Position numbers and translations under genes: made by a program
The notes under the pieces: model-generated
What the model was told of the DNA's origin: nothing
What the model saw: the letters and a program-made list of their open reading frames with translations, nothing else
The model's database searches: none
Shown here: one piece after another, positions 1 through 64,000 of the stretch
Position numbering within the stretch: the stretch's first letter is position 1
Layout: every line of letters starts with the position of its first letter
DNA from: Chiloscyllium plagiosum
Taxonomy: Eukaryota
NCBI RefSeq assembly: GCF_004010195.1
Contig: NC_057718.1
Coordinates: 48,406,278-48,470,277, forward strand
Length of the DNA: 64,000 nucleotides
Direction of reading: 5' to 3'

Positions 1-201
1 TTTACCTAGAGAGTGGTGGGGGCATGGAATGCGCTGCCTGTGGGAGTGGCAGAGTCAGAATCATTGGTGACCTTTCAGCGGCAATTGGATAGGTACATGG
101 ATAGGTGCTTAAGCTAAGACAAATGTTCGGCACAACATCGTGGGCCGAAGGGCGTGTTCTGTGCTGTATTGTTCTATGTTCTATGTTCTATGTTCTATGT
201 T
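1..201 (+). mobile_element. CR1 LINE 3' end with (GTTCTAT)n tail
   Basis: ORF2 end (RVVGAWNALP), 3' UTR gggccgaagggc..tgttctgtgctgta and a tandem 7-mer tail at 171-201. Confidence 0.85.
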
Positions 202-304
202 GCCAGACCTGCTGATTTTTCCCTAGCGGTTTCTGTTGTTATCTCTGAAATATCATGATTGTGAGAATATATTTTCGAGATTGATGGTAAAGTAGTGCAT
301 TAAA

Positions 305-665
305 ACAAATGCTGAACTCCGCAGGGTAAGCAAGTACTAGGAGGGCAGAGGAAACATTACTAGAACACCCTGAAAGCCTCCTTAAACAAATGCAAAATCC
401 CCACTGATATGTGGGAATCGCTTGCCCTAAATACACAAATTGGAGAAGCATCCTCAAAAGCACAAACGCTTTTAGTGTCAGAATGGAAAGAGCTTAAGAA
501 TCCAAAGCAATTCCACTCAACAATCATCTCCAACACCCCTTGATCCATCTCTCACAGAATCTATAGCTCTAGAATTGGACTATTCAACGACTGCACTACA
601 ACCTCCCATCTCTGGAGAAGCTGCAAATCATCCTCATCCCTGAGTGACTACCAAAGAAGAAGAAG
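305..665 (+). mobile_element. RTE-clade LINE 3' fragment
   Basis: Decayed GK..LGGQRK.Y...LKASL.KC.I....WE.LA coding remnant and an (AAG)n tail. Confidence 0.6.
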
Positions 666-2762
666 CCATAGCTTTGTTTGAGGTGTTTTACTCCAGCATG
701 AAATGTTCAAAGCAGGAAATATGTTTGATCAGTTTTTGGAGAGAATAATACACGTTGATTCACTGATGCAGCAGTGTGTGTAACCTACGGAAGAAGAGGG
801 ATATCTTCTTTGCATGTTGGGATTATAAACAGGGTTGGCTGGGATAACAGTAGAAGCTCACTGCTGCAACATGACCAATACTTGATCAGTCTTTGCATGG
901 CTCGACAGTGCAGGCCGTAACTCAATTACCTAAAGAGATCAGACAAGGGAAATGATCAGGGATATTTTTCAGAATGGGCTACAATAAGTCTGTCACTTAC
1001 AATGATCTATTTTTGTAAAAATGATTCAATAGCTTATCTGAAAGAACCATGACAAGGCAAATGAACTTTACCTCATCCTTTTGGGCATTTGGTCTGTCAA
1101 GTGTAATCATTTGGTGCATAATGTCCTGCATGCCATGTAAAGCAGGAACTGAAGATATCGTCACCAGTTTGAAGTGATTAAAATCAGTGATGTTTACGAA
1201 GCTAGATTAGATGAGCACTGACATCGCAATAGTTGTAAGATTGGGGAAATTATACAGATCATCAGGATTGAGGCCATGGAAGGATTAGAGATGAGGGTAG
1301 AATTTTAAAATGGAGGCATTGCTCAGTTGAAGCCAAAATAAGCCTGTAAGCCCAGGGATGAGAGTGAATATGACTTAGTTTGAGTAAGAATCTAGGCTGC
1401 AGGGCTTTTCAACACCTCAAGGTTATGGAGGGTGGAACATGGAAGGCTTGTGTGACTACATTTGAATAACAAAGTCAAGAGGAAATAATAACTTAAACAA
1501 AAGTTTTAGTAACAGATGAGTTGAAGCAGGAGTAGAATCAAATAATGTTAACAGATATGGAAACAGCTGGTTTTATTGATGGCAGGCAAAATAATTACAG
1601 GTTCATCTTGGGATCAATTATATCACAAGATGAGAAATAACCTGGCTCAACCTCAGATAGTTACGAGGAATAGTTTCAACCTCCGCTGTCCCCAGTCTAG
1701 CAATGCACAGTACATTTGATTCTACTTACCTTTTACGTGCCTCAGTCACTACATCACTACCAGGTGCGAGCTCAGATATGCCAATCAGGAAAATTAAAGA
1801 ATGAGGCAGAGGAAATATCAATAGGCCCTAAATGAAAATTAATAATTTTGAATGAGACATCAGGAAGAAAATGTAGCTAGGTGCAAGGTCAATCTGAATA
1901 ACTTGATGATCCGGATGGAACAAGTCCTCTTTAAAAAGAACAATGTTTGTTGAACATCAGGGATTGTACAAACGAAGATGTCTTTGTCAGCCTGTTGAAG
2001 ATTGTAATAGTAATTTATTTGAAGAAGGCATGAGATTGGAAGACAATCTTAAAAAGGTACTGCATGTGGGAAGTTCAACTCATGATTCCTGCCACTGAAT
2101 TTCCAAGGACAAAGATAAAGACTCGTTGACAAAGTATCTTCTTCAAAGCTTTTGAACTTTGATATCAAGGAGGAACAGTACTTGTGGGAATCTTGCTCCT
2201 GCAGGATTCTATAGTCTGGCTTTTCTTATAAGATAAAGTCTTATTGCATGCAGTACATAAAAATGACCATGAGACGTTAGTTGGATCACAAATAAATTCA
2301 GGCACATAAACCATTCCTTCAACTTGAAATGGTAGATTGGTTATTTTTCTGGTGCTTAACCCTAAGGGACTGTGCAGATGTTATTAGCCATGAATGCAGA
2401 AGGTCAGATCTAATCTGAACCACCTTTCCAAACCAAATATTTTTGATTTCAGAGAAAGCCTTTACGCTCTTGCAATCAGGGAAATCAGCATTCATTTTAA
2501 TAGTATGGTGAACAGTCCAAAGAATTTAATTATGTAGTGCCTTTCATGGCCACTGGGTGTCCCAAAGTGTTTTCCAATTAACTAAGAACTTTATTGATAA
2601 GTAGTCACTATTATAATGTAACAAATACAACCAGCAACAGCCAATCCACACAATGTAAGCTCCCACAAAGAACAATGTGAAAATGACCCGATAATTATTT
2701 GTCTGATATTAATTGAAGGATGAACATTAGCCAAGGCATCAAGGATAACTACCTTATTCTAC

Positions 2763-2953
2763 ATTTGGAGATTCTGGTGTTGGATTGGGGAGTACAAAGT
2801 TAAAAATCACACAACACCAGGTTATAGTCCAACAGGTTTAATTGGAAGCACAATGATCACCTGATGAAGGAGCGACGCTCTGAAAGCTAGTGTGCTTCCA
2901 ATTAAACCTGTTGGACTGTGACCTGGTGTTGTGTGATTTTTAACTTTGTACCC
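2763..2953. mobile_element. Palindromic Penelope-derived non-autonomous element (family A)
   Basis: About 60-bp inverted arms (gtacaaagttaaaaatcacacaacaccagg...tggaagcaca and its complement) surround a hammerhead core. A related copy is at 29168-29330. Confidence 0.8.
2858..2892 (+). ncRNA. Minimal type-I hammerhead ribozyme motif (family A)
   Basis: CAC-CUGAUGA-A-GGAGC(GAC)GCUCU-GAAA-GCU-A^-GUG: stem I CAC/GUG, stem II, palindromic AGCU stem III, CUA cleavage triplet. Confidence 0.75.
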
Positions 2954-3041
2954 TATTCTTAGGGTCTTTCTTATTTCTATTCTTAGAGTCATAGAATCCA
3001 ACAGCATGGAGACAGGTCCTTTGGCCCAAACTGGTCCATTC

Positions 3042-4057
3042 TGTTGTGGTGAAAAACACCAGTCTGGGAGTCAGAAATGGAGTTCAATGACAGAGTCTAT
3101 TGCACAAGGAAATACCAGAGCTCTGGGGAGAGAAAGACACCAACAGCACAGTGGTCCGCTGTGAGTCTTCTCTCGAACTGGAGCACATGTCAAGAAACTT
3201 TTATACACCTTGTGATACAATAGGTCAGTGATGAGATTACTGTCTTTGTAACATGGTTTGTTTATGGTAATCATTGCTAAATCGTTGATAGCTTTGATAC
3301 AGTCTTTGTCAATTCCAGTGCAGCCTTTGTTAATTTCATAGTCAGTTTCAGTATAGACATTGTTAGTATTAATGTCTGCACGAAAATCTATTGCAGTAGT
3401 AATGGGCGCTAATCGCTCTTCCTGAGAAGGACGATTACTGCAGCCCTGGCTATTAGCATTCTGTATTAAGCTGTTAGCATTTCTATAGGCAGTGTGGGCT
3501 GGACCCAGACATTTCGGCGGGCAGTGTTCGTTACTCATGTGTATTCTCTCCCCCACCTACCTTAAATTAAGCAACTGGGTTGTGAGTGCATTGTGCTGGC
3601 ATTCTGGTGGCCACAGGCAGTGTCTGTATTTGCTCTGCTGTTTCTCTCCATATTAGAATAGATTACTTACAGTGTGGAAACAGGCCCTTCGGCCCAACAA
3701 GTCCACACCGACCCGCCGAAGCGCAACCCACCCAGATCCATTCCCCTACATTTACCCCTTCACCTAACACTATGGGTGATTTAGCATGGCCAATTCACCT
3801 GACCTGCACATCATTTGGATTGTGGGAGGAAACCGGAGCACCTGGAGGAAACCCACACAGACACAGGGAGAATGTGCAAACTCCACACAGAGAGTCGTCT
3901 GAGGTGGGAATTGAACCCGGGTCTCTGGCGCTGTGAGACAGCAGTGTAATTCAGCGGTCATCTTGTGTGTCAAGTTGGCCAACTGATGGCTCAGCGGCCA
4001 TCTTGTGTGTCCATGTGCCTAATGTCACCCTAATGTCCCAGGCCATCTCCCTCTTCA
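3042..4057 (-). mobile_element. Solo LTR containing a nested V-SINE
   Basis: TG...CA termini and a 4-bp TSD ATTC/ATGC splitting the CR1 3' UTR (ggtcc-atgc-tgacc). TATAAAA on the minus strand at about 3200. Confidence 0.7.
3651..3946 (-). mobile_element. HE1-like V-SINE (5' truncated)
   Basis: V-domain core (reverse complement of tgtgtggagtttgcacattctccc) plus a CR1-derived tail. Confidence 0.85.
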
Positions 4058-5404
4058 ATGCTGACCAAAATGTCCATGCACACTAACCCCATTTGCCTGC
4101 ACTTGGCCTATAGCCTTCTAAACCTTTCCTATCCATGCATTACTCCAAATGCCTTTTAAATATGATTAATGTTCTCACCTCAACCAGTACCGCTGGCAGC
4201 TCATTCCAAATGCATACCACCCTCTGTGTAAAGAAAATGCCCCTCAAGTTCCCATTTATTCTTTCCCCTCTTATCTTAAACTGATGCCTTCTCCAAGCCT
4301 GAGAAAAAGACTGAGCACATTCACCTTATCCATGCCTCTCATGATCTTTTACACTTCTATAAGATGACCCCTCAGTCTTCTAAGCTCTAAAGAAAAAAGT
4401 CCTGGCTTGTCCAAACCCACCCCCCTATAAGTCAGATTCTTGAGTCCTGGCAACATCCTTGTAAATTTCTTCTGCACTCTTTCCAGTTTAATAACATCCT
4501 TCCAACAACAAGGTGACCGAAACTGAACACAATACAGGGATGACCTTACACAGGTTTATAACATCGTAAGGGGCATAGATAGGATAAATAGACAAAGTCT
4601 CTTCCCTGGGGTGGAGGAGTCCAGAACTAGAGGGCATACGTTTAAGGTGAGATGGGAAAGATATAAAAGAGAACTAAGGGTGGTACGTGTATGGAATGAG
4701 CTGCCAGAGGAAGTGGTGGAGACTGGTACAATTGCAACATTTAAGAGGCATTTGAATGGGTATATGAATAGGAAGGGTTTGGAGAGATATGGGCCAGGTG
4801 CTGGCAGGTGGGACTAGATTGGGTTGGGATATCTGTTCGGCATGGACAAGTTGGACTGAAGGGTCTGTTTCCGTGCTGTACATCTCTGTGACTCTATGAC
4901 TCTAAGTGCGGCCTCACCAGCGTCCTGTACAACTGCAATCTAATTTCTCAAATTCCAAACTCAATGCCCTGACTGATGAAGGCCTGTGTGCTGAAAGCCT
5001 CCTTCACTGCCCAGTCCACCCATGACTCCACTTTCAGAGAACCATGCATCTGAATTCCAAGGTCCATCTGTTCCGTTACACTCCTTAAAGCCTTAACATT
5101 CACAATGAAACTCCCACCTTGATTTGACTTTCCAAATTGCAACACCTCACATGTATCTATTTCAAACTCCATTTGCCATTTCTCAGCCCACTTCACCAGC
5201 TGAAGAAGTTTGTGCTGCAATTTCTAATTTCTTCACCATCTTTAAAACCGCATATTTTAGTGTCATATGTAAATTTATTAATCATGTCTTGTACATTCTC
5301 ATCCAAATCATTGGTATGAATGATAAATGGCAAATGGCCCAGAAACGACATGGAGGCACAGTACAAGTCACAGGCCGCCAATCTGACAAGCATTCTTCCA
5401 CTGT

Positions 5405-5638
5405 TAGAGTGCAGAGTGTGGTGCTGGAAAAGCACAGCAGGTCAGGCAGCATCTGAGGAGCAGGAAAACCGACATTATGGGCAAAAGCTCTTCATCAGGA
5501 ATGGCTTTTGCTGTGATGAAGGGCTTTTGCCTGAAACATCGATTTTCCTGCTCCTCGAATGCTGCCTGACCTGCTGCGCTTTTCCAGCACCACACTCTTG
5601 ACTCTAATCTCCAGCGTCTGCAGTCCTCACTTTTGCCT
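5405..5638. mobile_element. Palindromic Penelope-derived element (family B) with two decayed hammerheads
   Basis: Inverted arms gtggtgctggaaaagcacagcaggtcaggcagcat.../...tgctgcctgacctgctg..ttttccagcaccac. Confidence 0.8.
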
Positions 5639-5967
5639 ATCCTTCCATCATTACCCTCTGTTTTCTACCATCAAGCCAATTGTGTTCCCAATTTGCCAGG
5701 TCTCCCTGGATTCCAAAATAGTTCAACAGGATCTTTGACATGCACCTGACAGGACCTCAGTTCAATTTTTCACCTGAAAAATGGCACCTCTAACAGTCAG
5801 CCTTGATTTTTGTGCCCAAATGATGGACTGTAACATGAACACTTAGCTTTCTCAATCAGACATTAGATCACTATCAACTGAATCATGACTGAGATTGAAA
5901 GAACAACATTGAGCACAACATCATGTATGGCCATGTGGATTCAATCTGTAATTTGTTAGAATCTGTG

Positions 5968-6200
5968 GGAAAAACAATGACTGCAGATGCTGGAAACCAG
6001 ATTCTGGATTAGTGGTGCTGGAAAAGCACAGCAGTTCAGGCAGCATCCGAGGAGCCGTAAAATCAACGTTTCAGGCAAAAGCCCTTCATCAGGTATACAG
6101 CTCTATTCCTGATGAAGGGCTTTTGCCTGAAACGTCGATTTTCCTGCTTCTTGGATGCTGCCTGAACTGCTGTGCTTTTCCAGCACCACTCTACTCCAGA
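5968..6200. mobile_element. Palindromic Penelope-derived element (family B) with a hammerhead core on each strand
   Basis: About 85-bp inverted arms (6011-6093 vs 6108-6191). Cores at 6063-6093 (-) and 6107-6138 (+). Confidence 0.85.
6107..6138 (+). ncRNA. Minimal hammerhead ribozyme motif (family B)
   Basis: UC-CUGAUGA-A-GGGC(UUUU)GCCU-GAAA-CGU-C^-GA: palindromic ACGU stem III and GUC triplet. Confidence 0.7.
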
Positions 6201-8639
6201 GTAGAATTTATGGGAACATTGGCACACTGGTAAACTACAGTGCACTGTGATGTTGTCATTCGTAGTCCACAACGTGCTTAATGCATTTGTGCCTTGTTGA
6301 TTTTTAATCTCACCCGTGTTCCTGGTCTGAAATAGATTAGAAGAACATCAGTGAGCTTATCAGTTGCTGACAGTGCTGCCCCTGTGGCCTCAACAGTTGT
6401 AGGTCCAGATGCAATATGTGATATATAAGCAAATAATAAATTCCTTGTAAATTGAAGCCTCTTTAGGAACTGCTTCTCTAACAGAGAAGTACAAGTAATG
6501 CTAACTATCTATTTGGGTATGGGGGTGCTGTTTTATGAATGCTGTGGTCACTCTGCTACGTCACCATTTTTCATTCTTTTTCCAAATAAAAGGATACCCA
6601 ATGGAAAACCCATTCTGTCCTCTTTAAAATGGTAGTGGAAAAATGGCACATAGCCAGTTACTGAAACAGCTGGCAACCACAAAAAAACATCCAAAACAAT
6701 CTTTAAAATATTGCTATAAATGTTGGGGCTGGGCTGTTCATATTCTCTTCTGTTTACTTCAGATATCTAGCAACATTGTAAATTTTATGCACGCAAAAAA
6801 TAAACCAACGAATCATGGCAAATGAAGTGCATGACACCATATTATATGTCTTGATTGCAACAGTTCAATAAATTTTAAAAGTTGCTGTTTCCTTTAGTTA
6901 AAAGAGATGGGCACAAACCTGTGTTAATCTTTGGCCAAGTTTTAGATGTGACTAATTTATTTCCCAAAATCCAGCAAATCTAACTGGAAAATCCAACCTC
7001 AAAGTTCACTTTTGAATGATTTGTGTTATGAAATATCCTCTGTTCTCTTTAAATCAAGGATTGTTTGTTAAACTCAATGCTTGTTTGCTGGTCTGCCAAT
7101 TATTAAATAACTTCCAACTGTGGAATACTCAGCAGGAAGTCTGTGTCAGAAATAACGGCCACTTTAGAGAGTTGGCTAAGTGCCCACCCTCACAAAAGCC
7201 AAAGCAGAATCTGAAAACTTCAAAACCATTATATTTTTGAACTATTACTCAAGTAAACATCCAGATTTCTACTTTGAAAATATTTTCAACATCCTTCAAG
7301 GGATAATGGAAATTCTAAAGATCACACAATTTAAGTGACTACTAAAAGCTGGCCCAAGCAAAGATTTTGAAATTGCAAACTTGTAAATCAGAAATTCCTC
7401 ATGTACAGTCTCCATTTTTCAAGCGATCTGCAATATTGCAGTCACGGTGTTGTCAAAATTTATTAAGCAGAAGCAATTTTTATTTGTAAACAAGTGAATA
7501 AATGTTACCCTGTCCCCATTTATTTGTGCTCCAGATACGCTACATGGTCAATAGTCCAGACTACTCCTGGTAGAGTTGCTGGGAATTAAAAACTACTGGC
7601 CCTGTACTTAGCAGCTCTTTTGGTTGGGATATCCCAACTCAGAGGGATGGAAGCTACTACATCAGTGAGCTGCCTTCTCCAGGGCAACTCAGGATTGGTG
7701 CTAAATGCTCGCTGAGCCACCAGTGCCCATGCCCCATGAATGAATAAAACAAATGTCAAAATAAGTTATAGCTTTGATGGCTTGTGGAGGCAGCTTACAT
7801 TCAATTTATGGCCAGAAGGTGGGGGCACCATTTCCCAGACAAGATTTCAATTTGTTTACAGCTATTTTAAATTTAAGTAGGTTAATTGACATGCTCTCCC
7901 AAAGTTATACGCCTCTATACTGGATATATGTTGAAAACCTGTTATCAACTTATAGAGTAGAATAATGCATGTTTTTTAAAATTATATGTGAGACATGGAT
8001 GTCACATTTATTGCCTGTCCCTAGTTGCCCTTGAGAAGGTGTTGGTGAGATGCCTTCTTAACTGCGCAGTTCATATGCTGAAGATACACCCACAATACCA
8101 TTAGGGATGGAATTCAAGGATTTTGACCCTCTGACAGTGAAGGTGACATATTTCCATGACAGTCTTTGCCAAAAATGTAACTAATGTATTCTATTAAATA
8201 TAATTCAATGATCACTATAACTTTACAGGATTTTGATCACATTTCTTGGAAACATCCTTCGTACACAGTGAGTTACTTCAATGAGCTCTCACTATTGTGA
8301 TATAAGTGAAGGTGACAGCCTTGCACAGTTGTGTTCCATAAACAATAAAACAATTGACTGATTAATCTCTTCTGTTAACATTTTAGGACAGCACTTGACA
8401 ATACAATACTTCCTCAATTATGTACAGGAGTGCAAGCACAAAATATGCAAATAATGCAAATAATAATCCTCAGATACTGAAGCAGTCCATGTTCAAGTAG
8501 CAACAAGATCTGGACAATATTCAGGTTTGGACTGACAAGTGTCAAGTAGTATTCATGCCACACAAATGCCAGGCAATGACCATCACCAATAAGAGACAAA
8601 CTAATCACCAGCCCTTGACATTCAATGGTGTTACCATCC

Positions 8640-11600
8640 GGTTTAAAGTAATCTGGCAGAAGGGTGAGACCCTAAGTAGTAGTGAAACAAAAGAGAAGGT
8701 TGGGGCTGGTACAGAAGTTAAAGAGAGCAAGTTAAATAGATAATGCAAGCAAAAGTACAGTAAAGAATGAGAGAAGACTGATGAACTGTATTTATATCAG
8801 TGCAAGAGGCCTGACAAGTAAAGCAGATGAAGTCAGGGCATGATTGGGAACATGGGACTGGGATCTCATACATATTACAGAAACATGGCTGAGGGATGGA
8901 CCGGTCTGGCAGCTCAATGTTCTGGGTTATAGATGCTATAAGAGGGATAGAAGGGGAGGCAAGGCAGAAGAAGGACTGGCATTTTTGATTAGGGAAAATA
9001 TTGTAACAGTACTTAGAGAGGATATTACTGCGGGATCATCCAGTGAAGCTATATGGGTGAAACTGAGATATAAGGAGTGATGATCATTTTAATGGTATTG
9101 TACTATAGACTCCCCAGTAGTCAGCAGGAAATTGAGGAGCAATTATATAGGGAGATCACAGATAGCTGTAAGAATAATCGGGTTGTAGTAGTAGGGGATT
9201 TTAACTTTCCAAACATAGACTGGGTCTGCCATAGTGTTGAGGGCTTGGATGGGGAGGAATTTGTTAAGTGTGTTCAAGAAAACTTTCTCAATCAATATGT
9301 AGATGAGTCCACTTGAAAAACTCAAACTCCTCTTGGGAAATAAGGCAGGGCAAATGAGTGAGGTGTCTGGTGCAGCACTTTGAGAACAGTGACCATAATT
9401 CTATTAGTTTTAAAATAGTTATAGACCTGATCCACAAGTTAGAGTCCTAAATTGGGGCAAGGCCAATTTTGATGGTATTAGACTGGAACTTTCAAAAGTT
9501 GTTTGTGGGAAGCTATTCGTAGGTGGGATGAGTGGCAAATGTGAGACTTTCAAAAGCAAGATAATGAGAGTTCAGGGACAGTGTGTTAGTCTTAGTGTGA
9601 AGGACAAGGCTGGAGTAGGGAAGACTGAATAATGAGAGACATTGAGGCTCTGATCAAGATAAAGAAGAAGGTGTATGTCAGGAGTAGACAGGTGTGATCA
9701 AGTGAATGCTTTGACGAGTTTAGGGGGTGTAAGAGTACACTTAAGACAGAAATTAGGAGGGCAAAAAGGTGGCATGAGATAACTTTTGGGCGGCACGGTG
9801 GCACAGTGGTTAGCACTGCTGCCTCACAGCGCCAGAGACCCGGGTTCAATTCCCGCCTCAGGCGACTGACTGTGTGGAGTTTGCACGTTCTCCCCGTGTG
9901 TGCGTGGGTTTCCTCCGGGTGCTCCGGTTTCCTCCCACAGTCCAAAGATGTGCAGGTCAGGTGAATTGGCCATGCTAAATTGTCCATAGTGTTAGGTAAG
10001 GGGTAAATGTAGGGGTATGGGTGGGTTACGCTTCGGCGGGGCGGTGTGGACTTGTTGGGCCGAAGGGCCTGTTTCCATACTGTAAGTAATCTAATCTAAA
10101 AAAAACTTTGGCAAAGAAAGTTAAGGAGAATCCAAAGAGATTCTACAAGTATATTAAGGACAAAAGAGTCACTAGGGAGAGAATAGGGCCCCTTAAAAAT
10201 CAATGAGGCCATCTGTGAAACCACAGGATGAGATCCTAAATGAATATTTCATGTCAGTACTGTGGAGAAAGACACGGAAGCTAGGGAACTTGGCTAAGTA
10301 AATAGTGACGTCTTGAAAAGGTCCTTGTTACAGAAGAGGAGGTGTTGGAGGTCTTAAAATGCATAAAGGTAGATAAATCCCTGGGACCAGATTAAGTGTA
10401 TCTAGATATTGTGGGAAGCCAGGGAATAAGATGCAGGGCACCTAGCAGAGATATTTGTCTCATCGACACCCATGGGTGAGATGTCAGAAGACTGGAGGGT
10501 GCTAATGTTGTGCCATTACTTAATAAAGGCTGTAAGGAAACACAAGGGAGCTACAGATGGATGAGCCTGCCCTCAGAAGTGGGTCAGTTGTTGGGGAGGA
10601 TTCTGAGAGACAGGATTTCCATGTATTTGGAAAGGCAAGGACTGATTAGGGATAGTCAGCATGGCTTTGTGCATGGGAAATCATGTTTCATTAGCTTGAT
10701 TGAGTTTTTTGAAGAGGTGACCAAAAGGTAGAAGAAGGCAGAATGGCAAAAGTTGTTTCCATGGCCTTTGACAAGGTTCTGCATGGTAGACTGGTTAGTA
10801 AGGTTAGAGCATATGGAATCTAGGGAGAGATAGTCAATTGGATATAAATTTGACTTGATGGGAGGAGACAGAGAATGGTGGTAAGGATTGTTTTTCTGTC
10901 TGGAGGCCTGTGACCAGTGGTGTGCCACAAGGATTGGTGCTGGGTCCCCCTTTTGTTCGTCTTTATGTAAATGATGTGGACGAGAATTTAGGAGACATGG
11001 TTAGTAAGTTTGCGGATGACACCAAAATTGGTAGTATAGTGGACAGTGAAGAAGGTTATCTAAGAGTTCAATGAGATCTTGATCAGCTAGGCCAGTAGGC
11101 TGAGGAACTGCAGATGGGGTTTAATTAAGATAAATGCAAAGTGTTGCAATTTGGTAAGACAAACCAGGGCAGGACTTACCCAGTTAATGGTAGGGCCCTT
11201 GGGAGTGAGCCCTTGCCTTCTTTGGTTAGAGCACTGAGTACAGGAGTTGGGACATCATGTTATGGCAGTACAATGCATTGGTAAGGCTACATTTGGAGTA
11301 CTGCATACAATCCTGGCCACCCTGCTATAGGAAGGATGTTATTAAACTGGAAAGGGAGCAAAAGTGATTTACAAAAGTTTTACCAAGTCATAAGAAGAGG
11401 CCAGATAGGCTGAGACTTTCTTCAATGGGATGTAGGACGATGAGGGGTGACCTTTTAAAGGTTTATCAAATCATGAGGGGTATAGATAAGGTGAAGAGAA
11501 AAGGTCTTTCCTCTAGGGTAGGGGACTCCAAAACTAGAAGGCATAGGATGAAGGTGAGAGAGGAAAGATTTAAAAGGAACCCGAAGGGCATCTTTTCACA

Positions 11601-11826
11601 CTGAGGATAGTGCGTGTATGAAATGAGCTGCCAGAGGAAGTTGTACAGGCGAGTACAATTACAACATTAAAAAAAAAACATTTGGACAGGTACATTGATA
11701 GGAAAAGTTTAGAGGGACATGGACCAAAGACAGAAAATGAGACTAGTTCAATTTTCTGGTTAGCATGGATAAGTTGAGCCATATGGTCTGTTTCCGTGCT
11801 AGATGTCTCTATGACACTATGACAAT
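8640..11826 (+). mobile_element. CR1 LINE, near-complete decayed ORF2 (APE endonuclease + RT)
   Basis: ITETWL, VVVGDFNFPNIDW, SQHGFVHGKSC, KFADDTKIG motifs and a 3' tail. It is inserted in an older L2/CR1-type element (about 8470-8640 and 11826-12390). Confidence 0.9.
9788..10103 (+). mobile_element. Full-length young HE1-like V-SINE
   Basis: tRNA-like head (A box tggcacagtgg, B box ggttcaattcc), V core, CR1 tail (taatc)n-A. TSD AACTTT at 9781-9786 and 10104-10109. Confidence 0.92.
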
Positions 11827-12700
11827 GAAGCCCCTACTATCAACATCCTGGGAGTTATCATTAACCAGAAACTCAACTGGATTTGCAACATAAGCACAGT
11901 AGCTACAAACACAAGTCAGAGGCTAGCAATATTATGGTGAGTAACTCACCTCCTGACACCCCAAAGCCTGTCCTTTATCTACAAGGCATAAATGAGGAGT
12001 GTGATGGAATTCTCTCCACTTGCTTGCATGGATGCTATGCCCAAAAAGCTTGACATCATCCAGCGAAAAGTAGCCCACTTGATTAGCAACACGCCTAAAA
12101 GCATCCACTTCTTCCACCACTGATATTCAATAGCAAACTGTGTGTACTATCTACAAGATGCATTGCAGACATTCACCGAAGATTCTCAGACAGCTCCTTT
12201 CAAACTGATGACCACTTCAATCTAAAAGGACAAGGACAGCAGATACATGGGAACAACACCACCTGCAAGTAGCCCTCCAGGCTACTCATCATCCTGATTT
12301 GGAAATATATCGCCATTTCTCCACTTTTGCTTTGTCAAGATCCTGGTATTCCCTCTCTGAGGGCATTGTGAGTCAACCCACAGCAAGTGGATGACCAAAT
12401 TCCACAACTGAATATAAAAGAAATCAAATATACAGCTGCTATTATCATTTATTTTTGACACTTTTATTTATGGAAATACATGCAATAAGGATTAAATATT
12501 GAAATGTAGATAACAAATAATGTGACCTGTTTGTACCTATGTTAATCATGCAATTAATGATTGATTCTGGAGCGATGTCACCTTTGTACCATTTAATAAC
12601 TCAATTAAATATTACTGGTCAGAAAAACCCTGCTAGAATTTTGAATTTAATCAGTCAGGTTTTTGGTCGGCAGTAATATATTGATGAGGCTTCAGATTTG

Positions 12701-12826
12701 CAAAGGATCCTTCCACATCCAGCAGAGATTTCCCTGCAGCCCCAAAGGATCCTTCCACATCCAGCAGAGATTTTCTTGCATGCCCAAAGCATCCTTCCAT
12801 ATCTGGCAGAGATTTTCCTGTACCTC
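12701..12826 (+). repeat. 42-bp tandem repeat x3 at the 5' end of a Penelope fragment
   Basis: Units of caaaggatccttccacatccagcagagattt.. start at 12701, 12743 and 12785. Confidence 0.85.
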
Positions 12827-13452
12827 CAAACACCTCTTACTGTGTACATTGCTCTCGATGTGGTCTCCTCTATGTTGGGGAGACAGGCCACCAACTTGCA
12901 GAATGTTTCGGAGAATATCTCTGGGACACACGCACTAAACAACCTCACCGCTCTGTGGCTGATCACTTCAACTCCTCCTCTCACTCCGCCAAGGACATGC
13001 AAGTCCTGGGCCTGCTCAACCACCAAATCCTGGCCACCTGACGACTGGAGGAAGAACATCTCATCTTCTGCCTTGGGGCCCTCCAACTACACGGAATCAA
13101 TGTCAATTTCATCAGTTTCCTAATCTCCCCCCACCTTATCCCAGATCCAACCCTCCAATTCAGCACCACCCTCTTGCATGGTACTATGTGTCCATCTTCT
13201 TTCCCACCAATCTACTCCACTTTGACGATCACCATCACCCTCCACCTTCGTCCACCTATCGCATTTATAGCTACCTTCCCCCTAGACCGACCCCCTCCCA
13301 TTTATCTCTCAGCTGTCTCAGGCCCCCACACCCCTCTCACATTCCGAGCTTATGCCTGAAACTTCAACTCTTCTGCTCCTTGGATACTGTCTGACTGGCT
13401 GTGCTCTTCTGGGGCCATACGTTTTGACTCTGATCTCCAGCATCTGCAGTCC
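12701..13452 (+). mobile_element. Penelope-like element 3' part (GIY-YIG endonuclease remnant + pseudo-LTR)
   Basis: C.RCGLLYVGETG.QLAE.F.E.L....VADHFN..SHS.KDMQV motif, followed by a C-rich UTR and the family-B tail. Confidence 0.85.
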
Positions 13453-14817
13453 AGTATCAGGCTATATCAAACAGTATCAGGCTGTATCCTTCTTTAGTAC
13501 TGTATCAGCTGGTCATTGCCAGGCCAATGAGATGATTTACTATTGGCTGCTGAGCAGTGCATGCTTTAAAATGGTTACACAGTTGTTCACTCGGCCATTG
13601 CAGACATTGATACAGGGATTGCTACTTTCAAGGAAATGGAAGGGTTATGTTTGCAATAAAACAACACTTGAAATCAGGCTGTGAAATATCAAAACTATGT
13701 TGATACATTGGTATTAGTTTATTTTGTTTGCTATATTTAGAATAATGTTAAACAAACTAATTTATTATCTAGCAGTGCCTATCTTATGGTATCTCTGCAG
13801 TGGAACCTTTTGAGTGACAGTTCCAGAAATAGTAAATTGTCCAACAAAAATAAGAAAACTAGGGACTCCTGCCTCTTATTGGCTTAGTCATCTAAAAAAA
13901 AAATCACACCACATAGCATGCATTATTGTAGTTGATACTCCAGCTTCAAGTTCCTTTCCACATAATTTTGCAAGTTTCGCTGGGAGTGGCTGATCTAACA
14001 CCAATGGTCTCTCCTGTTGCTGTACATTTCCCACAGAAGTTTTAGTTTTTATAAGATGGAGAAAAGAACAATAAAATTCAATGATTGGTTTTACATTTAT
14101 CCAGCACTCTTAATGTAGTAAAACTGCCATGCCATTTCACGAGTGAAGTCAATCATACAAAATCTAACATTAGGAGGCGTGACCAAAGCATGGTCAAAGA
14201 ATGGTTTTAAAGGAGCAGACGTAGAAAGATTTATGGAGGGAATTATTGAGCTTCAGACTTATGTGGTGAAGGTACTGCTGTCAGTGGTGAAATAAAGAGT
14301 CTTATGTTAGAATTGGAGGAATGCAGAATCCTCAGAGTGTTTTCATGCTGGAGGTGTTTACAGAACTGGAGTGTGTATGACCACGGAAGAATTCAAACAA
14401 AAGGCTGAAAATTATAAATATAATGTTCAGATTACTTATATGCCAATGTAGATCAGTGAAGTGTATTGCTCAAAAAGGAACAAAGTATTGTATTTGTAAA
14501 GTTAGCTTGGTTTTGGTTTTGAATTTGCTGGGTGAATTGTGCTGTCTGTGAAGATATCTATGCCCCAGTGATATGCTCATTTTCATCTGCAACTACTGAT
14601 CTCAAATACAGCAGACTTAGCTCAAAGCCAAGACCAGCAAGAGTGAGAGAAGATGCAGAAAGAGAGGAGACACCCCCTTTTTAAGAAACTAGCTGACAGT
14701 GTCTATTCAGGTACGTTTTTAAAGATCTCAAGTATACTATTGAGTGAGTGGGCAAATGACAGGTTTTTTAATTCACTCATGGGACAAAGATGTTGCTAGC
14801 TGGGTCAATATTTATTG

Positions 14818-14947
14818 AGGAGAAAGTGAGGTCTGCAGATGCTGGAGATTAGAGCTGGAAATGTGTTGCTGGAAAAGCGCAGCAGGTCAGGCAGCATCCA
14901 GGGAACAGGAGAATTGACGTTTCGGGCATAAGCCCTTCTTCAGGAAT
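14818..14947 (-). mobile_element. Penelope pseudo-LTR fragment with hammerhead core
   Basis: Reverse complement reads CUGAAGA-A-GGGC(UUAU)GCCC-GAAA-CGUC. Flanked by the direct repeat aatatttattg. Confidence 0.75.
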
Positions 14948-15060
14948 ATTTATTGCCCATTCCTAGTTGCCCTTGGTGGTTGTGAGCTGTTTTCTTGAAA
15001 CACTGCAGTCCATGCACTGAGTTGATCACAATGCCATTAGGGGGGAGATTTCAGGATTTT

Positions 15061-16638
15061 AGACTCATAAAGTCATAGAGATGTACAGCATGGAAACAGA
15101 CTCTTCGGTCCAACCCGGCCATGCTGACCAGATATCCCAACCCAATCTAGTCCCACCTGCCAGCACCCAGCCCATATCCCTCCAAACCCTTCCTATTCAT
15201 ATACCCATCTGAATGCCTCTTAAATATTGCAATTGTACCAGCCTCCACCACTTCCTCTGGCAGCTCCTTCCATACACATACCACCCTCTGTGTGAAAAAG
15301 TTGCCCTGTAAGTCTCTTTTATATCTTTCCCCTCTCACCCTAAAACTATACCCTCTAGTTCTGGACTCCCTGACCCCAGGGAAAAGACTTTGCCTATTTA
15401 CCCTACCATGCCCCTCATAATTTTGTAAACCTCTATAAGGTTTTTTTTATCCTTCTTGTACAGGTCACTTCTACCCCAAAAGAGATTCCAATGACCCAAA
15501 AATGTGAATCCTTCTCCCATACACCAGCTCCTCAGCCATGCATTCATCTGCTCTTTCCTCCTATTCCTGCCCTCACTAGCTCGTAGCACCGGGAGTAATC
15601 CAGATATTACGACTCTCAAGGACCTCCTTTTTAAATTTCTGCCATCTCTTTGTAATCTCCCTTCAGAATCTCAACCTTTTCTCTTCCTATGTTGTTGGTT
15701 CCAATGTGTACAATGACCTCTTACTGGCCCCTCCCCCCCTTGAGAACATTCTGCACCCTCTCTGAGACATCCTTGATCCTGGCACCAGGGAAGCAACACA
15801 CCATTCTGCTTTTTCGCTGCTGGACACAGAAACATCTGTCTGTACCTCAGACTAGAGAATCCCCTAACACAATTGATCTCTTGGAACCAGACGTACTCCT
15901 CGTTGCATTAGAGTCAGTCTCAATAGCAGATACTTGGCTGTTCCTGCTACATTCCCCTGAGAATCCATCACCCCCTACATTTTCCAAAACAGCATACTTG
16001 TTTGAAATGGGGATAGCCACAAAAGACTTCTGCACTAACTGCCTACCTCTCTTACCTTTCCTGGAGTTAACCCATCGATGAGACTGTATCTGAGACTTTC
16101 CCCCCTTCCTATAACTGCCACCCATCACATACTGTTGCTGTTGTAAATTCCTCATTGCTTCTAACTGTCTCTCCACCCGATCCTTTCGATCTGATAAAAT
16201 TCACAGCCAACAGCATTTATGGCAGATATAATCCGCAGTAACCCTTAAACTCTCTTTAAACTCCCACATCTGACATATCACTCTATTTAAGGCCATCTTT
16301 GCTCCTTCACAATCTACAGACCCAGAAAATAATTCCGTCTTATTCCTCTACAAACACTGCCCCAGGTTAAATTAATAGTTATGGCTTATATTTTAAGTTT
16401 AATCAAGAGACATATCTCCAAAAACATATAATCAAGAAAGAACCCACTCTACTCACTACCGCAGATTCTCTGTAGGCCACACTTAAAACAACGATTAACT
16501 TATCTGATTCTGTGCTGTGAACTTCGCCCAACAGTTCCTCCAAGATCAGTTGTGAATTTCACTGTTTGTTAATTTTCTCAGATGCACTCCGATGTCCAAC
16601 GACACATTAATTCAAACAGCAAAGGCAGTAACTGTGCC
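15061..16638 (-). mobile_element. Internally deleted CR1 LINE (5'UTR + ORF1 esterase joined to ORF2 3' end)
   Basis: ORF1 motifs IPISNKYAVL, IVLGDSLV and VVISGLLPV..NAWLRSWC are joined via A8 to LIEVYKIMRG..NFFTQRVV and the tail. Confidence 0.8.
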
Positions 16639-16840
16639 TTGATCAAGCGACTATACGAAACAGCGATGTATTTCCGAGTCAGGATGGTGAGTAGCTTCGA
16701 GGACAAACTTGCAGGTAATGGAATTCCCAAGTATCTGCTGCTCTTGTCTTCCTCGATGGTACTGTTTATGGGTTTGGAAGGTGCTGTCCAAGGATCTTTG
16801 GCAAATTTCTGCAGTTCACCTTGTGGATGCCATTTCATTT

Positions 16841-17193
16841 CATAGAAACCCTACAGTGTGGAGGAAGGCCATTCAGCCTATTGAGTCCACACTGACCCTC
16901 TGAAGAGCATCTCCACCCAGACACCATTCCCCAGCCTATCCCCGTAACCCGACATTCCCCATGGCTAATCCACCTAACTTTCACATCTCTGGACACTATG
17001 GGCAATTTAGCATGGCCAACCCACCTAACATGCATATCTTTGGACTGGGGGAGGAAACTGGAGTATCTGGAGGAAATCCATGCAGACATGGGGAGAATGT
17101 ACAAAGTCCACACGGTCGCCCGAGAGTGTAATTGAACCTGGGTCCCTAATGCTGTGAGGCAGCAGTGCTAACTACTGAGCCACCATGCCACCC
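16841..17193 (-). mobile_element. HE1-like V-SINE
   Basis: Reverse complement of the 9788 element, including the head. Confidence 0.85.
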
Positions 17194-18460
17194 CACTCCT
17201 GCCTCTGAGAGCCAGTAGTGGGGGGAATGGATGTTTGTGGATTTGCTGCCAACCAGATGGGTTGCTTTATCCTGGTTAGTGTCAAGCTCCTTGAGTGTTG
17301 TTGGAGCTACATTCATCCTGACAAGTGGAGAATGTTCTATAGCATTCTTCATTTGTACCTTGTACATGGTGAACAATTGCGGAGTCAGCAGGTTAGTCAC
17401 TGCAGTATTCCTATCTTCTTATTGTTCTTGTAGTCACAATATGTTTATGCATGCTCCGTGCAGTTGGTCAATGATAATGGCTGTTGGTAGTGGAGGATTC
17501 AGTCATGGTAATACCATTGAATGTCAAGGGCAGTTTTTAGCTTGTCTCTTGTTGGAGATAGTCTTTGCTGAGCATTAGTGTGGCATGAATGTTACTTGCT
17601 GCTTTTTATCTCAAGCCTGGATATTGTCCAGATCTTGTTGTGTTACTACTTCAATGTCTGAGGAGTTGCAAGTTGTGCTGAACATTATGTAATCATCAAC
17701 AAGGGCCTGTTTCCAAACTGTAATGTAATCTAATCTAATTTAAAACATCCCCCACTAACCTTATGATGGAGGGTTCATTGTTGAAGATGGTTAGGCCTGG
17801 GACACTACCCTGAGGAACTCTTGCAGAGGTATCCTGGAGCTGAGGTGACTGACCTCCATTAACCACCACTATGTGTCACATATGATTATGACAGGCAGAT
17901 AATTTTTCCCTGATTTCAACTGATTCCAGTTTTGCTTGGACTCCTTGATGCCATACTTGGTTGAAAATGGCCTTGAAGTTAAGGGCTTTAACTATCATCT
18001 CACCTCTGGACTTCAGCTCTTTTGTCCATGTTTGAACCAAGGCTGTAATGAGGTACAGAGCTGAGTGGCCCTGGTGGAACCCGAACTAGGCTTCACTGAG
18101 CAAGTTATTGCTGAGCAGGAGCTGCTTGATGATACTGTTGATGATGTCTTCATCACTTTACTGATGATTGAGAGTAGACTAATGGGGGGAATAATTGGCC
18201 AGGTTAGAAAAGTCTTGCTTTTTGTGTACAGGACATACCTGGGCAATTTTTTACATTGTTGAGGAGATGCCAATGTTATAACTGTACAGGAAGAGCTTGG
18301 CGAGGGGAGCAGCAGGTTTTGGACCATGAATCTTCAGTACTATTGCCAGAATGTTGTGAGAGTCCATAGCCTTTGCAGTATCCAGTGCATCCAATCATTT
18401 TTTGATATCACCTGGATTGAATCAAATTGGCTGAAGACTGGTATCTGGTATCTGTGATAC
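17194..18460 (-). mobile_element. L2/CR1-group LINE remnant
   Basis: Minus PISLLSIISKVM RT-region remnant. Continues the host interrupted at 14950-16840. Confidence 0.7.
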
Positions 18461-18464
18461 TAGG

Positions 18465-18750
18465 TAGTTTTATGGTAGGAGAGACAGGAATAAAAGGATC
18501 CTTCTCAGGATGGCAGCCGATAACTAACGGTGTTCCACAAGGGTCGATATTGGGACCACAACTTTTCATTTTATACATTAATGATCTTGATGAAGAAACT
18601 GAGGGCATTCTGGTTAAATTTGCAGATATTACAAAGATTGATGAAGGAACAGGTAGCATTGAGGAAGCAGGGAGGCTGCAGAAGAATTTTGACAGGTTAG
18701 GAAAGTGGGCAAAAAATGTGGCAGATGGAGTACAATGTGGGATAATGTGA
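18465..18750 (+). mobile_element. CR1 RT fragment
   Basis: [24 protein letters not shown]. Confidence 0.85.
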
Positions 18751-19166
18751 GCCCCTCCCCCTCCCTTCCATTCCTCCCTGCCACCAACCAGATTCATTCC
18801 TCCCATTGACCAACTACCCTCTACTTATCATCACTTATCCCTATTTCACCTCCCTGTCCAGTCACCTCCTTTATCTGCAGCTCCCCCTACACCCTCCCCC
18901 AGTCTGACGAAGGGTTACACCTGAAACGTAAACTTCTCCACCTCCTGATGCTGCCTGGCCTGCTGTGTTCCTCCAGCCTTCTGTCTGTCTACTTTGGATT
19001 CCAGCATCTGCAGATGCTGGTGAGGCAGGATCATATGACACAGAATTTATAGTAAAAGATCTTTTACTATAAATTCTGTATCCTATGATCCTGCCTCACT
19101 ACCTACCCGACGAAAGAGCAGTGCTCAGGAAGCCTACACTTCCAAGGTAACGTGTTGGACTGTAAC
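18751..19166 (+). mobile_element. Penelope pseudo-LTR cluster (family C hammerhead at 18901-18934; 78-bp hairpin; decayed family A hammerhead)
   Basis: CUGACGA-A-GGGU(UAC)ACCU-GAAA-CGUA. Palindromes at 19001-19020 and 19021-19098. Confidence 0.75.
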
Positions 19167-19831
19167 TTCTTGAAGCACTGCAGTTTAATAAGAACTAAAG
19201 GAAAACTGAGAGTTTGGGCACCAAAGGAGTTAAAGCCTGGTCACGCTATGTCCTGCAACTCATGCGACAGATGCAATTTGACCTTTGGACACATCAGTAC
19301 TTGGTTAAAAAAATCTTCCCGGACGTTAATGGAAACATTCTGGATGTTGCTGAGAGAGGTCAGGATTGGGCCGATATTGACATAGAAATGATACAAATAA
19401 CCAGATTTAATTTTGCGTCACTAAAGTTAACAGTACAATTGCATGATTGTGTCATGTATTGAGACGCAAGTTTCAAGCATATTTACTGAAACTTGGTTGC
19501 AAGACACATTCCCGTTAACTTAACGGCGTGGTTTGAAATTTGGACTTTTGGTCTGCAATGACATTGGGATTTGGATCGCATTAGATCGTTGACTGGAAAC
19601 AAGACCCACAAGTGTTTAATCTCACATCTGAGCTGGCTAATGTCAACAATTTAATCCAAAGGGAAACACAGTGCAAAGCAAACGGCCCGGGACGACTAAT
19701 TGTTTGTAAACCCAGCCCCATTTTTCCTCCTTTGTTTGTGGTTGATTTTGACAGGACTGCCTTGAAGTCGGACGCCAATTTCAGGGCGAGAAAGAGTTTG
19801 TGAGGGTGGAAGAAAGTGGTGCCTACGGCGT

Positions 19832-19848
19832 TGACCTGAGTGTGACCT
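19832..19848 (-). promoter_or_regulatory. Perfect DR5 nuclear receptor element (RAR/RXR-type)
   Basis: TGACCT-gagtg-TGACCT, which reads AGGTCA(n5)AGGTCA on the minus strand. It lies 25 nt before the ATG in a CpG-richer promoter/5'UTR region. Confidence 0.55.
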
Positions 19849-19873
19849 GGGCGTCTCCGAGTAACTGCTGCCG

Positions 19874-20148
19874 ATGAACCGCTTTCCCGAGGCTGGGCCA
19901 CAGAGCCCAAGACGCACGATGTTGGTGCTAGCGACAGGATTTGCTGCAACAGCCGGCCTGGGGCTCGCAGTGCTCGGGCTCAGGCGTCTCCTGCAGGCTT
20001 ACTGGCAACGCTACCCCGAGCCCAAACTGGTCAAAGTGGCTGAGGTGTCCAGAATCTTCATTTACCCGGTCAAATCATGCAAAGGAATTCCGCTGACTGA
20101 CGTGGAGGTTAATCAACTGGGACTGCAGAAGGGCCCGCTAAAGGACAG
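19874..20148 (+). CDS. MTARC1/2: mARC (mitochondrial amidoxime-reducing component, MOSC family) exon 1 of 7
   Basis: Encodes MNRFPEAG..., a hydrophobic anchor (LVLATGFAATAGLGLAVLGL-RR) and the MOSC_N signature IFIYPVKSCKG...GL..G.LKDR. Donor AG|gtattc at 20148/9, phase 2. An alternative in-frame ATG lies at 19919. Paralog 1 vs 2 cannot be assigned from sequence alone. Confidence 0.95.
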
Positions 20149-21499
20149 GTATTCCAAGAACTTTATTATCACAAACAAACATAAATTCCTTAACTTTCCA
20201 TTCTCTGCTTTGTTTTTTTTTCTAAAACCGTATTTTTACAATTGAAAGTTAGTGTCCTGCTATGTTTGGCCTCAGACTTATTTTCACAAGACGTGTCGTT
20301 GTCAGCAGTCCCATGAATTCTTGTTTCTACCGAGTACAGTCAGAATATTACACCAGGACAAGCAAACGCAAGTCAGAGCACTGTTTTAATTTAGATGTTT
20401 CATAAAGTTTTTCTGCTAGCGTGAGATATATGATGAGATATTAATTACTACCCGTTTGGACACGTAGGAAACATAATTGAATGCATACCAGTTTTAATAA
20501 TTGTGCCTGAAAAATTGGATTATAATAATTTGGTCGTTTTTAACCGGCGCAGGCTCGAAGGGTCTTTTTTTCTGTGGTTATAGACCTCAGTGACTCATAC
20601 GAAAAAGTTTTTTAAAAATGAATCCTTTATGCAGTACCATATTCATTTGCTTCCTGCTGCTTTTGTTCCAAGATACTTCGTGTGGTTTCACTAAAGGTGT
20701 CAGTTAATCTGACAATATTCAGTATTGTCTCGAACAATATCCTTCTCTCCAGCTACTAATTCTGGGCTTCAAACGCTCCACATTAAATATATCAAGGTCA
20801 AAGAAACTTTTGAATGAAGGGAGAGGCGTAGTATCTTTGTGCAAAGGAGTAGTGTCTGAAAGGAAGACTTGTACATATATGGTAACACTTGTCCTGACTA
20901 ACAAACATTTCAAAGCATTATACAGCTGATGAACTACTTTTGATGTGTAACCGATGTTGTAACGTAAGAAATGTGATGACCATTGTATGTACAGCAAGCT
21001 TTCACAAACAGCAATTTGGATAATGGCCACACAATGTGTCTCTAGAGGATTTTGTCTGAGGAATAAGTATTGGCCAGGACACCAGGAATAACTCCTTTGC
21101 TCCTTTTTGAAACACTACTTTCTCACATCCAATGAATTTGGCAAATGGGCCATGGTTAGTTAACATGTAGCCAAACGTTGGCACCTCCAATTGGCAGGTC
21201 TTCTTCAACACTGCATTGTATGGTGTGTGGAGTTGTGAGCAGTAAATAATAATCATCTCACACTCCTGTTGGAAGGTGGCTTTGGCACATAAAGCTGGAG
21301 AATAGGGCTCTTGTGGTGCAATGGTAGTGTCATGTGGACAATCTTATACAGCTCCAAATAGAGAGGCAGAAGAACAAATCTTGAGAAAAAAAACCATCGT
21401 GCAAGCGCTGTAGAGCAACGATATTACAGGACTTGAATTACTAAATTATCAATTGGGATAATGTTAGAGTATAGTGAAAGAAGTGGGTTCAAGAATTTT

Positions 21500-24400
21500 G
21501 CTCACTGCAGGGAGGGTGAGCCAACTGACCACAGCACCATAAACATAATCTCTGGATTATTACCTGAGCCACGAGTTAATTTGCACAGGGTCAATAAGAT
21601 TAAGCAAGTAAATGTGTGGCTAAAGATTGGTGTGGGAGAAATGGGTTTGAATTCATGGGACACTGGCACCAGTATGGGGGGAGAAAGGGACCTGTTCTGA
21701 TGGGACAGTTTTCATCAGAACTGTGCTAGGACCAGAGTCCTAGTGATTTGCATAACTAGGGTGTAGACAGGGCTTTAAATTAAATGGAGGGGAAGGTTCA
21801 GTTATAGGGGAGATTAGAAAACCTGAATTAAATAAGGAGGCAAGAGTGCAGAACTCAGGAGAAGGTATTAAAATCTCAAGCACAGACAAAAATCTGAGAC
21901 TGGGAAGGTTTACAAAGGGTTAGCTGTCAAACTTCAAGCACACTGGACAAATGAATGACAGAAGAGGGATGGTTAATACAAGATTGAAGGTGTTATTTCT
22001 GAATGTACACAGTTTATGGAATAAGGTAAATGAGCTTGTGGAACAGATTGAAATTGGTGAGTATGACATGGCCAATATGGAGATGTGGCAGCAAGGGGAT
22101 CAGGACTGGGAGCTGAATATTCAAGGATATACATCCTACCAAAAAGCTAGGCAGGTGGACAGATGGGGTGTGGTTGCCTTATTAGTAAGAAATGAAATTA
22201 AATCAAGAGTAAGGAACAAAGTAGTGTCAGATTATGTAGAATCTGTGTGGGTACAATTGAGGAACCGCAAAGGTGAAAAAACGTAGTTGGAGTTGTGTAT
22301 AGGCCTCCAAACAGTACTCAGGAGCTGGGTTGCAAGATATACTAGGAGATAGAAAAATTGTGTAGGAAAGGCAAAGTTACAAGTGATCCTGGGGGATTTC
22401 AGTATGCAGGTGGACTGGGGAAATCAGGTTGATAGTGGATTGCAAGGAAAGGAATTGTGGAGTGTCTAAGAGATGGCTTTTTGGATCATCCTGTAGTGGA
22501 GCCCACAAAGGAACAGGCAATACTGGATTTAGTGTCATGCGATGAGACAGACTTGATAAGGGAGCTTAAGGTGAAGGAACCCTTAGGCAGTGATTATAAT
22601 TGAATTTACTCTGCAATTTGAGAGGCAGAAGATAAAATCAGAGGTAACGGTATTAAAGCTGAATAAAGGCAACTATAGAGGCATGAGTGGGGAGCTGGGT
22701 AGAATTGACTGGGAGAGGAGCCAAGCAGAAAAGACAGTGGAACAAGCAATGGCAGGAGTTTCTGGGATTAATTCAGGTGACACAGCAGAGATTCATCCTG
22801 AGGGAAAAGAAGCATGGTACAGGGAGGATGAGGCAACCATGGCTGACTAGGGAAGTCAGGGGTAGCATAAAAGCAAAAGAGAAAGCTTATAATGTGGTGA
22901 AGGGCAGTGGGAAACCAGAGCATTGTGAAGCTTACAAAGACCAACAGAGGGGAAAAAATGAGGGAGAAGATTAAATATGAGGGTAAGCTAGCCAGAAATA
23001 TGAAGGAAGACTGTAAGAATTTCTGTAGATATATAAAGGGCAAAACAGAAGCAAAAGTGGACATTGGGCCACTGGAAAATGATGCTGGAGAGATAGTAGT
23101 GGGGAACAAGGAAATGGCTGAGGAGCTGACTAATTACTTCACATCAGTCTTCATGGTGGAAGACATGAGAAATTTCCCAAAACTTCGAGAGAGTCGGGGG
23201 GCAGAGCTGAGGATGGTGGCCATCACTAAGGAGAAGGTACGAGAAAAACTGAATGGCTTCAATGTGGATAAATAATCTGGACCAGATGGACTACACTCCA
23301 AAGTTCTAAGGGAGGTAGCTGAAGAGATAGTGGAGGCGTTAGTGGTGACCTTTCAGGAATCACTGAAATCAGGGAGGGTCCCAGAGGACTGGAGAATTGC
23401 TAATGTGACACCCCTGTTTAAAAAGAGAGTAAGGCAAAAGACGGAAAATTACAGACCAATTAGCCTAACCTCAGTTGTGGGTAAGATCCTGGAATCCATT
23501 GTGAAGGATGAGATTTCTGAACACTTGGAAGTAACAAGCCATTTAGACTAAGGAAGGCCAATGGATGTTATCTCCCTGGACTTCAAGAACGACTTTGACA
23601 AGGTGCTCCACAGGATACTGAGTAGGATAAGGACCTATGGTGTTAGAGCATGGATAGAAGCTTGGCTGTCTGGCAGAAAACAGAGAGTGTGGATAAAAGG
23701 CTCCTTCTCAGGATGGCAGCCGATGACGAATAGTATTCCACAAGGTTCAGTGTTGGGACCACAACTTTTCACTTTACTGATCTCCAGAATGCTCTCAGTT
23801 CCTTCATTTGCAAGTTTGCAGATGATATAAAGGTATACAAAGAACAAAGAAAATTTACAGCTCAGGAACAGGCCCTCCAAGCCTGAGCTGGTCCAAATGT
23901 ACTGTCTAAACCTGTCGGTCAATTGCTAAGCATCTGTATCCCTCTGCTCCCCACTTACTCGTGCATCTGTCCAGACGCAGCTACCACTTTTTGCTGGCAA
24001 CGTATTCCAGACGCCCACCACCCTCTGTGTGAAGTACTTGCCACGTGTATCCCCCTTAAACTTTCTACCTCTCACCTTGAAAGCGTGACCTCTCGTTATG
24101 GAATCCTTCACCCTGGGAAAAAGCTTGTCTCTATCCACACTGTCTATACCCTTCATGATTTTGTAAACCTCGATCAGGTCCCCCCTTCAATCTCCTTTTT
24201 TCTAATGAAAATAAACCTAACCTACTCAACCTCTCTTCATAGCTAGCACCTTCCATACCAGGCAACAACATCCTTATAAACCTTCTCTGCACCCTCTCCA
24301 AAGCATCCATATCCCTTTGGTAATGTGACGACCAGAACTGTACACAGTATTTCAAATGCGGCCAAACCAATGTCCTGTACAATTTTAATATGACTTGCCA

Positions 24401-25580
24401 GCTCTTATAGTCAATACCCGGTCCGATGAAGGCAAGCATACTATATGCCGCCTTGACCACTCTATCCGCCTGTGCAGCAACCTTCAGGGTATGATGGACC
24501 TGCACTCCCAGATCTCTCTGCCCATCAACTTTTCCCAAGGCTCTTCCGTTCATTGTCTAATTCGCTCTAGAATTAGTCTTGCCTAAATGCATGACCTCAC
24601 ATTTGTCTGGATTGAAATCCATCTGCCACTTTTCTGCCCAACTCTCCAGTCTATCTGTATCCTCCTGTATTCTTTGACAGTCCCTTATGCTCTCTGCTAC
24701 TCCACCAAGGGACACGTAGCATTGAGGAATATTGGAGGCTGCAGAAAGATTTGGACAGGTTAGGAGAGTGGGCAAAGAAGTGACAGATGAAGTACAACAT
24801 TGGAACATGTGAGGTCATGCACTTTGGTAGGAAGAATAGAGGCATGGACTATTTTCTAAATGGGGAGAAAATTCACAAGTCTGAAGTGCAAAGAGTCTTG
24901 GGAGTTCTAGTCCAGGATTCCCTCAATGTAAACTTGCAGGTTGATTCAGTAGTTCAGAAGGCAAATGCAATGATGGCATTTATTTTGAAAGGACTTGAAC
25001 ATAAAATCAGGGATGTACTTCTGAGGCTCTATTAGGCTCTGGTCAGGCCATATTTGGATATTGTGCACTGTTTTGGGCCTCCTTTCTCACAAAGTATGTA
25101 CTAGCCTGAAGCGTGTTCAGAGGAGGTTTACAAGACTGATCCCAGGAATGAAAAGCTTTAACATACGAGGAATGTTTGAGGACTCTGTCTTTCCTTGATG
25201 GTGTTTTAGAAGGATGAGGGCGAATCTAATTGAAACTTACCGAATACTGAATGGCCTGGACAAAGTGGATGTTGGGAAGATGTTTCCATTGGTAGGAGAG
25301 AGAAGAATCAGAGGGCACAGCCTTAAAGTAAGGGGAAGACCTTTTTAGAGGTAAAGGTAAACCTCTTCAGCAAAAGAGTAGGGAATCTATGGAATTCACT
25401 ATCAGTAGAAGGCTGTGGAGGCCAAGTCATTTAGTGTATTTAAGACTGAGATAGATAGGTATGATTTTCAATGGGATCCAGTTACGGGGAAATTGGAGAA
25501 ACTTATCAGCCATGATTGAATGGTGGAGCAGACTCGATGGGCTGCATGACCTAATTTCTGCACTTGTCTTATTGTCTTAA
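21500..25580 (+). mobile_element. CR1 LINE (ORF1 end + ORF2), with a nested minus CR1 at 23835-24708
   Basis: IISGLLPEP (ORF1), VPEDWRIANVTPLFKK..NYRPISLTSVVGK, PQGSVLGP and a 3' tail. Confidence 0.9.
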
Positions 25581-25667
25581 GGTTAGGGGAGGAATTTCTG
25601 AAATGTGTTCAGGTCGACTTTATTGACCAGCACTTTCTCCATACAGCTAAGGAGGGTTTTTTTTTAA

Positions 25668-25950
25668 AGATTAGATTGCTTACAGTGTGGAAACAGGCCC
25701 TTCGGCCCAACAAGTCCACACCGACCTGCCGAAGTGCAACCCACCCAGATCCATTTCCCTACATTTACCCCTTCACCTGAGGGCCAATTCACCTAACCTG
25801 CACGTTTTTGGACTGTGGGAGGAAACTGGGGCACCCAGAGGAAACCCACGCAGACACTGGGAGAATGTGCAAACTCCTGAGGCGGGAATTGAACCCAGGT
25901 CTCTGGCGCTGGGTGAGGCAGCACTGCTAACCACTGTGCCACCGTGCCAC
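25668..25950 (-). mobile_element. HE1-like V-SINE
   Basis: Same family, reverse orientation. Confidence 0.85.
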
Positions 25951-25959
25951 TGGTACTAG

Positions 25960-28330
25960 GTAATGTGCTACTTGGACCAACTGGTTGTGGAGCAACACTT
26001 GAATAAAAGTGAATTTATATTATAAGGTTTAGGTAAGTAACAGAGGAGAGCAAGGTACAAACTAAATCAACCTATTTTGGAAGAGTGCTAATTTAAATGG
26101 CATGAGTAGGGATGTAGCCAGGTAAAATGGAAACAAAGATCAACAAGCAAATCTGTCATGAACCTATGAGTCATTGTTAAACAAAGGAAGCTTTGGATAG
26201 AAACTATATTCCAAAAAGAGTGAAAGGTGGATCGACCCAACAGGGCTCCTTGGATGTCAAGTAAGGCAGAGAATGTGATAAGAAAAAGAGAAGGATGCAT
26301 GATGTTTGTTGGATGAATTCTTTAAGCAAGGACATTATGCTGAGAGGGGAGTCGAAGAGAACAATAAAATTGGCAAAGAGAGAATGGACTGGCAGAAACT
26401 AACAGCAAAAAGAATTCTAACATCTTCTACCAGACCGCAAATAAGAAGAGGATGGTAAGGGATAGGGTGGGTATATTAAGGAGAAACAGGATGTTGTATA
26501 CTTAGAGGCATAGGTCAAAGCTTGAATACTTAATGAGCACTTTGTATCTATTTTTATGAAGGAAGAGGATGCTGACAGAATATCACTGAGTAGATCAAGA
26601 TAGAAGTAATAGCCAGGTGAAAATTGACAGGCAAGGTCTATTGGAAAGGCTGCGAGTGTTTTAGAGTTGATAATTCACTTGGCCCACATGCCTTGTGGGT
26701 GTAGATATCACAAGAACTTGCCATATTATTCCAATATTCTAAAGTTGCTTGAGCAAGTAACAGAAATAACAAGCCTGAGGACTGCAACCAGTTTAGAATT
26801 TAGCAAATAAGCAAGGTATTAAGTGGGGGAAAGTGAAAAAACTTGCAAGAAACTTAAAAATGGATGGCAAAAGCTCCTGTAAGTGTGTTCAAAGATTAGT
26901 GAAGACAAATGTAGGATGCATATGCTCTGAAATGGGTGAAATTATAATGGAGAGCAATGAAATGGCAAAGCAATTAAGCAACAACTTTACTTTTGTCTTC
27001 ACAGAAGAGGACACAAATAGCTTCCCTAGCATTTCAGGGATGTTATAGAATATTGGGAAGGAGGTATTGGAGGAAATTAGTATCATTTTAAAAGAAAGTG
27101 GTTGAGGAATTAATGGTACTGAAACCTGATAAATCCTCTGGGTTTTATAATCTATATGGTAAGGTACTTAAGCAGCTGACTGTGGAAATAATGGGAGGAT
27201 TGCTTGTCATCTTTCAAAATTCTGTAGACTCTGGAACAGTCCTGGCATATTGGAGGGCAGCAAAGGTAATCCCATTATTTAAAAAAGGAGGGAGTGAGTA
27301 AATAGAATTAAGACCAGTTCGCCTATTGTAAAGAATGAGATAACAGAACGCTTAAATTCTCAACAGAATTGCAAAAAGTCAACATGGATTTATGAAAGAG
27401 AAATCATGTTTAAAAAACCTATTGGAGTTTTTTGAGAAAGTAATTCGTAGAATAGAAGATGAATGAGCGGGTATGGTGGTGTAATTGGATTTTCAGAAAG
27501 CTTTTGCTGAAGTTCCACGCAAGAGATGAATATGCAAAATCAAAACACACAGAATTTGGGAGTAAGATAATAGTACAGATTGAGAATTGGTTAGTGGTTA
27601 GGAAGTAGGAGTAAATAGGTTTTGTTTGGAATGGAAGGTGGTGACTAGTGGGGTTTAGTGAGTATCAGTACTTGGCCCCCACCTATTCACAATTTCTATC
27701 AATGGTTTTGGGTGAGGGAATCAAATTTTGGATTTCCATGTTTGTTGACAACATAAATCTAAGAGGGAATGAAGGTGTGAGGTGGATGTAAAGGGCGCTA
27801 AGGGCAATTTAGGCAAGTTGGCTGAATGGATAAGTTCGTGACTGTTGCAGTGCAATGTGATTATGTTCAGTTTCCCAATTTATAGGACAAGCAGAAAGGC
27901 AATGTATGATTTAAATAGTGATAGGTTGGGACATAGACGTACACCAGTCTCTGAAAGCAAGCACACTGGTGCACCAAGCCATTAGGAAAGAAAATTACAT
28001 GTTGGCCTTCATTGCAGGAGATTTTAAGTAGAGATGCAAAGAAGCCTTACCGCAGCTGTACAGAACCTTTGGACCTCACATGGAGTATGCAGTTTTGGTT
28101 TCCTTAAAGCAGAAAATATGTATATACCATAAAAGAAGTTACAGTGAAAACTGATTCCTCAGATAGTAAGTCTGTTATATGAAAAGGCTTTGGGTTGACT
28201 GGGCCTGTATTCACTGGAGCTTAGAAGAATGAGAGGGGATCACATTGAAATATATGAAATTCTGACAGGGCTGAACCAATTGGAAGTAGGAATGGTGATT
28301 TTCCCTGATTAGATGTCCACAGCAAGGACT
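25960..28330 (+). mobile_element. Old CR1 ORF2 remnants
   Basis: YWRAAKVIPLFKKG, SQHGF and other degraded RT motifs. Confidence 0.75.
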
Positions 28331-28559
28331 CTTTGACAAGCACTCATTGCCATTGTTTATAAAATGCTGAGCTGTTGCTGTTGATCAACAATTGTAGCCT
28401 TTCGAGAGAGGTGGCTACCAATGTATGGGAAGTGCATATTTCCACAGGCGCTACATCAGTCTATACAGGAAGTGTAGGATTTAGCTTACAACAGTGACTA
28501 TACTTCTCCAATGTGTTTTTTATTTGTCTGTAAAATATTTTCATAAAAGAATCCTGCAA

Positions 28560-28900
28560 TCATAGAATCCCTAGAGTGTGGAAGCAGTCCATCGAGTTCA
28601 CACCGACCCTCTGAAGGGCATCCCACTGAGAACCAGCCCCCACTCTATCCCTGTAACATTGCATTTCCCATGGCTTATCCACTTAACCTCTGCATCCCTG
28701 GACACTATGGACAGTTTAGCATGGCCAATCTACCTAACCTGCACATCTTTGGACTGTGGGAGGAAGTCTGAACTTCTGAAGGAAACCCATGTTGACATGG
28801 GGAGAATGTGCAAACTCTACACAGACAGTTGCCTTAGGCTAGAATTGGACCTGGTTTCCTAGCATTGTGAGGCAGTAGTGCTAACCACTGAGGCACTGCT
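28560..28900 (-). mobile_element. HE1-like V-SINE
   Basis: Same family, more diverged. Confidence 0.8.
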
Positions 28901-29167
28901 GTTTTGGGTATATTGAGGTTATAAAGTTAGCTATATAAATGGAGGTTCTTGCTTTTTGCTTCATAAATGGTTGAGGCATGCTTCTTATCTCACTTTAAGA
29001 AATAGAATGCAAACAATATATGTGAAATAGCCAAACCACAATTGCTGAGTCATTGTTTAAAATGAAATCTTTAGTGAGAATTGTCTCAAAATAAGCATCT
29101 GGAAATATTAGGCATCCATTGAACAATGTATGAAAAATTCACTCAAAGTGACAGCCACTTAAATTCT

Positions 29168-29330
29168 GGTTAAAAATCACATAGCACCAGGATATAGTCC
29201 AACAGGTTTATTTGGAAGCACTAACTTTCAGAGCTAGTGCTTCCAAATAAACCTGTTGGGCCATAACCTAGTGTAGTGTGATTTTTAACTTTGTACACCC
29301 CAGTACAACACCAGCGTCTCCAAATCATGA
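29168..29330. mobile_element. Family A palindromic Penelope derivative with the hammerhead core deleted
   Basis: Arms match 2792-2951. The centre is reduced to ctaactttcagagctagtg. Confidence 0.75.
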
Positions 29331-30529
29331 CTTAAATTCTGAGCACTCACGTCATTTCTTTTTGTTGGTTTGCAGCAGTTTAATTTCCTTTCCCATTGTG
29401 AATGCTTTGAAAGAAATTCTTTGTTGTTATGATCCCAGCTGATGGTAATACTGGACAAGAGGCATTGTGAGTCAATCTACGGCATGAGGACTGCAGCTCT
29501 TAAAGAAGGCAGCTCGCTACTACGATCTCAAAGGCAGTCAGGGCTGTGGAATAAGTGCTGGCTCGCCAGCAGTATCCACATCACATGAGAGAATAAAAGT
29601 CAAATATGAGTGGAAGCTGGTCTTGTAGACTATTATTTTTGTCAGCTGGTTCTGTTCATGATTTACATAACCATGGCTGATTATCCAACAAGGTATCTTG
29701 TTCCCACTTTACTCCCATACCTTTTGATCCCTTTAGCCCTAAGGATGATATCTGACTCCTCGTTGGAAGCATTCAGTGTTCTTGCCTCAACTGCTTTCTG
29801 TGGTAGAGAATTCCACAGGCTCTTCAAGAAGAAATTTCTCCTCACCTCAGTCCTGAATGGCTTCCTAAATTGATCCTTAGTCCTAGACTCTCCAGTCATC
29901 AAGGACATCTTCCTTGCACTTATCCTGTTTAGTCCTCTTAGGATTTTATAGGGTTCTATTAGATCGCACCCAGCCCCAGCCCCCCCCCCCCCACCCCAAT
30001 GTTCTTCTAAACTCCAATGGGTCGTGCTATCCCAGGAATCAGTCTGACAAATCTACCTTTCACTCCGTACATGTCCGGAACATCTTTCCTCAGGTAAGAC
30101 GACCGGAATTATGCGCAATACTCCAGGTATAGATATGTTCTAATCAACCTGTTCAAAATTATTACTTACCTCTGGAGCAGGTGGGACTTGAACCCTCCTG
30201 GGTCAGATGCAGGGACATTATCACTGCACCACCAGATCCCTCAGGAATGCCCTGTACAACTGCAGCAAGACATCCCTGCTTCTGTACTCTAATCTTCTCA
30301 CTATAAAGCCAACATACCATTTGCTTTCTTACTAACTGCTACACCTTGCATGCTTGTTTTAAGTGACTCGTGTACAAGGACTCCATGCCCCTTCCTTGAT
30401 TCGAATACTATCCATAATTTCCCTTTTCAGCCATAGTTAGGCCACCTTTCTTGTTTTATGCCAGGTAGGAATGAATAATTATTGCGGTTCATCAGTAGCT
30501 TCTTAAATGTTTACCTTGGCTTCTCCACT

Positions 30530-30876
30530 AGGAGAAAGTGAGGACTGCAGATGCTGGCGATCAGCGGGGAGACAGGCCGCCTACTTGCGGAACGTTTCAG
30601 AGAACACCTCTGGGACACCCGCACCAACCAACCTAACCGCCCCGTGGCTGAACACTTTAACTCCCCCTCCCACTCCGCCAAGGACATGCAGGTCCTGGGC
30701 CTCCTCCATCGCCAGACCATGGCAACACGACGCCAGGAGGAAGAGCGCCTCATCTTCCGCCTAGGAACTGTCCAACCGCAAGGGATGAATGCAGATTTCT
30801 CCAGCTTCCTCATTCTCCTGCTCCTTGGATGCTGCCTGACCAGCTGCGCTTTTCCAGCAACACATTTTTCAGCTCT
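30530..30876 (+). mobile_element. Penelope-like element fragment (GIY-YIG C-terminus)
   Basis: GETGRLLAERFREHL...VAEHFNSPSHSAKDMQV...EERLIFRLGT.QP.GMN.DF, with an inverted 5' pseudo-LTR piece. Confidence 0.88.
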
Positions 30877-32783
30877 TGGCTTCTCCACTGTCATCCCCTT
30901 AATTAACTTTCTCCAATTTACCATCGCCAACTTACACTTTGTATCATTGTAATTTCCTTTTTATTTACATTCAGGACATTAAATTCAGTATATTTAAGAC
31001 AAATTTGGAAGTACCTTGAAAGGCAAAAAGACATATTCATCTCTTCTCTGTAATATCCTTTAACAGAATATCAACCTTGAAGTATCACTCCTATGTTCAC
31101 TTTAATATTTCTTACTGATGCTGAGTGTAGTAAGTATTTCTGTTTGGCTACTTTCTTCACATTTACCAAGTGTGATTCACTCCATTACTGTCTCGCCCCA
31201 AGATACACAGACTAACTCAGTTACTTTTATTTGATTTTTGACTACTTTGAAGCTGTTAAAACAGCTTAAGCCCCCCCTCCAGCTCAGTTGGCCTGAGCTT
31301 CCACAAGCTGACAACTGGCTTCTGTTGGAATTGATCTTTTCTTCTGAACTCAACCTTCTTGCTGTAGATTGGGAAAGTACAAATTCCACCAGCTGGCTTG
31401 GATCATTTAATTAAAATTACATTAATTTATTTTGAAAAGGCTGTTTTTCATCACTGTTCTAAATTACTTTCTGATCCTTTCTTTTAAAAGTAACAGATCA
31501 GAACTTTTCAGTACTGTAAACCAAAACCCCATTTACCTTCTCCTTTCAAATCCAAGTTCTCAAAAATAATTTTAATATGTTATGAACTTTCATCACAACG
31601 TGTCGAAACTTAGCATTGATGGGATGATTTCATGCCTTAATCTTTTAACTGCATCACATGAAATAGTGGATTATTTTCTGTGAGGATCAATAGGGTGACT
31701 GAGATTAGACAAAATTATTTGCAAGGAAGATGGGAGGTAATTTATTAGAAGGGGGATGGAGAGCCTCCCATTGCTGTAAGGGCAATACTGGAGTAGCTTA
31801 CAGAGGAACTGCAGTTAGCACTTTGGAAACTAAAGGAAGATGAATAAGCTTACTTTTTTGAAGAAAGCTTAGTATTGGTGATGAATTGGATCTGGTGTAA
31901 ACTTGTACTGATTTGCTGAATAATGAGAAAGAATGAGGTGTACGCTATGTATTTCTGTTTATTGGTTAGGATATTTGTCAAGAGCTCTGCATTTAGGAGC
32001 CTTTCTTTATCCAGTAAATGAGATGGAAAACAAATTATTGTGAAGGCTTCTTTCTTAGGGGAAGAGTAACAAATAGACAAAGTGAGTATTTATTTTCATG
32101 AGTGATGGAGCTGACAATCCAGAAACTCAAAATTTGTGTCACTCATTGTTTTGTTAATTTCTTTTAGCGCTGACAGAATAATTTAGAGAAATATGTGAAA
32201 ATGATCTATAGAGGAGTAAAGTTCAAGAGAGTGGAAGTTATGCTTGTTTAGGCACGTTGTTCATTTGGTTGAGAAAGATTATGTTCAAAACCGGGAAAGA
32301 TACTTCAAAATCTGAATTTCATGCCTGAGCCTGCGGAACTGAGTATGATCTTTATTATGGGAATATTAATTATATCAAAGGATATATTACATTGCTTGAC
32401 AGGTTGATTGTAAGAACCTCTACATGATTGAGTATTCCCATAAGTGACAAAACCAAATTTGCCCCACAAGCTATTTAATCATATCTAGACTGAGTGTCTT
32501 GATATAGTTGCATCCACTCAAATCAGCATTTTGTCTGACTAACGCAGCACCAGGGTGAAAGAATGTGTTTGACATAGAAATTTGCAAATGTGGCATCATA
32601 CCAAATCACTTCCTTTAATCCTATCTAGTTTTAAATTGAATTTACTTTTCCCTCCATGGGAGGCTGTACTAAAGAAAACTGACATGCTGTTTCATGGCTC
32701 TTCAAGCCTATAACCTGTGCGAGAATATTTATTTTAACTGAACCCAAGATCTTCTAATAAGTGTATTTTTTTTAATCTTCTAG

Positions 32784-32957
32784 GCAATGGCTTATAGTTG
32801 ATGAGAAGTGGCATATGATTACTGGTAGGGTAGAGCCTACATTGGTGCTGGTCTCTGTATCCAGTGAAAATGGCTTTCTATGTCTTAATGCCCCGGGCAT
32901 GGAAGAGCTGAGAGTTCCTTTGAAGTTGCCTAAGTCAAATCCTGTAAAGATGTGCAG
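32784..32957 (+). CDS. MTARC1/2: mARC exon 2 (174 nt)
   Basis: Acceptor ttttaatcttctag|G. Translates (R)QWLIVDEKWHMITGRVEPTLVLVSVSSENGFLCLNAPGMEELRVPLKLPKSNPVKMC(R). Donor AG|gtaact. Phase is compatible with exons 1 and 3. Confidence 0.95.
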
Positions 32958-33565
32958 GTAACTGATTCTGAACTTTTCATATTTCTGTGTCAAAGATTGT
33001 GTTTACAACTGCCAAATCTGACTAAATGGTATATGCTTTGGTGCTTTCTTCAAAGGAATCATTAAGCAGACTTATCAGTTATGAACTTTTTAAGGAAAAA
33101 GAAAAACACTTAATACAGAAGTGGACTTTGCTGTGTAGTGAGTTAGATTGTTTTCCTCCAAGCAATTTGTTCTTAATCTCTACCCTGAACTTTAATCTAG
33201 GTAAAAGTTCGTATAAGCTGGAACATGGTGTATGTTTAAAAATATTTTTATAACTGATTAATTGTGCTTGATTTTATGCCTCAGTTGGATAAGATTTGCA
33301 TATCCTAAAACCATTAGGTATTTTTAACTGCAACAGCATCAACAGAGATGACACAAATGGCAGGTGTTAAAATGAAGAGCCTCACCATCGGGGGGTGGGG
33401 GGGGGAAAGTGTGGTAAAAAAAGTCATGTAAAGGAGTGGGTTACAATCTGACTATATTATAGTGCAACAGAAGACTAAATTCTGGCTCATGAACATAGTT
33501 GCCTGCACCCACTCCGAATGGGAGTACCAGACAATTTTAATCTTGAAACAGTGTAGATGTGTTGC

Positions 33566-34977
33566 TTCTTTATGTTGTTCTTTCAAAACTGCCATCATTA
33601 CCATTTGACAAAATACAAAGTTTTTGGACAAATCCATCCCCTCTCCCTCTGACCTCCTTTCTAGTTGACATTGTCTGCCATCTTCATGCTCACATTGTTT
33701 CAAACTCGTGTATCAGTTTCTTTTTAATGTTTCTTGTTTGTTTGGAACATTAAGAACATTATGGTACACTTCAGCTGATTTTTGAATTCCTAACCTCAGC
33801 CCAAACTACCTCAGATGGCAAGTCCTCATCCATCACTTCAGCTGATTTTTGATGGTGAAACACAAGTGGATGAGCTGTGAAATAGAATTTGATCACATTT
33901 ATTTCTGTATTGACAGGTGGGTGAAAATATCACTGGTAATTTATGCAGCTTTCCTTGAATTTCAAAAAGAAAATCTTCACAAGAAGATTTACACATAGGG
34001 ATCAAAGAAATTATTAACTGAAGATAGTATTAGATAAAACTAATTTCTATTACTCCTTTTTTTTTTAAAAGAGTATGGGGATGCAATATAGAAGGTAGAG
34101 ATTGTGGTGATGAAGCTGCCAATTGGATTACTACGTACTTAAAAAATAGCAAGGCCTTCCGACTGGTGTGCTATGAACCTTCCATGCGACCAAGATATCC
34201 AAAAGAAAAGGAGCCACTTTTCGTGGAGAAAGACATGGTAATTTGCTACAGTTCATGGCATAGCTTTGACATGTATAATGAAATAACAATATTTTAAACA
34301 TTACATTCATCTTATTGGAAATAAGGAATAATTTGAATTATTCAATTCAAGTACTCCAGTCTTTGAGGAAATTTGCAATTAAGTTTCTACCTCTACCAGT
34401 CTGGGATCAGCTGTTAAATGATGCATGAGAATGTGAGCTTCTGCTTGCTTGGTCTTTAGCTTCACCCTCAAGCACTGCTCTCCAGTACTAGGTCTGCAAG
34501 CGGGAGCTCACCTTGGAGAATTGTCAGTGTTACGCAACACTGGGCAGTTATGTCGGTTCACTTTTGATTGTAATCAAAAATTGCTTGTTTAATGTGAGAG
34601 ATATGTCATCACTTTGAAATGATAAATCTTAATACTTTAACTTGTAATCTCGGATATCACTTAAAGGGCTAATGTTTAATTGTGTGTCAGGTTTCATTGC
34701 TTTGTTCCTCTCTGAAGGAGGGAATTCAATAATCCTGCATGCAACCATTTCTTTACGTTGCTCTTTCAAAACTGCCGTCATTATCCTTTCACAAAATAAA
34801 AACTTTTTGGACGAATCCATCCCCTCTCCCTCTGACCTCCTTTCTATTCTCCCCTCCCTGCTTTATTCCCTTGTAGTTGGCATTGTCTGCCAACTTCATG
34901 CTCACATTGTTTGGAACTCGTGTATCAGTTTCTTTTTAATGTTTCTTGTTTGCTTGGAACACTGAGAACATTATGGT
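33566..34977 (+). repeat. About 200-230 bp direct repeat pair (33566-33765 and 34749-34977) flanking exon 3
   Basis: Shared blocks such as aatccatcccctctccctctgacctcctttcta and aactcgtgtatcagtttctttttaatgtttcttgtttg. Confidence 0.9.
34072..34237 (+). CDS. MTARC1/2: mARC exon 3 (166 nt)
   Basis: Poly-T tract then aaaag|A. Translates (R)VWGCNIEGRDCGDEAANWITTYLKNSKAFRLVCYEPSMRPRYPKEKEPLFVEKDM, including the GRDCG motif. Donor ATG|gtaatt, phase 0. Confidence 0.95.
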
Positions 34978-35499
34978 TAAAGCCCGAAATGAGGACTGTT
35001 GTCAAACACTATTTTCCCTTGAACTAGACCTCTCCATGGTATGGCATGGTATAGCATCATCAACCATAATCATTTGCAATTCCTGTCATGGTTTCACCCC
35101 CAGGCTCTGAAATTTCCTAGGGCTCTTTTCTAAATGTCATTATATGCATGGGAAGAACTTCCATGTTTATACTATAGTAATGATATCCTGTGTTACATCT
35201 CTACTGTTTCCCTTTGCTCCATGAAAATCTCTTTTGTCATATGGCCTGTCTTACATTATCATTGGATAAGTTCGAATTTCCTAGCTAAAATTAAGGAAAA
35301 CCAAAAGCATTGGTTCAATTGTACTAAAATCTTTGCTACCGACCCTATCCCTCTCATTGCCTTCTCAAGCTAAGTCAGGCAGAACACAAAAACCTCAGTG
35401 CTCAGTTTACCTCAACTGAATTTCAAAGCTGTTTTTCCCTATCTTGCATCCACTGCTACCTCACACTTACACTGTTTTTGAATCCCTTGATATAACCTA

Positions 35500-37650
35500 G
35501 GAACATAGAAGATAAGAGCAGGAGTAGTCATTTGACCCTTTGACCCAGCTTTACCATTCATTATGATCATGACTGATCGTCGAGATCAATGCCCTAGTCC
35601 CACCTTTCCCAGTATCCCTTGATTGAAGAACTATATTTACCTCCTCCTTCAAAACAAAGCTTTGGCCTCAAACACTTTCTGTGGTAGTGAATTCCACAAG
35701 CTCTTGATTCATGGTTCAAGAATGGTCAATATTCCTCTTTTCCCCCCCACCCCCTTACCATTTGGAGCATCCTTCCTGCATCTGACCTATCTAGTCCTGT
35801 TAGAAGTTTATAGGTTTCTGAGATTTTCCATTCTCCCTCCACCCAGCTCCAATCCTACATTCTTCTAAACTCCAGTGAGTACAATCCTAACTGACTCAAA
35901 CTGTTCTCATATGGCAGTCGTGCCATTCCAGGAGTTAATTTGGTAAAATTCTGCTGCACTCCCTGTATAGCAAAAACATCCTTGCTCAGATAAGGAGACC
36001 AAAACTGAACACAATATTCCAGATATGACCTCAACAATGCCCTGTATAATTGCAGCAAGACCTCTTGTAGACCTCAGCGGAATTCTGTTGTGTGAAGATC
36101 ATCACAGTTTGCCTTTAGTGCCTGCTGCACCTGCATGCTGACTTTCAGACTGGTGCATGAGGACACCCAGAACTTATTGAACATTCATCTCTCTCATTTT
36201 ACATTCAAATAATAATCTACATTGCTGTTTTTGCTACCAAAGTAGCTAACCTGATTTGTCCATGTTATAATGTATTTGCCATGCATTTGCCCACTCAACC
36301 AGTCCATATCACACTGCAATATCTCTGCATCATCCTCACAGTTCACCCTTCTACCCAGGTTGTGTCATCTGCAAAGTTTGAGATATTACATTTAGTTCCC
36401 TCATCTAAATCATTAATATATATGTTGTGACCCTAACCCTATCCGTAGCCGGGGCGTTAGTAGCAAACCCCATGATATCCAATGAGTTACTGCCTGCCAT
36501 TCAAAAAAAAGCATTTATTCCTATTCTGTTTCCTGTCTGCTAATCGATTTTCTATCCATCTTCATACACTACCACACCACCCCAGTCCCATGCAATTTAT
36601 GTTTACACATTAATGTCTTTTGGACTTTCAAAGGACATTCAACAAATAAACCACATCCACTGTCTCCCCTGATCAATGCTATTACACCCTTGAAGAATTC
36701 CAGTAGATTTGTCAAGCATGATTACCGTTTTGTAAATCCATGCTGACCATGTCTGATTGCACTATTGTTTTCGAAGTGTTTTGCTACAAAACATTTGATG
36801 ATGGGCTCTAGCATCTTCACCACTACTGACTGATCTATAATTCCCTGTTTTCTCTCAACCTCTCTTTTTAAATGGTAAGGTTACGCTAGTTAGCCTCCAA
36901 TCTGTAGGAACTGTTCTAGAGTCTGAAGAATTTTGAAGGATGACTGAAGTAATTCTACAGAGACTCTTATCCCATCACCAAGTCACCCTTATTTACATGG
37001 GGAGAGTCCTTGACACTGATCCAGCTTCCAGAGTGAACATGATGTCTGACACTCTTGTTCTAATCTGTCAGCCAGGGCTCCCTGATTGGGGCTGTTAATC
37101 TGGTCTAATTGGGGAACACACATTCTATGAGATCCCACCTGCCTTGTCACAATCACTACAATGACCACAAGTGCATCCATTATTTCTAGGGCCACTTCCT
37201 GAAGTACTCTGGGATGTCGATTAATAGGCTGTGGGGACTTATTAGTCTTCAATCCCATTAATTTCTCCAATACTATTTCTCTACCAGTGCAGATTTTCTT
37301 CAGTTCTTTTTTCAATAAGTCCATCATTTCTGGTACATTATTTGTATCTTTCTTGGTGAAAATGGAAGCAAAGTGTGAATTTAGTTTGTTAGCCATTTTT
37401 GATTTCCATTATAAATTCCCCCATTTCTGGCTCAAAGGGATCTACATTAGGTTTCATCAATCTTTTTCTTTTTACCTACCTATCGAAACTTTTACAGTTA
37501 GTTCTTACGTTTGCACTCGTACTCTATTTTCCCTATCTTAAACAATGCCTTGGTTCTCCTATGACCTCTGAGCTGTTCCCAGTCCTTAGGTCTGTTGGAT
37601 TATTCTTGCCAGTTTGTATGCCTGTGTTTTGCATCGAATACTATTTCTAA
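35500..37650 (-). mobile_element. CR1 LINE remnant
   Basis: Minus [19 protein letters not shown] and LNSHFASIFTK..HPRVLQEVA. Confidence 0.85.
36945..37160 (-). mobile_element. Short solo LTR (216 bp)
   Basis: TGAAGTAATT...AATCACTACA termini and an exact 5-bp TSD ATGAC (36940-44 / 37161-65), inside a CR1. Confidence 0.75.
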
Positions 37651-39825
37651 CTTCTTCAACACCTATTTTCTCTCGGTCTTTCCTATAGAAAATGTAGTTA
37701 GCTGTTTTATGGTAAGTGATAAGGAGCCAATTGCAGGGTTTCTTTAATCAAGGAGCAAATTTATTAACTACTAAACCCAAGAAAATAAGTGACATCAAAC
37801 ACATGGCCTTTGTAAAGTCACATTGGTCCATTGATGCATAAATATTAAAGGGGAATAGTATCAAGTACAAAGGGAGATAAAAGAATGCGTTTTGTCTTTT
37901 GGATGTCTATGAGGCATATAATTTTAACCTGAGGATGATGTAAATTGGTTGGTTTCTTGAATTCAGCCAATCGTAGCAAATGTTAGTTATTGAAAATTCT
38001 CAGTTCCTTGTTTTTTTTGTCTCTGAAGGATCTGGGTACCAACTTCTTCGGAGAAAAAGAATCGAAACAATAATTTCTGTTCAATTAGCTGTTAAAATGC
38101 TCTTGGAACCTCCTCTGAAATATTGGTTCCAATATATATATCCAAGATGTTCTTTGAGTGGGTTTGTAAGTGACAGCCATTGTATCAATGTCCAGTAATT
38201 TGCATTTGTTAACATACTCCTGAGACAATGGTAGGTAAAAACCCAGCTGTCAGCTCATAATAGGGACAATACATTTTTACCAAAGCATTTTGATGGTCCA
38301 TTGCAGGAACTCCCTGTTATCCTTTGTAGCTGTAGTGTGTGGCAGAGATGGTGATGGGTTCAAACCTCTTGTTTGTATAATGAGTTTCAAATTTAAGTCT
38401 TTGGTCCAGCAATACCTGAAATCTTGGCCCAGAGACATGTGAAAGTCTCATGGTGAGCTGTCTATTCCAGGTGAATTTAAATGTCCAGGTTGGTACTCCT
38501 GCATAGCCCAACTATATTAGTCAGTCCTCGCCATTTGACATTGCTTTGTATATTTGAGAGTTTAGGCTACTTTCAGGTCACGTGACACTTAAAGTGTCTT
38601 AGATGTTTTTTAAATCTGTTTAACACTTTTTACTCCAAAGTCCTAGACTTTTAAGCTGATAGATTTTATATCATCATGACACAAATGCATCTGTTTGTGA
38701 TAATATTGGAAGGAGTGATACCCAATGCAGTTATGGACTGTCATTGAATACAGTTCTGCTGATGATTCACAGCACCACCTGTTGTCCAGTTTTTGAGTTG
38801 CAAGATCTGTTTTAAATCTATCCAGTGGTGGTGTCACAAAGTAATGCGAATATGCTATCCGAGGTAAAGTGTTGTTAAACATAGCTATAAGATACTTAGA
38901 CTTAATGAGCTATACAATTTTTTTTGCATTGAGAGGAATACATTTATTTATCTCCTTCTATACGTTGGGAAAGGAAAGTATTATTTTGCAAAAACAGTCA
39001 AGAAATACATAGCTATTTGAAAACATGTGTTACAGCCTTCTTATCAAATCTTTTCAGTAAAGATGTGAATATGCATTTTTCTCTCTCCCTCTTTTTTTCC
39101 CTCCATACTCAATCCTTTTGCAACAGTATAACCTATAACTTGGTAGGAATAATGAAATGTGATATCTTCTAGTGTAAATAAAATGCTTCAATCCAGTGTG
39201 TGCCTGTTACATTTAAAAGGAATAATATGAAAAATTAGTCACTTCTTGATTTCTTGTGGAGATTTTTCCTAATGCTTCCCTTGATGCTTAATGCTACAAA
39301 TAAATAACCTGTAGCTAGCCTATTGTTCACTTCAGTTATGAGCCTGTTATATTCTCTTTCGTTTATCGTCATTTGGTTAAAATCCTGGAACTTCAACCCA
39401 ACAGCAGTCTGAGTGAATCTACATTATATTGACCTGAAGCATTTCAAGCAAGTGGCTCTCCACTACCTTCTCAAGGGTAGCTAGGGATTAGTAATAAATA
39501 CTAGTCTTGCCAGCAATGCCTACTTAGATAAACAAATTGATTTAAACACAGCTAATACAACTGTGAACCTGACTGCAAACCATGGAAAAATCCTAAGGGA
39601 AATTAGTTTGTCTGAAATACAAATAAATATCTTTGTTGATGAATGTATTCTTTTAAGGACTGCAAGAGTCTCTCATTGTTCTATGTAGATTTTCTCTGTT
39701 CATCCAAGGGTATTAATAATGCATAACTAATTTGATTGAAAGGTTAAACTGTTCGTTTCTTGTTTCTCTACTCCAGTCTGTGGAGAAATCCTTCACTGAA
39801 AATTTCTTTTCCACCCCCATTACAG

Positions 39826-39966
39826 ACGGTGTATAATGATACCAGTTCCTGCATGATGATGTCTGAGGAAACTGTCGAAGATTTCAATACCAAGTTGGAG
39901 AAAAAAGTTAAAATTGAGAATTTCAGGCCCGTGGTAGTAGTGAAGGATTGTAAGCCATATGCTGAG
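39826..39966 (+). CDS. MTARC1/2: mARC exon 4 (141 nt)
   Basis: Acceptor ttacag|ACG. Translates TVYNDTSSCMMMSEETVEDFNTKLEKKVKIENFRPVVVVKDCKPYAE. Donor GAG|gtaaag. Confidence 0.95.
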
Positions 39967-40418
39967 GTAAAGAGTTCACTTGCATTTATGTGGAAATTCA
40001 GAAACTAATGTGTATTCTGTGCTTCGTATTTTAAAACAAATGAAGAGTTGGACAGAGAATCTTAGTGTGGTGCAAAAGTGTTTCATTTTTGGCTTGCACC
40101 CAAAGCAATCTAAGCTATGTCATACTCTTCACTCTAAATATGAAAGCGACAGGCTGATATTTCACTCTGGAAACTTGGGTACAAAAGTGTGCTGACACTT
40201 CACTGCAAAACGTGAGAGTGCTGGTCTATTGTACAGGATATCCTTTTCAAGGCCAAGATATTCAAAATCATAAAGGTTTTGATGTAGTGAAGTGTTTTGG
40301 TGGTTTCAGCAGCAGAAGAGTCAGAAAGTAAAGAAATCCACAGCACTTGGCAGCAGACCCAGAGATGACAAGAAAAAAGATAATTTAATGTAATGGGTTG
40401 TTATAATCTTGGGTGCAA

Positions 40419-43400
40419 TATTATGACACAGGGTAAACCCCTCTAATTTAAACCAGCCACCCAGAAAAGCTCACCTCGCCTCGTAATCTATAAACGTGAG
40501 TGACAAAGAACTACCAAATCCCACTATATTTAAAGAAAAAATTAACAATTTATTCTTTAACTCAAAGGAAACAAGAAAACATTAAACAACAACTATCTAT
40601 GCTGTAACCCTCCATTGTCTGATCAATTTATCTACTTCCGACTCTACTATAATATACTGACCTGATAAAACCCTCTGATTAAGTTATCAACAAAAAAAAA
40701 ATCACATTTCAAAACTGTCAGTCTCCCCTTTGTATTTCTGTAATCTCTCCCTCACATCCGATTCAAAATCCAAGTGTGCGATCTCTGACTTTGGTCCTGT
40801 CAATTTCTCTTTAATTAATTTCAAAGGGCCTCTCACTTCATGACTGAATATTAACTCAAAGGGAGTAAACTAAGTAGATTTATCTGGGGAATCTCTAATG
40901 GCAAACAATACAAGTGGAATACCTTTATCCCAATCATTCAGGTAATCCTGACAGTATGCTCGTAACATGGTCTTCAGCTTCTGATGCCACCTTTCTAAAG
41001 CTCCCTGGGATTCAGGATGATACACACTTGATTTAAAGTGTTATAACCTTAAACAGCCTAGCAGTAAAATTAGACCCTTGGTCTGACTGAATGTCTCTGG
41101 GTAGCCCATACTGTGCGAAGAAAGTTACAACTCCTCTACCACCCGTTTTTGCCTTAATACTCTAATGGAATTGCCTTTAGAAATCTGGTAAATACATCCA
41201 TTATGGTTAACAAGTACTCGTTCCCACTTTTAGTTCTTGGGAGGAGACCTACACAATCAATTACAACCCGCATGAAAGGTTCTTCGAATACGGGAATTGG
41301 CAACAAAGGTGCTGATTTTATGACTGTCTGTGGCTTACCTACCATTTGGAATGTATGACACGTACAGCAAAAGTTAACCACATCCTTGTCCATTCCATGT
41401 CATTAGAAATATTTTTGTACCTTAGCCTGAGTCTTCTGTGCTCCTAGGTGACGTCCTACAGTTACTTCATGTGCTCACCATAACACTTCCTGTCTGTATG
41501 CTACCAGCAACACAATCTGGTGCACTTCATCCCATTTCTCCTCTGCACTAACCTGTTGTGGACTCCATTTTCATCATCGGATTCTGTCATTCAGATACTA
41601 ACCCTCAGGAATATTCTCTGCCTCATTTTCTGAGTATGCCTCAATATGTATATCTTTTATTGTCTCATCTTTCTCTTGTAAGTTCCATTAGCCTTTCAGG
41701 ACTAAACACTTCTGTCTGACCCTCTGCCTGTCCAGGTTTTTTCCTGCACCTTTACGTCAAACAGGGTGTCCGCTAATTGAACCTCAACTCCTTCATCTTT
41801 TTCTCTTTTTTGCTTTGTTCTGTGACTTACAATGGTGGGTCCTTGTTACTACACAATCTGGGAAAATACCAGGGTACTATTTTTAACTCTTCAGTTTCCT
41901 GGTCTTCCTTTGGTTTCTCCGCAACAAGGAGTGTCACTCTCACCTTGGACCCTGCTAAATCATTCCCAAGAACAAGCTAGACTCCTGGAACTGACACTCT
42001 GTCAATCCCTCCCACTTACTTCCCCAGTCTTGAGTTGGCACTCCAACCTGATCTTACATAGGGGAACGCTAAGTATCTGTCCACCTATCCTACAATTTAC
42101 CACCCCTCAGGTAACCGGTCAGAAAGATTGCACATTCGTTCATCTCTTACTATTAGAGACTGGATTAGATTCTGTATCTCTCCAAAATGATAACTACTTG
42201 TCCTTCTCCCCTTGTTCTTTCTGAATAAACTTTACCCACAGAGGCAAATTCTTTATAGAGATCAGGTATTAATTCCATACCCATCCCCTGCCTCAGCTGT
42301 GCACACTTGCAGCTCCTCGACTTTCCTTGAGGTTTCCTTTACTACTTTCACCAATGCCACTGCCTTCGCTTCTTTTGCCACATCTTTTCCCACAGTGTCT
42401 CTCTTTAATGAACAAGGCTGTGAATTTACGTATCCCACTTTCTGGCAGTGAAGTGCCTTTTCCCAGTGCCCTGCTTAAATCACTGACACTGTAATTTTCT
42501 GTGTCCTACTCCATTACAGTGAAAACACCTGAGGCCTTTCACCACCATTTCACCCCCTTGGGCTTCTTTTTTAACCTGTGGTTAAACACTTACCTTTGTT
42601 CTCTACTCTTTGTTGCATAGTGTAGGATCTCCCCTTTTCCCAACTTCCATCCCACACAGGATGAAATTCTTGCTGGAAGCTTGCCTTATGCACCAATCTG
42701 CTAACACTGCTGCTCTTCTCACTTCCTGAACTTTCTGTGAATTCTTATAATCTTTGGAAATGAGTTTTTCGAATTCCTCCAGCAGAATAATCTTTCTTAA
42801 AGCCTCATAGGTCTTATCTATTTTTAAGGCCCACATCCATCAATCAAAATGGCTATGTTTAATTCTTTCAAACTCAGCATAAATCTGATATGATTCCTTC
42901 TTTGTGTTTCTGAACCAGTGTTTGTATGCTTCTGGTACCAATTCATAAGCACTTAAAATTGCCTGTTTAACCTCATCATGATCTCTTGACCCTTCACCTG
43001 ACAGCGCTGCAAATACTGCACTTGCTCTGCCTACCAGTTTAGTCTGAACTAGCATTACTCACAAGAATTCTGACCACTCCATCGGCTTAGCCACTTTTTC
43101 AAATGAAGTAAAGAAGGCTTCGGTGTCTTTCTGATCAAAGTGTGACAGAGCTTTGACATATTTGTATATGTCACTACCTCCTCTTTTAACTCTTTTTGCT
43201 GACTAAGTCACAATTTCTGAAGTTCACATTCTCTCTTTTTCTCTCTCTTTGCTCAGCTAAGAACCTCCTCTCTCAATTCTGCTCTCTTTCGCTCTTTTTT
43301 TTCTCTCTCGCTTGCTCTCTCTCACACACACCCCCTCTGCCCCTCCCCACCCCGCCTTCGTCTCTGTTTAGCCTCTAACTTCATTGTCCTCATTTGTAAT

Positions 43401-44931
43401 TTTAAGGTTTTCTAACTCTGCTGCACTTGTTTGTTCCTCTGACACATCGAAGTGTTGAGTAATTCCCTTACAATTTCAGCTTTACTTTTGTCCTTGTTTA
43501 AACCCAATTCTAACCTCTTTTCTACATCTAAGAGCATGGTGTTTTTTCTTTCTAAACTTCCATGGCAAATTTGGGAATCATCTTTAAACCCCAGAATCTC
43601 TTTAGAAATTTGAAGAGCTATTTCCCTTACTTTTAATTTCAGCTACTTGTGGTTGGTTATATTAAACAAATTGTCTTGCCTACATTTCACTTAATGATCT
43701 AGGACATTAACCGGCAAGTGATACGTCTACTGGGATTTTTCCGTAGCCCAAATCTATTCAAATCTGTCCACATCTGAGACTGGAACTGGCCGAATCGCAG
43801 ATCTGAGCACCCCCAACCGTTATGACATGGAGTAAACCCTTCTGCTAATTTACATCAAATGCATAGAAAAGCTCACCTTGCCTTGAAATCTGTAAAAGAA
43901 TGAGTGACAGAAAGATCCCCCAATTTCCACTTTTAAAGAAAAAATTAACAATTTATTCTTTAACTCCAAATAGAAAAGAAAACATTGAACAACAACTATC
44001 TACACCTGTAAGCCTCCTTTTGTCTGATCAATTTATCCACCTCCCACTCTACAACAATATACTGGCCTAATAAAACCCTCCAATTAGGTTAACAACAAAA
44101 AAGAATTAAATTTCAAAACCAGCCAGCTGTCAGTGTCTGCTTTGTATTTTTCTCTGTAGATTTTCCTGGGTTGTCTTTTCTTTGGTGTCCTGCTGCACAG
44201 ATTTCATATGAACAGGTACCTTTCAGAGAGCGTCTCTGTAAGCAGTCTGTTTGTTGGTGCTGTTTGCTGCTCTGGCTAACTGTTCAAAATGCCTGATCTT
44301 TATACCCCAAAACATCAGATCATCTCATTGGTTTAATGTCTTCAAAACAGTAAAATTCAAATACGATTGGATTTTGGTATCTTGGGACATAATTTAAACT
44401 AATTGGCCAAATTTGAATTTGTTGTGTACCATACTAATTCAGCTCAGCTATTTGTTTAACAGTCAAATGTTACATTTTTAAAATGTTTCAGCACATTGTT
44501 TGTTAAGTCCTTGCCAGCTTTCACTCTGATTTACAGTATCCATGGTACTGTACCATAGAATTCCAACAGTGTGGAAACAGGCCCTTCAGCCCAACAAATT
44601 CACACTAATCCTCTGAAGAGTAACCCACACATACACATTCCCCTACGTTTACCCCTGACTAATGCACCTAACCTACACATTCCTGAACACTATGCGCAAT
44701 TTAGTATGGCCAGTTCACCTAACCTGCACATCTTTGGATTGTGGGAGGAAACTGGAGCACTCGGAGGAAACCCAGGCAGACATGGGGAGAATGTGCAAAC
44801 TCCACACAGATAGTTGCTGGAGGCTGGAATCGAACCTGGATTCCTAGCGCTGAGAGGCAGCAGTGCTAGCCACTGTGCCACCCATGACACCTCTGTCTTA
44901 AAGGTACAGAACACTCCACAACTTCATAACA
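40419..44931 (-). mobile_element. Gmr1-like Gypsy LTR retrotransposon (decayed, RT deleted) in mARC intron 4
   Basis: 5' LTR at 43818-44931 and truncated 3' LTR at 40419-~40740. TSD GCAA/GCAC. PBS-like TTGGGGG.GCTC. gag (VKQAILSAYELVPEAY..F), protease (LRDT-like, about 42180), integrase (C..C, PLLPIPVFEEPF..IDCVG.LP, TPFELIF.HEVRGPL). Confidence 0.9.
44555..44890 (-). mobile_element. HE1-like V-SINE nested in the 5' LTR
   Basis: V core and head in reverse orientation. Confidence 0.85.
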
Positions 44932-45035
44932 GCACTGCCTGATAGAGTGGTAGAAGGGTTTGTAATAATAAATAATTGCCCACAAGTGGTCTAAGTACTC
45001 TCATGTACTTAATTTCTTTTTTTTTTAATTTTTAG

Positions 45036-45097
45036 GATACATGGAAAGGTCTACAGATTGGGACTGCAAAATTGCACCACAGGATGTATTGTACCAG
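45036..45097 (+). CDS. MTARC1/2: mARC exon 5 (62 nt)
   Basis: Acceptor tttttag|GAT. Translates DTWKGLQIGTAKLHHRMYCT(R). Donor AG|gtatat. Confidence 0.93.
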
Positions 45098-45395
45098 GTA
45101 TATCCCGAGCCAGTATTACTTTTCTTTCTGCCTTCTGCAGCATCTGGGAGGAGAGAGATGGCTCTTGCCATTATTACTCTTAGCTGAATGAGAGGGGAAC
45201 TGTACAAAAACACCAGTGAACATGTGTTACCCAATGTATCTTGCCCTCCTCTCGATTATTGCATTCTTTGGTTAAATATGTCCCTCATCAATTTTTAATG
45301 CTTGGACATGTAATGACAGTCCGCTGGAGATTCAATGACGCTGAGGATTAGTGTCGCCTTTTCCATGTTATTTTACACTTCTGTCTTTTTTTTAG

Positions 45396-45467
45396 ATGCG
45401 TTTTCACAACTGTAGATCCTGATACAGGAATCATAGACAGGAAGGAGCCACTGGAGTCACTCAGGAG
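45396..45467 (+). CDS. MTARC1/2: mARC exon 6 (72 nt), carries the Mo-ligating Cys
   Basis: Acceptor tttttag|A. Translates (R)[23 protein letters not shown](R), completing the CTRC motif. Donor AG|gtatat. Confidence 0.95.
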
Positions 45468-48400
45468 GTATATACAAAGACAAACTCGTAATAATTTATC
45501 AGTTAAAGTGCTCAAGCTTCCCTGATACGTTGAGAGGTTAATTGGTGGATGCGTGAGGGATTAGCATGTTGCAGGGTTGATTTCTGGCTAACTCAACTGA
45601 TATTGGATGCCTTTAAAATCTGTCTCTGTAATGAGGAGGTAAATGGGAAAGAATTCAGCTCCTGATGGTTATTCAGTAATCCCTGCTAAAACCGATCTCA
45701 CCACCTGAACTGCCCTTGTTTAAATTTAGCACTAACCATTTGCCATTCTGTTTTTCAAATTGCATAGTTGCTGTTTACGTTAAGGCAGACGCAAGTTCAG
45801 TTAGTAGCTTGCACCTTAATGCGGTGCAGTTACCTATTGTACTGCTTGGTAATGAAGCCATAGAAGAAATCGAGATGAAGAGAAACTGACTAAAATTCTC
45901 TAATCACTGAGCAGCATCAAGTACCAGTAATGAGCATTTATTTGCCCTGACCCATCAATGTGTGAATTGTGCTGATCAATAAATGATGTCCATGATGTGT
46001 ATGGCACAACAGGAAAATATGAAGGGTTCTGAATTACAGACCACTGAGTTCCAGCAGAACCATCCTTATTGTGATTCATATAGGCTGGTTGAAGCATAAT
46101 CAGGGAGTAAAGATATTAGCAGGCTTTAAATGCAAAATGTTAAAACATAAACCATTTTATGTTGAAAGGAAAGAAATTGTAACAGTACTAAATGCTTTAT
46201 AGGTAGTGGGAACTGCACCTTGCTCAACAATTTGAATTTGCATTGCTTGTTTAACGTACTCAAGATCCTAACTAAAGCTCTAGGTAAATATGGCCTGACG
46301 TACGTATCTTGCATTCATGGTAAATTTTGAATGTCGCATTGAATATTTCAGCTACACCAGAAAGCACTCGCATAAGCTAAGCTCACTGTCCAGCCTGAAT
46401 CCACATGAATTACTATTGACCTGAACAGAATGAGTGTACTAACATCAATCACAGAACCATAGAAACTGTTAGTGTTGTTTTTTCTGCTACACTTTATTTT
46501 CAAGAACTAAGATGAGTTTGCTACCACGTATCTTTTCTAAAAGAGGGCTTCTATTATCAGTACTGAGATGCCAAGTGATGGTGGGGTAGGCGGCTAGTGG
46601 GGCATGGGGGGGGGGGGTGTAGTGAGAGTTGGGGATGGAAGGAGAGTGGATACAGTCCATAGTCACTGAAGGGCGATGTCTTCAGAAGGGGTGGCCCAAG
46701 GTATTTGAAGTACTTTTTGAGGATTATTGAATTTGATGAGCTAATAAAATGAGTGATAGATATGTTGTCTTTGAGCATTCTGGGAACTGCATGAAACCCT
46801 GCAGAAAGGACCATAACTATGCCATATTCTTCAGCTAAACTTATCTGTCTCCATACCAAATACTTGCAGGGAAACTGGATCAGATAGTAAGTAATGCTGT
46901 TGCCACTAGGTGTCATTGTGGATGCTATTTAATGCATAGAATAAAAATATAATACAAGAAAAAAATTTTCATTGAATTCACCCTGAATGCTCTAGCTTTC
47001 CCAATTTAACATCATTTTTTAATGTTCCTAATTTTTCAGTCTTGCATTTCCATCATGTAGATAATTCTATTTTTAACAGCCTTTGAACAAAAAAAAAGCT
47101 TGTTCTTCACAGTTTTTTCTGGCTCTAATAGTTTGATTTACTGCAAAGTAATATGACATTTTATGTGAGACTACTTCAACCAACTCCTCTTAAGGCTGGT
47201 TTTCATCTGCTTTGTTCCCAAAAATAAGCATTCACTTCAGGTCAAAAGAGAACAGAGATACATATTTGTATCCTGTTAGGGTTTCAGTCATTAATGTTGC
47301 CTGGGCATTTCCTGGGAATACATTCTGTGACATAGATCAGTAATCCCTCCAAGAAGTTCAAGAATGGAAATTATGCAGAGGAGAGAAACATAATAACATT
47401 TGCTGACTTATTCTCTTGTCTCAACCTTGGCTGATCAAGTACCAATATGAAACGTGCCTAGAAGACACCCAGATCATAAGATTTGAGAAGAGCAGGCTGT
47501 AAGGATATGGATGCCTGTCAAATGTTAGGCTTCTTTGGCAGTTGAACTTAGAAAGAAGTCAGGAGGCTTCTCAACTGGTGATTATATCACTGTTGCATGT
47601 TTAGTGTTGTGAGAGTATATTAATGCAATCCTCATAAATCCAGGTAGTAGACCCTGCCAGACGCATTTATAGTGTTTAGCGTAATAAAGCTGCACACTCT
47701 GATATCTCAACACATTGATCAGCTTCCTGCTGTTTGATCTGGTCTATAAAAGCAGTGTCAGCTTTATCTGGAGCCAAGTGAAGAGAAACATTTTAGAATT
47801 CTGCTCTTAATCCCTATCCCACATATATACTTAGTACCCTGAACCCCCTTTAGAACTGTACACTATTTTATATTGTCTCTCCACATTCTTCCTACCAAAA
47901 TGAATAATCTGCACTTAGAATATAGAACAGTACAGGCCATTTGGCCATCTGTTATGCTGAACTTTTATCCTACTCTAAGATTAGACAAACCCTACATTTT
48001 ACTATCAGTCCATGTGCCTATTCAAGAGTTGCTTAAATGTCCCTAATGTATCTGACTCTACGACCACTGCTGACAGTGCATTCCATGCACCCACCACTCT
48101 CTGTGTAAAGAACCTACCTCTGACATCTCCCCAAACCTTCTCCAATCACAATAAAATTATGCCCCCTTGTTATAGCCATTTCTACCATGGGAAAAAGTCT
48201 CTGACTATTCACTCTATGCCTCTCATCACAGTCCATTGTACATCTCTATCAAGTTACTCTCATCCTTTTTCCCTCCAGTGAGAAAAGCCTGAGCTCCCTC
48301 AACCTTTCTTCATAAGACATGCTGTCCAGTCCAGACAGTATCCTGGTAAATCCCCCTCTAAAGCTTCCACATCCTTCCTATAATGATGCGACCAGAACTG

Positions 48401-48481
48401 AACACAATATTCCAAGTGTGGTCTAATTAGGACTGTATAAAGCGGCAGCATAACCTCGTGGCACTTCAACTCAATCCTTCT

Positions 48482-51400
48482 GGGAGATCCAAGATGGCGG
48501 GCTGAGTGGTCTGCTGTGCTGGGTTCTGTGCCCTACCCCCTGGCAAGGTGTTCCTTTACCCCTGCCCTTGTTAACCACCCCAGGAGAAAAATTGATAATA
48601 TAAAGTTACTGAACATCTGGAGCTGCTAAAATTATGGTTTGACAGTTCTAAGATCAGGATGAAGGTGAATAAAGGAAAAGGGGCTAAAGGAGTACAGTAA
48701 GCAGGGCTAATGTGTCAGGGGTGCCCGGAGCCATTGCTCAAACTCCCGGGGTGGCCCCTTTGGATCTAATGGGGCAGAGTTTGCCAACTCTGGTCCAGTG
48801 TTTGATATTGGCTCCATCGCTGCTTCAATCTTCTCTCAAAGAGTAGAAGCAGTGGAGCAGAGGACTGCGGCATTGGAGACCGTGGCGGAGGTCTCGGGAG
48901 GAAGGATCCGAACACTGCGAGACCAGGTTCAGGTCCTTCAGGAACAAGTTGATGACCTGGAAAACAAAAGTACAAGAAAAAAATGTATGGCCTGGTTGGT
49001 CTCCTGGAGCGGGAGAAAGGTGAGGACCTCTTTGGATTCTTGGAGAAGTTGCTTCCAAAGTTCCTGGGGCTGGAGTTGGAGTTGGGCTTGGTGAGTATGG
49101 AGTGGGCCCACCGGATCGCAATGTGCAGGTCTGGACTGGATCTGTGTCCATGCCTGTCCGGAGTGCAACTCCAGCATTATAAAGAAAAACAATTAGTCAT
49201 TGAAACAAGAAGAAGACTGGGAAGAGATCCACAGGCTTTAACATACAAAGGCTCAAGAATAATGTTCTTTCAAGACTTCTCATGAGCCATAGTTAAGAAG
49301 AGAAAGATATTTGAGGAAGTTAAGAGAAAATTAAGCGATCTGAACATTCAGTATTCCTTGAGGTACCCGGCAGTGTTGCGTTTTGCTCACGGGTGAGCGG
49401 TATTTAATTTTGATTCAGCAGAAAAGGTAAAGGACTTTGTGAACTCTTTGAAGTAAAGGACTCTGGTTGGGAGTGGGGGGAAGGTTGGGGTTGGTGAAGG
49501 GACACCATTACGGGCAATGGTACAGATTTTCCTTAGTTTTTCTGGCGCCCTTTTTATCCTCTCTCCACTTTTTGTGGTTATCGGTTTTATAGCTTTTGTA
49601 TTGCCTTGATGTAAAACCTGATTTATTTATCACTTTGGAAGGTTGGTTATTGTCTGGGTTTTTTTTCTGCTGCTGTCCTTTTTTGGGGGTGGCAATGTCT
49701 GTGGTTAAGATGTATGATAAGAGTAGTGGAGTGGAGAGGGTGGGCGTCCATTGTTAACTCTCAGGAATGTAAATAACATGTTCTCTTTATCTGTTCATTG
49801 CCTGGGGCTAGGGCGCGGCCTCAGCTGGAAGGAGCCAGGATGGTTGCAAGGATTGGGCAAGGGGGGAGATCTCTAGTGAATTGGGAGCTATTTGGGTATT
49901 TGTTTAAGTTAAATATAGTGATTAGTTTTTTAGTTGTAGTTTTTAGACTTTAAAGAGTTAATGTCTTTTTCATTTGCTATACATCAAATAATGTTCCTCC
50001 TGTTGGGAAATCACTGGTTTCCCTGGATGACCATGACTCGTGATCTGTTCAGATGGTGTACCTGGAATGTAAAAAGGAGCCACTCCCCTATTTTAAAAAA
50101 AAAGGTGCTTACAAGCCTCAGGAAGGAAAGGGCTGACATCACCCTGCTGCAGGAGACACATTTAACTAATAAAGAAGATCTGAAACTATAGCAGGGTGGT
50201 TATGATAGGGTATTCTTCTTCTTCAGCTCTAAGAGTAGAGGAGTGGCTATACTGGTAAGAAGGTAACTGAGCAAATTAGGGAAGAACTTGGACTGTTCTT
50301 CATTCTTAAAGCTCTAATACATGGAGAAGAGTATGGCGTCCTGAATGTTTATTGTCCCGTGCACCCTCTAAAATTTCTAATTGATGCAGTTGCTAAATTA
50401 ATGAATCTTGGGGTATGCCGTACAATCATAGGAGGGGATTTTAACCGCCTAATGGATCCCGGGGTAGACGGGATGCCAAGGGGTCCAGCAGGTATGCCCA
50501 TGCAATCTTGACAGTTGGTGGACTTGTGTGAGGAGTTGGATTAGTGGATGTGTGGAGGCATCTCCACCTGAATGGAAGAGACTTTATTTTCTATTCCAAC
50601 CCACACAAGTGTCACACGTGAATTTACATGTTCCTTAAATGCCATCAGTTTGTTTGGACAGAACGTTGGCTTGCAGAATTGAGAATATAACTACCTCGGA
50701 CCGTGTGCCAGTGTATTTAGATGTTAAAATCAAGGGTGGCAGAATAAATGCATGAACCCATTCCTGTTAAGGGATAACAAATTTGTTGAGAACGTTACAA
50801 AAGAGTTCAGGGCCTTCTGGGATATCAAATCGGGTACGGCCAGTAATCCAGCAATACTTTGGGAGGCCACTAAAACATATTTACAAGGCCTGATCATTTT
50901 GTACTCCTCTACTAGAAAGAGGTGGGTGGGGATGGGGCAGCAAAGGAGACCCGGCTGAAGGTAGCTGAGGAAGCATATTGGTTATGGAAGCATATGCCTT
51001 CATTGGTTAAGCTGCAGTGGGTCATGGCTCTCTGGGCTGCTCTTGACTCAGTGCATACACAGATGGCAAAAAAAAGGTCTCCTTTGCTAAACAAAGATTG
51101 TTTGCTTGAATTTGGAGGTAAGCCAGGTAGATATGTGGCATATCTGGCTAGAAAGAAAAATGCTTCGTAATCCATTATGTCTGTTAGAGAGAAAGCTGGC
51201 ACAGTTACCCATGAGTTGAAGAAGATCAATGTTAGATTTAGGGGATACTTTGCAGATTTATACCAGTCGGAGGGTGGCAAAGATTGTGCAGTGAGAATGC
51301 AGTCCTTTTTTGAGAACCTGGACCTCTCCAGTATAAACGCGGAACAGGCCTCCCTGTTAAATGCGCCCAAGAAGATACAAGAGGTGCAGGAAGCAATAAA

Positions 51401-54400
51401 ACATCTCCAAGATGGCAAAGCACCGGAACCAGATGGATTCCGAGTGAGTTTTATAAGGAATTCATAAATGTGTTGGTGGAGCCATTTTTGGGGATGTGTA
51501 GCTATTCATATACACCGGGTTATCTTCCACCCACTCTTAGGGAGGCTAATATCTCCCTCATTTTAAAGAAGTGGAAAGACACAAAAAAAAAGTGCTCCAT
51601 ACAGAAAAATTTGTTGTTGAATGTGGACTTTAAAATTCTGTCAAAGGTGCTGGCCCTGAGGTTGGAAAAGTATTGCTCCATATTATAAAAGAAGATCAGA
51701 TGGGTTTTATCAAGGGCCGTAGCTCCTCTAACAATATCAGGAGGGTACCGAACATAGTTCAGGTATGCCAGCAAAGATTGATCGTGGGCCTGGTGGTCTC
51801 CCCAGACGTGGAAAAGGGGTTTGACTGGATAGAATGGCCACACCTGTTTGGAGTCCTAGAGCACTTTGCTTTGGGGGGAGCCTTTGTTAGGTGGGTGGTG
51901 GTGTTGTGTAATGATCCTAACGAGGCAGTCATCACAAACAGTGCTAAGTCGGATAACTTTAGTATTGGGAGAGGTAGTTGACAGCGATGTCCTCTTTCAC
52001 TGCTGTTATTTACCTTGGTAACTGAGCCATTAGCCGAGGCTATCAGGAGGGATCCTGAAATAGTGGCACCAAGGGTGGTAATGGGGGAGCATAAGATCCC
52101 CCTATACGCTGATGGTTTCCTTTTTTCTTGGCCAATCCAGAGGAGTCTGTTCTTTGATTCAAAAAAATTAATTTATTTGTCCGCTTTTCGGGATACAGGA
52201 TTAACTTCACAAAATCGGAAGCCATGCCAGTGGGAGGATTAGTGGAGGTGCCTGATCTGAAGAATGAAATGCAGTTCCCATTTAGATGGTTGTCAAAAGG
52301 TTTTTTGTATTTGGAAATTTTTATTACCCCTGCCTTCCACAGCTGTATAAAGCCAATTATGTACAATTACTGGACAGAATAAAACAGGCTTTTCAGTGGT
52401 GGGAGGGATTACCGGTTATCATGGTTAGGCTGAATAGACTTGATTAAAATGAATGTTCTTCACTTGTTGTACCCCACGAGCATGCTCCTGTTGTTGCTAC
52501 CCAGATGAGTGCTATGGAGGCTACGTGGTTGGCTAGGCTCCTTTTATTTGTTGTCGCAGACGCCCCCTAATTAAATTACTAAATGGCAACTCCTGCAGGG
52601 TGGGGGTGGATGGACCTTCTGGACTTGAAGAGATATCAAATAAGTGCCCTGTCAGTGTATATGGGTGATTGGGTATGGGGGGAGGAATCGGGGTCGATTT
52701 GGCTTGACGTTGAAGCCTCACAGTCAAGATGTCCCCTTGTTAATCTATTATTCATGGATAAGGTGAAATCCGTGACCGAGCAGTGTAAGAGCCAAACTAG
52801 ATAAATACGGTGAAAGCTTGGAGGATAATGAGGCAAAACGAGGGCAATTGGCTTAAGACCTCACTATTTAACCCGTTGATGGGAGCCCCAGGATTTAAAC
52901 CTGGGGCAATGGACTCCGGCTTTAAGGTATGGGAGAATAAGGGAATCTCTTGTTTGGGAGATTTATTCGAGGGGGAGGTCTTGATGTCATATAGCCAACT
53001 AAGTCAGAAATTGGGATATTTTCCGGTACTTTCAGATAAGGGATTATATTCAGAAGAAGACCATACTCCTGGCTCGGCCTTACAAGTCAGACGTGGAGAA
53101 AAGAGTGCTCCAGTGTACGGGCACTCTTTCAGTTAATACTTTGTACAATTTACGGAAAGATCACGTCTTAGGTGATGTGGAGAGACTCTGTAGGAGTTGG
53201 AATCGGGAACTAGGAGAGGTATTTCATATTAAACGTGGGAAGATATATGGGAAAATGTAAAGAAAATCTTAATATGTAACAAAGTGCAGACCGTGCAATT
53301 GAAGATTTTACACAGGGCTCATGTGGCGTCGGAGAGAGGCACCAGTTCAAGAGAGGAGCAGCTGCAGGATGTCCCAAATGTAAACTTAGTGTAGGCACTC
53401 TCTCACTGCTTTTGGTCATGTTGCAAGATCCAGAGATACTGGAGTGTCATAGTAAGGGAGCTGAAGGAAATCCTGGTAGTTGAAGTCAAAGTGGACCTGG
53501 TATTTCTGCTTCTGGGGTTGCCAAATTTGCCCTCTCTGTGGGAACACAGGAAGAGATTGCATAACATTCTTACACAATGTGTGTGGAAGCGCATTTTACT
53601 GAATTGGACATTGGAAGAACTCCCAGGTCTTATGGGTGGCACAGGCTGGTGATGGAACATCTCCCCCAAGACTATCTCACACAAATATGGTGCATCGCAA
53701 AACGGAGCAGTTTTATTTTTTCTAACCTGAAACAAGGGGGGAGACGAAAAAACCTCATCTCCTCAGTAGGAAACACCAACAGCAGTAATAAGACACACTG
53801 ACTGTGTGGTCCAGGCAGTTCAGAGGTCAGTCTCCACTTCTCCCTAGCACACACAAATGAAGAGTCCTTCACACACTGATCCAGCACCTTCAGAGCCAGC
53901 TCTGAGTATCAGATTGTCTGATACTCCTCTCTTTTTTTAACAGGACGTCTGAGCCTTGTGTGTTTTTCATTTTATTTCTTACACTACTGCCTGACAGTGA
54001 TAAACTGAGCAGTTTTATAAGACATGGTGGCCCTTTCTAAATTATATTGACGCAGACTTATCAGCATTATTAATTAGGGCCTTGATATAGCCGTGGGAAT
54101 CAGCTTGGGCTCCTGTGGGGACTTGAGTGTGGGAAGCAGGGGGAAAAAGAAAATACAGGCACAATGACTGGTGCTCCCAGGGATGGGAGTTTTAGTGGAA
54201 GTGTGGTGAGTGAAATAGAATAAAGTAATGTGATATAATTTAATTTAAGCTAATTTGAATTCAGCTTAATTTAATTTTTATTTAATTTGATTGTAGTTTA
54301 AGTTAAGTAGATACGTTTTTTTCTGGTAGACTAGTAGGTAGTTTATCATTAATGTATTGTGTTATGACATTGTACTTTTTTTTGTATTTTGGTGTTTTTA

Positions 54401-54457
54401 TATATAATTGTTTTGTAAAATATCTGAGCATTTTTAATAAAAAAAGTATTAAAAAAA
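48482..54457 (+). mobile_element. Full-length decayed L1/Tx1-clade LINE in mARC intron 6
   Basis: 5' GGGAGATCCAAGATGGCGG (YY1-like). ORF1 VDDLENKS.RK..GL.E and YKGSRIMFFQDFS. ORF2 TWNV, LLQETHL, LLNVDFKILSKVLA, Q.CPLS, LYAD and a CxxC..H...C knuckle. AATAAA + poly(A). 14-bp TSD at 48468-81 / 54458-71 (11/14). Confidence 0.92.
53717..54001 (-). mobile_element. 285-bp retroposed insertion inside L1 ORF2
   Basis: 17-bp TSD aaacg/tgagcagttttat (53700-16 / 54002-18), with a short T-tract at the left end. Confidence 0.7.
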
Positions 54458-56278
54458 AACTCAATTCCCCTACTAATAAAAGCCAACACACTATATGTCG
54501 TCTTAACAGCCCTTTCAATTTGGGTGGCAACTTTGAGAGATCTATCGACGTGGACCCCAAAGTCCCTCAGTTCCTCCACACTGCCATGAATCCTGCCTTT
54601 AACCCTGTATTCTGTATTCAAATTCGACCGTCCAAAATGGACCACTTCAAACTTTTCCAGGTTGAACTCCATCTGCTACGTTTCAAGCCAGTTCTGCATC
54701 CTGTCATTGTCCCGTTGCAACCTATAACAGCCCTCCACACTATCCACTGCTCCACCAACCTTCGTGTCATCGGCAAACTTACTAATCCACTCTTCCACTT
54801 CCTCAGCCATGTCATTTATAAAAATCACAAAGAGCAAAGGTCCCAGCCTGGATCCCTTCGGAACACCACTGGTCACTGAGCTCCAGTCTGAAAGTTTCCA
54901 TCTACTGCCACCCTCTGTCTTCTATGTGCCAGCCAATTCTGTATCCAGACAGCCAAATTTCCCTATATCCCGTGCTTCCTTACTTTCTGAATGAGCCTAC
55001 CATGGGGAACCTTATCAAACTTCTCTGCATAAAATTTCATGTGCCACTTGCCAGCCTATTGATATCAATATGTCCATGTCCTTTTGAAGTTACACACTAC
55101 CTCTTCACAGTTCAGTGTAACCAGTAAATTCGCAAATTTTGAACTTATGCCCTGTATACTTATGTTTAGGTCATTAATATATATCAGAAAGACCATTGGA
55201 ACTCCACAATGAGTGGAGTCCAAAAATGATCCATGACTTTCTATTCTCTGTTCCATCATTCTGCTGTATTTCATAATCATAGTATCAATGTCTCCTTTAT
55301 TTCATGAGCAAAAACGTTGCTCATAAATCTGTTGTGCAATGCTTCAACAGATGTCTTCTGGAAGTCATTGTACAGCACATTAATGGCATGATAACAACTC
55401 AAACATGATTTTCCTTTAACAAGTCTGTTTTGGCTTTCCTTCATTAATCCGCAGTTATCTAAGGTCCTGTTAATCTTGCCCCAGACATTAATTTTTCCTG
55501 GATTATTAATTCTAGAAGCTTCCCTACCACTGAGATTAAACTGTCCATCTTGCTGTTGCTGTTATCTTTACTTTGTCCTCTGAACCTATGTGTAACATTT
55601 ATCTATCTCCTTTCGTCTGGCACCACCTCTGAGTCTGAAGAAGACTAGAAAATTACAGAAGTACTTCTGCAATTATTATTATTCTCACTTCTCTCAATAT
55701 CCCTTGATTCAACCCATTTGGGAAATGGTGCTTTATCAATTTTAATTAGTTATCTTATCCAATTCTGTGTCCTTACCAACTTTAAACCTTGCAACTGTCT
55801 TCGAGTTACACCCTCTTTCACTATGACTCTGTACAGCACCTTGCTCCTTTGCAAAGCATTAATTTAATACATCAACCATACCTGCAGCTCCATGTAAATT
55901 CCCTTTTTGGTACTATCTACTTTGCTTACAGAAGACTTTTGGATTGCCTTTTTATATTATCTGTTAATCTCTCTTCATTCTCTCTTTGCTTCTCTTGTAT
56001 GCTTTTTCACTTCCTCTCTGAACTTACCATATGCAGCCCGATTCTTATTTGTATTATCCACCTGATATCTCCATTTTAATCTCTTTGTTCCTCATCAAAT
56101 TCTCTTTCTAATTTATTTTAAGGAAAATGGGTATTAGCTAGTTGAGCAGCAACAACCGCAAACTCTTTAAGTGTTTCAGTGAACAACATAACCTGAAGGA
56201 CATTTAACTGTGTTGTAACTATCTTCCTGATTATAGCACTAACACAGTCCATTTATCACATCATATGCTTCCAAAATC

Positions 56279-56370
56279 AGTCCTGAAGAAGGGTTACACC
56301 CAAAACGTAGACTTCTCCACCTCCTGATGCCCTGGCTTGCTGTGTTCTTCCAGCCTCCTGCTTGTCTGCC
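56279..56370 (+). mobile_element. Penelope pseudo-LTR fragment with family C hammerhead (G12 mutated)
   Basis: AGUC-CUGAAGA-A-GGGU(UAC)ACCC-aAAA-CGU-A^-GACU, with a perfect 4-bp stem I. Confidence 0.7.
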
Positions 56371-57319
56371 ATATTTATCAACCAATTAAATCTTAGGACA
56401 TTAAACTGGTTTCATCACTAAAGTATCGAGATTAAATTTAACACCTATTTTGCAATACATCTTATTCTTAGAACATGAGCTACCAGGGTTATTCAGAGTA
56501 GGCATGCTCAGAATGAGTTTTCTGATTGGTGGCACCTGAAGGGTTACGGAATGAAATTTAATTCATAATTTAATTCACATTTCCATGTGATGTGTTTACC
56601 ATATATTTAGAATGGTTTTGGAAGGCAATTCTTTATCACTTTAACTTGTGAAGTCTTGGACCTTTCTTGAATAAGTGACCTGCAGAGTGGCATGTTAATG
56701 TTTACTTTGTTTAAAAGGATACCTATTTATGGACTCTAACTTTTAATGCAACCTTTCAGAATTAACAAGGCAATCATTTTAGGTGGCTGTGATTGTCCTT
56801 TCCACTTGCAGTCAAAAATAATCTTTTCTATATAGTGCAGCACTATTCCTTTCTGGTACTACTTGTCATTTTGTGTGATAATGTAATTGTATCCTGGAAA
56901 AAACATTTAAAAAAAAAAATTCATTTAGTAGTGCTAACTTTTGCCTAATGCTACCAAATAGTATAAATACTTTAGTGTTGCATAACTCTGGAATGTATTA
57001 ACCTGCAATCAACAGCACAGCTACAGTATTGCATTGAGTATGGAAAGTTTATGAATTAATTGCTGTGGTTGGTTTTGAAGCCAGAAACACACAGTACAAG
57101 CATAGATTAGTGGTTCTAAGCTTTAAAATATAACCAAAAATGGGATTGTACTTTAATTTTATAATGGATGTTGGTATGAATTGCCTTCACTGTTTTCATT
57201 CATGTAGCCTTGATTAATTTTGGTTCATTCTAAATATGGTCTTTAAATTTTATGTTACTCTTTGGTGTGAAAGAGTTCTAAAGACTGCTTGTGTCAATTA
57301 CTTTGCTTTGTTCTTTCAG

Positions 57320-57449
57320 ATACCGTCAGTGTGACCCATCTGAAAAACACATTTACAAATCTGTCCCCGTGATTGGTTCACACTATGGGATTGAAAAACG
57401 TGGAGTGATTCGTGTAGGGGACCCTGTGTATTTGATTGTTGATCAGTAG
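57320..57449 (+). CDS. MTARC1/2: mARC exon 7 coding part (130 nt incl. TAG)
   Basis: Acceptor ttctttcag|A. Translates (R)YRQCDPSEKHIYKSVPVIGSHYGIEKRGVIRVGDPVYLIVDQ*, with the typical G.I.VGDPVY C-terminus. Exons sum to 1020 nt, in frame. Confidence 0.95.
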
Positions 57450-58471
57450 GAATGAACGATAACAGAAAAAGCGCTGTTTCTCTTTTAAAAGGATGAAAAA
57501 TTTAATGTCTTTACTTGTGGAAACACTTATCATTGTGCCATTAATTGCTTGTAAAGGTCATCAGTTGAGGATTTAAGTGAAGCTAGAGTTTTTCCTGCTG
57601 AACGTTGCTTTAATTGAATAATTATTTTCTTAAAAGATGAGCTCGTGAATTATTGGCCTATTTCTACAATTTTTTATTGGTATGAAACATTTAATCATTG
57701 TTGAAAAGTACTGAATATTATTGCTAGGCATTTGCTTTAAAAACCTACAAGGAGTTAGTCACTTCCATACCTTTAAATTTTATTCCATCCTTACTTCTGA
57801 GCTTCCTCCCCCACACCCTCCTCCAAATATGCAGTTACTTTTAACGAAAAGCTGCGAGAATTGTCTTTGATGATCTAGCAAGCCCACCCCATGCAAAGAG
57901 CTGAAGTAACCGATCCAAGTAGTGACAAGTTCACTGAAATACTTAAAGTCAGTGACTTTGTGTTTGTCAATATTAATTCTGCTCCACATCAATCTTTTCA
58001 AATTCAACAGGAACATTTGCTAATCCTTAACTGCACACAACAGTGTTAAATGTGTGTCTATATCCAGAACAGTTGAAAATGGGTGGGAAGAGGGATGATA
58101 TTTCCAGCATATTAAAAGAAGTGAAAATAGCTGATAATGTGGTACCCAATTGTGAAAGGGTAAAATCAGCCATAAAAGTAGGAAGTTCACCAATGTATAC
58201 TTCATTTATTAGTATTGCTATACTTTCTCTGAAATAAAAAGTATTTCTGTGAACCACTTCAGTTGGTTAAAATGCTGAGCTGCCATCTGCCTCAAAATTC
58301 AAGTATGTGCAGATTTTAGGTTTCATGTTTCTCCCACTCTTCCTCTTTTAGACAGTGACATGCACTCACAGTTTTTTTTAAAACTTGGTTTTTATTCTTA
58401 AAGTAGTAAATTCAGAATAACATAAAGAAGCCCATCTAACTTGCAAGAAGGCTAAGCTTCTATTGAATTTT

Positions 58472-58648
58472 GGGTGAAAGCGAGGACTGCAGATGCTGGA
58501 GATCAGAGACAAGATTAGCGTGGTGCTGGAAAAGCACAGCAAACTTCATCAGGATTCTTGATGAAGGGCTTATGCCCGAAACATCGATTTTCCTGCTCCT
58601 CTGATGCTGCCTGACCTGCTGTGCTTTTCCAGTACCATACTAATCTCT
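58472..58648. mobile_element. Family B palindromic Penelope derivative in the putative mARC 3'UTR
   Basis: gtggtgctggaaaagcacagca ... tgctgtgcttttccagtaccat arms. Decayed core ttgatgaagggcttatgcccgaaacatc. Confidence 0.8.
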
Positions 58649-59252
58649 TCTAATGAATTTTGCAGAGTGTGAATATCAATTGCTGCAGGTGGTTTACATA
58701 GATTCTTTGTCTGAAGGCTCTTTCCCTGATGAATATAACTTTTTCTACTGTGCCAATCAGTGGTTCCAGTAGTCCAATTAATTTTGGTAATCTATTCCTC
58801 TCTGGAGTCAGTGCTGAATTTACTTGCTGATCGTGCTATGGATTAGATAAATAACTGGTGAGCAATGGTTTAATGAAATAAGGTGATATTGTGATAATGT
58901 GACTGCATAACTTAGCTTTTAGTCTTCTGTCTATTTAGATAATGATGTCTATTTTAAAATCTTTATAGAAAAATGGAAACTTTAATTACTTCCATAAAAA
59001 TTATTTGGATTTTTTAATGTGCTTGCATTCGTATCTTGAATATAGATCACCTTTTGTAAGTCAGTGTCATTTATTTATATAGCGTTCCTGTGAAGCACCT
59101 TACCATGTTTTATTTGTTAAGAAGTGCTATAGAAATACAATCTGCTGTTGTTACACTGCATTTTTGTTGAGGGGCTGAATGTAAGACCGTATCAATGCAT
59201 GTTATGAATTGTAATTATATCTTATTTTTCTTTATAGACAAGCGATAACCAA

Positions 59253-59258
59253 AATAAA
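59253..59258 (+). terminator. Candidate poly(A) signal of the mARC 3'UTR
   Basis: AATAAA followed by T/GT-rich sequence about 1.8 kb after the stop. Other AATAAA hexamers occur at 58233 and about 59452. Confidence 0.35.
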
Positions 59259-59939
59259 TCTGGGAAATATACAAATCAACATTTGTCGTAATTCCTTCTC
59301 TGTAGGCAATGTAGTTTTAGTACTTGTTTAGTATCAGGCTCACCTAGTGTTATGAACCAAAAACTTCTAGAAAGGTATTTGAATTTCCAGTAGCTGACTG
59401 AAAGGATCTTTCAACAATATTTTTAAGATTTATTTTACTGTAATTAGTAAAAATAAAAGCAACATTGTTTAAAAACTATTCAGTAGTAGAATTCAACGCC
59501 TAGTCAAAAATCCAGAAAAGAACCTGTATCAAAATTTTAAAACTACCAAAATTCCACATCATGGATATTAACTCTACCTTAAGTAGAGATGTCATTTTCC
59601 AGGAACCTGTCAATAGCTATGCTTGGCTCCCAATTGTTCTCATTGTGTTGACTTTTCCAGCCAGATAACTTCTAGTCCCCAAGCTGACTTTAATGGTAAG
59701 AGTTAGCCTGGAGATTTCTTGTTGAGGTGGAGCGAGGGAAATCTTACAGTCTTATTTAAATATTTGTCAACTCAATCTCTTCAGTCCAATATCGAGTTCC
59801 ACCTGAATTCTGTATGATGGATGATAGAGGCTGGCTACTTCCTGCTATCTGCTGTTAGATTCTCAGACTAGCTTAAGAAAAATCTAGTGACCTAATATTA
59901 CAATGTCCTACTGTAGATTATTCCCTAAATAAAACTGGA

Positions 59940-60930
59940 GTCATTGAGAATCCAGGACTATCTCTGCTGGATAGTCATGCCAAGCATAAAAGGAAGATTA
60001 TTATTAGAGGCCAGTCTTCCGGGTCATGTCGTAGCCCAAATATCTTCATCTGCTTTGTCATAAGGTCAGAATTGAGATTTGTTGATGGTCACACAGTGTT
60101 CAGCACCATTCCTGAATCCTCAGATACTGAAGCAGTCTGTGTCCAAATTCAGCAAGACTTGGACTTCACTCCATCTTGAACTGATAAGGGGCAAGTAACA
60201 TTTTCACCACACAAGTGCCAGATAATGACTATTTCCAAACACAGAATATTGCCTCACTGTTTTCAATGAAATTACTATCACTGAATCCCTCACTATCAAC
60301 ATCCTAGGGTTATCATTTAGCAGAAACCAAGCTGGACTAACCATACAAAAACTATGGCAATGACTAGATTAATAGGCTAGTTACCAAAGAAGTCTAGCCA
60401 TCATCTGATTCCTAGGTCAGGAGTGTGATGGAATACTCTCTACTGCATGGATGAGTGCAGCTCCAATAAAACTAAATTAAGCTCAATATCATCCAAGACA
60501 AAGTTGCCTGCTTAATTGACACCACATCTGACACCTTTGACATATGCTCCGTTCATCACTGATGCATAGTACTAGCAGTGTGTACCGTCTATAAAATGCA
60601 CTGCAACAATTCATTAAAACTCCTTTAGACAGCACTGTTAAAACCTATGACCTCTTATCGAGAAGGACAAGGCAGCTGATATACGTCAATACTGTCATCT
60701 GCAAATTCCCCTTCATCCACATACTGTCCTGATTTGGACCTATACTGACATTTCTTCACCTTGGTCAAAATCATGAAACGTACCTCCCTAAGAGCACTAT
60801 GGCTGTGTCTGACCACAGGGACCTCAGTGGTTCAAGAAGGCAACTTAACACCACATCCTTGAGAACAGTTAGGGCAGAGGATAAATGCTGGCTGAGCGAG
60901 CAACACCCACATCCTGTAAAGGAATAAGCA
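59940..60930 (+). mobile_element. Old L2/CR1-group LINE 3' portion
   Basis: Similar to the host at 8470-8640/11826-12390 (cagatactgaagcagtc, ggagtgtgatggaatactc). Confidence 0.7.
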
Positions 60931-61559
60931 AAAGCTAATCTCTCGGTAACCAATTGCCGTGTGGGTGAATTGACATCGGTTCCAGAAGCTGTTGCTGAAC
61001 ACAGACCCCTGAGATCTGTGCAGCAGCAGGAAAAATTAGAACATAGACATCGAGCCAATGCACCCAATAGACCTAACCCTTTCTGAAGCTGACTTAATAC
61101 CCCAATATTACCCCACCCACCCCCAACTGACCTAGCCTGCCCCAGACCTGACACCTTTCCAATCTGACCGAACACTGCCCTCTCATCCAACATCAAACCA
61201 ATATCCCCAACTCTAAGCATTCATCCATTTATATCATGATATTTGAAGGGTCTGTTTCCATGCTGTATTAGTCTATAAACATGAATCAAATAGGCATTGC
61301 AACCGGTAGAAAATAAACCCCTTACTCTAATCTGTTTTGAATTTGTTTAGACAATCTCAAATATAACATTTACAGATCTTGCCATTCTGAACATCCTCTG
61401 CCCCATCAACTTGAGAGTCCTGAAGATGAGCAGTCTACTCAGTCTTAATGAATGCCCTTATTATTGTCCACAAGTCTTATCATGTATCTTCTTTCCCATA
61501 AATCAAATTGGGCTTTACCATCTCTGTAGCAAACAAACCACTGGACTGTGATGTGAAAT

Positions 61560-62060
61560 ACAATGAACATTTTTGGTCCCCTTATTTAAGGAAAGATAGA
61601 CTAGCATTGGAGGCATTCTAGAGAAAGTTCAGTATATTGGCACCAGGTCTGGAGGAGCTGACTTTGAGGAGAGGTTGAGTTGGTTGGAGTACCTATTGGA
61701 GTTTTGAAGAGTGAAAGGCAAGTTTATTGAAACATATAAGATTCTTGCAGGACTTCGCAGGATAGGTGCTTAGAGGTTGGTTCTCTTTGTGGGACAGTCT
61801 AGGACCAGAGGATATAATGTCAATATGAGGGGTTGCCTATTAAGGTAGATGAGGAATATCTCTCTGAGTGTAGTGAATCTGTAGCATTCTTTGCAGAAGA
61901 GGGCTGAGGAGGCTGGATTTTAAAAAGTCTATCTCCACCTTGAGTATACTTAATCAATAAGGGAATGGAAGATTATGAGGAAAAGGCAGAAAAGTGGAGT
62001 TAAATTTTGAATGGCACACCAGATTGGTGGGCTGAATGGCCTACTTCTGCTCTTAAGACC
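61560..62060 (+). mobile_element. Old CR1 3' fragment
   Basis: FWSPYLRKD..ALE..EERL remnant and tail gggctgaatggcctacttctgctc. Confidence 0.7.
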
Positions 62061-64000
62061 ACATTTCAGTAGTAACCGCTTGTAACCTATCCCTTTTTTT
62101 CTACTTCTCTTGCACCTGCCTTCTTTCCGTGGAAACTATTTGTATATTCCCAGCACCACCCTACCAGGCTCAGGAGGTAGAAGTCCTGACAGACATGCAC
62201 ATTTATTCTTGGACCTCTCCTTACCTTGGCCTCAGCACTCACCCACTCCTATCACACCACTAGCCAAACCATGCTCACTACAAAGATTTCTCAGCCACTC
62301 ATTCACTTCCTTCCTTTTCTTTCCCTCTTACGTACCCTGCTAGTTGCTCATCCAATCCCAGGCTGTTTCTCTCCCATGTTCACTGCTGATAGGCTCATAG
62401 TGAATCTAGCCAGAAGACCTGGATTCATGTCCCGTCTGCAGCTGAGATTTGTCATTAAGTTGAATAGGTTTATTACAAATATCTGTAACGACTGCTGAAG
62501 AAAGAAAACTGGTTTCCTTTCGGTTAAATAAGCGCCTGATCACTTCTCTCTGCTTTTTGTTCTTAGCCCCAAGCTGTTCACTAACCTGCGAGCCAATCAC
62601 ATGGTTGTTGGCACACAAAAGACTTTTGTCATTCATAACTGCTCAATAGTCCATAGACCAATTAACTTCTTGAAACCAACCGAGCACCATCTGAAAGTAA
62701 ACCCTCCATGGTTCCTGGTTGTTGGACCTTTCAGTTACTGCTTGTTTAAGCAGATGTATAAATCATACTTGCCTTGAGTGTCAGATTATGTATTTCTCAA
62801 AGCATGCAGCAATCCTTGCAAAATAATAGTATTAAAGCAATTCTTCCTCATTTCAGTCCACAATTTAAAAAAAACACAACAAAAATAAAATACGTGGTCT
62901 CTACACTATTGATATTTTTTATCTCTCCAATATCAGAACTGACCAATTTTTCTGGTCTAATTTCTCCATTAGCCCTGACATTTTAAAAGATCTGAAACCA
63001 GATCCCTATAATCGTCCTCTTCAGGAAAGCACAGATCTTAATAGATGGTCTTTTCCTATAACTCAGCTCTTTATTCTTGTTCTAGATTGAATCATGTTTC
63101 ATAATACTCTAGATAGTGTCTCAGAAAGGTAAGATGCAATTTCCAAATTATTTTCTTTGACTTATTGATCTTAATGCTAACTGTTATGTAACTTTTTTTT
63201 GTTGTCCTGATGCCAGTCGGCACATTGAAGTGATGTCAACAATGCCTTAGCCAGCAAATTCCCAGTTTATCTTCATAAATTATGGCTCAGAAGAGTCTGT
63301 TTAGCACTTCCTGTGTGGCATTTCCTGTCTCTGAATGAACAATATTCCTTTTTCTCCATTTTCTCCCTGTACTCCTGAAGGTTCTCCCTTTTGAGATTAA
63401 TCTAATTCCTTCTTGAATGCCTTGATTGAACCTAGCTCCACAACACTGTCAGGCAGAGCACTCTAGATCTTATCTACTCATTGATTGCAAATGTTTCCCC
63501 TCATGTGTCCATCACTTCTTTTTGCCAATTGCCTTAAATCTGTGCCTTATTGTTAATCGTATCGCCAGTGCAAAATTATTAACTAGCTACTCTGTGGTCA
63601 CCCCTCAAAAATTTGAGTACTTCTGTAATTTAAAAATTTAATTGCTATAGAAATGGGCCCTTGTTGCATAAGTGGTACTGCCCCTACATCTGAGCCAGGA
63701 GGCCTGAGTTCATGTCCCACCTGATCCAGTGTAGTAATATCTCTGAACAGCTTGAACAGAAAATATCTTAATTATTGTAGCAGGAGGCTAAGCTAGCCAG
63801 TGATTCATTCAAGGTTCTAAATTAGAGATCAGCTTTTTCAAACTGCACAGTCAGTAAGGGGCACATGCTCAGGAGATTGTGTCTGTGTGACAAGTTGGCT
63901 GAGTGAGTAGCATATTAGGTTCGCATGGGGATTCGGTGTATGTGGAAAAGAAGTGTTTTAGATCAGGCTTATTTCAACAATGAAGTAAGTAAAGGAAAAT

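Follow-up and report, generated by a model that had tools for sequence, protein, structure and literature searches.

Penelope-like elements (PLEs) are known to carry minimal type I hammerhead ribozymes with a CUGANGA-H core, an extra base between positions 9 and 10.1 that is a general feature of these ribozymes (PMC4209133), a G10.1-C11.1 pair, a palindromic 15.2-16.2 stem and a short helix I. A genome may contain several such families, mostly as solo copies or opposite-strand pairs; about 4,000 motifs are reported from the coelacanth and 9,000 from Xenopus, and the searched text of this literature mentions no cartilaginous fish. The insertion unit of endonuclease-bearing (EN+) PLEs, as described earlier (Craig 2021, PMC8557442; Arkhipova 2013, PMC3846280), includes an inverted, 5'-truncated copy joined head to head, a 30–40 nt tail at one end only and a target-site duplication, which is 8–10 nt in rotifers. 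Poseidon of Anolis (PAc) resembles the elements described below in its two internal reverse transcription starts that bound the tail, the cutting and extension of both strands (starts and extension having been seen in vitro), the lack of RNA ends at the cut site and a protein-assisted ribozyme that is dispensable for insertion (Frangieh 2024, PMC11167929). Non-LTR retrozymes, too, are high-copy repeats with a relation to PLE pseudo-LTRs (pLTRs) and a type I hammerhead, numbering up to 120,000 copies in the axolotl; these (PMC7229834, bioRxiv 10.64898/2026.07.22.740005) are tandem 170–400 nt units with canonical ribozymes and circular RNAs, whereas the shark copies are dispersed or inverted and their ribozymes minimal.

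The window, a 64,000 nt stretch of the Chiloscyllium plagiosum genome, contains members of three families (F1, F2 and F3) of this kind. Earlier publications already describe the class, its extra base, the inverted arrangement and the tail at one side, so the motifs alone are unsurprising. Our search of the open-access literature found nothing on ribozymes in shark PLEs, on strand transfer in PLEs or on poly(A) sites in pLTRs; the supplement of bioRxiv 10.64898/2026.07.22.740005 may list chondrichthyan families. Compared with the units described in PMC8557442 and PMC3846280, the one-sided tail rule is counted here (67 of 70 pairs), target duplications are longer (12–17 nt), and most units are reduced to some 215 bp and have a sharp 5' boundary.

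The small hammerhead motifs of the window are real and above chance. Strict minimal hammerheads match 57 times in 1,070,533 random non-N genomic bases (111 stretches, chromosomes only), against 0–1 matches in each of ten dinucleotide shuffles, from which we estimate ~1.8e5 intact motifs genome-wide; tail copies are estimated at ~1e6 per genome. If these figures hold, the genome is among the richest known in hammerhead motifs. An earlier reading of the window made without database searches (the sequence-only reading) had proposed high-copy minimal type I hammerheads of PLEs, and both the identification and the high copy number are borne out. The invariant core (C3, U4, G5, A6, G8, A9, G12, A13, A14, A15.1, U16.1 and H17) is present in all twelve subfamily majorities, an agreement partly built into the search patterns. 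The extra base is A in ten subfamilies and U in two, so that the base itself stands as first described and its identity as A does not extend to two further families. The G10.1-Y11.1 pair is G-C in ten subfamilies and G-U in two, and the 15.2-16.2 pair of the palindromic stem III is C-G in nine and G-C in three. In helix I the 2.1-1.1 pair varies among C-G, U-A and A-U (paired in 11/12) and the 2.2-1.2 pair among A-U, U-A and C-G (paired in 12/12), and positions 10.2 and 10.3 of helix II, which is only 4–5 bp long in F1–F3, show three to four pair types each with all twelve subfamilies paired. These stem changes appear to be compensatory in both helices across twelve subfamilies of mutually related families, in agreement with the covariation originally proposed. 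The suggested check against Rfam Hammerhead_1 was negative: a covariance search of the window and four loci gave no Hammerhead match at E<=10, and none to Hammerhead_1 or Hammerhead_3 is expected since the motifs have no helix III loop.

Cores are present at all nine window sites first noticed, where we located the C3 positions; those with C3 at 2861 and 6109 pass the strict descriptor and the other seven are not intact. The intact F1 hammerhead (2858..2892, plus strand) has stem I CAC/GUG, the extra A, stem II GGAGC/GCUCU, the palindrome AGCU and a predicted cut after 2889. It lies in a head-to-head pair at 2763..2951 with an 11-nt target duplication (1 mismatch), whose minus arm (2852-2763) has a long tail and no core and whose plus arm (2856-2951) has a short tail and an ATTAAA hexamer at 2901..2906 (plus); in reads of the family, not of this copy itself, the poly(A) site is 13–15 nt downstream of the hexamer. 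The intact F2 hammerhead (6107..6138, plus; C3 6109, stem I UC/GA, palindrome ACGU, predicted cut after 6136) has stem II GGGC/GCCU, not GGGC/GCCC as first read. Its pair, at 5967..6202, has a long left tail, a short right tail and a decayed target duplication of ~15 nt, and the minus core (C3 6092) has a 1 bp stem I and a GUU triplet that reflects CpG decay of GUC and not a family trait. The F2 pair at 5415..5638 has a short left and a long right tail and two decayed cores (C3 at 5498 on the minus strand, with GAAA broken, and 5513 on the plus strand, C3>G), and that at 58474..58646 has a 16-nt target duplication (1 mismatch) and a plus core with C3>U at 58558. A solo F2 copy with a long tail (14815..14947, minus; C3 14943, stem I broken at 1.1) begins 4–5 nt upstream of C3. 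An F3 pLTR copy (18757..19013, plus; core 18904-18930, C3 18904) is a GUA variant with a damaged stem I, and stem I pairs are lost in the 6092, 14943 and 18904 cores; at 19019..19166 (plus) an F1c-type pLTR fold-back (19019-19100) is followed by a decayed core (C3 19107). A solo F3 copy at 56278..56367 (plus; C3 56283) starts from stem I (AGUC/GACU) and has G12>A, a GUA triplet and a predicted cut after 56309, which, like the other two cuts, had been placed correctly. The earlier account missed an old 5'-truncated F2 element (12802..13452, plus) with a GIY-YIG endonuclease end, pLTR, decayed ribozyme and long tail, an F1 head-to-head pair (29170..29330) that lacks the 5' half of the core and has a perfect 12-nt target duplication, an F2 endonuclease fragment fused directly to a tail without pLTR or ribozyme (30563..30876, plus), and the partner arms 2763-2852 and 58474-58541.

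In all three families the copies are fragments of the pLTR/5'UTR of PLEs that encode proteins, and not the non-coding satellites that had been supposed. Each runs upstream into a GIY-YIG ORF (within the window for F2), and F1 and F2 also into reverse transcriptase (RT). A near-full F1 element has two ribozymes 3,282 nt apart and encodes DKG, the RT core, a CX4CxxC linker and GIY-YIG. Like EN+ PLEs, F1 and F2 have a single ORF with DKG, an RT core and, at the C terminus, a GIY-YIG with two internal cysteines, and the pLTRs are direct or inverted, with an optional tail and target duplication; for F3, linker and EN alone were seen. Pfam matches the EN weakly (E 0.007 on one fragment, no match on F1), and long "open frames" were often runs of N. 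The linker, present in all three families, fits the CX2-5CxxC before EN of Neptune (common to Nematis), and by this motif F1–F3 appear to be of Neptune type, in which they differ from PAc (PMC11167929); the published Acropora Neptune motif has a GGGC stem II start and a CGUC identical to those of F2. The parts lie in the order TATA-like box, ribozyme, two tail ends, and RT plus GIY-YIG ORF. The ATG is at +93 (F1) or about +136 (F2) and the ribozyme lies wholly in the 5'UTR, while in PAc it overlaps the start codon (PMC11167929). This TATA-ribozyme layout is not universal, since the D. virilis Penelope promoter is TATA-less and internal (PMC2377424).

Copies are dispersed singly or head to head, and 160 of 327 random copies sit in 80 inverted pairs. 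A target duplication score of >=8 is reached by 34 of 85 pairs and by 5 of 416 shuffled ones, and one long and one short tail are found in 67 of 70 F1–F3 pairs (p 1e-16). Pair arms share their subfamily in 38/41 cases (expected 0.36) and loop II in 15/17 (expected 0.25), and pair junctions differ between loci. Since a pair holds one sense and one antisense copy, which fold into a long hairpin, cleavage as stem III dimers cannot apply within it. Among 266 F1–F3 copies, 124 have 5' ends at -40..-21, 8 at -60..-41, 51 beyond and 83 downstream. This pile-up, seen in solo copies too, is broad (about -40 to -21), extends into the core, and lies just upstream of the ribozyme, ~30 nt past a TATA-like box (TATAAA or TTTATC, the F2/F3 form TTTATC being non-canonical) at -38 (F1), -35/-37 (F2) and -35 (F3) from C3. 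There is no real excess of F1–F3 copy ends at the cut site; an apparent peak (5 at +1 by alignment) consists of 2 inversion junctions and 3 internal deletions or joins. Poly(A)+ reads span the cut site at undiminished depth, and the 3'-tag reads, from a library blind to 5' ends and to cut products of 30 nt, have no start or end pile-up there.

We consider it reasonably probable that these are minimal hammerheads in the pLTR of coding PLEs whose short copies are dead-end cDNAs of the uncut mRNA 5' end. Transcription would start 3–8 nt upstream of C3, the element protein would cut both DNA strands 12–17 nt apart, and reverse transcription would be primed from both target ends, at about +60 for one and about +97 for the other, counted from the ribozyme site. 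After 90–130 nt each cDNA would run off the RNA 5' end, and the two would fuse head to head (about 215 bp) or a single one would be resolved; longer copies would arise by priming at the downstream pLTR of read-through RNA. In master elements the ribozyme would be kept by selection, probably cutting the full transcript weakly, with protein assistance or as a pair; in the stubs it would be a passenger. With ~1.8e5 intact motifs and ~1e6 tail copies, the genome naturally documents a very large number of PLE insertions. This record places RNA landmarks, the 5' boundary at TATA+30 and two priming sites, to which F1 adds a poly(A) site that follows the ribozyme and precedes the priming sites; with these placed, pLTR regeneration and the role of the ribozyme in transposition become testable.

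F1 reads acquire poly(A) at +29 to +32 (833 + 118 of 2,713 reads), stopping 30 nt past the uncut ribozyme and ahead of both priming sites, and an ATTAAA or AATAAA hexamer is present in 97/103 F1 copies. This layout suggests a U3-R-U5-like pLTR with short strong-stop-like copies. A possible, if unlikely, extension likens the pLTR to a retroviral LTR: a U3 with the TATA box, a short R that begins at the cap, spans the hammerhead and reaches the poly(A) site, a U5 whose end is at the priming sites, and stubs, hundreds of thousands of them, that are integrated, failed strong-stop cDNAs; family 1 copies would then supply poly(A) sites to transcripts. As a polyadenylated mRNA would end before the priming sites, long copies would arise only if the strand jumped from the 5' end onto the R region at the 3' end, or if double ribozyme cleavage and ligation yielded a circle that is then copied round. 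Such a scheme would regenerate the pLTR, for which no mechanism is evident according to PMC2377424, and would give the ribozyme a purpose; a circle model has been proposed (PMC4209133), and an F1 mRNA that begins at the predicted start and ends at the poly(A) site would hold two sense ribozymes. Against LTR-like or circular replication, which we likewise rate as improbable, F2a/b/d and F3 have no hexamer, the cut site has no copy 5' ends, PLE intron retention fits unprocessed templates, and mosaics between the pLTR and tail of different subfamilies were not seen (apparent cases at R were classifier errors). Both arms extend beyond the 5' boundary in 3 of 66 pairs and one only in 8, a joint excess over chance (Fisher p 0.02) and unlike independent jumps; such joint crossing is expected if the template type, read-through or circle, is fixed per event.

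It is doubtful that the ribozyme fold itself sets the 5' boundary, with RT stalling or switching template at a folded or paired hammerhead and the 3' pLTR of read-through RNAs as template. Copies would then stop at stem I irrespective of the promoter. The modal end of F2 and F3 (3–4 nt upstream of C3) is indeed also the stem I edge, many ends lie inside the core, and a cap-derived extra G is not enriched (F2 9/27 non-inverted junctions, 7.8 expected; F1 3/9, 2.4 expected). However, F1 solo copies with target duplications begin 8 nt upstream despite a stem I of 3 bp, stem I is only 2–4 bp and a double-hammerhead fold is not favoured, and in F5, with TATA at -53, the promoter-proximal ends (about -19, -23 and -23; n=3, two from one pair, most F5 copies extending past the predicted start) follow TATA+30, 20 nt from stem I, with none at the ribozyme edge. 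Very improbable is the original proposal of non-coding ribozyme satellites or retrozymes amplified by tandem-dimer self-cleavage: the cores are real and covary, and Xenopus retrozymes derive from pLTRs (bioRxiv 10.64898/2026.07.22.740005), but same-strand neighbours within 1.5 kb number 19 among 327 copies and are mostly unrelated insertions, no window site lies in a tandem array, tandem units each with a ribozyme occur in neither the window nor the random sample (one regular array turned up, its 36-nt units lacking the core), copies are collinear with coding elements and have junctions that vary by locus, and the canonical 6-bp helix I is absent.

Also set aside were Rfam miRNA matches, which are the palindromes; a match at 4973(+), where U16.1 is absent and the context different; and core-versus-tail deviation as a sign of selection on individual copies, which is confounded by pattern-based selection. 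The GUA triplet that was first taken as a family 3 trait is a copy variant, as H17 in 36 copies is C in 17, U in 16 and A in 3, at a CpG site. We note that true GUU families (F4, F5 and F7), distinct from those of the window, do exist.

The hammerhead motifs are real; the ribozyme class itself is known, and these families in Penelope-like elements (PLEs) are probably unlisted so far and present in very high number. Descriptor scans and direct reading find hammerhead cores at the sites picked out by the sequence-only reading, but when the descriptor is made strict by requiring the core, a stem II of 3 bp, 15.2–16.2 pairing, UH and a stem I of 2 bp, only those with C3 at 2861 and 6109 pass, the other window copies having lost core or stem I bases. 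A sample of 111 stretches of 10 kb, taken at even intervals along the chromosomes (1,070,533 non-N bases of the 3.56 Gb genome), contains 57 strict motifs against 0–1 per shuffle (10 shuffles), or 53/Mb and ~1.8e5 per genome (bootstrap 1.35–2.4e5); 39 belong to family F2, nine to F1, eight to F5/F6 and one elsewhere. With truncated and decayed tail copies included the sample count is 327, or ~1e6 per genome. An Rfam search left the motifs unrecognised. The CUGAUGA...GAAA look-alike at window 4973–5000 is a chance match without U16.1 in a different repeat.

The three families first proposed, F1, F2 and F3 (stem II GGAGC, GGGC and GGGU), are borne out but incomplete, as at least four more exist. 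The core is identical throughout twelve subfamily majorities, and base changes compensate one another in helix I, helix II and the stem III palindrome. With related families, and with search patterns biased towards the core, this supports the proposed covariation but is no formal test of it. Family triplets are CUA in F1, GUC in F2, F3 and F6, and GUU in F4, F5 and F7; GUA, once offered as a family triplet, occurs in just 3 of 36 F3 copies, and the GUU at 6063 is a product of CpG decay. The extra base between 9 and 10.1, said to be always A, is A in ten subfamilies and U in two, and such a base is already published as a general feature of these ribozymes (PMC4209133). Further ribozyme-bearing PLE families were seen in the random sample and at loci L053, L083 and L281–L310: F4 and F7 are old, with a GUU triplet and stem I AGUU/AACU, and F5/F6 have an extra U at 9.1, a long, bulged stem II and TATA at -47 to -53, F5 being young, with many copies 97–100% alike.

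The copies are not the non-coding satellites they were taken for; tandem satellites are absent here, and copies run into coding ORFs. In the window, F2 lies after a GIY-YIG endonuclease (EN) fragment at 12802 and 30563, a fragment with 99,377 candidates genome-wide in a first-look count, and F3 and F1 copies run on into a GIY-YIG ORF too. A near-complete F1 element, L238, contains in order an upstream terminal repeat (pLTR), ribozyme, tail, ATG (+93), DKG, reverse transcriptase (RT) core (Pfam RVT_1, E 2e-7), a CX4CxxC linker, EN, and a second pLTR with a ribozyme 3,282 nt past the first. F2 has the same protein motifs, with its ATG at ~+136, and the Atlas neighbours are animal RT/GIY-YIG clusters. 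By its sequence, the linker marks the elements that carry it as putative members of Neptune or Nematis; the F5/F6 EN end, where no such linker was seen, differs and is presumably Poseidon-like. Long elements (L121–L129, L221–L240) are often kilobase palindromes interrupted at their centre by N runs, which leaves full-length copies under-represented in the assembly. Between the ORF stop and the promoter, the F1 pLTR at L173 and L175 has a long, CA-rich tract resembling a microsatellite, and a 42-nt tandem (2.9 copies, window 12701–12820) adjoins the F2 EN fragment on its upstream side. At window 30563–30876 the EN end runs straight into the tail through a short motif common to both, with pLTR and ribozyme dropped; F5 loci L282 and L303 have similar internal deletions.

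Nearly half of the random copies (160 of 327) form 80 head-to-head pairs of median span 215 bp, in which one arm ends ~+60 and the other ~+97 past the cut site (67 of 70 F1–F3 pairs). The pairs are flanked by 12–17 nt target-site duplications (TSDs), with a score of at least 8 in 34 of 85 pairs, five of them in the window, versus 5 of 416 shuffled. Since the two arms share subfamily (38/41) and loop II (15/17) and central junctions vary from locus to locus, each pair is a single insertion event, assembled on arrival. Inversion, one-sided tail and TSD are already described for PLEs (PMC8557442, PMC3846280), and an anole PLE in vitro cuts and extends both strands, with two internal RT starts that match both tail ends here (PMC11167929). 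If transcribed, window 5967–6202 and other pairs (~75/Mb) would give near-perfect 90–130 bp RNA hairpins, a possible source of dsRNA. The inverted pairs resemble MITEs, and Rfam scores them as miRNA precursors. Beside an F3 pair, L044:4234–4342 repeats a 36-nt piece of the F3 tail in a short tandem array whose units lack the core.

Relative to the cut, 124 of 266 F1–F3 copies have 5' ends at -40 to -21, 8 at -60 to -41, 51 farther upstream and 83 farther downstream; the per-base end hazard is 0.03–0.07 within the peak versus ~0.004 upstream, and this holds for pairs as well as solo copies; the cut site itself has no genuine peak. A box 33–38 nt upstream of C3 (TATAAA in F1, F4 and F7; TTTATC in F2 and F3) places the +30 point 3–8 nt upstream of C3, on an initiator-like base, which in F2–F4 is the first of stem I. 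F5 tells a promoter from a ribozyme edge because its TATA is at -53: its promoter-proximal ends are at ~-19, -23 and -23 (n=3), none at stem I, and the remaining F5 copies run through. Two points weigh against the promoter reading: these F5 ends number three, and a cap-G test failed. By inference, the majority of stubs copy the first 90–130 nt of uncut mRNA.

RNA set X19 is one poly(A) single-cell run, ~2% read; its species label is that of DNA runs with good matches, and its species may differ from that of the window. Poly(A) begins at +29 to +32 in 376 + 457 of the 2,713 reads aligned to the F1 module, plus 118 of F1b type, at a site 13–15 nt past ATTAAA/AATAAA that has a GU-rich stretch behind it and no richness in A; 97 of 103 F1 copies have the hexamer, and F2a/b/d and F3 lack it. 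Read depth stays level over the predicted cut, which means that the motif is uncut in many of the polyadenylated molecules; this signal may come largely from a few loci, and the reads may be host read-through. The tail site works in poly(A)+ reads at L174:1791–1811 (same family as window 2901–2921), and at ~50 F1 copies/Mb such tails may terminate host transcripts.

In calculated F1 folds the double hammerhead (-12.5 kcal/mol; monomers -6.9 each) is disfavoured against alternatives at -29.3, and an inverted pair hides the motif inside a -167 kcal/mol hairpin. Published minimal hammerheads cleave weakly as dimers (PMC4209133), and that of the anole requires protein (PMC11167929). Predicted activity, if there is any, is therefore likely limited to full transcripts that hold the motif twice in sense orientation; there, cleavage would take off the capped 5' 30-odd nt and, for F1, the poly(A) end. 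According to PMC2377424, no mechanism by which pLTRs are regenerated is evident. As both priming sites lie beyond the F1 poly(A) site, a long copy can arise only from read-through RNA, by way of a circle or through a strand jump. Both arms of a pair cross the 5' boundary jointly more than chance (p 0.02, 66 pairs), which read-through RNA or a circle fits better than independent strand jumps do.
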